Part shown: positions 1 through 64,000 of the stretch, piece by piece
How the letters are laid out: the number at the start of each line of letters is the position of its first letter
How positions within the stretch are numbered: position 1 is the stretch's first letter
Assembly (NCBI RefSeq): GCF_021869535.1
Contig: NW_026262745.1
Coordinates: 24,180,001-24,244,000 of the forward strand
Source of the DNA: Mytilus californianus
Taxonomy: Eukaryota
DNA length: 64,000 nt
Direction of reading: 5' to 3'
Program-made: the position numbers and the translations under genes
The notes under the pieces: generated by a model
Told to the model about the DNA's origin: nothing
The model's database searches: none
Seen by the model: the letters and a program-made list of their open reading frames with translations, nothing else

Positions 1-257
1 ACATTTATACCCCGCTGACCCTAAACTTTTGATAGGGGGGACAATAAACCAATAAGAATTTTTTAACAAGCCCCAGTAGTGAAGAAGCAAACTGATAATT
101 TAGTGTTCAATAGTTAGTCATTAGATTTAGTTTAAAACATTATCTTGCTTACCTTTAATTTTTTAAGATCTTTGTGTCCATGTAAAATGGTAACATTTAT
201 AAATCGTGTAGTTTTTAGGTTTTTATACACCTATGACTGTGTTGTGTATTTACATTT

Positions 258-308
258 TAAAACCGAAAGTTAAATTGAAAACACGCATGCGCCGGGAAAT
301 GGACAGGT
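258..308 (+). promoter_or_regulatory. Candidate promoter/non-coding first exon of the HSPA12-like gene with IRF-like and NRF1-like motifs
   Basis: AAACCGAAAGT (260-270, IRF/ISRE-like), ACGCATGCGC (283-292, NRF1-like), CCGGGAAATG, then a consensus donor CAG|GTGAGG at 306/307, about 2.1 kb upstream of the ATG. No transcript evidence. Confidence 0.4.
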
Positions 309-2439
309 GAGGGGTATGTATAAATATGTGTTATACTTATTGTGTTAGAATGGTGGAGTCCAGTACAAAAAAATAAAAAGAATATATACAAACATTTCAA
401 TTAAATATGCAAAGAATTTACGTTTATATCACCTTGTGTCAGTGTATTGATTATTACACCAGGAAGTGTTAATGACAGATCTACAGAATGGAAATGTCCC
501 AAAACGTACATTTGTACTTTCTTTTCAAATGAATTCTTAAACAGTATCCCCTTAGACTGTGTATATTTGTTTTAGCTATGTCTGAATACCAAATTTGTAG
601 ATTATATTTTACAACTAAGCTGCTGCTATTTGAATTTGAAGTGAAGTGACTAGACACCTTCCCCCTTTTTCGTATGACGACCAGAATGATTGCATATCAT
701 TTGCAGTAATGAACAAAACGCATATTGTGAATGATCTTTTTTCTAAACTGGATAAAGAAAAATAAAGAAACGGAAGATTTTTATTGATTTACTTTAAAAA
801 AAATATATATATCATTCATGTCATTATGATGGTATAGATATCAGATAAACAATGATTATACCCGATCATGAGGGTGGACAGGGGGTACCTATCTCCCACC
901 TCCCGACCCCTAACTCCCACCTCCAACTTTTAGAATCTTTTTTTCTGTCCCACCTATTTTTTGTCTCTTTTGTTCATTTTCGTACTGTGGATATGTACAT
1001 GTTTAACATTTTTGTTTGTTTGGTGCTATTAATAGACTTATTTAGAATAGAATATTATTTAGACTTAGTGATCATTCCCTAGGCATTGAATTGGAAAGGT
1101 ACAGAAACATTCCAAGAGCACAAAGATTATGTAAACAAATGTGCAGTCCTAGATGACGAATTTCATTTCTTTTTTGTATTGTGACATTAACATATCATTG
1201 CGTTCTATTTTTTTTTGCTTATATAAAAGACTATGTACCATTATTTCAACATCTTGATGCATTTAATAAACTAAAACACATTCTAAACCCCATCCCTGAA
1301 CTTGTTTGTCATATTGGAGTCTTTATTAAGCAGTCGTTAGAACTGAGGGGGTCAGACCCATGTCAGACAAGCTTAATTATGATTGTGTTTTTTACATAAA
1401 TTTATAATTGAACTCTTAAAATATGTTCTATTATATTGTATTGTATTACATTGTATTGCATTGTATTTAAAATGCATAATTGTTTGTTTGTATTGCTTGA
1501 CCCTTATGGGTGTAATTTTGCAATAAAGATTATTAATAGTGTGACCTTTTGTGGAGGAACTTTCGATTATCGTTTAATTGCAACAATATATACTTGGTAT
1601 GAATCACAATTTGCAGGGTATTTAGAAATTTTCATTTAAATGTCCGTCTTCTGTTCTACCGACGGTCTTCCTTTCAGAAAGTTAATATGTCTGGAAAAGA
1701 TGTTTAATTCAATGAATAGACACAGCTTATTCAGTTGACCTACTTTTACCCCCCAAAAAGTGTCGTTGACTCTTGCCTTTGTTTGATCTCAATCAAATAT
1801 AAGTACGTTTTTTTTTAACTGGGTACACCGGTACCAAAACTTTGCTTTTTTTTTATTGTGTGAGGGGTTTCAAAAATTTTTGTTGGAGTTTTGGGGATAA
1901 AATATTTCCACATGTGAATATGTATAACTTTGTTTAATGATGCTTGTTTTTCAGCAGACCTTTGGGTTAGTTTCACCAGATCAGCTGGATGTAGAGAATG
2001 AAAAGAATGAGAGCCAAAACTCTTCCCAGCTACTTCTCTGAAAGAAGTTTTCCTCTCTAAATGCACGTCTAGGTACCTGATTTTTATTTGTAAATGATTG
2101 CTGTCTTGGTAACAAATGAATAGTTAAGGGATGGTTCTATGAACTATACCACCATGTTTAAGAGTTAATGTAGCGGTTTTCAAATAGGGGACTGAGGGGC
2201 CAACCACTATGTAGGGGACAGCAATCAATAAATCAGAAAAATGTACAAAAACTCGAAGTATAGCCATAAAGGGAGGCGGTCCCAAGCCCTTTGTTAGAGC
2301 TGTAAATACGAAAGATGCAAAACAATAATTTTGTAGCTTCTTATTCATTAATTTCATTTTGTACCTATTTACAGAATGAGTTCTGAAATATAAGTTGGAT
2401 AAAAAGAAAAATCAATAAAGGAAAAGGGTATAATACAGA

Positions 2440-5400
2440 ATGAGTAAAAAGAGTAAAATCCTTGTAGCAGCAATTGACTTTGGAACAACGTTTTCAGGAT
2501 ATGCATTTTCCTTCAAAACCGATTATGAAAATGATCCAATGAAAATTTCTGTCAATCAACAATGGACAGCTGGTTCTAGAAGCTTGATATCACTGAAGGC
2601 ACCGACTGTTGTCCTGTTAGACAAATCCAAAAAATTCCTGGCATTTGGATACGATGCTGAAGACAAGTACTCGGAGTTTGCTTTAGATGAAGTTCACCAT
2701 AATTATTATTACTTTCGTAGGTTCAAGATGTTACTACACGAAACAAAGGTAAATTTATATCTATTGTCTTCATTTCGATTTTAGTTTTATTTTCATATTG
2801 AAACCTGTTTTAAGAGACCACTTAAGGGAGAGCTAACTTTACAGGGGCGGATCCAGGATTTTGGAAAGGGGGGGCGTAGTTGTAAAAATTTTTTGGACCT
2901 TTTCTGGGCTAAAAAACATAAAATAAGTGTATAATGCACATTTTTAGTGACGGTTCCTAGCGTGGGGTATGTATATATATTATGTATATTATAGTTAAAG
3001 TGTAAGCTTGGGTTGGACATTTTTGATGCCGCATTCTCCCCATTAATTGTCTATTATAAAATGATTGAATGGATCTAAAGCTATGTACTAATATATTTGA
3101 TGTGGGATTTGTCAGTAAAAAATGGACATGGAAAATTCTCGTTTGTTGTATGGTTAGTCAGCATAACCTCACAAATTACTTGTTGTAAACATGATATACG
3201 GATATTCAATGAAGTTTATAATACGACCGACACGAACAAAGACAAACAAGCAATTTTTATCCAAATGTTTGGTTGAAATGTTTCACACAACAAGGGAAGT
3301 GATGGTTCCAAATCAACCAAAGGCTAGGAAGGAGTCTGAAAATTAAATGACAACGAAGTTGTGAATGACGGTCGACAAATGGAGACATAAAGGCCACACC
3401 CAGCAGGCAGGTTGCAGTTGGGCCTTGAAAAAAGTATTCAGTATATCAGTTCGGCGAAACAGACATTCCGGTCAGTTATGGGATTTACATGCAACCCCCT
3501 CAAAAAAAAAATAACGCCCGTTTTTTATTCACCATGTTCATTTAATGCTGATTAATTCTGTTGGATTTTTCAGAATTTTTTCTCTAAAATATCTCAGACT
3601 GCCCTATCAAATCAAATGGTCCGTACCTTAGACTTTAAATATATCTAGAGCTTACTGACTGGGGATCATTATTCAGCAATGTTATTAATTGGCTGGGGCG
3701 TGTGGGGTTAAATATATTTTCGTAGGTAAATAATATTGTCGTGGAACTTTTTTTTTCATGAGAGTGTAATAGAGTATTACATTCTGTTGAGTGGAAATAT
3801 GAAATAGAAGTCAATACGTTCTTGCTCAATCCTTTGTCGCTTTGAAGGTGGCATGCTTTTCATCCTCCGCCTAAGCAATGTGTTACTGTAATTTGAATTT
3901 CAAAATGACTGAGTGACGTTTCAAACGTACTGATCAACTCCACCGTAGCGAAACACATGACTGACATAATCAATAATATATTACGGTAAATACGAGCGAA
4001 AAATATCTTTATAAGTAAAGAATTGTCGCATAAAAATTAAATACACGACCGGGAAATGGCAAAGTTCACGAAGTCTAGTCTGATTCATCATTTTACAAAA
4101 AAAAAAAAAAAGTTCAAGCAAAGGGGGGGGCGTACGCCCTCTACGCCCCCCTCTGGATCCGCCACTGCTTTATATGATTTTTATTGTACAAATTTTTACG
4201 TCATTATGTGCATTTTCTTCCACTTAAAAACCTTCCTCTTGTTAGATTGTTAGTTCAGAAAAGACTTCAGCGGTGTCACTGTGTCTTCATATTTTAATCT
4301 ATTGTAAATGTTATTCAATAATTTATAATTATTCAATTCTCGAATATGGTCGTTGTGGCATGACGTGGACAATTGACCACTGTGAAAGTATTAAAGATAT
4401 TTATTTTGGTAAACTTGTATAGATGGGTCTCAGTAAAGTTTATTCAAATTATAATTTTATTAGTCCCCTACCGACGAAGTCGAAGTGGACTTTAGGTTTG
4501 CACTCCGTCTGTCTGTCTGTCCATCCATCAGTCCGGCAAATCAGTTTTTCACACTTTTTTCTTCGTTCTTGAAGATATGGTTTTGATATTTGGTGTATTG
4601 TTATATCATGACAAGTTACAGATCAAGTTCGAATCTTGTTCCGGTCTGACGATTTTGTGCAGAGTTATGGTCCTTGAACTTAGAAAATTCACTCAAATAA
4701 TCAGTTTTCCGCACTTTTTTTGTCATGCTTGAAGATACTGATTTGGTGATTGGTATTTAGTTTTATCATGACAAGTTACAGATCAAGTTCGAATTTTGGT
4801 CCAGTCTAATGATTTTGTACAGAGTTATATGGTCCTTGGACTTAGAAAATTCACTCAAATAATCAGTTAACCTCACTTTTTTTCGTCATGCTTGAAGATT
4901 TTGTTTTGATAATTACTAGTAGTATATAGTTTTATCATGACAAGTTACAGATCGATCAAGTTCGAATTTTGTTCCAGTCTGATGATTTTGTGCAGAGTTA
5001 TGTTCCTTTGACTTAGAATCTGAAAATTCACTCAAATAATCTATTTTCCACATTTTTGTTCGTCATGCTTGAAGATATTGACTTGATATTTGTTATATAG
5101 TTTACAACATGACAAGTTATAGATCAAATTAGCATTTTGTTCCAGTACAATGAATTTTTAACCGGTAGAGGACTATGTATTGCCAGGCAATACTCACAGG
5201 ATGCTCGAGTGTTCTTGGCCTCTTGTATATTCATTCTGGAGTTTAGTTTATTCAAATTTAAAGCAGTAGAACAGTTTGGTGAATATATGATGATATATAT
5301 TCGTAAATGACATGCGTTGTTCGTTTATTTATTTATTAAGCATCTTACACGAAAGACGATGGTCAAAGATGATGATGGTAAAGAAATGCCAGCTATAGAA

Positions 5401-8400
5401 ATATTCTCCATGGTTATAAAATATCTAAAGGGTCATTTGTTAGAAACATTGGAAACAAGAGGAACTGGACTAGATAATAACGACATTCATTGGGTGTTAA
5501 CAGTACCAGCTATTTGGACAGAACCTGCTAAACAGTTTATGAGAGAAGCCGCAGAAAAGGTACCGTGAACCTGTAAACTGATGTATTTTTTACTAACTTA
5601 TTTTCAATTATCAGCGGAATCAGCATTATTTTGGGCTATATATTTTCATCAGGTTACTTCATATATATGCATATAAATAACCATTACTGTAATTGGTTTG
5701 TTTGACGGAATTGGTTACAAACAATTTGACAAAAATATAATTAAGTTACTATAACTAATAAATGAAAGTACACTTTTCAAATTTTTTAGCTGACATAGCA
5801 AAAGGTGTAAGTGTAAGCTATCATTTATGTATAAAATTAGGAGGTAAGATTGCCTATGAAAAAACTATACAACGGATTCCAAATAAAAGTGGATTTTTAG
5901 TCTGTTAATATTTCATATTTTCATCCAAACTTGACCCAACAAAGCAGGAATAAAGTATAGAAGATCATATGTGGACATTCCCTACTTTGAACTTTTTTAG
6001 CGAAAAACATTACCACAAGGAGCAAATGTTGATTATGATTGGTCATTTTCAAATTCCTTATTCTTTGAAAATACATGGCCAACTTTTAATAATTTAAACT
6101 TACGAGAACTTGGTCACCCTCGTTCTGTTTACAGATAGAATCAAATAGGTTTTCTAGGATATCATATTTTATCTTCTCTTTGTTTTTAAACTTTACTTCG
6201 TCTATTTTAATCGAACTTGACAGAAATTATGTTTGCTTTTATAAAAATAAATTCAGATCTGATAACACTTTGCTGCAAAAGACAACATTAAAAGTTTTCA
6301 AATTTCATGTTTTTTTTGGTTCATGGCCAATTCTTTTAAAACTTTATTGGTAGATGAGTATGAGATCTTTAAAAGGGACTCGGTTAGCAGATTAAAAAAA
6401 TTAATCGATGTTTTTTCAGATTTTTCAGTAAACTGCACATTGCTAGAAAACAAAGAAATATTGATGCCATCATTAAATACGTTAATATAAAAGTAATAGA
6501 AATAGACAGTAAAAAATTAAAAAACCTTGATTAATTTTTATGCCCCCGCCGTAGTTTTGTTACCCTTGTCCGTCTGTATGTACGTTCGTACGTCCCAAAA
6601 TTGGTTTCCGTTCTCTAACTTTAGTTTGCCTCAACCAAATGTTATGAAACTTATACACAGTGCGTATTACCACAAAACACAGATCAAGTTTGAATTTTGG
6701 TGGCGTCACTTTAACCGTTCTAGAGTTATGCCCCTTTATAAATGGAAAAATTGCAAAATTTTTAGTTTCCGTTCTCTAACTTAAGTTTGCCTCAACCAAA
6801 TGATATGAAACTTGTACACAATGCTTATTACCACAAAACTCAGATCAAGTTTGAATTTTGGTGGCGTCACTTTAACCATTCTAGAGTTATGTCCCTTTAT
6901 AAATTGAAAAATTGCAAAAAAAAATATTTTCTTTTAAATATCAAGTAATTTTTAAAATTGGAGTTATCTTCCTTTGTAGTTGAATCAACTACAATCAATG
7001 CTTTATACAATGCATTGTTTAATTTTTACTTCCACTGATAAAACACAGATCAAGTTGAATTTGGGTAGTGTCACTTTAACCATTTTTGAGTTATGCCCCT
7101 TTATGAATCGAAGGATTGCAAAATTTTTAGTTTCTATTCTGTAACTTAAGTTTGCCCCAACCAAACATTATGAAACCTATACACAATATTCATTACCACA
7201 AAAATAAGATCAAGTACAAATTTTTTGTTTCCGTTTTCTAACTTTAGTTTGCTACAACCAAAAGTTATGAAACTTATACACAATGCTTATTACTACATAA
7301 TACAGATTAAGTACGAAATTTGATGGCGACACTTTTACCATTCTTGAGTTATGTCCCTTTATAAACATAATTTTTCGTTTCCGTTCTCTAACTTTAGTTT
7401 GTCTCAACCAAATGTTATAAAACTTATACACAACCCTTCTAGAGTTATGCGTGTTTACAAATAGAAAATTGCTGAATTTTTAGTTTCTGTTCTCTACTTA
7501 AGTTAGCCTCAACCAAATGTTATGAGACTTACACACAATGCTTATTACCACAAAACTCAGATCAAGTTCAAATTTGGGTAGCGTCACTTTTACCGTTCTT
7601 CAATTATGTCCCTTTATAACTATATGATATGCAAGCGGAGGCATCACCTGTGTCCATATGTGGACAGTGAGTCACACTATCCACATTTATTTTTTAATCT
7701 GCTAACCGAGTCCCGGTGGTCAATGGTGGTACATATGTTCAAGGGTCCTTGACACCACACGTAAGTACCTGAAAGTTTCCGAATATGACCTTGCTTTCGC
7801 CAGGAAATTTGATTTTTTTTCTTGATTGAAACGATAGCTGAATAAGGTTGTCATGGATCGACAAACATATGCATGGATTCGATAGAATATTCGTTTGAGA
7901 AGAGATTGAGTGACTTTGTAAGGTATATGGCCAGATAGAAATAATTATAATATTTTTTCATTTAAAGAAGGTTGTGCAATTCAAAATGGCGACTTGGATC
8001 CCTTTAGGATTTTTCAGTATACGGATGTGGATAGTAAACTGCACATTGCTAGAAAACAAAGAAACATTGATGCCATCGTTAAATACGTTAATAAAGTAAT
8101 AGAAATAGACAGGAAAAAATTAAAAAAACATTGATTAATTTTTTTGTAATCTGCTAACCGAGTTCCTGTGCTTCGTTACCAATTTTTCTCCACAAAAATG
8201 TGTTGGTTATCTCCTAAATATGCAGCTAGACGTTTCTCGGACTTTAAGCACCCTTTATTCCACAAATCAAATAAATGAAGTCATTTAACAAAAAAAAATT
8301 ACCTTACAAGCTCCCTAGCTCAAGCCGTGTGGTCATTTGTGATATCACCGATGGCTAATAACGAATTGCCATAAAGACCCCTCATATTTTACCCCATGTA

Positions 8401-11400
8401 AGTTTTATTCACATTGGCCGAGTTTCAAGTACTTGTATTATTTTAAAGAGCTTGTTATCAGCTATTACGTCTAACACAAAACAACCTTTATTATTGTAAT
8501 TTATTTAAATAGGCTGGTATTAGTGGTGAACAACTTAGTATTTGTTTGGAACCAGAGGCAGCATCCTTATACTGTCAACATTTACCAATAGAAAAACTAA
8601 AGGATAAAGATGGTATAGGCAGTGAATTTACGGCATCCGGAAAAGGGTCCAAATACATGGTTATAGACTTGGGAGGTAGGTTAGATTAAAGTAAAACAGA
8701 CAGAATTTGCTCAATTAGACTTGCTTACGATCAGAACCAACATTTTTGAACCAATAGATACATACAAAACAGACATGGGAACAATTTATCCCTAAAGTAC
8801 ATACTTAAAAAGATAATAATTCAGTATGGCTCATTGAAAGTATTTCTACTAAAGTCTTATCAACATAGGCTTTTTAACCGGATTTTCGAAGGAAATATCG
8901 GTTATTGATTTGGGGATGTACAGCGGGCGAGCGGGCGGGCGGACGGGCGGCTGCCAAACAGTGTCTCTTCAATTACATAAAAACGCTGTGATGATTTTTT
9001 TTCAAATTTAGATATGTTGTTTCTTGTGATTAAATGAAGGTCTAGTTCAATTTTCACGATTTTAGTATTTCTCCTTTTTGAGTTATCGCCATTTTTAATA
9101 TCCAAAAGTGGTATTTTTAAATATTTTTCTCTTGTTATCATATTATGACTAAGTTTATGGTAAATGTCTTATCTCACAATAAAGATTGGAGTGACAGATC
9201 TATTTGAAAATTTTCTATTTCCTAAGTGGTGATGATTATAAGCTATATTATTAGACATTTTGAAGATTATTACATTATTAATTATTATATATGTACAGTT
9301 AGAGTACTATGTTAAACCATAGTTCTGTTCAAAGGGAAATAACCCTTCAGATTTGCAAGTATAATTTTCATTATTAATTAGATCTGGGAAATATCTTAGC
9401 ATATGATAATCATTGGAGTGACAGATTTATTTGAAAATTTTCTGTTTCTGTAGGACTGTATATATAAAGTTTGAAATTTACTAGTAGGACTGTATAAATG
9501 AAGTTTGAAATTTACTGTTCATTATTAGACATTTTGTAGATAATTAAGTCTCCCTAAACCATATATATTCTTACCCCCAACCACCTTCAATTTGTGAATG
9601 TGCTTTTATCTTGTAAACGGTCGAGATCCCAACCCCTATACCATATATATTCTTGTATGGGACAATAAAACAAATCAAATGAAATATTGGGGGAGTCCCA
9701 GGGTTCATCCCCACACCCTTCTTTTTAAAAACTTGTAAACAGCCAAGATCCCCACCCCGAAACCATATATATTCTTGTATGGGACAATAAAACAAATCAA
9801 ATGTAATAAAAGGCTAGTCCCCTGGGGTCACCCCCACCCACTCCTGTTTGATAACTTGTAAACGGTAAAGATCCCCACCCTGAAACCATATATATTCTTG
9901 TATGGGACAATAAAACAAATCAAATGAAATATAGGGGAAGTCCATGTGGGTAACCCCCAACCCCCTTCTTTTTGATAACTTGTAAATGGTCAAGATCCCA
10001 ACCCCGAAACCATATATATTCTTGTATGGGACAATAAAACAAATCAAACGAAATATAGGGGAAGTCCAGGGGGTCACCTCCACCCCCTTCTTTTTGAAAA
10101 CTTGTAAACAGTCAAGATCCCCACCCCGAAACCATATATATTCTTGTATGGGACAATAAAACAAATCAAATGTAATAAAAGGCGAGTCCCCTGGGGTCAC
10201 CCCCACCCCCTCCTGTTTGAGAACTTGTAAATGGTTGAGATCCCCACCCCTAAACCATATATATTCTTGTATGGGACAATAAAACAAATCAAATGGAATA
10301 TAGGGGAAGTCCCCTGGTGTAACCCCCAACACCCTTTTTTTGAAAACTTGTAAACGTCAAGATCCCCACCCCAAACCATTTATATTCTTGTATGGGACAA
10401 TAAAACAAATCAAATGAAATAAAAGGCGAGTCCCCTGGGGTTACCCCCACCCCCTCCTGTTTAAGAACTTGTAAACAGTCGAGATCCCCACCCCTAAACC
10501 ATATATATTCTTGTATGCAACAATAAAGGGGAGAGTCTCCTGGGGGAACCCCCCCCCACCCCTTTTTTTGAGAACTTGTAAACGGTCGAGATATCCACCC
10601 CTAAACCATATATATTCCTGTTCTTCGTCATTTCAAGAAGATTTGAATGACATACAGGGTCAATCCATAGGCGTCGATTATGCATATCACAAACCAATTT
10701 GTACTGGACTTTGCCCGATGTCAGGTGACCATGGGAATGACGAATTATTGGAGCTTTGTTTGGGAGACTTCGTAACAGCATCCTGTTACAATTATTTCTT
10801 GATTTCTTGTTACTGATAAGTTTTATAGATTTTGAAAAGACATTATATTAATTAGTTAATGATAAATAAAATTTTGGATTTTTTTCTTCTTTTCTTTGGT
10901 AAATTGTTTGAAGAATTTTGTGGCAAGTTTGTTTGTTATTCTGTAAAAACTAATTTTCTGAATGCTATATATTTTTTTTTTTGATGAAGTAAACTCCTTT
11001 AAAAACTAAGCTTATATTGTCTATTAATAAACATATATTTAGATTTCTGATTTTGGGCCCAGTTTTCAAGTTGGTCCAAATCGGGGTCCAAAATTAGACT
11101 GTGTTTGATTTCTACATAAATTGAATATATATATAGGCTTCTTTGAAATGCTTAATCTAAACCTGTATTTCCTTTCATTATTAATAAGATAATACCATAT
11201 TGAGGTCCAAAAGGTCCTAAATTAAACTTTTGATTAATTTCATCAAAAATTCTTTGGTTCTTTGATATGCTGATTCTAACAATGTTTGAGTGTTAAATCA
11301 TATCTAATTTTAGAGAACTTAGTCATCACTGGTTGTTGTTATTATATTATTGATTATAATTTGAAAAATTGCATCATATCTTATTTTAGAGAACTATTTA

Positions 11401-13578
11401 TCCAGTTTGAGTTATTTCCCTTTGCACAGAAAATATTATGGATAAAATTAACCTGTGTTTCATTTCAATATAAATTAAATACATGTATATATAGGGTTCT
11501 TTCAAATGCTGAATCTAAACCTGTATTTGAATATTAGATTTTTGGGCCCAGTTTTCAAGTTGGTCCAAATCAGGGTCCAAAATTAAACTTTGTTTGATTC
11601 AACAAAAATTGTATTTATGGGGTTCTTTGAAATGCTGAATATAACCATGTATTTAGAGATTTTGGATTGTAGGCCCCTTTATCAAATTGGTCCACATTGA
11701 GGTCCAAAGGGTCCTAAATTAAACTTTTGTCTGATTTCATCAAAAATTGAATTATTGGGGTTCTTTGATATGCTGATTCTAATATGTACTTAGATTTTAG
11801 ATATTGGACCATAATAGGTAAATATATGTCCATACTTGCTCAACTGTTCAGGGTTCGACCTCTGCAGGAAAATCCGGTTTGCAGTCACTCTGACAGCCTC
11901 TTGTTATATAATAAATCGTGATCTTTGTCGAAACACCGGCATCTAGGCTGATGCGAATCTCAGGCTAAATGTTCCGACGAAGTATTGTACCTACAAAAAT
12001 TCTAAAGACTGTGTATATCATTTACTGCTATATAATCAGATCTACTTGATTATAATTTAAAGCTCCATCTAGAACAGATTCAATATAAAAGCTATATCAT
12101 GCTCTTTACTCTCCTTTCAATGCTTATGTTGTACTGTAACACCAATGTCCCAGGTTAAGGGGAGGGTTTGGCGCCAGCAAACATGTTTAACTCCGCCACA
12201 TTCTGTATGTGCCTGTCCCAAGTCAGGAGCCTATGATTCAGTGGTTGTCGTTTGCTGCTGTATATCATATTTGTTTTTCGTTTATTGTTTTGTACATAAA
12301 TCAGGCCGTTAGTTTTCTCGTTTGAATTGTTTTACATTTGTCATTTCGGGCCCTTTTATAGCTTACTATGCGGTATGGGGTTTGCTCATTAATGAAGGCC
12401 GTACGGTGACCTATAGTTGTTATCTTCTACGTCATTTGGTCTCTGGTGGAGAGTTGTCTCATTGGCAATCATACCACATCTCTTTATTTTTATATATATT
12501 AAACTGATATTTAAAAAAATATATTTCAGGTGGAACAGCTGATATAACATGCCATCAGAAAGACGCCGAGGGTAGCCTTCGAGAACTACAGAAACCAAGT
12601 GGGGGTTCATGGGGTGGTACGCGTGTAGATGAAGCTTTCAATCAGCTTCTTATTAAAATTGTTGGTGCACATCATTTTAGAACTTTTCAAGAGAAAAATA
12701 AAGCTGATGCATTAGATATCTTAAGAGAAATGGAAACAAAGAAGAGGAACATTAAAAACGACACCGAAGGAAAGGTCACGTTAAAAGTTCCCGTTTCACT
12801 AATTCAGTCATTTGAAAAAGAAACGGGAGAGGAAATCAAAGACGTAATAAAACAGATGGCATATGCAGGCAAAATGACATGGGTTGGAGATAAGTTAAGA
12901 ATGGAGGCAAATCTTTTCCGAGCATTGTTTAATGAACCGAAGACTCAATTGGTAAACCACGTGAAGTCTTTATTGGCTAAAAGCTCATTAAAAGATGCAG
13001 GCACGCTATTAATGGTCGGGGGTTTTTCCGAGTCTCCCATAATGCAGTCGGCAATTAAAGATGCGTTTCCAGACAAGAAAGTCGTCGTTCCAGATGAAGC
13101 TGGTTTAGCCGTTTTGAAAGGTGCCGTTATGTATGGGCACCAACCTCAAACAATTTCCGTCAGAATATCGAGATATACGTATGGAATTAACATTTCTCCG
13201 CCATTTAAATCCGGTGAACATTCCCCAGAAAGACGTGTTAGCATTGAAGGTACAGACAGAGTTAAAGACGTTTTCAAGAAGTACATAGAAGCCGACCAAA
13301 CACTGAAAGTTGGCGAAGCTGTCAGTGGCCGTCACGTCACAATAAAGAAACGCCAAAAAGAAATGCTTTTAAAAATCTTTGCGACTGAAGACAGTAATCC
13401 TCGTTATGTCACAGATAAAGGTTGCGAGTATTTGGGAAAGGTTGTCATCCAACTGCCGGAAGTCGACGAAAAGCTGAAAGTTGATGTGAAAATGATTTTT
13501 GGAGAAACTGAACTTATGGTTGAAGCAAAGGAATCGACCACTGGTTCTACGTACAAATCATTCTTTGACTTTTTATAG
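2440..13578 (+). CDS. HSPA12: HSPA12-family atypical Hsp70 (heat shock 70 kDa protein 12A/B-like), intact, 579 aa, 4 coding exons
   Basis: join(2440-2748, 5341-5559, 8513-8675, 12530-13578) = 1740 nt, all GT-AG introns, phases 0/0/1, no internal stop. Motifs: VAAIDFGTTFSGYAFS (phosphate 1), WVLTVPAIW, LEPEAA, YMVIDLGG|GTADI (phosphate 2, split by intron 3), GSWGG, LLMVGGFSESP, LAVLKGAV. No EEVD tail. The DFGTT+SGYAFS, VPAIW and EPEAA signature with introns is typical of HSPA12, not canonical HSP70. Confidence 0.95.
2842..4167. mobile_element. Non-autonomous DNA transposon (MITE-like, 1.3 kb) in HSPA12 intron 1
   Basis: TIRs CAGGGGCGGATCCAG (2842-) and CTGGATCCGCCACTG (-4167), with G-rich subterminal GGGGGGGCGTA motifs. 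Identical 5-bp flanks CTTTA at 2837-2841 and 4168-4172 (TSD). Confidence 0.75.
4455..5213 (+). mobile_element. Helentron-associated non-autonomous element (HINE/pearl-like)
   Basis: Starts in a T-run. 5' subTIR TAGTCCCCTACCG, (GTCT)n microsatellite, four 160-172 bp core repeats (ACAAGTTA anchors at 4611, 4771, 4940, 5112), 3' subTIR ACCGGTAGAGGACTA (5161-5175) and hairpin GTATTGCCAGGCAATAC. Confidence 0.8.
6375..7714. mobile_element. Short TIR element interrupted by a HINE
   Basis: Left TIR GGGACTCGGTTAGCAGATTAAAAAAATTAATC (6375-6406). The right TIR is split by a HINE (GATTAATTTTT at ~6529-6539 and TTTTTAATCTGCTAACCGAGTCCC at 7691-7714). A second, uninterrupted partial copy lies at ~8033-8166. 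Confidence 0.65.
6536..7692 (+). mobile_element. HINE/pearl-like element in HSPA12 intron 2
   Basis: 5' ATGCCCCCGC and 3' GCGGAGGCAT subTIRs, GTCC/GTAC microsatellite, several degenerate ~150-bp core repeats (TTCTCTAACTTTAGTTTGCCTCAACCAAATGTTATGAAACTT), 3' TGTGTCCATATGTGGACA hairpin, inserted in a T-run. Confidence 0.8.
8871..11905 (+). mobile_element. Composite HINE-like element in HSPA12 intron 3
   Basis: 5' subTIR AACCGGATTTTC (8876-) with (GCGG)n microsatellite; matching 3' GAAAATCCGGTT (~11868-11879) plus hairpin GCAGTCACTCTGACAGC. Contains a nested element (9543-10814) and core repeats of another family (10830-11860). Confidence 0.7.
9543..10814 (+). mobile_element. Nested HINE carrying a ~122-bp tandem array
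   Basis: 5' AAGTCTCCC (9546-9554) and 3' GGGAGACTT inverted pair, hairpin GTAACAGCATCCTGTTAC, and about 9 units of ~122 bp (ACCATATATATTCTTGTATGGGACAATAAAACAAATCAAA). The 3' end is shared with the element at 51637-53246. Confidence 0.7.
12124..12487 (+). repeat. Dispersed high-copy repeat family (Penelope-associated/SINE-like)
   Basis: AACATGTTTAACCCCGCC...CTGTCCCAAGTCAGGAGCC...GGAGAGTTGTCTCATTGGC...ATACCACATC. Related copies at ~20570-20682, 22330-22440, 28570-28670, 30772-31060, 32668-32856, 44020-44290, 53281-53760 and 58460-58700. Confidence 0.7.
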
Positions 13579-13847
13579 ACGAGTTGAGCTTTTATATTCG
13601 TTTAACAATTGTTTACAGTGTGATGTTGAGAAAGATAGCGGACGTTGAACGCAATGATAGTAGACATACATTTGAATTATCACTTTGACATTAAAATATT
13701 AAAATTAGGCCGAGATATTCAGTTTTTGAAAAATCTAGCATTTTAAAAAGTTTTCACAGTGACTTTAAACAAAACATCCTTTTACCATTACTCTCCCTTT
13801 TGGTATTTCTCTGTGCACTTTAGATTGCAGTCTTATGTTTCATACAC

Positions 13848-14087
13848 TAAGAGAGGGTCTTGATGGGGTTTACAGAATAGAGAATAATGGAACAATACTA
13901 CAGAATAAGGGGTAAAAAAATAAAGAATAGAACAAAATAGGCAAAAAAAATAAAAAAAAATAAGAATAATGGGGTTTTAGAATATAAAGAATAGCGAATA
14001 ATGGGCAAAAAATATAAAGAATCGAGAAAAATGGCTTGAAAAATTAAAGAATACAGAATTGTGGGACTCCTCATCCAAACCTTCCTA
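13848..14087. mobile_element. Degenerate MITE with internal AGAATA-rich minisatellite just 3' of HSPA12
   Basis: Weak TIRs GAGAGGGTCTTGATGGGGT / ACTCCTCATCCAAACCTTCCT around reiterated AAAGAATA(G) units. Confidence 0.4.
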
Positions 14088-15039
14088 AAAGACCAATATT
14101 TGAATTTAATAAACAACTTTATGGTATGACAACCATACGTCTTCATTTTTTTCGTCCTGCATTTACATGAAAATTTCCCACAGGATAATAAGGCAAAAAC
14201 AGCAATAAACTTGAAATAATAAAGGGAAATATTTTTGGTGGTCACTCTTTCTACCCTTCGTCCTTACAATTGTAATTGTTATTATTTCTCCTCGAAGTCG
14301 ACATGTACGAACCAAGATCCTTAACCTACTAAAATCTTGTAAACTCAATTATGATGGTTTTTGTTGGATTTCGATTTGTTTAAATTGAAAGTCCTGTGGA
14401 AAGAGACCTAAATAGTGGGTATAATAACAACGTATTTCATATAGAACGTAACCACTAGAAAAGTAAGCGTATAATAATATCTCATATTGCACTAGTGCAA
14501 ATAAAGCTTCTTCTAAAGCTTTATTAACGTCGTCAGTGACAACACATATTTTTTAAGCAGTATTTCAATCTAAGCTATTAAATAAAAATGATATTGCATG
14601 AATATTAAGGAATATAATGAATCTTAGGATATATATTGCACTTGCAAGCTCGTGCAATATAAAACTACTTTGAACAATATTCACCAATATTCGTGCAATA
14701 ACTCTTATATTACTACGAGATGTGATAAAGAAATGCAAACTATAGGTCTTCCAGCATTTTACAAACACCCCAATGTCACAAAAGAATAAAAGAAAAAAAG
14801 TAAAGAGTTTTATTTTTTTTTTCCACACCAATCTGACTAACTTGAAAATTATGTCACCATCCAATATCATGTTTCAATTTATACCGACGTATACATTTCG
14901 ATAGGCTTTTAATAATGCATTTGTTTAGGAAACAATTTGTGAATATCAAGCTTCAAAAATTTGGTTAGAAATTCTAATAATTCTTGATAAAAATGCTTCA
15001 ACTTTTTCGGACATATTGCATTCATTTGGAAGATATTTA

Positions 15040-15074
15040 ACCATTATTTACGTAACGAAACAGACACGGTGAGT
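15040..15074 (+). promoter_or_regulatory. Candidate non-coding first exon/donor of MIEAP-like gene A
   Basis: TAACGAAAC (IRF half-site-like) followed by consensus donor ACG|GTGAGT at 15068/15069. Downstream acceptor TTTTTTAG at 16984 precedes the ATG exon. Confidence 0.3.
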
Positions 15075-16026
15075 ACCGAGTATTTAGTTGTGGAATTAGT
15101 GTCAACTATAAAAGGTGTTACATGAAGTGAGAATCGGAGGCACAATTTTCGTGTGAGGTAACAACTAGTAAATTTTGGAGCTCCATGGCAGAGAGAAAGA
15201 GTATGAATAATAGGAGATGTGGGGAACATGTCAATGAGACAGCGAACCAACAACACAAAATTCCAAAAGACATGTAATCATGGCTAACAAACGGTTTTCC
15301 ACAAACAATGCATATAGATTAACGTTGATTAAGTGTACAAACGATAGTTTTTATCCATATTTGTAAATGACCTAATAGTCGATCATCAATGTCTCCCAGT
15401 TTTGTCTTCTTTTATTTTATTTTTTTGGGGGTGAGGGGGGTCATGGAATCTGAAATTGACCCAGACGAATACAAAATTATGAACATCTTTTGAGTAGTTG
15501 AAGTGTATTATATTTTATGATTAGTGGATATGGTTATTTATTTTTTAACTTTAAAAGACTAGCGTCAAAGTAAGTTAATATCTATGATAACGAGTGACAT
15601 ACAATCAGATTACGTCCACGTTCATATTTCACATACTAAATGACCTTCAATTTATAGTATATAATTGACATAAATCATGTATCTTTCAAAAAGATTCAAG
15701 CCACTCTGATCTATATTAAACGCTTCATTGAATAAGATTACGTTTAACGTCCGAGTTTAGTGAGTTCTATACTAATTGGCCTTTAATAATATAGGCTGCA
15801 TCTTTCGAAGTACAGCAGCATCCAAAAACTCTCACATGTTTTATACGTCATTAATTTGTATTAAGTTTGAAATTTAGTTTTATCATATATTTATGAGGTT
15901 CATCACCAATTTGGGGACGTGTCTTGTACACGTACTTTGTTAATTCTAAATAATCACTAAAACAAAAATTTTCTAACTTATTTTCTCAACATGCACCTCA
16001 CTTTTTTCTAACGGTACTTGACTAAT

Positions 16027-16510
16027 AAACCCATCATAGATACCAGGATTAAAATTTTGTACGCCAGACGCGCGTTTCGTCTACAAAAGAATCACCAGTG
16101 GCGCTCGAATAAAATTTAAAAAGGCCAAATAATTAAAGCACGAAGTTGAAGAGCATTGAGGACCCAAAATTCCAAAAGGGTTTTGCTAAATACAGCTAAG
16201 GTAATCTATTCCTGGGATAGAAAATCCTTAGTATTTCGAAAACTTTGAAGTTTGGAAGTTTGGAAAACAGTTATTTTGTTATTATGACCATATCAATGAT
16301 AATTCATGTCCACACAGAAATGCTGACCACTGGGGTGGTGATACTCTCGGGCTCCCGGGGAGAAAACCTCCACCAGAAGTCGCATCGACCAAGTGGTTGT
16401 AAAAGACTCATCTTAGATACCAGGATTAAAATTGTGTACGCTCGTTTCGTCTACAAAAGACTCATCAGTGACGCTCGAATAAAAAAAATTAACAAGGCCA
16501 AGTAAAGAAA
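16027..16510 (-). mobile_element. Non-LTR retrozyme (~370-377 nt monomer flanked by two type I hammerhead ribozyme motifs)
   Basis: Direct repeat TAGATACCAGGATTAAAATT at 16037 and 16414. On the minus strand, copy 2 (16445-16468) reads CTGATGA-GTCT-tttgt-AGAC-GAAA. Copy 1 (16075-16098) reads CTGGTGA-ttct-tttgt-AGAC-GAAA-CGCGCGTC with palindromic helix III and GTC cleavage triplet, followed by TGGCGT complementary to the upstream GCGCCA (helix I). Confidence 0.8.
16438..16478 (-). ncRNA. Minimal hammerhead ribozyme motif (intact catalytic core, cleavage-site segment deleted)
   Basis: Reverse complement reads GAGCGTCA CTGATGA GTCT TTTGT AGAC GAAA CGAGCGTAC: perfect CUGAUGA/GAAA core and helix II, but 7 nt containing the GUC site present in copy 1 are missing. 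Confidence 0.7.
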
Positions 16511-17027
16511 GTATTTAAAATCATTTGGAATACATAGCCTGCGTATCAAACCTTTGAAATTTGACGTTCCCTGCTTCAGAATTGCATGTTGATGGATTTA
16601 ATATTTGTTGAATATCTAAACAATTAATATTTTCGTATGATAAAAGAACATGTCTATTTTTTGTTTAAAATGACAATGTTGTGTACATATTGAAATTTAC
16701 ACATGCGTTAAATACAACTTGTACGTTTTAGTCGATTAAATGTATGTGTGAAACATTGGTTGCAGCATACCAAAGGTCCAGATTACAATCAGAACAAGGT
16801 ACACTCTATAGACACAGTTATGTCGAATGTCTTTTGTTGATTTGTAGTTTAATATTAACAATACAAGAATTATTACAATAACATTCAATAATATTTATAT
16901 AATTTGACATTTTATCTTGATTTGATGGTAGTGTTCCGTCATGGTTTGCTTCTCGTGAGTTATTGAACTGGATGTTTTTTTTAGATAATTGTTATCTTCG
17001 CCAAACACGGTGGAATTATTTGTGGTA

Positions 17028-20000
17028 ATGGCACTTCGACATCAGGTTTGTAATTCAACTTAAAATCATATGTGGAAAGGGGATACTTTATGAAACTTTG
17101 AAACTTTAAGACAGTATGCGGAAATGAAAAAAAACGATTGCATCAAAATGGTTACCGTTACAAAGTTCTGATTATTAGATGAGAACAGTAACATCTAGGA
17201 TTATTCTGTCCTGCTCCAATAAGTTTTACCATATTAATAAAGAGTTGTCAAGAGCACGATAATACATTAATAAAGCAAAATTGTATTTTTTTGTCTTTAT
17301 TGTCGTAAACTTTGACACATTTATTTTTGAACTTCTTGATTCCAGAAAAGTTCCAGTAGTGCATCTTCAAAATCAAGGCGGACGGCAATCATTAGACTCT
17401 TGAGACAAGTCAAAGATGCATATACTATTGAAAAGATCAAACAGGCTAAAGGAGAGTATGAAGGACTACTGGCAGCGGATCAGAGATTTCAAATATACCC
17501 AGGGAAAGTAAGTTGTTGTATTCATATTATAGAATTAAACGTTCAGATTTCTGCATTTATTAACTATAACTGTCGGATGGAATTTTGAAGACATTGGTTA
17601 TGATATGTTTAAACTATAATTACTCCTTCCTTAATTATGTTGTTTATACAATTAGCGATTTCTTATTATCTTTATGCAGCATAAGCAGGCGACGGATCTT
17701 GAACATCTTATTGATTACGTAGAACGTTCATTATTGTTTTATTAATAAATAAAATGAAATGTTGGTTGTACAACAATACTTCCAGAAATCAGCATAGGTC
17801 TTCAACAATGGACATGTGTCACCACTTTTTATTTAATTTCATAACAGCATTTAGTACTTGATGTTTATTTGTCTTTTAGGAATTCTTAGCTGTAGAGAAG
17901 CAGGGTGTGGACAGAATTGAAGCATTAGCTCCCTTGCAAAAACATGCCAATGTTCTATATGAAATGTTAACCACCGATAGAAACGGTGTTCCTGTACAGA
18001 AAGAAGCACAAGATGAGCTATGTCGACTCCTGGTTGTAAAGGAAGCATTTGATCTTATTTCAGCAAAGCAGGTTATAAATTTTATTTCTTAATTATTTTT
18101 TTTTAACTTTGAAGTTTCATGTACGAAGATCATCCTTTATTACGACGTTTTTCTTAATTTAAGCTCGGATTCCTTTTATCTCCTGTACATGTAATATGGT
18201 TATGAGGTGATATTTTTGTGTGATTTTTTTTACCTGGTTAATGTTTATGACGTATGTTGTTTTTTTTTTTTTTTTTATTTTACTATTTCTTCTTCGACTG
18301 ATTGAAATATTTATCTTCGACTGATTGAAATATTTATAGTCGATAATTACACATAAACTGTGTCCTTACAAAAGTTATTATTATACGTTCATTGTTTAAA
18401 TTCAGCAGCTAACTGCATTATAAACATGTTATAGTTAGATGAAAAGAAACGGTCTCGGTTGTGTGAGTTACCAGATACTGTGACTATACCATTAGAAGAT
18501 TATGAAGACATGAGAAGAAAAATGAGACTCCAGAAGCTAGAACTCGATGAATTAAATTCTAGGTAATATTTGCTTATTTTATTCATTACGAATACAAGTT
18601 GTCTTATTGGTAATCATATCACATCGTTAAATTTTGAAATGTTTCGCAAAAGAATATTCAGCGAATGGCATAAAATATAAAAGAATCTTCAATTCATTAA
18701 GATATTCATTCGTATTAAATTTGGCTTAAAGAGAATATATCTGTAGCATGAATTGAAGCACATCATTTTATAGTTTTCCAAGGTCAATAATTCGCGCTCA
18801 TTCGAGTCTACCCAGACAATTGTGAAGAAATTTATAAAACTCTTTTATATTTACATATGTAGGTCAAGTAGAAGACAACACCACGGACATTACATAGAAC
18901 TTGGTACTGGTAATCCCATACGACCTACAAGAATAGGAGATATTTATGATGGTTTGTTTGACATACAATGGCATGAAGCACTTCCAATAGCGATGGGACT
19001 GTATCCAGAAGAATCAGAAGCATTTATATTTCTTAGAGATATGCTTTTGGTATGGTTTATATATATATTAAAAACCTGCAATTTCAGATACATTTTGGTT
19101 ATTTGTAAAATATTGTATTTTACATTTACATCAAAGCTAAGATAAAACCATACGACAGTACAAATAAAATAGAATAAAACAAGTTGAACCGCGAAATGCT
19201 CAATAATGCTATCCCCCTAATATATAAGTATTATGTTAACAGGAAATTGATGAGTGATAAACATGAACATGCATCACATAATATAGCATGCTCAACTGAA
19301 GCTTGATACTAAGTTTCTGGAAGCTCTGATTTGTAATTCATGAGAAAAATGCGACATAAGTTTGAAAGAACAAACGGAAGAAAAAAGTCCACATAACACG
19401 GAACTGAAAAAACAAAGATTTAGTATTTCTAACCACATAAAAAAACGGAAGAGAACGTAGATCCTGCACCACTAAAGGCACCATTCGTCTGGATCGAATA
19501 AAAATCAAGTGTTTTAAAACTTCATTAAACGGAGTACACTAACAAACTTGGGAAGGTAGATAACATCACTTATCTGAAAGGAAATAAGAAAACCTCTGAA
19601 ACTGGAAGCTGTTAAGATTTCCATTATCATGAAAAAGCATACCAATAGTCTTTCAAATACAAAGAAATTGCCTATTTTGATAAACAGAAGATGCAAGAAC
19701 CTCTCAAATATACATTTTATGACACAAGCTATAACATTGGTAAAATGACCCGGTCTTCATGCTTTAAATTTTCATATAAAAAAATGGAGTTAAATAAAAA
19801 CATTTTTTTTAAAGATTATTTTTATTAAAACATATACACTAATATGTCTCATATATTTTAATGTAGAAAGGAAGCTACCTACTGTGTTTTCATTTTAGAA
19901 AGCCTACGACTTTAGTTCAGACATTGCTAGAGACGAACAGGAGAAATTAGTTAGCCATCTTAATAAATCTGTTTTAGAACCTACTTTACACATGGAAGGA

Positions 20001-21088
20001 CAAGTAAGGTTAATCTACACATGACATGATGTTAAATCAGTAGTTTCATTTTGCTTGTATTTGATGTTTGTATATTGCAAACATTTAAGGCTCAAAACAA
20101 AATATCAAGTATATCTCACTCCTCCGTAAATAAGAATTCAAAACTTAAATAACTGTGAGTGTGTTATGTATTTTATTTTCTCAAGAACTGGTACATGCAA
20201 TTGAAAGTATAATATCTCCATTTATATTTGTAGGAATATCGTAAAAGGGCCAAAGATGATGCTGAAGTCACTGAGCAGAACGAAATGTATGCTAAAGAAG
20301 TAAGAAAAGCGACGGCTATGAAATCTTTACCGTCTCTCTTTTCTGTAAGTATGTTTTTTGAAAATTCCTTTTCAGCATTCTAAACCACCTGAATCTGTCA
20401 CATTTACCTTTAAAATATAAATTAGTACTTAACGCAAATATGTTTGTACTGTATATACGGAAGAAGCAGTTACATGCACATATTAAATTTTAACATTGGA
20501 GATATATACACACGCTTTTGCGATTTTATACACATGGTTCTTACGAAAATCGAGAAATTAAATTCGTTCTTATATGGACCAAACAGGCCGTACTTTGACC
20601 TATTATTGTTAACTTTTTATACATTGTGACTTGGATGGAGAGTTGTCTCATTGGCACTCATACCACATCTTCTTATTTATACATACAGGTACACATATTG
20701 GTTTTTTTATGTCCGACTCTCGTTCAGTTTTATTTTTGTCGCAGAGTATTATACTTTACTTTTGTCATTTCACTTTTTGTTTTTATTTCAGCTTTTTAAA
20801 AAGCTCTACCTCCAGGAAAACCTGAACTGGTCCGAATTTCAGCTTGTCGATAGACTAAATAACTATTTGGATAAATGTGTTGAGATAACATGGTTAATGA
20901 GTGTTCATGATCCACCTCTGAGATTTGTATTAGCCAGACGTGATGAGCAAATCGACATGAGTAAATTTATGTATTTTCGGGTAAAAGGCAAGGTGACAGA
21001 ATATACAATTTGGCCGGCACTAGTTTTATATCATGGTGGTCCAGTGATACGGCATGGCCATGTCGTTCCAAAACGGCCTTCCAAATGA
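17028..21088 (+). CDS. MIEAP-domain (mitochondria-eating protein/SPATA18-like) protein A, 399 aa, 8 coding exons
   Basis: join(17028-17045, 17346-17507, 17880-18071, 18435-18562, 18863-19049, 19899-20003, 20234-20344, 20792-21088) = 1200 nt, GT-AG, open frame. Coiled coil ending ELNS-R, then RPTRIGDIYDGLFDIQWHEA, and C-terminal YLDKCVEITWLMSVHDPP...[18 protein letters not shown] matching the SPATA18 C-terminal pattern (recalled: FIQEICCIAFAMQALEPP...VWPALMENDCVIMKG). The start exon is short (MALRHQ) and less certain. Confidence 0.85.
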
Positions 21089-22492
21089 GTTAAAAACAGA
21101 AATCGAAAGTGCAATATAGTATTTACTTGGCTTCAGTCAGTTCAGTGTCTATTAAACATAAAAGGTGTTTTTAAATGTATAAATGTTAGACGGAAATCAA
21201 AAGATCTACAACACCAAAATAACACATCGTGCAGTATTTCAATGCTTATATTATTACTTGCTGGTATAAACAGATATCGAGACTAAATGAATTGTTTAAA
21301 TATCAAAGGGATGTTCTTGTTCCAATAACATTTCATGTGAAATACCATTGGTTCGTCTTGATATAGTATTTAAATTGTATGATTTTGACACTAGAGTTTT
21401 GTGGACAACATCTTAACAAAAATAAGTCAATGTTATTTATTTTTCTGGTTTATGTAAGATATCTTTAACGTGAAAAAAGTTCCATTTGCAATAACAAATG
21501 CATCACTAAATAAGTATAAGTTGCTATAAGTTAAAGGTTACCGTAGAACGTAATGAATGCTATTTCATCGTCACACTCTTTAAAATGTTCATGTATCACC
21601 ACCATTACAGCTTAAGTGTCTGAATTTCATAGAAATGTGTGCATGCCACAGATAGAACCCCACTTGATTGATTCACCAAGTGAAGAATTTTGAAACATAA
21701 TAATGAATATTGACAGATGTATCTGGTCAAAAGATATTGCTGAATTGAACATTTTTTCAACTAGCTATCATGATGTAAGTGCATAGTCTTCAAATTATCC
21801 AAGAAAACATTTCAGTCTATTTTGTTAAACAATTTCAGTTGCAAATGAAGAATTTCAAGAAATTGAATCAGTAATATAGCTGACTGCCTTAATTTGTGAA
21901 AAATACAGCCTCTCTTAAAACTTTCACTGGCACAAAATTCCGGAGTGTCTTTTTTTTTATTAAATGAAATGACAGGACTTCATAAATCTTGACAACGAAC
22001 TTGGAAAATCATATTTGATCCATTTGATTTTTTTTTGGGGGGGGGGGGGGGGAGGGGAGGATTCAGTAATGGTTCAAATTATTTAAATCTGACAAGCCTT
22101 CATGGGACAATTTGTTCATTTTGTTGTGATATATTAATTTAAAATGTGTATTTTTTAAATTTCTACATTTTTCAAAATATGTCGTTTATATTACATATAC
22201 TACACACAATCATAGATACATATTTTGAGTTTTCTTAGTAGAATGGTATATATGAAATCTGATATAACTGAAAAATAATTTTTGATATTGTTTTGCAAAG
22301 TTGAACAAAATAAATATAGAAATAAAGTTATGTGGTGTGATTGCAAATGAGACAACTATCCACCAAAGACGAAAGAACAAGTATGTGAACAATTACAGGT
22401 CATCGTAAGACCTTCAACAATGAACATTACCTATACCGTATAGTACTTTCAAGCTCAACCGTTTTTTTTTTCATTTTGTAATGCATGAGACC

Positions 22493-22628
22493 CGGAATAT
22501 CAGTACTGTAGTTGAAGAGTTTTTGATTTGACGGTGGCAAATATCCGTTTAACTGGCTCCGATACGCGTCGCAATTGAAATTACCAATTGACGACAGCAA
22601 CTCTTCAACTACATTAATGTGATTCCTT
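22493..22628. mobile_element. Small MITE
   Basis: Inverted repeats GGAAT...TGTAGTTGAAGAGTT and AACTCTTCAACTACA...ATTCC(TTA) around ~80 bp. Confidence 0.55.
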
Positions 22629-23019
22629 AAGTATAAGCTATGGAAGGCCCAGGGATGATCAAATGTGAAAATTCAAAGTAGAAAAGTAATAGTTTAATTT
22701 ATCCTAAAAACAACAAAGAATAATTTTAACGCAGACAACCAAGAAACAAATAATATCCAAAGATCGACGAATGGTAGTTATAGTAACTGTTTGATTGACA
22801 AATATAGCAGGGAAACCCAAATACTGGGTGAGTCCATGTTGGTCCATTGAAAAAGCTTTAGTTTTGCTAAAATCATTCGTCATACGATTTGATGTCTCGC
22901 TCTACACTGGATATTAGCTATACGGCATATATTTATGAAGCGAAATGTACAATTAAAGAAAATTGACAACAAAACTAATATAAACACTTTTATTCATTGG
23001 CGTTAATATTGATTCACTT

Positions 23020-23683
23020 ATAGGGTCTTTGCATCGGCACTAAACACATTTATTTAAAAACCAGTTGTTGGCATGACACGGGTTATGTTCTTCTCATATA
23101 TGTTATGATGGTATGATACTAAACCCCTAACGGGAAGGATTGTGCCTGATATTCATACGATGAAGACATAATCTTTCAATCAGTTTAATTGAAGTCTGGA
23201 GCTGGCATGTCAGTTAACTGCTAGTAGTCTGTTGTTATTTATGTATTATTGTCATTTTGTTTATTTTCTTTGGTTACATCTTCTGACATCAGACTCGGAC
23301 TTCTCTTGAACTGAATTTTAATGTGCGTTTTGTTATGCGTTTACTTTTCTACATTGGCTAGAGGTATAGGGGGAGGGTTGAGATCTCATAAACATGTTTA
23401 ACCCCGCCGCATTTTTGCGCCTGTCCCAAGTCAGGAGCCTCTAGCCTTTGTTAGTCTTGTATTATTTTTAATTTTAGATTCTTGTGTACAATTTGGAGTT
23501 TAGTATGGCGTTCATTATCACTGAACTAGTATATATATTTGTTTAGGGGCCAGCTGAAGGACGCCTCCGGGTGCGGGAATTTCTCGCTGCATTGAAGACC
23601 TGTTGGTGACCTTCTGCTGTTGTCTGTTCTATGGTCGGGTTGTTGTCTCTTTGACACATTCCCCATTTCCGTTCTCAATTTTA
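23020..23683 (+). repeat. Apparently full-length ~660-bp high-copy interspersed repeat (Mytilus-type)
   Basis: TTATAGGGTCTTTGCATCGG...AACATGTTTAACCCCGCCGC...CTGTCCCAAGTCAGGAGCC...TTGACACATTCCCCATTTCCGTTCTCAATTTT. Shares its central block with the 12124-12487 family; terminal fragments recur at 42225-42322 (minus) and ~51590-51620. Confidence 0.7.
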
Positions 23684-24499
23684 CTTTTAATCATTATCTT
23701 TCGGAATTGTTTTTATAAGAATTGAGAACAGCAAAAATAATCGTTTAGTTTGTATCTATTTGAATGTCAACAATGACCGTCAAAATTCTAAGTGAAGAAG
23801 ATGAAAGCAGTTTTTAATAGAGTATGACCCACAATACTGTTAATTGATGGAGTGTAATTTCTTTACAAAATTAAAAAAGATATAAAAACTATCTGACATG
23901 AATAAAAGGAGATTTAGGGTGCACATCTCGAGAAAAGCTTGAGAGACAAATAGAGGTAGCAGTTCTCCCATTTTAATTTCAGTAAATAAATCATTATATT
24001 TAAACACACTGGTTAAAAATTCAAAAAAATGATTTACTGATGGAATATTCTTATCCAAAAACTGGTTTTTTTTTCATTTGAATTTCAAATTAATTTGCAA
24101 TGCATTCTATAGAAAGAAAACAATGCAAATACAGAGAGTTGTTCCTCCTTAAACATTTATATCGGAATTCCAAAGTTACAGCGATATCATTACTTGTGGA
24201 CAAAATCAATACAGTATATTTGCGTTTACTTTTTAATCTAGTTGATAGAACAAAATGTTATCGTGAAAACAAATATGCATGTGTTTTGATTTTATGAACC
24301 CATTTAACTAGGTTGTAAGCCATTCATGACATTCATAAAATTGTCTAACAATACATTGTTAAACTTTCTTTTTATTTGCTTTGTGGGCCTTTTCTGGTTG
24401 TTTGACAGATCATGTATTTTAGACAATGAAACTTTATATTGATTTGTCAAGGTATATCTAATTCTATTCAAAAACATTGAAAGTGTTATTAAACATTCA

Positions 24500-24562
24500 T
24501 TTAGTCGATATTTCCGATATTAAGTTTCAGTGGAACTTTAAAGATTCTAACAGAAGGTAAGG
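24500..24562 (+). promoter_or_regulatory. Candidate non-coding first exon/donor of MIEAP-like gene B
   Basis: TTTCCGATATTAAGTTTCAGT (IRF half-site-like on the minus strand), then strong donor AAG|GTAAGG at 24556/24557. Link to gene B is inferred only. Confidence 0.25.
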
Positions 24563-25605
24563 AAACGGTGCCAGGATTTAAACATAATTAAATTCTTTAT
24601 TTTGATACATGAACATGTATTCAAAATATTTCGTTGCATATGTACATGTTATATTTTAGTAGAAAAAATGTATCAATCTAATATTAATCCTTCTAAAGTA
24701 ATTCAAACGAATTTGTATGCCATCGTTAGTGACATTTTAAAGATCTTCTGACTCTACCGGAGCATCTGAGTTCAAACTGGTTTTTAGTGGTGATCGTGTT
24801 GCTCAGTCTTTATAGTTTTCTTTGTAGTATTTTGTGGAATGGTTTTTCTTTTTGTGGTTTTTCTTTTTTTTTTGTGTGTCATGGCTTTATCAGTTTCTCT
24901 TCAACTTATGAATTTTGAATGTCCCATTTGTATCTTCCGCTTCTTTTTAACAATAAAAAATAGACATGCAATTTTTAGAACCACAATGAGAATATAGGAT
25001 GACTATGTAAATTTTTCATGACAGTGAATGTGATAGGTTAAAGTACACAAATTGCAATAAAAGATATGAACTATTAAAACTGATTTTGATAATTATGAAA
25101 AGTATCCTCAATGACACTAAAATACCGTTTTTTACACATATGGCCATATATACAACGTACTTTAACAGTTATGAAATTCTTTAACTTTACAAAGGTTCAT
25201 GATTTTCGCCAGAATTTTAGAATCAAATTTATACAATACGAGAATCATTTATATACCATGAATATACACCCAACCAGATATATCTTTACTCAAACGAGTC
25301 TGAAGTTAGGTTCAACTTCACATGATATTATTCATATTGTATTATTGATAAAAGGGGAGATGATCCGAAGAAGGCAAAGACCTACTCACTAAAAACTGCA
25401 ATACTCTTTTGTTCTGCTGATGGCAAAATTGATGTAATAGCTAGTCAATATCATGATGATCCTGATGCGTGTGAATGTGTTGCATATTTTCAACTCTGAT
25501 CCTTTGGGTATTCGCAGCCATGGTAATTGTCATTATACATTAATAACGATGTTTCACAAAATGACCTACTAACGGAGTCGCTCGAAAATATATTAAAATC
25601 AATGT

Positions 25606-26370
25606 AAAGCCAAAGTCAAAGTCAAAGTCAAAGATTTTATTGATATAAAATCCAAAATCTGGATTGTCATCAACACACAAACAAAGAACAAACATTTATC
25701 ATTACAATCAATTATATGTACATAAAATGGTAGTATATATGTTTAATATATCAAAACAAAACATAAAAAGAAATAGAAAAAGATATATAGAATTTTGCAA
25801 TTTATTATTATTATTTTTTCCCTTCTATCTATTTGACTGAGGAGGTACAGTCTTACATAATAGTAATACAATTTATATAACACATAACGTAAAATAACTC
25901 AAGTTAGTGAACGCCTGAACTTGTACATCACATTAAAATACCTTTTATGCAACATTTACTTACATCATAATCATTTCTTTGAAATATGAGATGGAATTTT
26001 TCAATGTCTAAAAGATTATTGAAAGATGGTAAAAAATCTGAAATATTCTGAAAAAAAATATTCCTCAACTCATTGAGTTTGGTACATTTTATGGTGAAGT
26101 GTAATTCATCTTCAACTTCAAATTTACATAGGGGCATAATCTGTTTTCTAAATCAATCTATGTTTTTAATAATTTATATTCGGGAAGCCTTTTTACAAAT
26201 ACCAATTCATGTCAATGCAAACTTGCAGCTAGCTGTCTTCTTGATATCAATTTTCAAATATGGAAAAAGATGTTATAGGCACACGTTTATTTTTTTTATC
26301 TTTTCTTTTCAAACAGAGGTCATATTGCCATTAATCTAGGCAATACCCTTTTTCGTATATCAGAAAAATA
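25606..26370 (-). mobile_element. Degenerate 3' end of a non-LTR retrotransposon (LINE)
   Basis: Minus-strand C-terminal motif PLCKFEVEDELHFTIKC (CxxC..EDExHF..C type), 3' UTR, AATAAA and a (GACTTT)n tail at 25606-25633. Confidence 0.7.
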
Positions 26371-27688
26371 TAGGATTTCACGGTTGTGTTCCAGTTTTCT
26401 TCAAAACTTCGCCGATCATTACTTAAGTTAACAACCGAATCGCGGCTTTACCCAGATAAGTAGGTTTCTTCCGACCCTTCCCGGAGCACTTTATACCTCA
26501 CCCCTTTTTATTTGGTTTGTGTTTCTAAAACTTGACTTATTTTTCTTTGTTATGTTTTGTGAATTATTGGTGATTTGGGATTATTTTTATGTCCTTCGTT
26601 ATATTCATGGTCCTATTTGTAACTTTTTATTCTTCCTTAATTAATTTAAAGAACATCTTTAAGACATTACTAATTCACCATCGGCATAATTGTTTTAAAT
26701 ATATTTGAGATATACATATTGCAAGTATCTCCTTTCTTATTTCTTTTACGAAGTTTTATTTCTTTATGGTATAACTACATAGCTTTGTACATATACAAAC
26801 TAGTCAAACCTTCCATAATTTAACGGTTACAAGGATCTAATGCCTAATTAATATCAAATATAGCAAACATTTAAGCTACGATTCTTGGGCTTCTTTATTG
26901 TTCATGAATTTCAAAAGTGGGCTTTAATCAATATCCGTATGTATAGTATCTAATCGTGATATTATTGATCGAGTTTTTCTATGTTTCGAAACACGTTCGT
27001 TTGTTTATTTTTATTTTTATTTTTTTTTTATTTTTACTAAACTCTCAAGACAATAACATTTCCTGAAATATTTCATTTATATGCTGCCTTTCCCATCCAA
27101 TTTTACTAGCAATATATTTCAATCGCATGATAAATTGTAAAAAGACCTTATTGGCTTCATATGAAGTTTGAATACTGTTTACTCATGTCCAATGTTTCGT
27201 TCTTTTTAAAAAGATTTTCCTATAGCAGAGTTTCGTCAACTGTTCATGCTAGGGCTGTCATACTTCTTAAGTTTTTTTTAATGTTAGAAAACATATATCT
27301 TATTGGCAACACAATAGAATATCAAGAAAAAATGCGATTATTTATTTTTTAACTGGCTAGGATTTTTTATATAGCAGATCATATTGAGGTGTCGATTTTC
27401 ATTTGGCTGTTACTGACTGCCATTACTTTATATAATTTTGCTACCTAGTTTGTTAGGGGAAAATGATATAATTTCGGAACATTACAATACAATTCGATAT
27501 ACCCTTTCTCATTCTCCACCAACGATTTTGTTTTAATCATTAAAGTTTTGTTCCTAGATTTTCCTTAGGAGTTATGGGTTTTCATTGTCGCATATGATTG
27601 CTAACCGATTAGCAAAATCCTCCCTATATTTTGTTCTTATTTTACAGGTAATCTGTTTTATCTATTTGTAGATCATTGAAAGTTTATA

Positions 27689-30600
27689 ATGTCAGTAATA
27701 CAACCGGTTGGTCGGGGTGATTATTTCATCCCCCGAGAGTACAGAAGACGGCCAAATATCGAGGTGATTCTTCAAGACATGGAGTCCTATATCAACAAGC
27801 GGACATTAGACGTGGCGGACCGAGAATATGTCACACTTATGGATAATGAATACCACCTCCTCAAGAAGTATCGAGACAAGGTTAAATGGCTATCTTATAT
27901 TTATATGTAGCACATTATGAATTTAATTAATTAAAGTTGTTAATATAATTGTAATCTGATAATATTTGATATTGTTTTATATAATTTGATATGTTGTGAA
28001 ATAAAATCTTGTAAAGAGGTAAGACAATAATAGTTTCTTTTACGGAAAATAATGATTTTCAATATATAAAGCGAAAATTAGTAACCAAAAGACACTTGTA
28101 AAAGCATAAAGCGATAAACTTATATTAACGTTAAGCGTCTATCAACGTAAATTATAATGTTGAAGTAGTAAGCTTCTCTGATCCAAATATCTTAACCTAA
28201 ACAACTTTCGAATTTACCTATTTTTAAAATTCTCACATTATCCAGAGATTGAATCTATCCTATACATAATCTAATTCTAAATTAAATGATGTATAAATGC
28301 TTTAATACTGCATACTTCTTATCCAAAAGTAAACCTGTTAAAATGATTAATACTCGAGCTTGTCATTTAAGCGTATGTATGTGAAAGAGAGGAAGGGAAC
28401 ACTTGTTTCATACGTGCATCATTGTCGAACGAAGTTTGACTTATATATGGTAAAAGTAAAGCAAATTTAATTGTCATCGATATGAAAAAGAAAGTATTTA
28501 TACTTGTCCACTGAATTTAAGATAGAAGCATGGATAAGTAGGACAAAACTTTGCACGAGTAATACAAAGGAACGTACGGTGGTCATGACATATAGTTGTT
28601 AACTTCTATGTCATTTGGTCTCTGATGGAGAGTTGTCTCATTGGCGATCATACCACATTTCTTGTCTTTAATAAATCTTGTTATTTTTAGTATAATGCAT
28701 ACGTACAAAACATTCAAAGAATAGATAAGCAGATAGCAGCTGATTCTGACTTTTTGACTGCCAGTAACCTGTATGTAGTTCTAAAGAAAGCTTGTGATAA
28801 CTGGCGACCTAAAGGGAAAACAGCCATGGAAGAATTTAGAGAACTTCAGAACTTTACAAAGCTTTATAGTGACTTAGAACGTTCATATGTGAGTGTTTTA
28901 CAAATAAAAATGATTATAACTTATAGGATCAAGCAAAAGACTGAAAAAAGAGGTTACCAGTTGTACCTGGTAATGTATGGGCTAGGAGTGTGGTGTATTT
29001 TAGCCACACTACACATTTAGCATACTAACCTAAGATGTTGAACCAATTTTGTGTTGAAGAAAAGCCCATAGGAATCAAATTAACGTTTTTAGACGTATTC
29101 TGTAAACGTTAAATGACCACTTATGTATGAATGGTTGAATATTGATTGGACTCTCTACAATATATTTACAGATGTGTTGAATTGGCTTGTCATTGCCATC
29201 CCACGGGCACTAGTCCAATAGTGTCAATTTTACTTGTGCTTCCTAATGCCATGCCGTATGCTGACTATTTGATCTTGTTTCAAAATTGTGAATTACAAAT
29301 TTTCTCTTTCACATGGCAATGATCGAATCTATAATTGCATAATGTACCTATAATACTTCATCATTAGATTATACATTTTAGATTGCAGTGGTCATCTTAG
29401 CTATATAATGTTTGAAAACTTTTTTGAAATATTCCAAATGATATTAGATTTACTCAGCCATTTTAGTTATATTATATCTATCAGTTGATGAAAATATGGT
29501 GTCAATTATACCATAGAGACTGTTATTGTTTTCTATAGTCATCTGATTTGTAAATTTTGATTGAGTGAGGATTCGCATGGCGGGTGAAACATGCATAGCA
29601 GGAGACGCTTACCCTGTCGACGCACCTACTTTTGCCACTTTTGGAGTTCATGCGATTTTGTGTTTGCCATGATGTGTATCTTATAAATGGATTTAGGAGA
29701 TTTGAATATCGGTGAAGAATTGTTGACTTTATTGTAAGAATGGTTCAAAGTGGCACGACTTCTTAAATTTAATTAATCATCTGAGAGATGCAAACGTTGT
29801 ATTGATACATTTCATAGTAATACTACACATGTTTACTTTTTATTTCACCAAATACTGCAGGGTAAAGATGGTGGTACCTACAAAGCTATTCCTAACGTCC
29901 ATACCTCCATACCGGGGCTGCAACCCAAAGATGAATATAGTCCTCGTAGTCAGAGTTATGAATCTCCAAGATCTGATTCTAAGGCTCTATCCATCTCTTA
30001 TGTTCCAATAGAAGCCTATGAAAAATTAGAAAGGAAATTGGGTAAACAAGAAGAAGTTATTGCAAGAAAAGGAGCAGAAATAAATGAACTTAGAAGCAGG
30101 TAATAAAGTGATTTTCTTCATTCATTATTCATAGTAAAGATAACAATCATATATATGCAATGATAATATGCTAATGTGGTTTTGAACGAAAAAATAACGA
30201 GCGGTTTTAGTATCTATTCTAGACAAAATATTGGAAAAGAAAGTAAAAATAATTAATATATTCAACTTTAGCTCATTTCAAACCAATTAAAAATTACATG
30301 ACTGTGTCAATACAATATATTGATATTGCTAAGAAGTAATATTAACAACGTCTTCTTGTCTATTTACCATATAAAAGGATTGGCAGCATATCCGCTAGGG
30401 ATTCTTTTCCTGAACATCTTAGTCCTACAAAAATAGCTGATAAATTTAAGAATCTGTATGAAGTAGAATGGTACGCTGCTGTGGGATTGATTGGCACCAA
30501 ACAAGGACAACGGAAGCATCAAACATCAGAGGAGGAGGACTATGCAATATATAAACTACTTCGAATAATCAGAGTAGGTGCAAAAAAGAATTTTTATCAA

Positions 30601-33466
30601 GTTAGCTTATTGTCGTATAAACGTTTATGACTTGTAGGATCTGAAAATATATATAAAAAATACATTTACTAACACTGTTCATGATGCTCTAGCTTTATAC
30701 ACCAAAAGAAAAGTCTATAATTATTCTTAAGTCATTACTTCGGTACGGACTTGCATGAATAAAGGACGCCCGCAAACATATTTAACCCCGCCACATTCTG
30801 TATGTGCCTGTCCCAAGTCATGAGCCTGTAATTCAGTGGTTGTATATCATATTTGTTTTTCGTTCATTGTTTTGTACATAAATCAGGCCGTTAGTTTTCT
30901 CGTTTGAATTGTTTTACATTTGTCATTTCGGGGCCTTTTATAGGTGACTATGCGGTATGGGTTTTGCTCAATGTTCAAGGCCGTACGGTGACCTATACTA
31001 AATAGTTGTTAACTTCTATGTCATTTGGTCTCTGGTGGAGAGTTGGCAAGCATACCACATCTTCTTTTTAAATTTCCCCGTTTTTTTAAACGTAGTTTTA
31101 AACTTCCTACGGTAAAATTGACCCTAGATCAATTTAGCTATTATTTAGGTCCTTTTTTACGTATTTTACATCCCTGATTTCAAATATTTAAGTTTGAGCG
31201 TTTCGGATGAAGTTTATTCCAGAAAAGCGCTTCTGACGCACGGAATATATAAAAATATTACAGAATATAGAGCGGCTTTGAAATGTATTCTGTTTGTAGA
31301 AAGTATAGTGTGTGTACTTTTCCGGAATCATTGTTGTTAATTGAATGAGTAATCTTAAAGAAGGTTAAAATACATATAAAAATGTCATATAACCTGATTA
31401 TGCAAAAAATTAAATTGAGCCCTCGTTACTATAAAAATTTAAAAAAATAAATGAATGCAATGATAAGATGTAGAATTAAATGCACTCAAACAAGAAAACA
31501 CATAATTATTCAACCCACATTTCCTAATAATACAAATTACAGTTCTTGTAAATCAGTTTTAAAAAGTGTAAAATTATCATTCTGTAAATTGTCAAATTAA
31601 ATTGAATTAAAATGAAATAGCAAATGTATTAATTACACGTATTGTGAAGTATAGGTACCATCAAATGTGATACAAGTATATAATATACCGACTATCGTTA
31701 TACTAAATTAGTACATATTTTATGCTCATGATTTTATAATAGCTATCCCTATTTCTACAGTATGGCTACACTTGGTGTAAAAAGCTGGCCGCAGAGCAGT
31801 TAGATGAACTTTCTGAGGCCATGTCACAACCTGTAGCAGATCCTGGTGTAAAACCTGCTTCTCGATTGGTAAGATGGTAAAAAGATTTACTTGAGACAGT
31901 TGTTTGAACTACTTGATGTTTTTACCACCACTCCCTTGTATTTCAGCGGTTTAACTTTTAAAAAGAAAAATTTAATGTATCTGCAAAATAGAGGTATCAT
32001 TATGAAGTATTTAGTGTTTAAATGGTTGATCATTATAATATTTTGTTTTCTATATCTTGATTGAGACATGAGGCGCCATTGGTTTTATTATAAAAAGTAG
32101 AAAAGACAACTAATAATATATGTATTTACTGTACAAACTTAAAGAATGTATGATCTTTCAAATATATGTGGGTCTGACGCAATAGTCAGTTAGGCTACAA
32201 AAAACATTAGTTTTCAATTGGTTTAATTTCAGTTTTTAGTGACTCCTTCTGGTTCAAAATGAAATCTATTAATCTTCTCTGTCGTAAATGATCAGTAAAG
32301 GAAATGTTTGATTTGATTAAAAAACAACAGATTTATGTATAAAAATAAACTGATAAAGTGGTTATGCAAGAATGCAAAAAGTCGTTATATCATTAGAACT
32401 TTCATGCATTGAACTTATTTTGAAAGTGCAAGAAATGTGTACATTGTTATGATATTGCAGAGTAACACAGTAGCAAAAACACCACGAACAGGGAGACTGT
32501 CGTCCAATCTAGTTTTACAACAAGCCAGAGATTTTAGGAAGCAGATGGCTACCTCATCAGTTGATGCTGTGGTAGATGTATGTTAAATAACTAATAACAA
32601 TTTGAATCTTGATGAAAACTTATTGTTTGTAAAACTGTTGACTTGTTTACAACATTTCAAATATAAATAAGAAGATGTGGTATGAGTGCCAATGAGACAA
32701 CTCTCCATCCAAGTCACAATGTATAAAAATTTAACAATTATAGGTCAAAGTACGGCCTTCAACACGGAGCCTTGGCTCACACCGAACAGCAAGCTATAAA
32801 GGGCCCCAAAATGACTAGTGTAAAACAATTCAAACAGGAAAACCAACGGTCTAATTATTTTACTACGTGAGTGTTCTGTTATATGGATATATCTCGAAAA
32901 TTAAAAATAATTTGGGCAAAGAAGACTTTTCCTCTCAGAAATTATGGAAACTCGACCGTAACATATCCTGAACTTTTTTTAAACTAATTAATGGAACCTA
33001 ACGCTGAACGAGGAAAATTGTTACCTGTTTTTGTTGCTTTTATTGTAATTCTTTCCTTTTTCTTTACTATCAAACCAATAACTTATATCTCGCACTTGTT
33101 AATTGTATTATTATATCAATAATTACACTAACTTTTTTTAAACAGATACGTTAAAGTAGATTTATTTTATTGCAGCGGTTTAAAGTTGAAGTGATAAAGG
33201 ACGAGCTTGGTATGGATACCCAGCGATTGTCACCTTCAGTCATTAAGTTTATCCACAAAGCAGCCGAGTTATTGTGGTACATGTGTATTCTTGATCCTCC
33301 AATGTACATTGCCTGGCCTGAATATAACGAAACATTTGATACAACAAAATATATATTTTATAAACAGAAAGATAAAGGACGGAAAGTTAAGGTACCCGTC
33401 TGGCCAGCTCTTTACCTGCAAGAAAAGGGACAGCTTATAACAAAAGGTTTTGCAAAAGGATACTAA
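27689..33466 (+). CDS. MIEAP-domain (mitochondria-eating protein/SPATA18-like) protein B, 446 aa, 7 coding exons
   Basis: join(27689-27880, 28691-28888, 29861-30099, 30378-30573, 31761-31868, 32461-32577, 33176-33466) = 1341 nt, GT-AG, open frame. Coiled coil YEKLERKLGKQEEVIARKGAEINELRS-R, then SPTKIADKFKNLYEVEWYAA, and C-terminal FIHKAAELLWYMCILDPP...NETFD...VWPALYLQEKGQLITKG. Confidence 0.9.
31195..31240 (+). ncRNA. Degenerate hammerhead-ribozyme-like motif at the end of a dispersed repeat
   Basis: GAGCGTTT CGGATGA AGTTTATTCCA GAAA AGCGCT TC TGACGC: HHR layout with palindromic AAGCGCTT helix III and GCGT/ACGC helix I, but core CUGAUGA reads CGGAUGA and helix II is poor. Confidence 0.4.
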
Positions 33467-34930
33467 ATGTTATCATATATATTTGTTTAATAAGATTAAG
33501 GCGACTGTTTATATATATGTCGTGTTGATTTTGACTAAATTACCATGTTATTGCTTTTTATGGTTGGCATCAATTACCATTTTACTGGTTAACATTACAA
33601 TTCTATAAAGTTACTCTGCAAGATTATAGCTGTCATTTCCGCAATTCTTTCGCTTCTAAGTAAAAAAACTGCGGTAAAGCAATGCATTGTCCGCCCGACA
33701 TGTTTTACTGTATTTTGTTACCATTCAGTTGCTTTCTTGAATGAAAATGTAAGGTTGAAGGGATATCAAAATATATAGCAAATGCGGCAAATAACTTGGA
33801 TAAGAAATACGTGTCATTATGGTGAAATTATGTTATTTCAGATGTTATGGTTTTATTTAGATAAATAATCAAATAAAATATTATATCGATAGTGAAATTT
33901 GTTCTGTTTTTTTCATGCATTTTGTTGATCCTAATATAACATACATCTCTTATAATGCATTTTGTAATGAGGTAGAACACTAAAACAAGCACGAATACGA
34001 GTCATGCATATCCCTATATTTTTCACAAACTCAAAACTCCACACTTAAATGTTCTAAATCGAACTTAAAGAATATAACATATTATAAATGAAACAAAACT
34101 CAATTCTCCACCAACAAGGCATTCATATACTCATCAAAGATACAGTATGTGTCATAGTTTGCCATCCATCGAAGAACTTATCCAAACTATTTAGACTCGC
34201 AGCCTTCGATTAAACTAGATTTGTCGGTAGACACGTATGCTCCACCTAGCTGTATCCCAATGTTTTGAATTTACAATTCTGGAATTGCATATGAAAGCTT
34301 TAAGGTGACGAGTACCAGGGACATACACTGACAACACTGCGCTCATGAGTTTATATTCTAATTCATTAATTCAGACCAACATAAATTTACTAAATAAACT
34401 CAATACTTTTATGTCGGATCAGCTCGCAGGACAATGTGCAGCTTTCGAAAAATAAGGAAAAGGCGAAAAGCACAGCATTCAATTCCAATTTTATAAGAAC
34501 CGGATAGTCGATCCTCCAAGGACTCTAACATAACCATCCTTTGCTATGTTACTTTTCAATCGACCATATTTTTGTTCAGTACATCAGCCGTTGCAGCAGC
34601 CGATGCCCCTTCTGAATGGAGACAGTGTTGGGAAATGGTGGGAAAAAGATGAAAAAGTGCAACATTATAATAGAAACTTGATATATATCTGAAATTAAGG
34701 ACTTCCCGATGTTTCAACCAAAGCGAAATGTACGTTACTGTAATGACAACATACAGAAACGCATTTTCTTGTAAATTTCAGAATGAAATATAGCTACTAA
34801 AAGTTAAAATTTACTTTCCAGTTGAAAGTGATGAGAGTATATTATAGACAATTCAATGAAACAACATGTAAACTTTAATAAACTGAAATAAGTAACGAAC
34901 ATTTCAAAATTTCATAATCTTCTGCTCACG

Positions 34931-35965
34931 TCAATTGTTATTACTGTAAAGTTCCTCAATTTTTGCTACATCATCGGGGTTTACTTTAAGCATTCTTTTC
35001 GATTTCCCGGAGGGTTGTGGTTTTGAAATCTTGCACAAAATTTCCTTACGGTCAACCCAAATAACATCGGACCTACTTAGCCACTGATACATTGCTTTCT
35101 TCTGTTCTAGAAAAGAGATTTCAATGGTGTTAATATATCTTCATTTTTTTATTTGACCGATGTACCATTTATTTAAGTAGATAGCAGCCACGTAATCTGC
35201 ACTGCTATATTCCACGTCTGGATAAGTTTCCCTGGGTTCATCTGAAGCCTCTGCTGTTTCATCCGTTTGAGTTCCAGTCTTCAAAACTCTTTCCAGCTGC
35301 CAATTTTCACATGTAAATTCATCTGACAAACAAGTTACGCAATAACAACTTGTATTACGAACAGCAACTACAGCATTGCCCTTTTCTGCTACAGCGTGTA
35401 ATTTCATCGTACCTGGTATTGGACGAAGCTTTTGTTTGGAAATAAGTTTGCTTTTATTTTCACATTGGTCTTTAGGCAAGAAAATGAACTTGATGCTCTT
35501 TAAACTACACGATTGTGATTGTGTCCATGCGTAGAAATCATGTGGATCTTGTATTGCGACTTTCCCCGTACGCACCGCTTCGTCTGCCATTCGTTACTAG
35601 TGCCTCCAATCCCATCGCATGGGCCTTTCCCAAGACCGGCCTCCCAATAGTTCCACTTGGCCCTTATGCCGTAATCGAGACTGTGATTAGCAATAGCATT
35701 AAATATTGCTTTATTGTGATATTGAGATGTCGGACTATCCGTCCAGTAATGGATACATTCTACAGTTGGAAGTAGCTGTTTTATTTCTGGTATAATTTGG
35801 TCGATGATGGATAGTACAGTTGCTGAATTGTGACCCATCTCATCTGAGATTACTACTATACTTTTGTGGAGCAGCTCATCCCCGTCAACCTTGTAGTAAA
35901 CTACAACGGGATGTATTGTCACGCTAGTCTGATTCCAAAGCGAGTGTTTAGGGAACGTCAACTCA
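34931..35965 (-). pseudogene. Broken DDD transposase (probably Sola2-type) of a DNA transposon
   Basis: VTIHPVVVYY...ISDEMGHN...IHYWTDSPTSQYHNK...WNYWEAGLGKGPCDGIGGT, a 1-bp deletion near 35594 (AGTAACGA for AGTAAACGA), then MADEAVR...PIPGTMKLHAV...CYCVTC and a C-terminal YVAAIYLNKWYIGQI domain. In-frame TGA at 35141-35143; 5'-truncated. Superfamily assignment is from recalled motif patterns. Confidence 0.75.
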
Positions 35966-36648
35966 AATAATACTCTGGTAATCTAGCTTTCAATGTGCAA
36001 GAATTGTCCGAAGAATTAGTACCCGGTATTATACTACCAACTCAAACAATATTTGAAAAACGATTGGCCAATAGGTTGCTGATACCCATTTCGGCACAAT
36101 CAAGTACCATCAACATTACAAGCAATTATATAATGTTTGATTGCTCTTAAGACTAAATACAACGGTCGTATAATCTTATTGTTTTCACATAAAAGGACTG
36201 AGTAAAACAGTCTACAGCTTATATTCTAGAATAAATAATAATTATCTAATTTTATATTAAAGGGGCATTTGCTAAGATTTAGACAAACATTTTAAACGAG
36301 ATTTTGTGTTTTTGTTTCAAACATTTGTAAAAGTGGAATTTTGAAATAATTTTTCGCTATAGGCAGTCAATTTGGTTCAATTTTGTCAAAATAGGTTTAA
36401 AAATATCGCTTATGTATCATCAAATTTGGCTTGCAAGTTAATAATTCATCCTTATTTGAATCCGTATTCATGCGATCTTCAATTTATTCCTTAGCAAGAG
36501 ATGGGTAACGCATGATTGTGCTAAGCAATTTCAGTTATGAAATTAAGAACACTGTCAACATTGAAAAGTGAAACAAGGGAGCCCCTGGAAAGAACCATTT
36601 CGTTGACTGATAAGACCAACAAGAAAATTCATTCTTATACAGGTTAAA

Positions 36649-37123
36649 ACCAGACTCCAGCTAGCGAACAATAAGATGCACCAAGCTAGCGAACAATAAG
36701 ATGCATCAAGCTAGCGAACTATAAGAAAACGCGTCAACCTGATCATGCCTAAAAACCGAAGACTTGCAATAACATGAAGCGTCCTTTGAAATCAGAAAGC
36801 CGGGCATCTAAAATTCCTTTTAGCTAATCCTTTCTCTTTTTAGTGTTCTCTGATTAGAGATGGGTTTGTTGTCTTTATTATAATGACACAATTAATAACA
36901 ATTAATTCTCTAATCAGAGAACACTAAAAAGAGAAAGGATTAGCTAAAAGGAATTTTAGATGCCCGGCTTTCAGATTTCAAAGGACGTTTCATGTTATTG
37001 CAAGTCTTCGGTTTTTAGGCATGATCAAGTTGGCGCGTTTTCTTATTGTTCGCTAGCTTATTGTTCGCTAGCTTGATGCATCTTATTGTTCGCTGGCTTA
37101 TTGTTCGCTAGCTTGAGTCTGGT
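36649..37123. mobile_element. Foldback/Mutator-type MITE (475 bp, almost entirely palindromic)
   Basis: Arms 36649-36860 and 36907-37123 are reverse complements around a 46-bp spacer. Termini ACCAGACTC/GAGTCTGGT; subterminal GCTAGCGAACAATAAG repeats (3 left, 4 right); 9-bp TSD CAGGTTAAA/CATGTTAAA (1 mismatch). Confidence 0.9.
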
Positions 37124-39837
37124 CATGTTAAAGGTAAAGAAGAGATCTGAAACACCCGATTTCGTAATCGATAATTTTATTGATATAACCAGCTCTCATA
37201 TTTTCGCCTCTAGGTATCCATTGTACATGTGTGCTTAATGAAATTTCCTTCTGTAATTAACAATTAGAAAATGGAAATGGCTATCTTTTGAATTTGTTTT
37301 TTCAAACTTCCTGATAGAACAATTCTGACACACAATTTTATTTTTTTTGTAGCCATCTTAAGGATATTCCAGTGTACTGATGTTTGTCATTTAGTCGTTT
37401 TTCGTTTTTTGTCGTGGCTTTATCAGTTTGTTTTTAACTTGAGTGTTTGAGTTTGAATGTTCTTTTGGTATGTTTTGCCTCTCTTTTATTGATATGAGGT
37501 AAGGGTTTGTTTCATCACTGGAAAATTTTCTATGGAGATCATTTGGTCTTGTCCCCTCACTCGTGCTTAACTAACTTTGAAACGTTTGCATAGTTTACAT
37601 GTTATTGTGATTAGGTCAGTTTTAGATGAACCACTAATGGAAAGTCAATGATATTTAAACAGGTGTAGCACATGTCATTTCATGAAGATTATATGGACCC
37701 ACGCTAAAGTTTGCGATCAGGTCAAGCCACTTATTGTAAGTCAATGATATTTGGTATGCAGTTTTTACTAGCAATTGCAATTTCTCAGTTGCCTATCGAT
37801 TATCTGGCCCTTCACCTTCATTCATTGTTCGTTGACTAAGAATGTTTTGCATAGTTTACTTGTTAAAGTATTGCCATGATTTTTAATTCAAGATTTGCAT
37901 TATACTATCAAAATAAGATAAAGGCAAGGCATATCTCTGCATGTGTCACTAGGTTATTGTTAAAATATTTTGCATTCCTATTCAACCATGGAAAAATATG
38001 TGTTTGAAATCAGAGGCTGGTGGCTAATAGTCCAGTAAATCTATGTAGAAAAGGCATAAACATCAACAAAATTGCAACAGAAACTGTTTAAGTATTTGTG
38101 TGTCTAGGCGTCATGATATTTAATATACTAAAAGTCTGACAAATTTTAAAATAGCTTTGGAAATAGATGGATTTGGGTTAAAATCATAGTTTTTTCAACA
38201 AAAAAAATCATTGAAAACTGGGAATTTTTAATATCTATATTATTGATGGAGCAGCATATATCATTCCAATATAAATCTATTTGAAACATCACAAACATGA
38301 TTGTATAAAAAAAAAACTGACAAAAATTCTTGACCAGAAATTAGAATTTAGAGGCAAAAACAAAGATTTTATCATAAAATCTCCGAAAAAAGGAAACCGG
38401 AAAATTTGTCAAATGCTACTCCTTTTCCATCGTAACATAATTTGATGACTCTATACGGAAACTGACAAAATTTAATTACCAGAAAATGACTATTTGGAGT
38501 AAAAAAATAAGATTTTTATCATGAAATCTTAGAAAACAGGAACCGAAAAATTTGTCAAATGTAATGCAAATTCAGATTTGTTTGTCAATATTCTCCCAAT
38601 CATATATTGAATACGTTGAAATATTTAAAATCTCTCATGAAAAAAAACCAAAACAATATTTAAGATAAATATCTTTGTTAAATACTTCCTTTAAAAAAAA
38701 ATCATTCACACTTTAAAAGTAGATAAAATGTGTAATTATTATGATTCTGTCGAATTCAAACTTCTGTTGCCAAGAATTTTAAGGTATCTATAGAATTTAA
38801 ATTTCGTATAATCATATATTAACTGATCCAGAGCCTGAGAATAAGCTGGAAGAAAGGACTGTTGATACAAATTAGTGCGAGTTATAGGAACTGTATAAGT
38901 TTGACTTTGGCGCAGATTATAGTTGAAAGATTCAAATATAAGGGTTTCAATTTACAATTACAACTTATAAATAAATGATGTTTTCCTAGACTTAAGTATC
39001 ATGCAATCAGGACGCAATTAGCGGATTTGATGTAGAGACGTCATAAACAGTCAGAGAAAAGCACGACTTTTGCATTTTGTGCATTGCCAAGATATAAGTG
39101 CATAGTATCGACACGATGTAGGACCATAAGTTTTCTTATCTGTATATATGAAAATTCAAAATCATTGTCAGTACCGATAAAACAAAACAATTCAAAATTC
39201 TTACTACGGCGTTAAATTGATAACCTTTTCGAATAAGTTAACATGGATCGTAGCTGTTTTAGAAAATAAGTTTGTGTCACAATGTATCATCGCCTTTACT
39301 TGAGTTCCCCCCAACTTGCATCAGTTAATCCAGTTACAATTCTTACTGCCTCGAGATTTTTTTCTAAACGTAAACCACAGTTGTTTCATACTTCAAAAGA
39401 CATGTTCTAAAATTGGAAGAATATAAATGTCATGATGTAAAAATATTGTGTCCAAATACACAATTCAGTTTCAACTTTGAAAGGTTAAATTTCTTACGAA
39501 ATTAAGTACTTTTGAGGCCTTTTCTATCATAAATTAATATCTACTATCAGAAAAAGTAGACGCCAGGATATAACGTATGACGAAGATAGATATGTTTACA
39601 AAGATATATGTCAGTTTAATGTGCATGAGATAACGTTTCAATTTCTTAAAAAGAACAGACCATAATTTAGTCATTTCATTCAAAACGTTTTAACTTATAG
39701 TCTATAAACGAAGTTTTTTCTTTTTAACTATTATTGAATAAGGTTAAAAATCATCGAGTGTGAGTTATAATGTTAGTAATTATTCAAGTAAATGATCGAG
39801 TTTATATTGGTTTCTTTATATTCTACTTCCACTTATA

Positions 39838-40680
39838 AGAGAGGCGAACGATACCAAAGGGACATTCAAACTAAACAAACTGACAACGACATGGCTAATA
39901 AAGAAAAATACCAACAGATAAACAACAGTACACAAAACACAATATAGAAAACTAAAGACTGAGCAACACGAACCCAACCAAAAACTGGGGTGATCACAGG
40001 TGCTCCGGAAGGGTAAGCAGATCCTGCTCCGCATGTGGCACCATTTTTGTTGCTCATAGAAGTACAAACCTAGTGATAAATCTAATTTGGTAAGTCACAT
40101 TAGGGAAAACAGGTATGGGATTGTAGTTACGACAATTGAAACATATCAGTCGTCATCTGTGAAACAGATATTCTATACCGGTCAACCAACTCGTGATGGC
40201 GTCCGTAAAATTTACGAAGGGATGATTTCAACTTCACCACTTGGAACTCTTGGTTAAATAGCTTCCTTGTAAGCAGCAAACCTCTACCAAGAAATCATGA
40301 CAGGAAATACAAGGCCTGGAATATCGTATCAACTGGGAGATATATACTCCGTATGCAGGCGCTGCTTGAATGTTGCTACATAGAAATGGCAAGTTCACAA
40401 TTTGGAAGCTGAAATCATCTCTTTTGTTGTAAAGTTTGTTTTCACCCAACACTAATTGTCAATTTCTAGATGTAAGTCAAGATATTGAGCAGACTTAAAT
40501 TTATCTGTTGTATTCTTTATCTCAAGTGCGATGGGAAAGATGCGTTCAACATAGTCACCAAATTTTGAATTATTTAGTGAGAGAACACCATCTATATAGC
40601 AGAAAGTGAAGTCAAAGGATACTGCTAACTTCCTAAACTTTGAATTACTATTATTGTCGTACATAATGTGTATTTCTTTT
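39838..40680 (-). mobile_element. Penelope-like retroelement RT 3' fragment (degenerate)
   Basis: FDFTFCYIDGVLSLNNSKFGDYVERIFPIALEIKNTT...YLDLHLEIDN and LYNKRDDFSFQIVNLPFLCSNIQAAPAYGVYISQLIRYSR, with frameshifts and the same 3' tail as other copies. Confidence 0.8.
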
Positions 40681-41359
40681 ATGTAAGCTGTCTTATTTTA
40701 TAATGTACCAATTTTAACTCTGAAAATTACATATGAATATTTTTTACTTGTCTGTATATATTCATCACATATGCTGTTAGACGCATTTGTGGATCACCCG
40801 TCCGCAAGTGTCTCCGTTGTAAAGGGGTAGTTTCTAAATAAATAAATAAATATATATATAAAAGTCGGATTCTGGAAAGGACGACATTTCTTATGTTTTC
40901 TATAAAAAGTTTCTAAATGAAATGATGCCAATTTCTACTCGGACACCAACGTTGGTAGACAAGAACAATACTTTGCTTTTGATTCCACAATTTATATATA
41001 GAATAATGTGTTTTAAAATTTGCATTCACTCTTGATTGCCTTTATAAAAGTAATTAACGATTATCTAAATGTTGTGGCATACCATCCTTACTCTTTAACT
41101 TCGAATTTCCCGAATGTTTACTTTAGATGACCGTTATATCTGTGTGATTATCATGGATAGGTGAAGTTTGTCTAGGTTACAAAAGACGGAACTTATCAAA
41201 GGATTAAGTTTCTCACGTTACACAACAACAAACATTGCTTACGTTCAGTTTTTGTCCCCACTAACTAAATCTTGAGATTTCAGAGTAAATAGTTTTTCTC
41301 TTATAATTTAAAATTTCAAGTTCAACATTCGAATCGCATATCATTCAAAGTTTATATGT

Positions 41360-41945
41360 CACTATGTTGAACGCATCTATCACACCTAAATTGAAATAAG
41401 GACACAACAGATACAGTTAAATATAAGTCTGCCTCATATCTTGACTTACATCTAGAAATTGGCAATAAGGGTCCGTTGAGATAAAACTTTATGACAAAAT
41501 ATATGTTTTCAACTTCCCAATTGTGAATTTTCCATTTATGTGCAACAACATTCCAGCAACGTCCATTTCCTTTATATGTTCCTTGATAAAAGGTTGCTAC
41601 TTACAAGGAACCTATTAAACCAAGAGTTCCAAGTGGTAAAGTTAAAGTCATCCATTCGAAAATTTTACGGACGCCATCACGGGTTGCGTTATGGAATATG
41701 TGTTTCGCAGATGATGACGGATAGTTCCAATTGTCGTAACTATATCCCGTCCTCTTTTTCTAAAATATGAACTACCGAATAAGACTTTGTATCTACATGA
41801 GCAACACGACGAGTGCCACATGTGAAGCAGAATGATTACCCTTTCGGAGCACCGGAGACCTCCCCCTGTTTTGGTGGGGTTCGTGTTGCTCACTCTTTAG
41901 TTTTCTATATTGTGTTTTGTAGACTGTTGCATGTCTTCCGTTCAT
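41360..41945 (+). mobile_element. Penelope-like retroelement RT 3' fragment (degenerate)
   Basis: TATGTTGAACGCATCTATC...TATCTTGACTTACATCTAGAAATT; ORF piece LLLTRNLLNQEFQVVKLKSSIRKFYGRHH; shared 3' tail. Confidence 0.75.
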
Positions 41946-42976
41946 TTTATTTTTAATTTTAAGTTTGATTTGACGATATGACTGTATATACTAGAAATAC
42001 CCAGATATTAATTTTTTATGGCTTCTCTATCTTGAGTTTTCTGTACATCGTTTTTCTGACTTATTTTTTTTTCTTTTACATTAGCAAAAGCAACTGATCA
42101 TAATGTATCTGCCATACTAATAGCATGTAATAGGCTTTAATTTAGAACACACTTCGAACGCATATCGAAGGTGTTGTAAAATTTCAAAAACTCTTGCCAT
42201 GTATTTTCCTATCAATTAAATTGAGAATGGAAATGGGGAATGTGTCAAAGAAACAACAACTCGACCAAATAGCATACAACAGCCCAAGGCCACCAATGGG
42301 TCTTCAACACAGTGAGAAAAGTCCAGTATCGCCAATTACTATAGATTGTTTGGTTTTATTCATAGCATTCCGCATGCAGAGAAATTTCGTTATCTCCAAG
42401 CTGTGTCCTCTGATCTCGTATATCTTATGCCAACACTTAGTCGTGTTCAGTATATGGTGGGCGTCCAGGACGGGCCAAATAATGTGTACCTACGACTGAT
42501 TTCGCAAGAGAAAAGACCAGACGGTTTACATTTTACACCAGCAAATTATTTGTTGAAACTAATGCAGTGAATGTTTTTATTTGTTAAAAATATATTCGTT
42601 TATTCGAAATCAAGTTCAACCTCAGTTAGATTTTTTTAATTAAAAATAGAGCATTAAGATGCAGTTCTGATGGATATAAGTCACTTCAAACATTACATTG
42701 GAAAATTGTGTCACCATCAAAGTCATGTTTTTTCTCTGACTGTTAATGACGTCTTTACACTATATCCATTGGATGTTGGATGTGTACTGATTGATATTAT
42801 AGTCTTAGATACATGATTTTTTTTTTATATGTTTTTATCAGCTTTGAACTAGCTCTCAGAAACTACGAGTACTCTCATATATGTACTTATAGTGTCCTTT
42901 TTTTGTTGTTAGGGATGAGGGACGGATAAATACCTGCTACGACTGGTCGGTGTTTTATATGATGATTTTTTTATCC

Positions 42977-43990
42977 ATCTGATTCAAAAAACAAATTCTC
43001 TGAAACTGACATTATCAAGATGCTTGATTTTTTAATTGAAAACATATTTGTTACGTTTGGAGGACGTGTTTTTCAACGGCATTCACATGGAAACCAACTG
43101 TGCCTCTCTTCTTGCCGACTTGTTCCTATATCTTTTTAGGCTGATTTTATACAGGAACTCTAATGAACAGGAAGAAAGGAAAGAGGTTAGCAGTATCCTT
43201 TAACTTTACTTTCCGCTATATAGATGATGTTCCCTCACTAAATAATCCAACATTTGGTGACTATGTTGAACGCATCTATCCCATTGAACTTGAGATAAAG
43301 GATACAACTGATATACTTAAGTCTGACTCATATCTTGACTTACATCTAGAAATTGACAATAAGGGTCGGTTGAAAACAAAACTTTACGACAAAAGAGATG
43401 ATTTCAGCTTCCCAATTGTGAACTTTCCATTTCTATGTAGCAACATTCAAGCAGCGCCTGCATGCGGAGTATATATTTCCCAGTTGATACGACATTCCAG
43501 GGCTTGTACTTCCTATCATGACCTCCTTAATAGAGGTTTGCTGCTCACAAGGAAGCTATTAAACCAAGAGTTCCAAGTGGTGAAGTTGAAATCATCCCTT
43601 TTTTTTACGGATACCATCACGAGTTGGTTGACCGTTTTGGTATATCCGTTTCACAGATGATAGCGGAAAAGTTTCAAATGTCGTAACTACAATCCCGTCC
43701 CCTTTTCCCAAATGTGACCTACCGAATTAGACTTATTACCGGGTTTGTACTTACATGAGCAACACGACGGGTGCCACATGTGGAGCAGGATCTGCTTACC
43801 CTTCCGGAGCACCTGAGATCCCCTCTAGATTTTGGTTGGGTTCGTGTTGCTCAGTCTTTAGTTTTCTATATTGTGTTTTGTGTACTGTTGTTTGTCTGTT
43901 GGTCTTTTTTTCTTTTTAGCCATGATGTTGTCAGTTTATTTTCGACCTATGAGTTTGAATTTCCCTTTGATATATTTAGCCCATCTTTTA
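42977..43990 (+). mobile_element. Penelope-like retroelement RT fragment (longest copy)
   Basis: KFSETDIIKMLDFLIENIFVTFGGRVF.., NCASLLADLFL (frameshifted), then FNFTFRYIDDVPSLNN...YLDLHLEIDNKGRLKTKLYDKRDDFSFPIVNFPFLCSNIQAAPACGVYISQLIR. Followed by the 44020-44290 repeat. Confidence 0.85.
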
Positions 43991-46900
43991 AGCCTTTTTC
44001 AACTGATTTTTATAGTTTGTTCTTATTTTATGCTGTACACCACTTTCCCAGGTTAAAGGAGGGTTGAGCACTCACAAACATGTTTAACCCCGCCACAATC
44101 TGTATGTGCCTGTCCCAAGTCAGAAGCCTGTTGATCAGTGGTTGCCGTTAGTTCTGTCATATTTGTTTTTCGTAAATAGTTTTGTTATAAATTAGGTCGT
44201 TATTTTTCTCAATTGAATTGTTTCATATTCTTCATGTCGGGGCCTTTTATAGCTGACTATACGGTATAGGTTTTTCTCATTGTTAAAGGCCTGGAGATAT
44301 ATACAGATTAACATGTAAAAACATAACAAATCTCAAGATTAGAAGTACTAATTTTATATAATTACCTGTCGTAACGTGTTGAATATTTGAAGCACACTGC
44401 TTTAAGAAAACACAAAACACAAAAATACACGGATGTGCTGATTAAAATTGCTCATCGTAGTGAGCATGGAATGATTCAGGAACGTTTTTAGTACGCCTGG
44501 ATGCTACTGACGATAGTGATACCCAAAAAACTTGGAGGAACTGGGGAATCTGGTGAAATACGGTACATCGCCATGAAATATTCCTCATTTATGTGTCCTG
44601 TCGATATGGAGAGTGAATCCATGGTACACTAATGATCCACCCCCTGAAATGGGTTATTTGCTCAGTCCAGAAGTTCTGTGTCATCATTTCAAAATGGAAT
44701 GATAATGTTCTGTCTTTAAATCCTATTTAATGGAACCTTTAAATTCGAGCATGACATACATGTATATAATAGTTGACTAGTTTTGAAAGATTTGAATTCA
44801 AAGAGTATTTTTAAGATATTGACAATTCATAGTAGAGCTACTTGACTGACCTGGAGTCATGGGCCTCTGGCGAATCAGTTACAGGATATGATAGTTTTAC
44901 ATATATGCCTTGCTGAGATTGAGAATACTAATTGGCATCTGTTTATTTTTTGAACAAAGGTAATTTAGATAATGGCAAATTAAATAATTATCCATATTAT
45001 ATATTAGAAAATGTATATAGGTCATAGGTGACCTCCGGCACTCATTTCAAATGCATATGGGAGGTATAATTTTATTTAAAATATTTATTTGCAGTACATT
45101 GGGGCATATATATCTATTGACAAATGAAAGATGCAGGTACATTAGATACTTACAAATATGTACATAACAAAACATGACACATTTCAAATTTGAGGATAAA
45201 CTATTTGTTTTTAATTAAGAATCATAGTTCTAATGTAAAGATTTCTTGGGGGAATACAAAAATAATATTAATGCTTAGTTCTTTTTTTATATGGTACAGA
45301 TTCGTCATTGCGACATATCTAACTTTTTTTTTACTTTGATAAGGGACCAGGATGGTAAAGGCTGTTTTTGGCCCAATCTTAAAATTTCATTTAAATGTCA
45401 TGTTGTAATTCTATACCACAGACTATCTGAGAATGGTGATATTTTGAGTCTGTCATGTACATTGTATTGCCTTGCAACGACTTCAACTTTGGTGATAAAC
45501 TCAACAAGTATGCTCATTAAAAAGCTTTAATATATCTACACTAACAGGAATTTATACGTGTATATACTGTACAAAAATCTTTATTATTGCTCCATAGCAA
45601 CTAAAATTTGTCCATAGCTACGACAATTCATTTTTTGTTTACCAGGATTTAGCTTTCAAATTGAATATTTTGCATCGAAGCAGATAATTTAAGACACATT
45701 TTGTAAAATATACCAAACTCCGAAAAAAAAATGTCAATAATAAAAATCAATGCTAAATGTTCTTTACGGACAAAAATACAGACAAACAGTTTAATATTCA
45801 AGAGAAATTGGTAACGCAGTGTACTTCAAGGATACACTATTGAATAAGATAATCAAATTGCTCGTATGGTGAAATCGTTCATTAGATGTACACAATATAT
45901 ATTCTTTAAATCATATTAATTAATGATTTTATGATATATACTGATTTTATCTCTCGTGTTAGAATGATTTCTTCAAAGTTTTCTTATGCTTGAGGTGTAT
46001 ACTCTTGGTTTTTTTTTTCTCTCTTTGTTTTTTGTGTTTTTTGTTTTTTTTTACAGTTATGGCTATATACTACTTCACTTTCTTTCTTTCGACTATTTTG
46101 TTAATCAGCATTGTTATCCAAACCACTATCCAACCGAACTATTTGACCTCTTCATACATTATTTCGACCAAAATAGTAAATTAATACATATAGATATTTG
46201 GTCATCTCTCGCTCGGCAGTTAGGTGGTAAATTGGGGCGTCATTGTTTGCTGTACATGATGTATAAATAGACAGTCACAACAGATTGGATAGGAGGCGAT
46301 CTGATCTAATGTGGATTTAAGCAATTATAGGTTACCATACGGCTTTGACCAATGAGCAAAAATACCCATAGGAATTTGTTTTGCAAGTGTTGTTTTCAAT
46401 CAGAAAATTTAAAGAACCATCATATTAAAATGAAGAGTTTTATTTTCAGTTATCCACATATTTTCAAAATGGCCCATATAACCTTTAAGATCCTTTAAGT
46501 ATCGGAGTTGTATCTTTTATCTTTCAATTGTGTATAAACTTCTTCCATTCATGACCTCATTCATTCTTGTTTATCCTTTATTTTATAAAACAAGCGTCTT
46601 CCTCCACAGATTTTCCGCATGCTCCCCATATAATGCCCCTATAGGTAATTGAGGTCCAAGGGAGAAAGGAATGTATAAACTGCAGCGTTCAAGTCAGTAT
46701 AGTTGAATATTGTAAACAATGACTTCTTAATTATATCATTTAATTGAAATTCGGGCTAATAATACGTACTGTTGAAAAATATATCAACAAACAATGCATT
46801 TCTAATTTTAATATTTCTAAATTTTATGAATATAGTTTTGTTTACTGTAGGCTGATGTTGTCCGGTTGCCTAGTATATATATAAAAAATAAATGGAACAT

Positions 46901-47001
46901 TAAACTGGTGATGTGTTTGTTCCTTCACAATTTTGAGAATGTTTTATCCTATTTTAAATGCGTTTAATGCAACTCTACTAATTTTATCGCAACTTGTAAA
47001 T

Positions 47002-47079
47002 TATATAAATGTTTCTAAAATCTACTTTCGTTTTAATCCGGAAATGAAGAACTGATTACTGGCCTTTCCGAATTGAGGT
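47002..47079 (+). promoter_or_regulatory. Candidate core promoter/non-coding first exon of MIEAP-like gene C
   Basis: TATATAAAT (47002-47010), ACTTTCGTTTT (47024-47034; reverse complement AAAACGAAAGT, IRF-like), CCGGAAATG (47038-47046), donor GAG|GTATCA at 47077/47078. Acceptor TTTTTTAATAG near 47486 precedes the ATG exon. Confidence 0.4.
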
Positions 47080-47109
47080 ATCAAACAGGGTGTAATGAAT
47101 AATTTTATT

Positions 47110-47343
47110 ATGAGGTATGGTTTTTTGTCTGAGTCAGATTTTTTTTTTTAGTTTTTCAACGCTATCAATCAAATGGTTTTTTTTCAAAATTTTAACACTA
47201 TAAGGTATGGGGAAAATCTCAGAATATTTTTTTTGTCATCTGCTTGATCACAATATTTTTTTTCATCAAATTGGGGATCAGAATATTTTTTTAGGGAAAA
47301 ACCATAACCCCCGCCCCTTGAAGTTAAATGGTCGTTCCCTAAA
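47110..47343. mobile_element. Truncated MITE
   Basis: Right end CCCCTTGAAGTTAAATGGTCGTTCCCTA with internal AGAATATTTTTTT repeats. A related terminus (AAATCAAATGGTCCGTACCTTA) lies at ~3608-3630. Confidence 0.45.
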
Positions 47344-47528
47344 TGATTGAAAATTGAAAGGGGGGGGGGCGAAATAAAGTATACGTTATTCTTCACAATT
47401 CACAATCATTTATCGCTAGAAATTGATGCAGGTGACTTTCGATTTGGAAAATTATAACTTAAACTTCGAATGTTTTTTTTTAATAGCAGCACCTACATGT
47501 TTAGCAAAAGGAACATACTAATTAAGTC

Positions 47529-50500
47529 ATGTCAGTGGGTAGTTATTATATTCCACCAAGCCTTAGAAGCAGACCAGGCATCAATCAGATTTTGAAATTT
47601 TACCCATATTATAGAGAAACAGAGAATGAGTATAAAAGTTATCTAGAGAAAGAAGCTGCTTTTAAATCAAAGTATCAAGCTGAGGTAAGTTAAATTTTTC
47701 ATGATATCAGAAAGAAGAAAAAATTATATTTACGATAGGAATGCATGCAATACATTCTCAAAGGAGGAGGTTAATATTATAGAGGCATGATTATTTTGTC
47801 CCTTAAATTGGAAAAAATACAAATACTATTCAAGCCTTTCAAATTACTTCAATTGTATTGATAAATGAACATGATCATCTTCTTTTTATATATGTTGATA
47901 TAATCTGGAAATTCAATTCAGACAAGTTATTTGTGCCGGGGAAGCGTTAAAATGGGAAACGAAAACAAAACGCAATGAGAGAAACGAAAAAAAAAAAAAT
48001 CAAAACGAAACGAAACGAAACGAAACGAAACGAAACGAAACGAAACAAAACAAAACACAGTGAAAAATTCATAAAACGAAAGGAAACGAAATATATGGCG
48101 TTCTAAACCGAGTGGTCTTGATTGTGTTGCACCAACAATAATAGATAGATATACGAATAATGGGTTTCCCCACTAACTTTACTATTCAACCAGACTGAGT
48201 CACTCAGTGTTGGAAATTTTAATTACCATGCGTTAGGGAACACTTACATGTAACGCCTGTGTTAAAACAAGGCAGCTCTCCATCTGTGGTTCTAACTTTC
48301 GTTCCATATCCCCCGCTTGTGTTTTGTGTAAGGCGATAATATTATTTAAACATTTGCATCACATAACAACAAAGCACCAGTCTGGATTCCAGGCTAAAGC
48401 TTAAGGTTCCACAGGCTATCAATAATTGCTTGAATTTTATTACACAGTTATCTGTAATTTGGAAATAAGACGAGATGTAAGATTCATTTTTGTGCTATGT
48501 TAAACTCTGAAATTGGAAAAAGTTTGGCATAAGGGCTTGCTTTTATATAAATTAAGAACCCTAAGATAAGACAACTTTCGAGTTCGTTGCATTTCTGTCA
48601 AAAATTCAGGTTTAGTGAACATCGTTCGTGCGTTTAGGGAAAAAAAGTAGTATTACATTTCCCAGCTTTTGGTTGGCCTTTTGTTTACCCAAGGCAGGTG
48701 AAGGAAACCAACTTAGGAGCGCTGTGATTGGATGTAAGGGTACAATATATTTTTTTAAACGATCGCAAACAATTTGCGTTCGTATATTGCTATCACTTCG
48801 TCGTCGTTGTCGTCGTCGTCGTCGTCGTCGTCGTCCGAAGACATTTGGTTTCCGGACAATAACTTTAGTATAAGTGAACGGATCTCTATGAAATTTAATC
48901 ACAAGGTGCAATACCACAAAAGGAAGGTTGGGATTGATTTTTGGGGTTATGGTCCAAACTGTTTAGGAATTAGGGGTAAAAAAGGGGCCAAAAAAGGCAT
49001 TTTTCTAGTTTCCGGACAATAACTTGTGTATAAGTGTATGGATCTCTCTGAAACTGTACCACAAGGCTCCATACCACAAAGAGAAGGTTGGGATTGACTT
49101 AGGGGGTTATGGCCGAAACCGCTCAGGAATTAAGGGCAAAAAAAGGGGGAAAAACCAAGGTTTTTCTGGTTAATGTACAATTACTTAAGTATTAGTCTAT
49201 GGATCTCTCTGATATTGAACCACAAGGTTCCACACCACAAGGGAAGGTTGGGTTTGATTTTGGCTGTTATGGCTCAAATCGTTCAGGAATAAGGGGACAA
49301 AAAAGGGGGGAAGCAATGTTTTTCTGGTTTCCAGACAATTTCTTAAGTATTAGTTGATGGATCTCTATGAAATTGTACCGCAAGGTTCCATACCACACAC
49401 GGAAGATTGGGGTCGATTTTGGGGGTTATGGCTTTAATCGTTAAGAAACTAGAGGCCAAATAGGGGCCAAAACAAGACTTTTCTAATACTGGCTAAGCTG
49501 GTTCCAACATAAATTATTTCTGATCTATGTAAAGAAACAACAAATACTGATATGGCAGGAGATACACACCAAACAGGGTGTGTAAATTATTATATATAGT
49601 TTGTAAACAGATTTACTAAGTATTGCGCAACAGCAAAGTATTGCACAACAGCAAGAAATCTTCAATTGAAAATAAATACAAAATCAACCAAATTCAATGA
49701 TGATTAATTTAAAGTCTTGAATTGTTGGGGGTTTTTATCGTGTATTACTATATTGGATATTGGGGCCCCATTTTTGAATAGGTCTACATTGAGGTCCAAA
49801 GGGTCCAAAATTAGACTTTGTTTGATTTCATCAAAAACTGAATTCTTGTGGTTCTATGGTATGCTGAATCTAACTGTGTATTCAGATTTTTAATTTTGGG
49901 CCCTGTTTTCAAATTAGTCCATATTAAGGTCCAAAGGGTCCAAAATTAAACTTTGTTTGATTTCATCTAAAACTGAATTCATGGTTTTTTTTTATATGTT
50001 GAATCTAACCATGGAATTATATTTTGGATATTGGACCATTAGGTAGATTAAATGTCCCATTTCAAATTTTTAAGTTCTTTGACCACATTTATTCTGTGTC
50101 AGAAATCTATAATGTGTCAAATATTTAATCACTATCCAAATTCAGAGCTGAATATTGTGTCCATACTTGGCCCAACTGTTCAGAGTTCGACCTCTGCGGT
50201 CGTATCCAGCTGTTCCAGGCGGAGCGCATTTTTTGTTTATCTATGAATAACTGCAGTGTTTATATTTACAATATAAATTTTGAAAACCATTGAATATTTT
50301 CTTGACATTTATTCGAAAAGACTTCCAATATTTCATAAATTTGATGAAAAATGACGGTGGGCATGGATAACATAAACAAGCTCCGTTGGAAGATGGTCAT
50401 GATACTATTTGACTTCAATTTCTAAAACAGAATAATAAAGTACTAATACCACACATAACTGTTTTGTCCAGGTTTTTTTATTATAAAATGTGGTAAATTT

Positions 50501-53500
50501 AGAAAATGTTAGTATTGTAGCCTATGGCAGAATAAATACTACCGTTTTCCCTTTAGGGGCATCGTCACTTCCGTTACCATGTTGAGCGAGTGGGTGAAAA
50601 AAATATGCTATATTGCACGAATTTTTCGGCAAATTAAATTCTTATAATTGCTCATCAGCACTGCTGTCATCAGGGAATTATGATTAAGTACCTACGGAAC
50701 AAACATTATTTCTAGTTTATCCTGCATAATGACGACCACGAAGACGCTTGATGAACTTTAATATTGCAGGGATACAGGCGATCCCCTCTATCTGGTAAAT
50801 GACGTCTTAAAGCCGTGCAAAATGGACGAATTTTTCCGGTAAAGATATAACTCAAAAGTGGTCTATTAATGTAATAAGAATCTGTAAATCACCGACGATC
50901 GTAAACAAATTCCCCGTTTCCATTCTCTATTCTTTAAGATTTTTTTTTTTCGCATGAAGAAGGTATACATTTAAAAAAAAAATGTTCGCCAGTGATGCAT
51001 TACTATTCGTTGCTATAGACGAATTGAATCATATGAAAGCTGCATATATGCTTACCACGCTGAGCTATGCAATTTGATTCGGCTTAAACAGAATCACTTT
51101 TATTTACGAGGAGAATTGCTGAAAACCGTACGGTTAATTTTGAGGTCCAGACAATGCAGTGAAAGATGGGCCTGAACCTCCAGAGTAGAACTGTCAATTC
51201 ATGGAGAAATCGTATTAATCAAATTGTTACAAAAGCATGTGGAAGTCTAAACATCCTAAGAATGTTGAAGTATCATGTGTCTAGAAAAGTTCTGATTAAT
51301 CTATACTTCTCTTTTATACGACCTGTTTAATAAGAGTATGCAGATATCTGTACTCTTCAGGAGGACAACTTGTTAAAGGTTGCTGAAGTGGCTGCAAGTA
51401 GGATTATAACGGGACTCAGAGTAAATTGCCCAAAATCTAAGATGTGAACCTTTATATACACAGTGTTGGAATTGTACTGTACGGTTTTATTTTAAATACT
51501 TTTCGGTCATTCGGGAGACTATGAAGCGGAGCTGCGCCATTCGAAAGAATAACCAGTTGCTTATTGTAAAGTTTGATGTAAAGTTATGACACATGCCCCG
51601 TTTCCATTCTCAATTTTATTGACTTATGACTTATATGACTTATTGGTTTTGCTCAGTTCTTCTTCTTCTTCTTCTTCTTCTTCTTCTTCTTCTTCTTCTT
51701 CTTCTTCTTCTTCTTCTTCTTCTTCTTCTTCTTCTTCCGCCGCTTTTAAATTTGAACTTGTCCGCACCCGTTCTCCAAAACCCCTTGTCAGATAAACTTA
51801 GGGTTTCACAATATGTTAGACTAACATGTCTAGTGGTGCAATCAGGGTTTTGTTTGTGCAATTGGGTTTATAAAGGGGTACTTTGAGGGGCAAAAAGAAA
51901 GGAGGGTTTTACTATAGAACCCTATGGGATTTTACTTTTAAAAATTTTCAAATGATTATAAATTGAAAACCGTTTGTGATAGACACAATCTTTTTAATTG
52001 AAAATGTTCTAAATGATAAAGCACATTAAATGAAATACAGGGTTAGTCCCCAGGGGTCACCCCACCCCCTGCCATTTAAGAAAGTTCTTATATCTTGTAA
52101 GTGGTCAAGATCCCCACCCCTAAACTATACATATTCTGGTTTGTCATGCTAAGATGGTTTGAATGATATACAGGGTTAGTCCCCAGGGGTCATCCCGACC
52201 CCCTGCCATTTGAGAAAGTTCTAATATCTTGTAAATGGTCGAGATCCCCACCCCTAAACCATATATATTCTGGTTTGTCATAATAAAGCACATCAAATGA
52301 AATACAGGGTTAGTCCCCAGGGGTCACCCCACCCCCTGCCATTTAAGAAAGTTCTAATATCTTTGTAAGTGGTCAAGATCCCCACCCTTAAACCATATAT
52401 ATTCTGGTTTGTCATGCTAAGATGGTTTGAATGATATACAGGGTTAGTCCCCAGGGGTCATTCCGACCCCCTGCCATTTGAGAAAGTTCTAATATCTTGT
52501 AAATGGTCGAGATCCCCACCCCTAAACCATATATATTCTGGTTTGTCATGATAAAGCACATCAAATGAAATACAGGGTTAGTCCCCAGGGGTCACCCCCA
52601 CCCCCTGCCATTTAAGAAAGTTCTAATATCTTGTAAGTGGTCGCGATCCCCACCCCTAAACCATATATATTCTGGTTTGTCATACCAAGATGATTTGAAT
52701 GATATACAGGGTTAGTCCCCAGGGGTCATCCCGACCCCCTGCCATTTGAGAAAGTTCTAATATTTTGTAAATGGTCGAGATCCCCACCCATTAACCATAT
52801 ATATTCCTGTTCATGTCTCGAACATTTGAATGACGTATATGGTCAGTCCCCAGGGGTTCCCCCCACCCCCAATGTTCTAATATCTTGTAAATGGTCGAGA
52901 TCCCCACCCCTAAACCATATATATTCCTGTTCGTCATGTCTCGAACATTTGGATGACGTTTAGGGTCAGTCCCCAGGGGTTCCCCCCACCCCCAATGTTC
53001 TAGTATCTTGTAAATGGTCGAGATCCCCACCCCTAAACCATATATATTCTGGTTTGTCATGCCAAGATGATTTGAATGATATACAGGGTTAGTCCCCAGG
53101 CATCACTAATGCATATAACTTTACTGGACCAAACCAATTTTCACTGGACTTTGTCCAATGTCAGGCGACCCTGGGAATTACCAATTATGGGAGCTTCGTT
53201 TGGGAGACTTCGTAACAGCATCCTGTTACATACATTTCTTGTTACTATATTTATTTGTATTTTTTACTCTTTAATAGATATAAGAAGATGTGGTATGAGT
53301 GCCAATGAGACAACTCTCCATCCAAGTCAAAATTTAAAAAAAGTAAACCATTATAGGTCAAAGTACGGTCTTCAACACGGAGCCTTGGCTCACACCGAAC
53401 AGTAAGCTATAAAGGGCCCCAAAAATTACTAGTGTAAAACCATTCAAACGGGAAAACCAACGGTCTAATCTATATAAAAAAGAGAAACGAGAAACACTTA

Positions 53501-56500
53501 TGAACCACATCAACAAACGACAACTACTGAACATCAGATTCCTGACTTAGGACAGGTGCAAACAAATGCAGCGGGTTTAAACGTTTTAATGGTACCAAAC
53601 CTTCACCCTTTTTCTGAAACAATAGTGTAACATCACAACATAGAAAGACACACTATAAAATATCAACTGCAATAGCTTAACTCAATCAAAGGACATATAA
53701 GCACCAATGAACATACAATGAACAAATACATTTGACCGATGATACAATGCAAATACTGTTTATATGAAAATCAGATAAATACCCAGCCCAGATAATTGCT
53801 CAAACAAGGTAATGGGACTGTTAAATTTTATAAATTCAAATGTTAAATTTGTTAAACTCTGGTTGAGGAAGTAACAAACTTACTATCTTACCATTCTTGG
53901 GAAAATGTCTGTACCAAGTCAGGACAATAGCTGTTGTTTTTAATCTGTTCCCTTGATTGATAGCGTTTGATTTTGTCTGTTTTTATGGATTTCCCCTTTT
54001 TAATCGACCGCAAAAAAATTTTGCGGTCGTATATTGGTATGACGTTGGCGTCGTCGTCGTCATCGTCCGGCGTCGGCGTCGTCGTCCGGCGTCGGCGTCG
54101 TCGTCGTCGTCGTCGTCGTCCGAAGACACATTGGTTTTCGCAATCTAACTTTAGTTTAAGTGAATGGATCTCTATGAAATTTTACCATAAGGTTCAATGC
54201 CACAAAAGGAAGGTTGGGATTGATTTTTGCTACCAACAGTTAAGGAATTAGGGGCCAAAAAGGGGCCAAAAATAAGCATTTTTGTAACTTCCAGACATAA
54301 CTTGTGTGTTAGTGTATGGATCTCTCTGACATTGTACCACAAGGTTCCATATCACAAAGGGAATGCTGGGATTGATTTTGGGGGTAATTGCCTCCAAATT
54401 TTAGAAATTAGGGGCCAAAAAGGGGCAAAAAACAAGCATTTTTCTAGTTTCATGACAATAACTTGTGTGTAAGTGTATGGATCTCTCTTGACATTGTACC
54501 ACAAGGTTCCATATCACAAAGGGAATGCTGGGATTGATTTTGGGGGTAATTGCCTCAAAATTTTAGGAATTAGGGACCATAAAGGGGCAAAAAAACAAGC
54601 AGTTTTCTAGTTTCATGACAATAACTTGTGTGTAAGTGTATGGATCTTTATGAAATTGTACTACAAGGTTCCATATCACAAAGGGTAAGCTGGAATTGAG
54701 TTTGGGGGTAATTGCCCAAAACGTTTAGGAATAAGGGGCCAAAAATAAGCATTTTTATACGCCCGTCAAATTTTTGACGGGACGTATTATGGTATACAAA
54801 TGTCCGGCGTCCGTCCGTCTGTCTGTCCGTCTGTCCGTCTGTCTGTCCGTCTGTCTGTCCGGCGTAAACATGTCGCACCGTTACTTGAGAATGACTTATC
54901 CAAATTTCATGAAACTTAACATAGTTGTTTGTTATGATGGTCAAACGATCTGTATACTTTTTGGTGAAAATAAGATTAAAACTTTTTGAGTTACGGGACT
55001 TAGTAACTAAAACAGGTGTGTGTTTTTTTTCACATGTCGCGCCGTATCTCAAAAACAATTTATGATTATTGCTTAAAACTTTACACACTTCTTAGTTATA
55101 TTAATCTTAAGATCTTTTTTGGTGATGATTCAAAATTTTATTTTAGAGATATTGAGTATTTTGTTAAAAAAGGGGGAGGGGTTTTTCACATGTCGCGCCG
55201 TATCTCAAAAACAGTTTATGATTATTGCTTAAAACTTTACACACTTCTTAGTTATATTAACCTTAAGATCTGTATATTTTTTGGTGATGATTCAAAATTT
55301 TATTTTTGAGTTATTGAGTATTTTGTAAAAAAAGGGGGAGGGGTTTTTCACGTCACGCATTATCTCAAAAACGATTTATGATTATTGCTTAAAATTTTAC
55401 ACACTTCTTAGTTATATTAATCCAAAGATCTGTATACTTTTTGGTTTTGATTCAAAATTTTATTTTTGAGATATTGATTTTTTTTTTTTTAAAGGGGGGT
55501 TTTCACATGTCGCGCCGTATCTCAAAAACGATTTATGAGTATGGCTTAAAATTTTACACACTTCTTAGTTATATTAATCTAAAGATCTGTATACGTTTTG
55601 GTTTTGATTCAAAATTTTATTTTAGAGATATTGAATTTTTTTGTAAAAAAAAAGGGGGGGTTTTTGCATGTCACGCCGTATGTCAGAAACTATTTATGCT
55701 TATTGCATAAAAATTCACACACAAGACGACGGGCGTATCATGCGCTCATGGCGCAGCTGTTTATTCTAGTTTCCAGACAATAACTTGTGTTCAAGTGTAT
55801 GGATCTCTCTGAAATTGTACTGCAAGGTACCATACCACAAAGGGAAGGCTGGGATTGATTTTGGGGGTAATTGCCTCAAAATTTTAGGAATTAGGGACCA
55901 TAAAGGGGCAAAAAAACAAGCATTTTTCTAGTTTCATGACAATAGTTTGTGTGTAAGTGTATGGATCTTTATGAAATTGTACTACAGGTTCCATATCACA
56001 AAGGGAAAGCTTGGTTTGAGTTTGGGGGTAATTGCCCTAAACGTTTAGGAATTTGGGGCCAAAAAGGGGCCAACAATAAGCATTTTTCTAGTTTCCAGAC
56101 AATAACTTGTGTTCAAGTGTATGGATCTCTCTGAAATTGTACTGCAAGGTACCATACCACAAAGGGAAGGCTGGGATTGAGTTTGGGGGTGATGAATCAT
56201 AAGGGGGTTCAAAAAATTTGGGGGGGGGGATTTTTTTTTCCTTTTTTTTCTTTAAAATTTTCCATTTTAAATTGATTGTCTGATTTATATATAAAAGCAA
56301 ATAATAATGATATGGTTTGAATAGGTAAATTAAAATTTTTTAAGTTCTTAGAACACATTCATTCTGTGTCAGAAACCTATGCTGTGTCAAATATTTAATT
56401 ACAATCCAAATTCAGTGCTGTATCAAGCTTGAATGTTGTGTCCATACTTGCCCCAACTGTTCAGGGTTCGACCTCTGCGGTCGTATCAAGGTGCGCCCCA

Positions 56501-59500
56501 GCGGAGCATTTTATTGAATTTGCATTGGATTTTAGTAATTTGTTATACTTGTTTACAATAGTAACAGTATTCAGCTATACAATTCATATTTCACGCACCT
56601 TATTATTGTTATTTTATATATCATCTTTTATGATTCCTTTCAACTTTCGTCATAATTGTCGCCATAACACATGCATTTTTCAATCATTATTATATTATGA
56701 CATTGTTAAATATCAGTTGTGTACCTGAGATGCTTTTGATTTGATATATTAATTTGAGTTACATGTATTTCCCTTAGAATGTAAAATGTCTTTGTTCACA
56801 CGGATTTGCTATGTTTTTTATTGCTTTGTATTGAGAATGATGTACAGGTATATACTAAGCTAAACCTGTTATCCAATCAATTTCAGTTATTTTCTGAATA
56901 AAATATGTTAAAATTAAATACTAGTATATGATGTTTTGATTTATCCGAAGCTTTAACTAATAAACAGATCTCAAATGTTAATTCAAGGCGAGAACGAATA
57001 AATTGTTTGTGTATGGTAGGACTAAACATTTTAATCACCACAAATCACCTCTAATACATTATAAACGCAAAGCTTAATCGTTCAGATTGTATGGATAAGG
57101 TTCTCCAGTCAGATTTCTTCGATATCAAGATGTTTTCCCCAATAAAATCGTTCGTCCTTTAAGAATTCCAATAATATAAATAGTTGCTAACGTCTGCACC
57201 TTAATACAAATTATGGGCAGGGCATTCCAGTTTCTAACAGTCTTTGTATAAAATAATTCCCTCTGAGTAGCTGTGCTTCAAGACGTTAATTGGAAGGAAC
57301 TTTTATCTGAATCTGAATAGGTACGTTGCAGGGCTAGTATATGGCATCAATGGCACCGGAAGAGAGGCACTGGAAAATTAGTCCAACGATGTGAGAGGAA
57401 GCTCTCTATTTTCTTTGCTCACACGAGATTGGCTGGTAGTCTATTCCAATCGGAAATTGTTCTTACAAAGAATGACTGTTTGTATTGGTCAGATTTACTA
57501 GGTGGAATTTTGAAACACCGGCTGTGGTTTTGTACAAATTGGTCTACAATGTTTGTTGTTTTATAGTCACTAAATTGTTTGGATTTTATTTGGCGTTTTG
57601 GTCTCGTTTTGATTAATACTGAATCTTGCGGGATAGCTGGTACCAACTCCCCGGCCACCTTGAAGAGAAAAGTGAGCCTACTGTGACACCGTCTGTTTTC
57701 AAGTGTTGGAAGTTTGAGTTCGTTCATTAGTCACCTTATACTACCTTCCTCTTTGCTTGTATACTCCCCAATGATGAAACTACTTGTCTCTGGACGCGTT
57801 CTAGTGCATTAATGTCCTTGATTAAATAAGGGTCACATACTATGGATGCGTATTCTAACAGTGACCGGATAAGCCCTAAGGAAGCCTTGTTTCCTGCAAT
57901 CCTTTGGACAATGACGGAGGTTTCGTCGCAAATAGCCTAGAGTGGAGTTAGTTTTCTTCACGGTTTTAGCAATGTGGACGCCCCATCTCAGATCATCTGA
58001 GATAATAACACCGAGGTACAGATTTTGTTGTACCTGTTGCATAATTTGGTTGTCTAGTTTGTAGAATTGAGATGATTTGTTGTTGACGCTCATCACTGTA
58101 ACATATTTTAGATTAAATCTCAAATCCCATTTGTGATCCATTCTTTCTATGATACAAGGTCGTTTTGTAGTAATTTGTGGTCCTGTTGTGTTTGGACTTT
58201 ACTATATAGTAGGCAATTGTCGGCGAATAATCAGACTGAGATTTAACAATTTCAAGTAAGTCATAAATATGGACAACAGCGGTCTATGTACCGTGCCTTG
58301 TGGTACTCCTGATGCTACACCCACAGAGTTAGAATTTTCGCAATCTACCAGGACTCGCATAGATCGTTTCATATTTGAATTTCGACTAAATCGGGTTGGA
58401 TTGATGCATCTTTGTGGACATTTATTATTTTTTTCTGTGTTCTTCAATTGATATAAAAATAAGGAGATGTAGTATGTTTACTAATGAGACAATTATCCAC
58501 CAAAGTTCAAATGAAGTGGATGTAAGCAATTATATGCAACAAGGAATTCAATCATGAGTAAATTAAATCCGTACCATATAGTCCGCTATAAAATGCACCG
58601 ACAGGAAAAATAGGAAAAAGTTCAATTGAAAAAACTAACAGCCTAATTTATAACAAAACAATTTACGAAAAAACAAATATGACAGACATGAACCAATGGA
58701 TTTTCAGGAGGTGTTGGATCCATATGTGTGTGTCCCCTTTTATCTCATAGTGGTGAAGTTTGTGTATTTATAGGATGTGAGACACTTTGTTGAATGCTTT
58801 GCTGAACTCCATAATTAAATTGTTGACTTAAAGCACTGGCTAGGTGTCACAGGACAGCCTTTTCCGAAAACCATGTTGGAGTTGATGTTGATGCTAGATG
58901 TTGTACTGATCAGCATGAGCTATGATGTCACTAGTTTCAATTTTATTTATATACAAACAACGAAAAAAAATATACTTCTCATAATAATTGCTATTCTGTA
59001 CATTTTAAAATAGCCACCACGCCTCATATAGACTATCGCACATCAGCGAATGGACCATCGAACTTCGGCGCAGACCATCGCACTTCAGCGTGACCATCGC
59101 ACCTCAGCGTCCCCATTGCACCTCCGAGTCCTACATATTTAATTGCATTCAGTATAATCTTGTATTCTTTTATTTTTAGTACGCAAAGTTGGTACGAGAA
59201 TACAAACCAGAAAAGCCCTTAAATCCGAGCAACCTTAGAACCGATTTGTATAGAGCATTGTGTGAAAGGCAAAGTTCTTCAAGCTATGTAGACGCTGTGT
59301 ATGAATTTTATTTCTTATTTCGGTTAAGTGAAGAGTATGATCTACTTGAGAGGCAAAGTAAAAATCAAAAGCAGGTTAGTTTAATATATATAGTAAACAA
59401 TGCAATTTGAATTCTTGTACGAAATCGTACGCGTATATTCAATAAGATATCGGACCCTAATAAATAGGTAGTCATTATAGCCAAAGTTTTCATTCGTAAT

Positions 59501-61200
59501 GATATAAAAGGGGATTTAACAGTATATACATAAATGATATAAACTATAAGGAAATGTAGTGTTAATGTTTAGTAGAGGTTTGCTACATACAAGGATGGAA
59601 TTGTTCCTAGGGTTCTTAGTTCTAAAGGTCTAGTCGTTTTATGAACGCAATCTTGATTTTGGTGACAATTGTGACATACCGGTGTTCCAGATGGTCATGG
59701 ATTTGTACCACTTGTCGAAACCACAAAAAAGAATAAACACGACTAAGGCGGAAAAAACGACTTTCGTCTGTAAATGATATTATCTAAATTTACGGGCTCT
59801 ATAAACATCATCACCATCAAAATTAGGATGTGATATCCCGTTTGTAATAAGATTTCTACAAGACTTTAGTGCATCCATAATATTAAACCAAATTGTTTGT
59901 ATCTGTGGAAACAATAAGTAAAGGAGAGGCAAAAGATACCAAACGGACATTCAAATCATAAGTCGAAAATAAACTGACAACGCCATGACTATAAAAGAAA
60001 AAGACCAACAGACAAACAACTGAACACAAAACACAACATAGAAAACTAAAGACTGATCAACATGAACCCCACCAAAAACTGGGGGTTGATCTCAGTTGAT
60101 CCGGAAGATCATCCTCCACATGTGGCTCATGTTAGTACAAACCCGGTGTTAAGTCTTATTCGATAGGGGAAAAGTGGATGGGATTGTAGTTACGACAATT
60201 GGAACATATCCGTTGACATCTGGGAAACAGATATTCCATAACGGCCAACCAACTCGTGATGGCGTCCGTAAATTTATTAATAGCTTCCCTGTTAGCAGCA
60301 ACCCTCTATCAAGAAAATCATGATAGGAAATACAAGACCTGGAATATCGTATCAACTGGGAGATATCTACTCCGTATGCAGGCGCTGCTTGAATGTTGCT
60401 ACATAGAAATGGAAAGTTCACAATTGGGAAGCTGAAATCTTCTCTTTTGTCGTAAACTTTTGTTTAGTAAAGGTTTTAAGTAAATTGTGTTAACGAAATC
60501 TCTGACTAATGAATTTACTATAATGTAATTTCTAAAACAGAATAAAAAACGCTTCTTATCACATAAAACTTTCTTGTTTTGAATTTTATTATAAAAAGTA
60601 GAAAATTTTGAAAATATGAGTGTTATCGAATATGGTTGCAGAATAAATACTGTTCCCCTAACGTAAGAAAAGCTTACCATGTGGACGAATCTGGTCCCCC
60701 TCCTTTTTGAGTTCATGTGATTCTTGGCTTTTTTTTATGTGTAAATTTGCTGTACATCATATATGAGTTTTGAACATCAGTAAACTACTATTGCCTCTTA
60801 TTTACAAGATATAGACTATTTGCTTATGTTGTATACGTATCGTCCTGAACATGCACGAAATAATTGCCACTGGACGCTAGGCAAACAGCATTCAATTATA
60901 TATCGAATGTGTAAAACCATTGTGATAATATTCATTAAAGCATATTTCGGCAACAGTTGGCGCTAACCAGCAACCTGCAGTGCCAAAAACAAGAGTTTCG
61001 AACTTTGCAGCTACTGTTTATACACCTGGAAGACAACAAAGTGTTGATTCTGCATTTCCACAAAATCACAATAATGTTAAAATCATCGAAGAGGAAAATG
61101 CAGGACTAAAAGTTTTAGTTGACAGGCAAGGCCAAGATATTATTTTGCTACAGAAGGCGAAGAGAGACAACGAACGGGTTATTGATGAATTAAGAAACAG
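47529..61200 (+). CDS. Third MIEAP-like paralog C, 5' part only (3 coding exons in window)
   Basis: join(47529-47684, 59180-59374, 60941 or 60971-61200). Exon 1 MSVGSYYIPPSLRSRPGINQIL matches gene B MSVIQPVGRGDYFIPREYRRRPNIEVIL. Exon 2 TDLYRAL..DAVYEF matches B SNLYVVL..TAMEEF. Exon 3 ends in coiled coil VIDELRN-AG|GT (phase 2), as in A and B. No downstream exon recognised before 64000, so the MIEAP domain itself is not seen. Confidence 0.7.
47995..48056. repeat. (CGAAA)n pentanucleotide microsatellite
   Basis: About 8 perfect AACGA/CGAAA units at ~48004-48045, with flanking degenerate units, preceded by GTGCCGGGGAAGCG. Confidence 0.85.
48270..48620 (+). mobile_element. Highly degenerate CR1/L2-like LINE RT fragment
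   Basis: Broken-frame translation gives NFRSIS, QSGF, GSTGYQ, DVRFIF, EKVWHKGLL.YKL, matching the NYRPISL/QSGF/DKVWHxGLLxKL RT signature. Confidence 0.5.
48750..50237 (+). mobile_element. HINE-like element with (GTC)n microsatellite and ~160-bp core repeats
   Basis: 5' ACGATCGCAAA..TTTGCGTTCGTAT, (GTC)n, repeats of GGATCTCT.TGAAA...CCACAAAAGGAAGGTTGGGATTGATTTT, 3' CCAACTGTTCAGAGTTCGACCTCTGCGGTCGTAT. Same family as 53997-56515. Confidence 0.8.
51637..53246 (+). mobile_element. HINE-like element with (TTC)27 and a 134-bp satellite array
   Basis: (TTC)n at 51657-51737; tandem units anchored at 52035, 52168, 52302, 52436, 52570, 52704 plus shorter variants; 3' GGGAGACTTCGTAACAGCATCCTGTTAC shared with 9543-10814. 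Confidence 0.8.
53997..56515 (+). mobile_element. HINE-like element (GTC microsatellite family) interrupted by a second HINE
   Basis: 5' CGACCGCAAAAAAATTTTGCGGTCGTAT, (GTC/GGCGTC)n, core repeats, 3' TTCGACCTCTGCGGTCGTAT..GCGCCCCAGCGGAGCA. Confidence 0.8.
54756..55765 (+). mobile_element. Nested HINE with (GTCC/GTCT)n and five ~158-bp repeats
   Basis: 5' ATACGCCCGTCAAATTTTTGACGGG; 3' GACGGGCGTAT + TGCGCTCATGGCGCA hairpin. Inserted into the T-run of the host motif AAGCATTTTT|CTAGTTTCC, which is intact in neighbouring host units. Confidence 0.85.
57180..58365 (-). mobile_element. Degenerate L2/CR1-type LINE 3' fragments (two adjacent 3' ends)
   Basis: VASGVPQGTV, WDLRFN..YLGVIISDDLRW..HI..NSTLGYLRRNL, LKLPTLENRR..SFFVRTISDWNRLP. 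A second C-terminal motif (TVRNWNALP) lies at ~57190-57280. Confidence 0.85.
59036..59130. repeat. GC-rich ~19-21 bp minisatellite just upstream of gene C exon 2
   Basis: GACCATCGCAC(T/C)TCAGCG-like unit repeated about 5 times with variation. Confidence 0.7.
59920..60470 (-). mobile_element. Penelope-like retroelement RT 3' fragment in gene C intron 2
   Basis: NFPFLCSNIQAAPAYGVDISQLIRYSRSCISYHDFLDRGLLLTGKL, LYDKREDFSF-like upstream, shared 3' tail. Confidence 0.8.
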
Positions 61201-61689
61201 GTACGTGATCACTTATTACATTTAATATGTCTTCTGTAGTAAGAAGATATGCACTGTTTACACAGTTTAGATAAGCTATTTCATTGATTTAATAGATGAT
61301 AAACAATGATGAGTGAGAATTATAGGTTTCATAACGAGTAAGAGTTGAACATCGCTTGATATCAACTCCCGTTTTTTTATTACAATTTTATAATAAACAA
61401 GCCTTATTGAAATTAGAAAAAAAACGAGAGTTGATATCAAGCGATATCGAATCCTCACAGGATGTTCAATGGTAGAAATCAATTTTGCGGAAAGAAAAAA
61501 ATCAGCGCGAAACATTGTTTTTGTCTTTTGCACTGAACTGTTTTGACACAATGAGTCTGTTTCCCGTGTCACCATTAATGATGTATTCTTCTGACGTTTC
61601 AGTCTCGTTCGGGAATTATTTCCAAAACATGTGATAAAAGTGGAAAGTATCAATGAATTTAAAAAATATTATAATCAAACTAAACTATG

Positions 61690-62342
61690 TGAAAAAAATT
61701 GTTTTGTTACAATAAGTAGTTTTTGAGTAATAAAATTTTCAATTTTTATAAGCAATCCGGTCAGTGTCATCAGCCAAAATGTTGAGAAAATGGGTGAAGT
61801 ATACTAAGAAATGATTTTACCAAAGATATGTACATCCCATATCAATTTCTTCTTTTCAATATTCTTAGATATGTATTTTTTCAATCGTTCATAACAAAGA
61901 AGTTGATACAATATGGTTTTTGTTCTAAAGAAAAAGAGAAAAATCCGAAGTTTACAAAATTTACAGCATGGTCAATTTGACACAAAAAAGCAACAAAATT
62001 TTATAAAACTTTCTTATATTAACACCTACCTATAGTTTTTTTAAGTTAAATTTATTCAGATTGGTCCACTTCATCTTTAATGAAAGTATGAAAACAAGTT
62101 TAATTGTGAAACTGTGATTTTTTTCATGATAATAGCCCAAAAATAGGTAAAATTTGAAGAAAAATGGGAAAATCATAAAAATGGGGTACTTTCAAATGGC
62201 CGTAGCAAAAAAAGAGGTCCACCACCATGTGATTTTTTCTTCATAAATTACTTTCTTAAAGTCATATAAACCCAAAAATCAGGTTAAGAAAAAAAGTTTA
62301 ATTCTAGAAATTTTTGGTTCCTCAGAGGTGTACATCCTTAAC
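61690..62342. mobile_element. Probable end of a TTAA-targeting (Kolobok-like) non-autonomous DNA transposon
   Basis: Ends in TTTTGGTTCCTCAGAGGTGTACATCC-TTAA. The matching opposite terminus was not found; family assignment is from recall. Confidence 0.35.
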
Positions 62343-64000
62343 AACTGACGCATTCAAGCTTTTTCTGCGCTTAAGAATTGAATAAAATTTGACAAAAAGA
62401 ATATTTTCTGTTGAAACATTTGAACGTTTTGTATATAATTGAAGAAATAACAAATCACTGTTTCCTAGGGTGAAGCGTAGTCCTATGAAAGTCATGCATT
62501 GACTTAACGAATGTTCAATAGAAATTTCGCAATTCGTAACACTTTGCAAGATAAGACAACCAGAGTAACGTATTTTTCGTATTACTTATTCATATCAACC
62601 ACCCATTAGAGGAAAATAGATAACAGTCCACACTTTAAGAGAATGACATTTATTGCGAAGAAAAGAAACATAACTGTTTTCATGTATTTTACTGTATATT
62701 TCAGCATATATATCGCCCTTGTTATTGTTATTTTTTGCATTTGTGATTATACCAGAATGATGTTTTGAGAGTTTAAAACCAATAGCGTTCTCATGGAGAA
62801 CTTTGGAATTTTCATTTTAGATGGCGTATAAATTCTTGTTTGTTGAAACTTACATAAATCTTAATTTAGTTAGCATATTTTTTTTCAGTATCCAATATCA
62901 AAATGTGGACTTCCATATATCTTCGCATTATTCTTTAGGTTGAGTAGATTTTTAATCCTATATCACTTGCATACAAAGCTTTAACTGATTTTTTAGAGAC
63001 CAATTATCAATTCTTAATGATCTTTACTTTTGATTATTTTCACGCCCAAATTACCAAAATTTTGATTATTTCCTAATATAAAAGTGTATTGGTATTTGAG
63101 AAGCCAAAATATAGGGGTTTTTTATTATTAAAATCGCTTTATGCTGGCTTTTCAATGACTTACGAATACCATTTATTGTGCGGTCATGTGTTTTAACTAA
63201 CTGTTTTTTATTCTGTATCTTCTAAACTAACATAATCAGCTACAATATAAACTGTAACCTTAACATTGTCAACACCACATATTTTTGAAATGTATAAGCC
63301 AAGAGCTCGAAATATTGTGAGCTTTAATCAGTTGCCACAAAACGACAGCCATTATGAGACGTTTAAACATTGAACGCACATACATGTATATGCATGTCAA
63401 TACATATTTTGGTAAATTAACAGAAAGTTTGAAGCATTTTCAATTTTCTCTTTTTTGCTGCTTCAATGGTAACAGCAGCAATTTTGAAAATTCCAAAGTG
63501 AAATTGCACCTCTACTCATGCTAGTTAACTTTTCTGTTAAGTTTGATAAAGTTTGGAGCATTTTTGCTTTTTCCATGGTAACAGTGACCATTTCCAAAAT
63601 TCCAAAGATAGATGCAATATTGTTAAATGACGGGGAACATACTATTAAAAGGTTTCACTGGGTATGACCGTCCATGTTAAGTGAGAAAATGCTACTTTAA
63701 AGATTTCTCCATAGGGTTTACTGGGATACATTCGCCCTGTTTCCATAGTAATGGCGGCCAGTTTAAAATTTCTAAATATTGTCTGCACATCAAGGCATAA
63801 CAGGCAACATTTCTATATAGTTTCGTTTGGTTGGGTCGTATAATAAAATTTCGAATTTTTTAATTTTTTCATATTTTTGCAGTTTCCATGGTAACTTTAA
63901 AAAATTCCAAAGTCCATATACACTGTCTTACAATATAAGAAAGAAAATATTGATTTTCCCCCGAAAAGGTTAAAGGTTTGAGGTCGTTAATACAAATCAG

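What the first reader, a model, noticed from the sequence alone, without database searches (positions are those of the whole stretch)
2440..61200. Candidate undescribed module: atypical Hsp70 (HSPA12) linked to a tandem array of GrpE-like MIEAP-domain proteins
Seen: an intact HSPA12-type Hsp70 is followed within 3.5 kb, on the same strand, by three MIEAP-family paralogs, with no other host gene recognised between them. Known: Hsp70 ATPases need nucleotide-exchange factors; GrpE is a dimer of a long coiled coil, a helical bundle and a C-terminal beta head; dnaK-grpE are linked in bacteria; HSPA12 has no established dedicated NEF that I know of. Inference: the MIEAP-like proteins have the same order (coiled coil, helical region, beta-rich head) and the head aligns by eye to GrpE. 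The cluster could be a co-evolving ATPase plus exchange-factor/adaptor system whose variable N-termini supply specificity, as in stress or innate-immune surveillance. As I recall, both families are strongly expanded in bivalves; this needs verification.
Basis: inference. Interest (0 to 1): 0.85.

Follow-up and report, generated by a model that had tools for sequence, protein, structure and literature searches.

The report
Conserved mussel HSPA12–MIEAP gene neighbourhood
In this mussel, an atypical Hsp70 gene (HSPA12) lies next to an array of MIEAP-domain genes; the same pairing occurs in scallops, freshwater mussels, clams and zebra mussels, and the closest solved fold to the MIEAP domain is, weakly, the Hsp70 exchange factor GrpE, so the two poorly understood families may work together.

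Summary
The window is Mytilus californianus DNA. It carries an intact 4-exon HSPA12-type gene (2440-13578, +). Gene A, a MIEAP gene of 399 aa with RNA-supported splicing, starts 3.45 kb downstream. Gene B (about 458 aa, predicted) follows, then the first three exons of gene C (428 aa), whose MIEAP domain lies beyond the window. A fourth MIEAP gene follows C. A, B and C are only 24-31% identical, so they are old paralogues.

- **Linkage.** A MIEAP-family gene or exon lies within 10 kb in six of seven comparison loci of this HSPA12 orthogroup: Mytilus galloprovincialis, Mizuhopecten, Pecten, Mya, Dreissena and Potamilus. It is missing in Sinanodonta. Two Saccostrea paralogues outside the clade also lack it. 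The adjacent HSPA12s form one 100/99 clade that follows the species tree, so the linkage is ancestral.
- **Fold.** An AlphaFold model (pLDDT 90) has a long helix, a helical bundle and a small beta head. GrpE takes the top nine Foldseek PDB ranks, but weakly (E 0.023, TM about 0.3, Z 7.0 or less).
- **Sequence.** Every sequence or profile test against GrpE failed.

Exchange-factor activity is untested. I found no paper describing the linkage or the fold resemblance. Unchecked scan notes report more MIEAP clusters 60 and 191 kb further on.

The parts
2440..13578 (+). HSPA12-type atypical Hsp70 gene. Four coding exons: 2440-2748, 5341-5559, 8513-8675, 12530-13578 (stop included). 579 aa.
   Evidence: tblastn with P0001. 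The best-scoring GT/AG splice-site combination gives an open frame 96% identical to P0001. The phosphate-1 (DFGTT), phosphate-2 (DLGGGT) and adenosine (VGGFSESP) motifs are visible in the translation printed. Pfam HSP70 scores 43.5 bits on the orthologue P0001 and covers only profile positions 93-377 of 599.
17028..21088 (+). MIEAP gene A, 399 aa. Exons 17028-17045, 17346-17507, 17880-18071, 18435-18562, 18863-19049, 19899-20003, 20234-20344, 20792-21088.
   Evidence: All seven introns appear as GT..AG joints in transcript contigs of run X1 (two also in X5), and two of them also in raw RNA reads of X21. Boundaries were refined and the frame is open. Pfam MIEAP scores 37.6 bits in the last exon. 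The M. galloprovincialis orthologue sits in the same position in L002.
27689..33466 (+). MIEAP gene B, predicted at about 458 aa. Exons 27689-27880, 28691-28952, 29868-30099, 30378-30573, 31761-31847, 32461-32577, 33176-33466. The exon 2/3 and 5/6 boundaries are the least certain.
   Evidence: Splice sites were chosen by family-HMM score among frame-compatible GT/AG pairs. Pfam MIEAP scores 48.7 bits in the last exon. There is no RNA evidence for this gene.
47529..61200 (+). MIEAP gene C (= P0137, 428 aa), first three exons only: 47529-47684, 59180-59374, 60941-61200. Exons 4-8, including the MIEAP domain, lie beyond the window end (L001 34128-46280).
   Evidence: Exact translation match to P0137 across the junctions. 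The gene span and the following fourth MIEAP gene are in L001, which is identical to the window from 37529 onward.
13579..17027 (.). 3.45 kb spacer between the HSPA12 stop and the gene A start. It contains a high-copy interspersed repeat at about 16000-16600.
   Evidence: Very high contig depth and many rearranged joints at 16000-16600 in all runs. No long ORF. No canonical heat-shock element anywhere in the window.

Best explanation
This is the Mytilus californianus copy of an ancient bivalve gene neighbourhood. One particular HSPA12 orthogroup has stayed next to MIEAP-domain genes since before Pteriomorphia, Unionida and Imparidentia split.

Shown: the gene models, the recurrence of the adjacency, and the single HSPA12 clade that follows the species tree.

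Inferred: the linkage persists because the two gene products are functionally coupled, either through shared regulation (a head-to-head pair in five species) or through physical partnership.

The specific mechanism I consider most attractive is unproven. MIEAP proteins would dimerise through their long helix and use the C-terminal helical bundle plus beta head as a GrpE-like module on the HSPA12 nucleotide-binding domain, as exchange factor or adaptor. Their divergent N-terminal regions would then supply specificity. My confidence of 0.45 applies to functional coupling of some kind. The GrpE-like exchange-factor version alone is about 0.15-0.2.
For: Adjacency within 10 kb, by locus:
- M. galloprovincialis L002: a 648-aa MIEAP gene head-to-head 4.4 kb upstream, and the gene A orthologue 2.7 kb downstream.
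- Mizuhopecten L004: MIEAP-family exons in the gene head-to-head upstream.
- Pecten L011: an HSPA12 homologue head-to-head, 5.4 kb from MIEAP P0209.
- Mya L005: MIEAP genes on both sides of two HSPA12 genes.
- Dreissena L007: a 665-aa MIEAP gene upstream on the opposite strand, with a 325-aa gene of unknown family between it and HSPA12.
- Potamilus L014: an uncalled MIEAP C-terminal exon 4.1 kb downstream.

Other evidence:
- All adjacent HSPA12s fall in one 100/99 clade whose branching follows the species tree. The two Saccostrea genes without MIEAP neighbours lie in the sister clade.
- With about 53 MIEAP genes per roughly 1 Gb genome (PMC8382680), a random 30 kb stretch would hold one about 0.2% of the time (my estimate).
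- Fold: GrpE holds ranks 1-9 of Foldseek PDB hits for the domain model. It is rank 1 of 48,161 chains for the full model, and GrpEs of five species score Z 5.3-7.0. GrpE chains are almost the only top rows whose alignment runs from the long helix into the beta head; nearly all other rows stop at the helix or the helical region.
- The HSPA12 ATP-binding motifs are intact.
- Anecdotal: an HSPA12A and a 71 kDa 'SPATA18' proteoform both rose in zebra mussel gill after cadmium exposure (PMC11036304).
Against: - The species loci are orthologous, not independent, so the data show retention of one ancestral linkage rather than repeated association.
- Both families duplicate locally and form large mixed regions. 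Sinanodonta locus tags interleave them on one chromosome, and unchecked scan notes report more MIEAP clusters 60 and 191 kb beyond the window. Such regions make adjacency easier to keep by chance.
- No MIEAP neighbour was found for Sinanodonta P0041 or for the two Saccostrea HSPA12s. No Hsp70 neighbour was found for the Saccostrea and Pinctada MIEAP loci.
- No Hsp70-MIEAP fusion was found.
- The GrpE match falls below confidence thresholds. The MIEAP helical region is much larger than GrpE's. Sequence and profile tests are negative.
- The published model for mammalian Mieap gives the C-terminal structured region a lipid-binding role in condensates (PMC10845071).
Confidence: 0.45

Rival explanations
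1. Neutral retention. An ancestral chromosomal region happened to hold both an HSPA12 gene and MIEAP genes. Both families then expanded by tandem duplication, and slow local rearrangement kept some members adjacent. The products have no functional relationship.
For: - A single orthogroup carries the linkage.
- The linkage is lost or absent in Sinanodonta P0041 and in the oyster loci.
- MIEAP loci without Hsp70 neighbours exist.
- Orientation and spacing vary: head-to-head upstream in most species, tail-to-tail downstream in Potamilus, same-strand downstream in Mytilus and Mya.
- There are large MIEAP arrays around the window.
- No fusion proteins were found.
Against: - The adjacency is kept in four orders that, to my knowledge, separated roughly 450-500 million years ago.
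- The same head-to-head form is kept in Mytilus, two pectinids, Mya and Dreissena.
- A, B and C are 24-31% identical, so the array is old and maintained rather than a recent burst.
- The independent, though weak, GrpE fold signal points to the same partner family.
Confidence: 0.35
2. The strict version of the first reader's idea. The MIEAP C-terminal domain is a true, highly diverged homologue of GrpE and acts as the dedicated nucleotide-exchange factor of HSPA12.
For: - Foldseek ranks 1-9 are all GrpE. The best is 3a6m_A at E 0.023, probability 0.89.
- VIA-align gives 1dkg Z 7.0 with 142-145 of 151-158 residues aligned.
- A GrpE cluster is among the 60 nearest ESM Atlas models.
- There is a short motif resemblance around a conserved Pro-Ala: WPAV in MIEAP against RPAMV in GrpE.
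- The conserved Hsp70-family neighbour is analogous to the bacterial dnaK-grpE linkage, which also appears.
Against: - TM is only 0.3-0.4 and rmsd is 9-18 Å over the full alignments; it is 5.8 Å over 89 residues at best.
- Z is under the tool's stated threshold of 8.
- hhalign of the MIEAP profile against 12 diverse GrpEs gives probability 0.2%.
- There is no GrpE hit from Pfam at E up to 10 or from the profile search of PDB sequences.
- Plant GIL1/IRKI_C, ciliate and fungal proteins are much closer in fold, at TM 0.5-0.63.
- The MIEAP helical region has about 145 residues, against GrpE's short bundle.
- The atypical HSPA12 domain may not use GrpE-type contacts.
Confidence: 0.17
3. MIEAP proteins in bivalves act as in mammals, as condensate-forming, lipid-binding scaffolds for mitochondrial quality control, or as a generic C-terminal recognition domain. 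HSPA12 is merely a co-regulated stress gene that shares a chromatin domain or bidirectional promoter.
For: - The published Mieap model has an IDR/coiled-coil N-terminal half and a hydrophobic structured C-terminal half that binds phospholipid (PMC10845071).
- The P0137 model has the same layout, with a disordered linker at 127-159.
- The head-to-head arrangement in five species fits shared promoters.
- Unchecked scan notes report B-box/coiled-coil-MIEAP fusions elsewhere in this genome, which would suggest a modular recognition domain.
Against: - In the window, the MIEAP genes that are present are co-oriented and downstream, not promoter-sharing.
- There is no heat-shock element in the window.
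- No expression correlation was measured here.
Confidence: 0.25

Closest known systems
Bacterial dnaK-grpE(-dnaJ) linkage and the GrpE nucleotide-exchange factor (PF01025; PDB 1DKG, 3A6M, 4ANI, 8GB3; human GrpEL1 9BLS)
   Same: An Hsp70-family ATPase gene sits next to a gene for a protein built as a long helix, a helical bundle and a small C-terminal beta domain. GrpE is the top solved-structure match for the MIEAP domain.
   Different: There is no detectable sequence or profile similarity, and the fold scores are weak. The MIEAP helical region is about three times larger. The genes are separately transcribed animal genes, often divergent, not an operon. The ATPase is the atypical HSPA12, not a canonical DnaK.
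Mieap/SPATA18 (Pfam MIEAP, PF16026), the p53-inducible mitochondrial quality-control and condensate protein of vertebrates
   Same: Genes A, B and C carry the MIEAP domain above Pfam's cut-off, and share the layout of an N-terminal coiled-coil/disordered half and a structured C-terminal half.
   Different: They belong to a family of tens of paralogues per bivalve genome (PMC8382680), with 24-31% identity among neighbours. Their N-terminal halves are unrelated to those of vertebrate Mieap. To my knowledge, human SPATA18 and HSPA12A/B are on different chromosomes.
HSPA12A/HSPA12B, atypical Hsp70s greatly expanded in bivalves
   Same: The closest homologues are annotated HSPA12A/B-like. The ATP-binding motifs are present, and Pfam HSP70 matches only the NBD part.
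   Different: This gene belongs to one specific orthogroup whose distinguishing feature, found here, is its MIEAP neighbours. No partner or mechanism for HSPA12 is described in the review consulted (PMC13580251).
Plant GIL1/IRKI C-terminal domain (PF24994, DUF641), and unnamed ciliate and fungal proteins, including basidiomycete G-domain proteins
   Same: These are the closest predicted-structure neighbours of the MIEAP domain outside MIEAP itself (TM 0.5-0.63 over 180-240 residues).
   Different: They are known only as predicted models, and no sequence relationship was tested here. No link to Hsp70 is known to me.

Membership tests
HSPA12 (atypical Hsp70) | Actin-like/Hsp70 nucleotide-binding domain with phosphate-1, phosphate-2 and adenosine motifs | tested here: met
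   DFGTT, DLGGGT and VGGFSESP are present in the translation. Pfam HSP70 scores 43.5 bits against a cut-off of 20.6 on the 96%-identical orthologue P0001. PDB Hsp70 NBDs match at E 2e-7.
HSPA12 (atypical Hsp70) | Closest relatives are HSPA12A/B, and the canonical substrate-binding domain and lid are not recognisable | tested here: met
   [quoted passage not shown] The Pfam match stops at profile position 377 of 599. This agrees with the review's description of HSPA12 as lacking the lid.
MIEAP (PF16026) | Pfam MIEAP domain above the gathering score | tested here: met
   Gene A last exon scores 37.6 bits, gene B last exon 48.7 bits, and gene C (P0137) 59.1 bits over profile 1-192 of 195, against a cut-off of 27. 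For gene C the domain lies outside the window.
GrpE (PF01025) | Sequence or profile similarity to GrpE | tested here: not met
   There is no PF01025 hit at E up to 10 for six family members. hhalign against E. coli GrpE gives probability 0.15%. hhalign against an alignment of 12 diverse GrpEs gives probability 0.2%. The profile search of PDB sequences finds no GrpE at E up to 10.
GrpE (PF01025) | Fold: long N-terminal helix, helical bundle, compact C-terminal beta domain | tested here: inconclusive
   The same order of elements appears in the models (pLDDT 84 and 90). GrpE holds Foldseek ranks 1-9 (E 0.023-0.45, TM 0.2-0.34). VIA Z is 5.3-7.0 with 89-153 residues aligned at rmsd 5.8-21 Å. All values are below the tools' confidence lines.
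GrpE (PF01025) | Homodimer that binds the Hsp70 NBD and accelerates ADP release | not testable with these tools
Hsp70 plus linked co-chaperone gene module (dnaK-grpE type) | Gene adjacency conserved across distant lineages | tested here: met
   Six of seven comparison loci of this HSPA12 orthogroup, spanning four bivalve orders, have a MIEAP-family gene or exon within 10 kb. The loci are orthologous, so this is one retained linkage.

The most novel reading that the evidence does not exclude
The MIEAP domain is a eukaryotic, highly diverged GrpE-like module. MIEAP-domain proteins are the missing co-chaperones (exchange factors or targeting adaptors) of the orphan HSPA12 ATPases. The two families co-expanded in bivalves as a combinatorial stress or immune surveillance system. 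The same partnership may underlie vertebrate Mieap/SPATA18 function.
Probability: 0.15. Interest if true: 0.9.

Novelty: new variant of a known kind. Interest (0 to 1): 0.62.

Why it matters
A 2026 review describes HSPA12 proteins as mechanistically untested. They number in the tens per bivalve genome, and no partner is known for them. Mieap/SPATA18 is a p53 target in mitochondrial quality control whose structured C-terminal domain has no assigned fold.

Two observations point the same way. The gene linkage between one HSPA12 orthogroup and MIEAP genes is very old. Independently, GrpE is the nearest solved fold to the MIEAP domain, though weakly. Together they turn a vague co-expansion (noted separately for the two families in PMC8382680) into a testable hypothesis: do MIEAP proteins bind HSPA12 and regulate its nucleotide cycle?

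If they do, both families gain a mechanism and the bivalve expansions gain a rationale. If they do not, the locus remains a clear example of long-lived microsynteny between two expanding families.

Tried and rejected
- **Sequence homology to GrpE.** Four tests were all negative: Pfam at E up to 10, hhalign against E. coli GrpE, a profile search of PDB sequences, and hhalign against 12 diverse GrpEs fetched from plasmid and chromid records. A protein search with E. coli GrpE returned only relatives that were all at least 88% identical, useless for a profile.
- **Rosetta-stone fusions.** Nine long MIEAP-family representatives (758-1379 aa) carry no Hsp70 domain. Several are merged tandem MIEAP genes.
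- **Heat-shock elements.** Neither orientation of the trimeric nGAAn consensus occurs in the window, where about 1 is expected by chance.
- **Generality of the association.** A more distant HSPA12 paralogue (Saccostrea P0094) and two MIEAP loci (Saccostrea P0144, Pinctada P0127) show no partner within 10 kb. I therefore reject the reading that HSPA12 and MIEAP genes are paired genome-wide.
- **A third conserved component.** The unannotated neighbours (Dreissena 325 aa, Mya 168 and 123 aa, Pinctada 816 aa, Potamilus 179 aa) share nothing across species.
- **Literature.** I found no paper linking Mieap/SPATA18 with GrpE, Hsp70 function or HSPA12 in a mechanistic way.
- **Wasted or omitted steps.** One megablast of a MIEAP exon against E. 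coli genomes was pointless. The exact spliced HSPA12, gene A and gene B proteins have no reference id. I therefore did not look them up in the contig index or fold them, and I did not fetch the region upstream of the window.

Full report
**What the window is.** The window is AT-rich animal DNA (GC about 0.33). Locus L001, fetched through protein P0137, is identical to the window from position 37529 onward. It comes from assembly GCA_021869535.1, record JAKFGE010000009.1, 99,871,944 bp. A protein named by NCBI as Mytilus californianus lies on a contig of exactly that length. The window is therefore M. californianus, at about 24.18-24.24 Mb of that scaffold.

[quoted passage not shown] The best-scoring GT/AG splice-site combination gives exons 2440-2748, 5341-5559, 8513-8675 and 12530-13578. 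The frame is open and encodes 579 aa, 96% identical to P0001.
- The three ATP-binding signatures of the actin/Hsp70 fold (DFGTT, DLGGGT, VGGFSESP) are present in that translation.
- Pfam HSP70 matches the orthologue only over the nucleotide-binding part, profile positions 93-377 of 599.
- PDB Hsp70 NBDs match weakly.
- All named relatives are HSPA12A/B-like proteins of bivalves.
- A 2026 review states that HSPA12 function is unknown and notes the bivalve expansion (PMC13580251).

**The MIEAP genes.**
- *Gene A.* A 1263-nt transcript contig of run X1 covers the seven coding exons downstream of the short first exon, and GT..AG joints in X1 (two also in X5) span all seven introns. Two of the joints are also seen in raw RNA-seq reads. 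After placing the cuts on GT/AG, the exons are 17028-17045, 17346-17507, 17880-18071, 18435-18562, 18863-19049, 19899-20003, 20234-20344 and 20792-21088, giving 399 aa. The start codon is 3.45 kb after the HSPA12 stop.
- *Gene B.* This is a prediction without RNA support: seven exons between 27689 and 33466, about 458 aa.
- *Gene C.* This is P0137, 428 aa. Only exons 1-3 are in the window (47529-47684, 59180-59374, 60941-61200). Its other five exons, with the whole MIEAP domain, lie 10-20 kb past the window end. A fourth MIEAP gene of 441 aa follows it.
- *Family membership.* Pfam MIEAP is met for all three genes.
- *Divergence.* A, B and C are only 24-31% identical, so the array is old.
- *Intervening sequence.* ORFs between the genes are repeat or transposon-like.
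- *Further clusters.* Unchecked notes of this scan report more MIEAP clusters 60 kb and 191 kb beyond the window.

**Is the adjacency more than chance?** Regan et al. (PMC8382680) count 53.1 MIEAP and 68.1 Hsp70 genes per bivalve in their largest orthogroups, against 0.6 and 4.4 in other molluscs. They did not examine linkage. With such numbers in genomes of about 1 Gb, a random 30 kb stretch would contain a MIEAP gene about 0.2% of the time (my estimate).

I looked up the genomic surroundings (±10 kb) of the closest HSPA12 homologues in other species.
- M. galloprovincialis: a 648-aa MIEAP gene head-to-head 4.4 kb upstream, and the gene A orthologue 2.7 kb downstream.
- Mizuhopecten: the head-to-head upstream gene has no Pfam hit on record but contains MIEAP-family exons, 52-74% identical to Pecten P0209.
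- Pecten maximus: reached from the MIEAP side through P0209. An uncalled HSPA12 homologue lies head-to-head 5.4 kb away, with an apparent frameshift.
- Mya arenaria: two tandem HSPA12 genes flanked on both sides by MIEAP genes.
- Dreissena polymorpha: a 665-aa MIEAP gene upstream on the opposite strand.
- Potamilus streckersoni: an uncalled MIEAP C-terminal exon 4.1 kb downstream.
- Negative: Sinanodonta P0041, although MIEAP and HSPA12 locus tags interleave on the same chromosome.
- Negative: two Saccostrea echinata HSPA12 genes.
- From the MIEAP side, a Saccostrea locus and a Pinctada locus show MIEAP tandems but no Hsp70.

**Orthology.** I built a maximum-likelihood tree of 34 HSPA12 proteins. 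All six MIEAP-adjacent genes in the tree fall in one clade (100/99). The Pecten homologue was not included in the tree. Within that clade, Mytilus plus pectinids, Unionida and Imparidentia separate as in the species tree. The Saccostrea genes fall in the sister clade.

The simplest reading is one ancestral HSPA12-MIEAP linkage, retained in Mytilida, Pectinida, Unionida and Myida. To my knowledge these orders diverged some 450-500 million years ago; I did not test that figure. The association is not general to all members of the two families.

**Is the MIEAP domain GrpE-like?** AlphaFold2 with a 43-sequence family alignment gives a confident model of P0137 (pLDDT 84). It has an N-terminal helical region, a disordered linker at 127-159, a 56-residue helix, a helical bundle at 229-372 and six short strands at 378-427. 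Residues 160-428 alone give pLDDT 90.

Evidence for a resemblance:
- Foldseek against the PDB puts GrpE at ranks 1-5 for the full model.
- Foldseek puts GrpE at ranks 1-9 for the domain model. The best is Thermus GrpE 3a6m_A, at E 0.023, probability 0.89 and TM 0.23/0.34.
- The Foldseek-independent aligner ranks E. coli GrpE first of 48,161 chains for the full model, at Z 7.0 with 142 of 151 residues aligned.
- That aligner gives Z 5.3-7.0 for GrpEs of five species. The best local superposition covers 89 residues at 5.8 Å, over the last helices and the beta head.
- Nearly all other top rows align only the long helix.

Evidence against:
- All these values are below the tools' own confidence lines.
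- Among predicted structures the nearer neighbours are other MIEAP proteins, plant GIL1/IRKI_C proteins, and ciliate and fungal proteins (TM 0.5-0.7). GrpE clusters reach only TM 0.32-0.40.
- Sequence methods see nothing.
- A short motif resemblance exists, WPAV in MIEAP against RPAMV near the GrpE C-terminus. It is not statistically supported.

**Reading.** Two independent lines point towards an Hsp70-partner role for MIEAP proteins. The first is a very old linkage to an Hsp70-family ATPase. The second is that GrpE is the only solved fold matching the whole C-terminal module. Neither line is decisive.

My estimates overlap rather than sum to one. Functional coupling of some kind: about 0.45. 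Neutral retention of an ancestral mixed cluster: about 0.35. The strict GrpE-type exchange-factor mechanism: about 0.15-0.2.

The published model for mammalian Mieap assigns the C-terminal structured half to phospholipid binding in condensates (PMC10845071). That model remains a live alternative for the domain's biochemical role. A proteomics paper reports that an HSPA12A and a 71 kDa 'SPATA18' proteoform both rose in cadmium-exposed zebra mussel gills (PMC11036304). This is anecdotal.

**Novelty.** The genes are ordinary members of known families, and their expansion in bivalves is published. I found no paper on three points: the conserved linkage of one HSPA12 orthogroup with MIEAP genes, the GrpE-like appearance of the MIEAP domain, or any HSPA12 co-chaperone. 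The library searched does not cover all journals.

**Limits.**
- Flanks were capped at 10 kb and look-ups at 12, so the synteny survey is a sample, not a genome-wide test.
- The spliced proteins of HSPA12, gene A and gene B have no reference id. I therefore did not submit them to the restricted tools, and the region upstream of the window, where the long head-to-head MIEAP gene is expected by analogy with M. galloprovincialis, was not fetched.

Noticed in passing
window:16000-16600 and window:20600-20680: Very high-copy interspersed repeats. Contig depth reaches tens of thousands in every run, with many rearranged joints and loose ends. One lies in the HSPA12-gene A spacer and the other in the last intron of gene A.
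   Followed up: no
window:9574-10600 (- strand ORFs), inside HSPA12 intron 3: Overlapping open frames with a reiterated peptide unit ('...CPIQEYIWFRGGDL...GVTPGDSPF...'), which suggests a tandem repeat or degenerate mobile element. A similar unit appears at 52703-53102.
   Followed up: no
window:40237-40697 (-), 43145-43657 (+), 60152-60463 (-): Three related ORF fragments ('...FTFRYIDDV.SLNN..FGDYVERIYP.ELEIKDT...'). They are also present in M. galloprovincialis L002 and Pinctada L010, so this is an interspersed element shared across bivalves. No Pfam family was found.
   Followed up: partly
window:35144-35982 (-): Two adjacent ORFs of 150 and 160 aa between genes B and C. The second has a faint DDE transposase hit (E 0.065), so this is probably a decayed transposon.
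   Followed up: partly
window:48759-49019, 51577-51883, 53891-54248: Long trinucleotide runs that read as poly-Ser, poly-Leu or poly-Arg in several frames, inside the first intron of gene C.
   Followed up: no
L011:635-4569 (-), Pecten maximus: An HSPA12 homologue, 84-87% identical to Mizuhopecten P0020, that is not among the called genes. The two halves of its last exon are offset by 2 nt (1420/1417), which suggests a frameshift: either a pseudogene or an assembly error.
   Followed up: partly
L011:21469-22251 and L011:27094-27876: The last exon of Pecten MIEAP P0209 occurs twice at 100% identity, 5.6 kb apart. This is either a very recent segmental duplication or an assembly artefact.
   Followed up: no
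ESM Atlas neighbours of P0137:160-428: The MIEAP C-terminal fold resembles plant GIL1/IRKI_C (PF24994/DUF641), unnamed ciliate and ascomycete proteins, and the C-terminal part of basidiomycete G-domain (MMR_HSR1) proteins. This suggests a wider eukaryotic fold family that may not be recognised as such.
   Followed up: partly
Sinanodonta woodiana chromosome CM100985.1 (locus tags ACJMK2_031003-031225): HSPA12 genes (031003, 031004, 031007, 031225) and MIEAP genes (031138, 031141, 031150, 031202, 031206) interleave within about 220 locus tags. This suggests a large mixed region in Unionida.
   Followed up: partly

What the first reader, a model, noticed from the sequence alone, without database searches (positions are those of the whole stretch)
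20909..21088. MIEAP C-terminal domain of gene A resembles the GrpE beta head
Seen: [53 protein letters not shown]. Recalled E. coli GrpE C-terminus: [55 protein letters not shown]. Manual alignment: DEQID/[45 protein letters not shown]. Inference: remote homology, which would give MIEAP-family proteins a mechanistic link to Hsp70s.
Basis: inference. Interest (0 to 1): 0.7.

Follow-up and report, generated by a model that had tools for sequence, protein, structure and literature searches.

The report
GrpE-like head in mussel MIEAP protein
The end of a mussel "mitochondria-eating protein" family gene is predicted to fold like the head of GrpE, the partner that resets Hsp70 chaperones. This hints at an untested chaperone link for a poorly understood protein family.

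Summary
The quoted peptide is real. Window 20909-21088 is the end of the last exon of an expressed, spliced 8-exon gene ("gene A", 399 aa) with a full Pfam MIEAP domain. It is one of at least 99 MIEAP hits in this Mytilus-like genome.

**Sequence evidence is weak.** BLASTP and shuffle tests give nothing. No GrpE hit appears in Pfam or PDB profile searches. hhalign gives P = 0.005-0.02 (probability 2-7%), centred on MIEAP G-x-x-F-D-x3-Y against GrpE G-x-x-F-D-P-x2-H.

**Structure evidence is specific.**
- AlphaFold models (pLDDT 94 and 89) show helices followed by a six-stranded beta head.
- Foldseek's top 10-11 PDB hits are all GrpE.
- All seven GrpE entries lead the re-alignment.

So the fold resemblance is supported. 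Homology is plausible but unproven, and GrpE's invariant residues are not kept.

The Hsp70 link remains an inference. It is consistent with an HSPA12-type Hsp70 gene 3.4 kb upstream. MIEAP sequence also lies within 10 kb of the HSPA12 counterpart in six of eight other bivalve genomes checked.

The closest full-length look-alike is the plant COST1/GIL1_IRKI_C domain.

The scan has also noted MIEAP clusters and the HSPA12 linkage on this genome.

The parts
17028..17045 (+). Gene A, coding part of exon 1 (ATG at 17028). Transcript contigs extend the exon upstream to about 16750.
   Evidence: Spliced contigs of runs X1-X3 join 17045 to 17346. First in-frame ATG found. The 399-aa transcript-derived protein P0271 has the same start and length.
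17346..17507 (+). Gene A exon 2 (N-terminal helical, hydrophilic region)
   Evidence: GT..AG joints 17045|17346 and 17507|17880 in three runs.
17880..18071 (+). Gene A exon 3
   Evidence: Joints 17507|17880 and 18071|18435.
18435..18562 (+). Gene A exon 4 (charged, coiled-coil-like stretch; ends in phase 2)
   Evidence: Joints 18071|18435 and 18562|18863. Reading frame closes.
18863..19049 (+). Gene A exon 5: start of the MIEAP domain (first helices)
   Evidence: BLASTP/tblastn matches to the N-terminal part of MIEAP domains. Joints. Pfam MIEAP covers P0271 residues 187-393.
19899..20003 (+). Gene A exon 6 (variable middle helices of the MIEAP domain)
   Evidence: Joints 19049|19899 and 20003|20234. 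The latter is also seen in 3 raw RNA reads of X21.
20234..20344 (+). Gene A exon 7 (middle helices of the MIEAP domain)
   Evidence: Joints 20003|20234 and 20344|20792.
20792..21088 (+). Gene A last exon (98 codons plus TGA): three helices followed by the beta head
   Evidence: Pfam MIEAP 38.6 bits. AlphaFold model m5c7db5a0d862, pLDDT 89: H2-10, H13-21, H23-38, E44-46, E59-61, E68-74, E76-78, E85-87, E89-93.
20858..20905 (+). Last helix (exon residues 23-38), the counterpart of GrpE's final bundle helix (E. coli about 118-137)
20909..21085 (+). The stretch of the finding: six-stranded beta head (strands within 20921-21070) plus a short basic tail
   Evidence: pLDDT 93-97 over this part. GrpE chains rank at the top in Foldseek and VIA-align.
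20942..20977 (+). Loop between strands 1 and 2 ([12 protein letters not shown]). The family consensus G-x-x-F-D-x3-Y-K-x-Y aligns with GrpE G-x-x-F-D-P-x2-H-Q-A.
   Evidence: This is the hhalign local core. It is the best of 51 offsets at profile level. Translation checked.
20987..21070 (+). Strands 3-6, carrying the MIEAP invariants G66, W74, P75, G83 and G89
   Evidence: Invariant columns of alignment A1, 71 sequences. Translation checked.
2434..13575 (+). Context: HSPA12-type atypical Hsp70 gene. First coding exon from 2434, last exon 12508-13575, stop 3.4 kb before gene A's ATG.
   Evidence: ORFs listed. The last exon is 94% identical to Mytilus 'heat shock 70 kDa protein 12A/B-like'. Pfam HSP70 hits the full-length counterpart P0272.
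33155..33463 (+). Context: last exon of a second MIEAP gene ('gene B'; earlier exons about 28691-30627)
   Evidence: Pfam MIEAP 48.7 bits, profile positions 120-192. Own-genome scan.

Best explanation
The stretch encodes the C-terminal beta 'head' of the MIEAP domain of an expressed mussel gene (gene A, 399 aa). The protein has an N-terminal helical region followed by a MIEAP domain built as a helical bundle plus a six-stranded beta head. The last helices plus the head adopt the same arrangement as the C-terminal half of GrpE (bundle helices plus beta head), and GrpE is the closest solved structure. The protein is a member of the MIEAP family, not of the GrpE family. The likeness is at fold level, with one weakly shared loop motif, so it reflects either very remote common ancestry or convergence. 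Shown: the gene model, its expression, MIEAP membership, the predicted fold, and its specific likeness to GrpE. Inferred: by analogy with GrpE, the head is a docking surface for the nucleotide-binding domain of an Hsp70-type ATPase. The most likely partners are the HSPA12-type Hsp70s encoded next to MIEAP genes in bivalves. My odds: about 0.75 that the GrpE-like fold is real, about 0.4 that it reflects common ancestry, and about 0.2 that it binds or regulates an Hsp70.
For: Gene and family: the exon joints appear in three transcript assemblies. The spliced ORF is 399 aa, and P0271 is an independent 399-aa product with 5 substitutions. Pfam MIEAP scores 38.6 and 41.8 bits.

Sequence: hhalign gives P 0.0048-0.02. 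An empirical null from permuted GrpE columns gives p about 0.007.

Context: an HSPA12 gene lies upstream. MIEAP sequence lies within 10 kb of the HSPA12 counterpart in 6 of 8 other bivalve genomes. Both families are among the strongest bivalve gene expansions (PMC8382680). HSPA12 has no known function or cofactor (PMC13580251).
Against: No sequence-based search reaches significance at database scale. hhalign probability is 2-7%. My own profile alignment against a permuted-column null gives p about 0.2-0.3. No GrpE hit appears in Pfam for 89 MIEAP domains, in PDB profile searches, or when PF01025 is run over the whole genome.

GrpE residues that are invariant in my 31-sequence alignment (A156, G177, R183, R186, V190, plus Y178 at 0.92) are not matched in MIEAP.

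Both structures on the query side are predictions, and I could not inspect coordinates or a residue-level superposition.

Published work on human Mieap assigns the structured C-terminal half to cardiolipin/phospholipid interaction and mentions no chaperone (PMC10845071).

The conserved adjacency could be inherited microsynteny without functional meaning.

Confidence: 0.6

Rival explanations
1. The GrpE likeness is convergent or merely architectural: a small beta sheet packed on a helical hairpin. The MIEAP C-terminal domain would then work as published for human Mieap, as a hydrophobic structured region that binds cardiolipin-type phospholipids and partitions the protein into mitochondrial condensates, with no Hsp70 involvement.
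Against: Every GrpE representative ranks above all other PDB folds with two aligners. A nominally significant shared loop motif sits at the equivalent place. HSPA12 adjacency recurs across bivalves. The lipid-binding role in the paper is itself a hypothesis from deletion constructs, not a structural result.
Confidence: 0.25
2. The MIEAP domain is the animal counterpart of the plant COST1 / GIL1_IRKI_C (DUF641-protein) C-terminal domain. Like COST1, it would act as a coiled-coil dimer whose C-terminal domain sits next to, and tunes, a different nucleotide-binding partner such as a dynamin-like GTPase of the atlastin/RHD3 type, with links to autophagy. GrpE would be only a more distant look-alike of the same module.
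For: In the Atlas shape search, PF24994 GIL1_IRKI_C clusters match the whole domain (TM 0.65, 182 of 214 residues, rmsd 3.6). They match the last-exon model at TM 0.70, better than GrpE at 0.37 and 0.54. Language-model features also put PF24994 nearest, at a weak score of 0.79. COST1 is a dimer whose C-terminal domain is modelled beside the RHD3 GTPase domain and stimulates GTP hydrolysis, and its authors ask for animal counterparts (PMC13189119). Both COST1 and Mieap are tied to autophagy-type quality control.
Against: No Pfam PF24994 hit appears among the top families for 89 MIEAP domains. The feature score is below the tool's trust level. No genomic or experimental link between MIEAP and a dynamin-like GTPase was seen here. 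This reading does not exclude the GrpE-like one.
Confidence: 0.1
3. There is nothing here beyond chance. The manual alignment is a coincidence, and the structural hits are artefacts of low-complexity secondary-structure strings in predicted models.
For: Pairwise statistics are null. Foldseek E-values of 0.014-0.8 miss the 0.001 line.
Against: Two different aligners, two different models (a paralogue's full domain and gene A's own exon) and a third library (Atlas) all single out GrpE. Alignments cover 72-94 residues including the head. There is a clear gap to the next unrelated fold.
Confidence: 0.05

Closest known systems
GrpE, nucleotide exchange factor of DnaK / mitochondrial Hsp70 (Pfam PF01025; structures 1DKG, 3A6M, 4ANI, 8GB3, 9BLS)
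   Different: There is no detectable Pfam or PDB-profile similarity. GrpE invariants (R183, R186, G177-Y178, A156, V190) are not kept. MIEAP has its own invariants (G66, W74-P75, G83, G89). MIEAP carries extra N-terminal helices that appear to complete a bundle within one chain, whereas GrpE builds its four-helix bundle from two subunits; that point is inferred and was not inspected. Dimerisation, Hsp70 binding and exchange activity are untested. The mussel keeps a separate canonical GrpE gene.
Mieap / SPATA18 family (Pfam PF16026, mitochondria-eating protein)
   Same: Gene A is a bona fide member. The full domain matches profile positions 1-194 of 195, all family invariants are present, and the protein has an N-terminal helical region plus a C-terminal MIEAP domain. 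It belongs to the large bivalve expansion described in PMC8382680.
   Different: Gene A is a short, highly diverged paralogue, about 20-39% identical to other members. Its copy of the GrpE-like loop motif is degenerate (D and I in place of G and F). No function is known for any bivalve member. Nothing in the Mieap literature held here mentions GrpE or Hsp70.
Plant COST1 / GIL1 / IRK-interacting protein C-terminal domain (Pfam PF24994 GIL1_IRKI_C, in DUF641 proteins)
   Same: This is the best full-length structural look-alike of the MIEAP domain in the ESM Atlas (TM 0.65-0.70). It shares the coiled-coil plus C-terminal domain layout. COST1 is dimeric, membrane-associated and autophagy-linked, and it acts on a nucleotide-binding partner.
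   Different: No sequence-level match was found. It is regarded in the literature as plant-specific. Its partner is a GTPase (RHD3), not an Hsp70.

Membership tests
MIEAP (PF16026) | Pfam HMM score above the gathering cut-off (27 bits) over the domain | tested here: met
   The last exon scores 38.6 bits, profile positions 122-194. The full-length allele P0271 scores 41.8 bits, profile positions 1-194 of 195, residues 187-393.
MIEAP (PF16026) | Family-invariant residues of the C-terminal part (G, W-P, G, G) | tested here: met
   G66, W74, P75, G83 and G89 are invariant in 71 sequences and present in gene A.
GrpE (PF01025) | Sequence-profile match to the GrpE family | tested here: not met
   No PF01025 hit at E <= 10 for the last exon. 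GrpE is not among the 25 families most often matched by the 89 MIEAP domains. PF01025 run over the whole genome finds only one canonical GrpE on contig C99. MIEAP profiles against PDB sequences find no GrpE at E <= 10.
GrpE (PF01025) | Profile-profile similarity (HH-suite) | tested here: inconclusive
   hhalign P = 0.0048-0.023, probability 2-7%, with a 12-14 column core at the G-x-x-F-D loop. The empirical permuted-column null gives p about 0.007. My own profile alignment null gives p about 0.2-0.3.
GrpE (PF01025) | Fold: bundle helices followed by a six-stranded beta head | tested here: met
GrpE (PF01025) | Conserved GrpE residues of the head (E. coli A156, G177, Y178, R183, R186, V190) | tested here: not met
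These are 92-100% conserved in my 31-sequence GrpE alignment.
GrpE (PF01025) | Homodimer through long N-terminal helices and a shared four-helix bundle | not tested
   Only monomer models were made, and no coordinates were available for inspection.
GrpE (PF01025) | Binds the Hsp70 nucleotide-binding domain and accelerates ADP release | not testable with these tools
   This needs binding and nucleotide-release assays. The one complex prediction gave no verdict (see Tried and rejected).
GIL1_IRKI_C (PF24994) | Sequence-profile match | tested here: not met
   PF24994 is not among the families hit by the 89 MIEAP domains at E <= 10.
GIL1_IRKI_C (PF24994) | Same overall fold | tested here: inconclusive
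   Atlas shape search gives TM 0.65 (182 residues, rmsd 3.6) and 0.70 (92 of 98 residues). Both sides are predicted models, and no alignment was inspected.

The most novel reading that the evidence does not exclude
MIEAP-domain proteins, and with them the plant COST1/GIL1_IRKI_C proteins, are a eukaryotic offshoot or analogue of the GrpE module: coiled-coil proteins whose beta head docks on a nucleotide-binding domain. In bivalves they would be dedicated cofactors (exchange factors or adaptors) of the orphan HSPA12-type Hsp70s. That would explain why the two families expanded together and why a MIEAP-HSPA12 gene neighbourhood has persisted across bivalve orders. Human Mieap/SPATA18 would then act in mitochondrial quality control at least partly through an Hsp70-family ATPase.
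Probability: 0.17. Interest if true: 0.9.

Novelty: new variant of a known kind. Interest (0 to 1): 0.68.

Why it matters
Mieap/SPATA18 is a p53-induced mitochondrial quality-control factor whose structured C-terminal domain has no assigned fold or biochemical activity. HSPA12-type Hsp70s have no known function or cofactor, yet they are among the largest gene expansions in bivalves, as are MIEAP genes. A GrpE-like head in the MIEAP domain gives a concrete hypothesis that can be tested at the bench: does the domain bind an Hsp70-family nucleotide-binding domain and change nucleotide release? That hypothesis would connect the two orphan families. It also points to a fold-level link with the plant COST1 family, whose authors explicitly asked for animal counterparts. 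If the likeness is only convergent, the result still gives the MIEAP domain its first structural description.

Tried and rejected
1. **Complex prediction.** I ran the HSPA12 counterpart P0272 (580 aa) with gene A's MIEAP domain (P0271:165-399). The result was no verdict (score 0.01, mark 0.34, alignments not used). It is not evidence either way.

2. **First attempts at a diverse GrpE profile.** The search for homologous proteins with E. coli GrpE and the search for related loci in genome contigs returned only relatives at 86% identity or more. I then built the profile from 30 Pseudomonadota genomes. It covers only that phylum.

3. **Dynein-light-chain-like reading.** A PDB profile hit to a tegumental DLC domain (5x2d, E 0.18) was not reproduced by any structure search, so I rejected it.

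4. **Helix-only hits.** The full-domain profile matched designed helical bundles at E 0.035 and above. I treat these as compositional.

5. **My own profile-profile alignment.** With averaged BLOSUM scores or log-odds scores and a permuted-column null, it was not significant. I report it as evidence against a strong sequence signal.

6. **Fixed-register test.** This is partly circular, because the register was chosen by eye on two member sequences, so I use it only for the per-block offset ranks.

7. **Neighbouring MIEAP exons.** I tried the exons just outside the window (L122, L123) as single-exon full domains. They hold only the last helix and head plus long disordered tails.

8. **Hsp70-MIEAP fusions.** I found no HSPA12-like sequence in the 150 MIEAP representatives.

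9. **Neighbourhoods of the closest MIEAP relatives.** P0179, P0244 and P0203 lie on contigs that are too short or are not on record.

10. **Upstream exons of gene A alone against Pfam.** No hits.

Full report
**What is at the coordinates.** The window is AT-rich animal DNA (GC about 0.3-0.4) from contig C165 of a 1.65-Gb assembly. The neighbouring Hsp70-like gene is 94% identical to Mytilus galloprovincialis and M. trossulus proteins, so the organism is a Mytilus-like mussel. Positions 20909-21088 are the end of an exon that starts at 20792 behind a ...tttcag acceptor. The exon translates to 98 residues and stops at TGA 21086-21088.

**Gene model and expression.** I derived a GT-AG model from the sequence. 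It has eight coding segments: 17028-17045, 17346-17507, 17880-18071, 18435-18562, 18863-19049, 19899-20003, 20234-20344 and 20792-21088. Transcript contigs from three runs of one study carry every one of these joints, and raw RNA reads of a fourth run show the 20003|20234 joint. The spliced ORF is 399 aa. A 399-aa protein from public transcript assemblies (P0271) differs from it at only five residues. This independently confirms the start, the stop and all the junctions.

**Family.** The last exon scores 38.6 bits on Pfam MIEAP (PF16026), and P0271 scores 41.8 bits over profile positions 1-194 of 195. The genome holds at least 99 MIEAP matches, mostly on this contig, including a second gene in the window with its last exon at 33155-33463. 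A library-wide phmmer search with a complete paralogous domain (L002) found 1253 cluster representatives. Gene A is a diverged member, 33-39% identical to the best of them in the last exon.

**Sequence tests of the GrpE idea.**
- The recalled GrpE C-terminus is correct.
- Pairwise comparison shows no signal. BLASTP gives nothing in that region. Local and global scores fall inside the shuffle distributions, z from -1.2 to +1.3.
- Profiles of 71 C-terminal pieces (A1) and 89 full domains (A2) find no GrpE among PDB sequences at E <= 10.
- GrpE is not among the 25 families most often matched by the 89 domains. PF01025 run over the whole genome detects only the mussel's single canonical GrpE.
- Against a 31-sequence GrpE alignment (26-46% identical to E. 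coli apart from one near-identical Escherichia sequence), hhalign gives P = 0.02 for the full profiles. For the head-only slices it gives P = 0.0048, at probability 2-7%.
- Permuting GrpE columns 150 times gives an empirical p of about 0.007 for both comparisons.
- The local core is the loop after the first strand.
- My cruder profile alignment with a permuted-column null is not significant, p about 0.2-0.3.
Blocks 3 and 4 rank fourth and fifth.

Overall, sequence evidence alone would not carry the claim.

**Structure.**
- AlphaFold2 with alignment A2 gives a very confident model of a complete MIEAP domain (pLDDT 94.3, pTM 0.91). It has eight helices followed by six strands.
- Gene A's own last exon with A1 gives pLDDT 89 overall and 93-97 over the head, with the same strand pattern.
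- In Foldseek against the PDB, the ten best hits for the full domain and the eleven best for the last exon are all GrpE chains from T. thermophilus, E. coli, G. kaustophilus and human GrpEL1. The best is E 0.014, probability 0.98-0.99, TM 0.48. None passes E 0.001.
- In the ESM Atlas, GrpE clusters reach TM 0.54 (77 residues) and 0.51 (residues 27-95) on the last-exon model.

It contradicts the low-confidence hhalign tail, which paired W-P-A-L with R-P-A-M.

**Wider relatives.** The best full-length look-alikes of the MIEAP domain are plant GIL1_IRKI_C (PF24994, in DUF641 proteins such as COST1) at TM 0.65-0.70. Unnamed ciliate and fungal clusters also match. Language-model features point weakly to the same plant family. 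COST1 is a coiled-coil dimer whose C-terminal domain is modelled beside the GTPase domain of RHD3 and stimulates its activity. Its authors call for animal counterparts (PMC13189119).

**Genomic context bearing on the Hsp70 inference.**
- An HSPA12-type Hsp70 gene (2434-13575) ends 3.4 kb before gene A.
- Another MIEAP gene lies on the opposite strand about 14 kb upstream of that HSPA12 gene.
- The genome has at least 114 HSPA12-like last exons.
- On this contig, HSPA12 copies lie near MIEAP copies more often than circular shifts predict. Within 10 kb the count is 3 against 0.5 expected (p 0.046). Within 50 kb it is 9 against 1.6 expected (p 0.014).
- I looked at the closest HSPA12 counterparts in eight other bivalve genomes. 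MIEAP sequence lies within 10 kb in six of them: M. galloprovincialis, Mya arenaria (both flanks), Dreissena polymorpha, Tegillarca granosa, Mizuhopecten yessoensis and, as a fragment, Potamilus streckersoni. It is upstream on the opposite strand in five of the six; the Potamilus fragment lies downstream.
- It is not seen in Mercenaria or Saccostrea.
- This is far more than random placement predicts. It may reflect one ancestral arrangement that was simply retained.

**Literature.** PMC8382680 lists HSP70 and Mieap orthogroups among the strongest bivalve expansions. PMC13580251 states that HSPA12 function is unknown. PMC10845071 treats the Mieap C-terminal half as a hydrophobic, cardiolipin-interacting region. 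No paper in the searchable library connects Mieap with the GrpE fold. This does not rule out a structure-classification database already grouping them.

**Reading.**
- Shown: an expressed MIEAP-family gene, a confidently predicted helical-bundle plus beta-head domain, and a specific fold-level likeness of its C-terminal half to GrpE.
- Plausible but unproven: common ancestry, supported by one shared loop motif with p about 0.007 in a single planned comparison. GrpE's invariant residues are not kept.
- Inferred only: the head docks on an Hsp70-type nucleotide-binding domain, with HSPA12 as the candidate partner.

The protein is therefore filed as a MIEAP member with a GrpE-like module, not as a GrpE.

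Noticed in passing
window 2434-13575 (+): There is a multi-exon HSPA12-type atypical Hsp70 gene here, with its first coding exon from 2434 and its last exon at 12508-13575. It is 94% identical to Mytilus HSPA12A/B-like proteins. The genome holds at least 114 such last exons.
   Followed up: partly
L124, L126, L127, L129, L131 (and fragment in L128); own genome C165:24167684-24168685 (-): In five other bivalves (Mytilus galloprovincialis, Mya, Dreissena, Tegillarca, Mizuhopecten) a MIEAP gene sits upstream of the HSPA12 counterpart on the opposite strand, within 10 kb. This genome shows the same divergent layout, with its MIEAP last exon about 14 kb upstream of the HSPA12 start. In Mya and in this genome, MIEAP genes lie on both flanks. 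This looks like an old, retained gene neighbourhood.
   Followed up: partly
models mabd66192d35c and m5c7db5a0d862 (L002:1501-2142; window 20792-21085): The closest full-length structural look-alike of the MIEAP domain is the plant GIL1_IRKI_C domain (PF24994; COST1/DUF641 proteins), at TM 0.65-0.70. Unnamed ciliate and fungal clusters also match. MIEAP proteins may be the animal counterparts that the COST1 authors asked for.
   Followed up: partly
window 28691-33463 (+): This is a second MIEAP gene ('gene B'). Candidate exons lie at 28691-29017 and 30346-30627, and the last exon is at 33155-33463 (Pfam MIEAP 48.7 bits). It is part of a tandem cluster that continues beyond the window (hits at C165:24.26-24.45 Mb).
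   Followed up: partly
window 20523-20721 (gene A's last intron); similar peptide at 12417-12504: This is a very high-copy repeat. Summed contig depth reaches about 58,000, and hundreds of raw RNA reads run on into unlike sequence. A related copy lies just before the HSPA12 last exon. It is probably a SINE- or MITE-like element.
   Followed up: no
window 15946-16542: This is another high-copy repeat (summed depth 1000-3000, with many back-joints) a few hundred bases upstream of gene A's first exon.
   Followed up: no
window 9598-10813 (+ and -): Open frames here repeat the same roughly 40-residue peptide on both strands, inside an HSPA12 intron. This suggests a tandem array of units of about 120 bp.
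   Followed up: no
window 43145-43657 (+), 57422-58477 (-), 35144-35982 (-): These open frames look like mobile-element remnants. One carries an R-Y-I-D-D reverse-transcriptase-like motif.
   Followed up: no
L122:712-1638 (-), L123:685-1686 (-): Two MIEAP last exons just before the window encode the last helix and head followed by 200-240 residues of low-complexity, probably disordered tail. Gene A, by contrast, ends 6 residues after the head.
   Followed up: no
G000:C99:103623425-103623853 (L133): This is the mussel's single canonical GrpE gene (PF01025, 143 bits). It shows that the MIEAP expansion does not replace the ordinary mitochondrial exchange factor.
   Followed up: no
L002:61-2145 (+) and C24:31.04-31.10 Mb: These are intronless MIEAP paralogues with long coiled-coil N-termini (694 aa in L002). 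They contrast with the 8-exon gene A and may be retrocopies.
   Followed up: no
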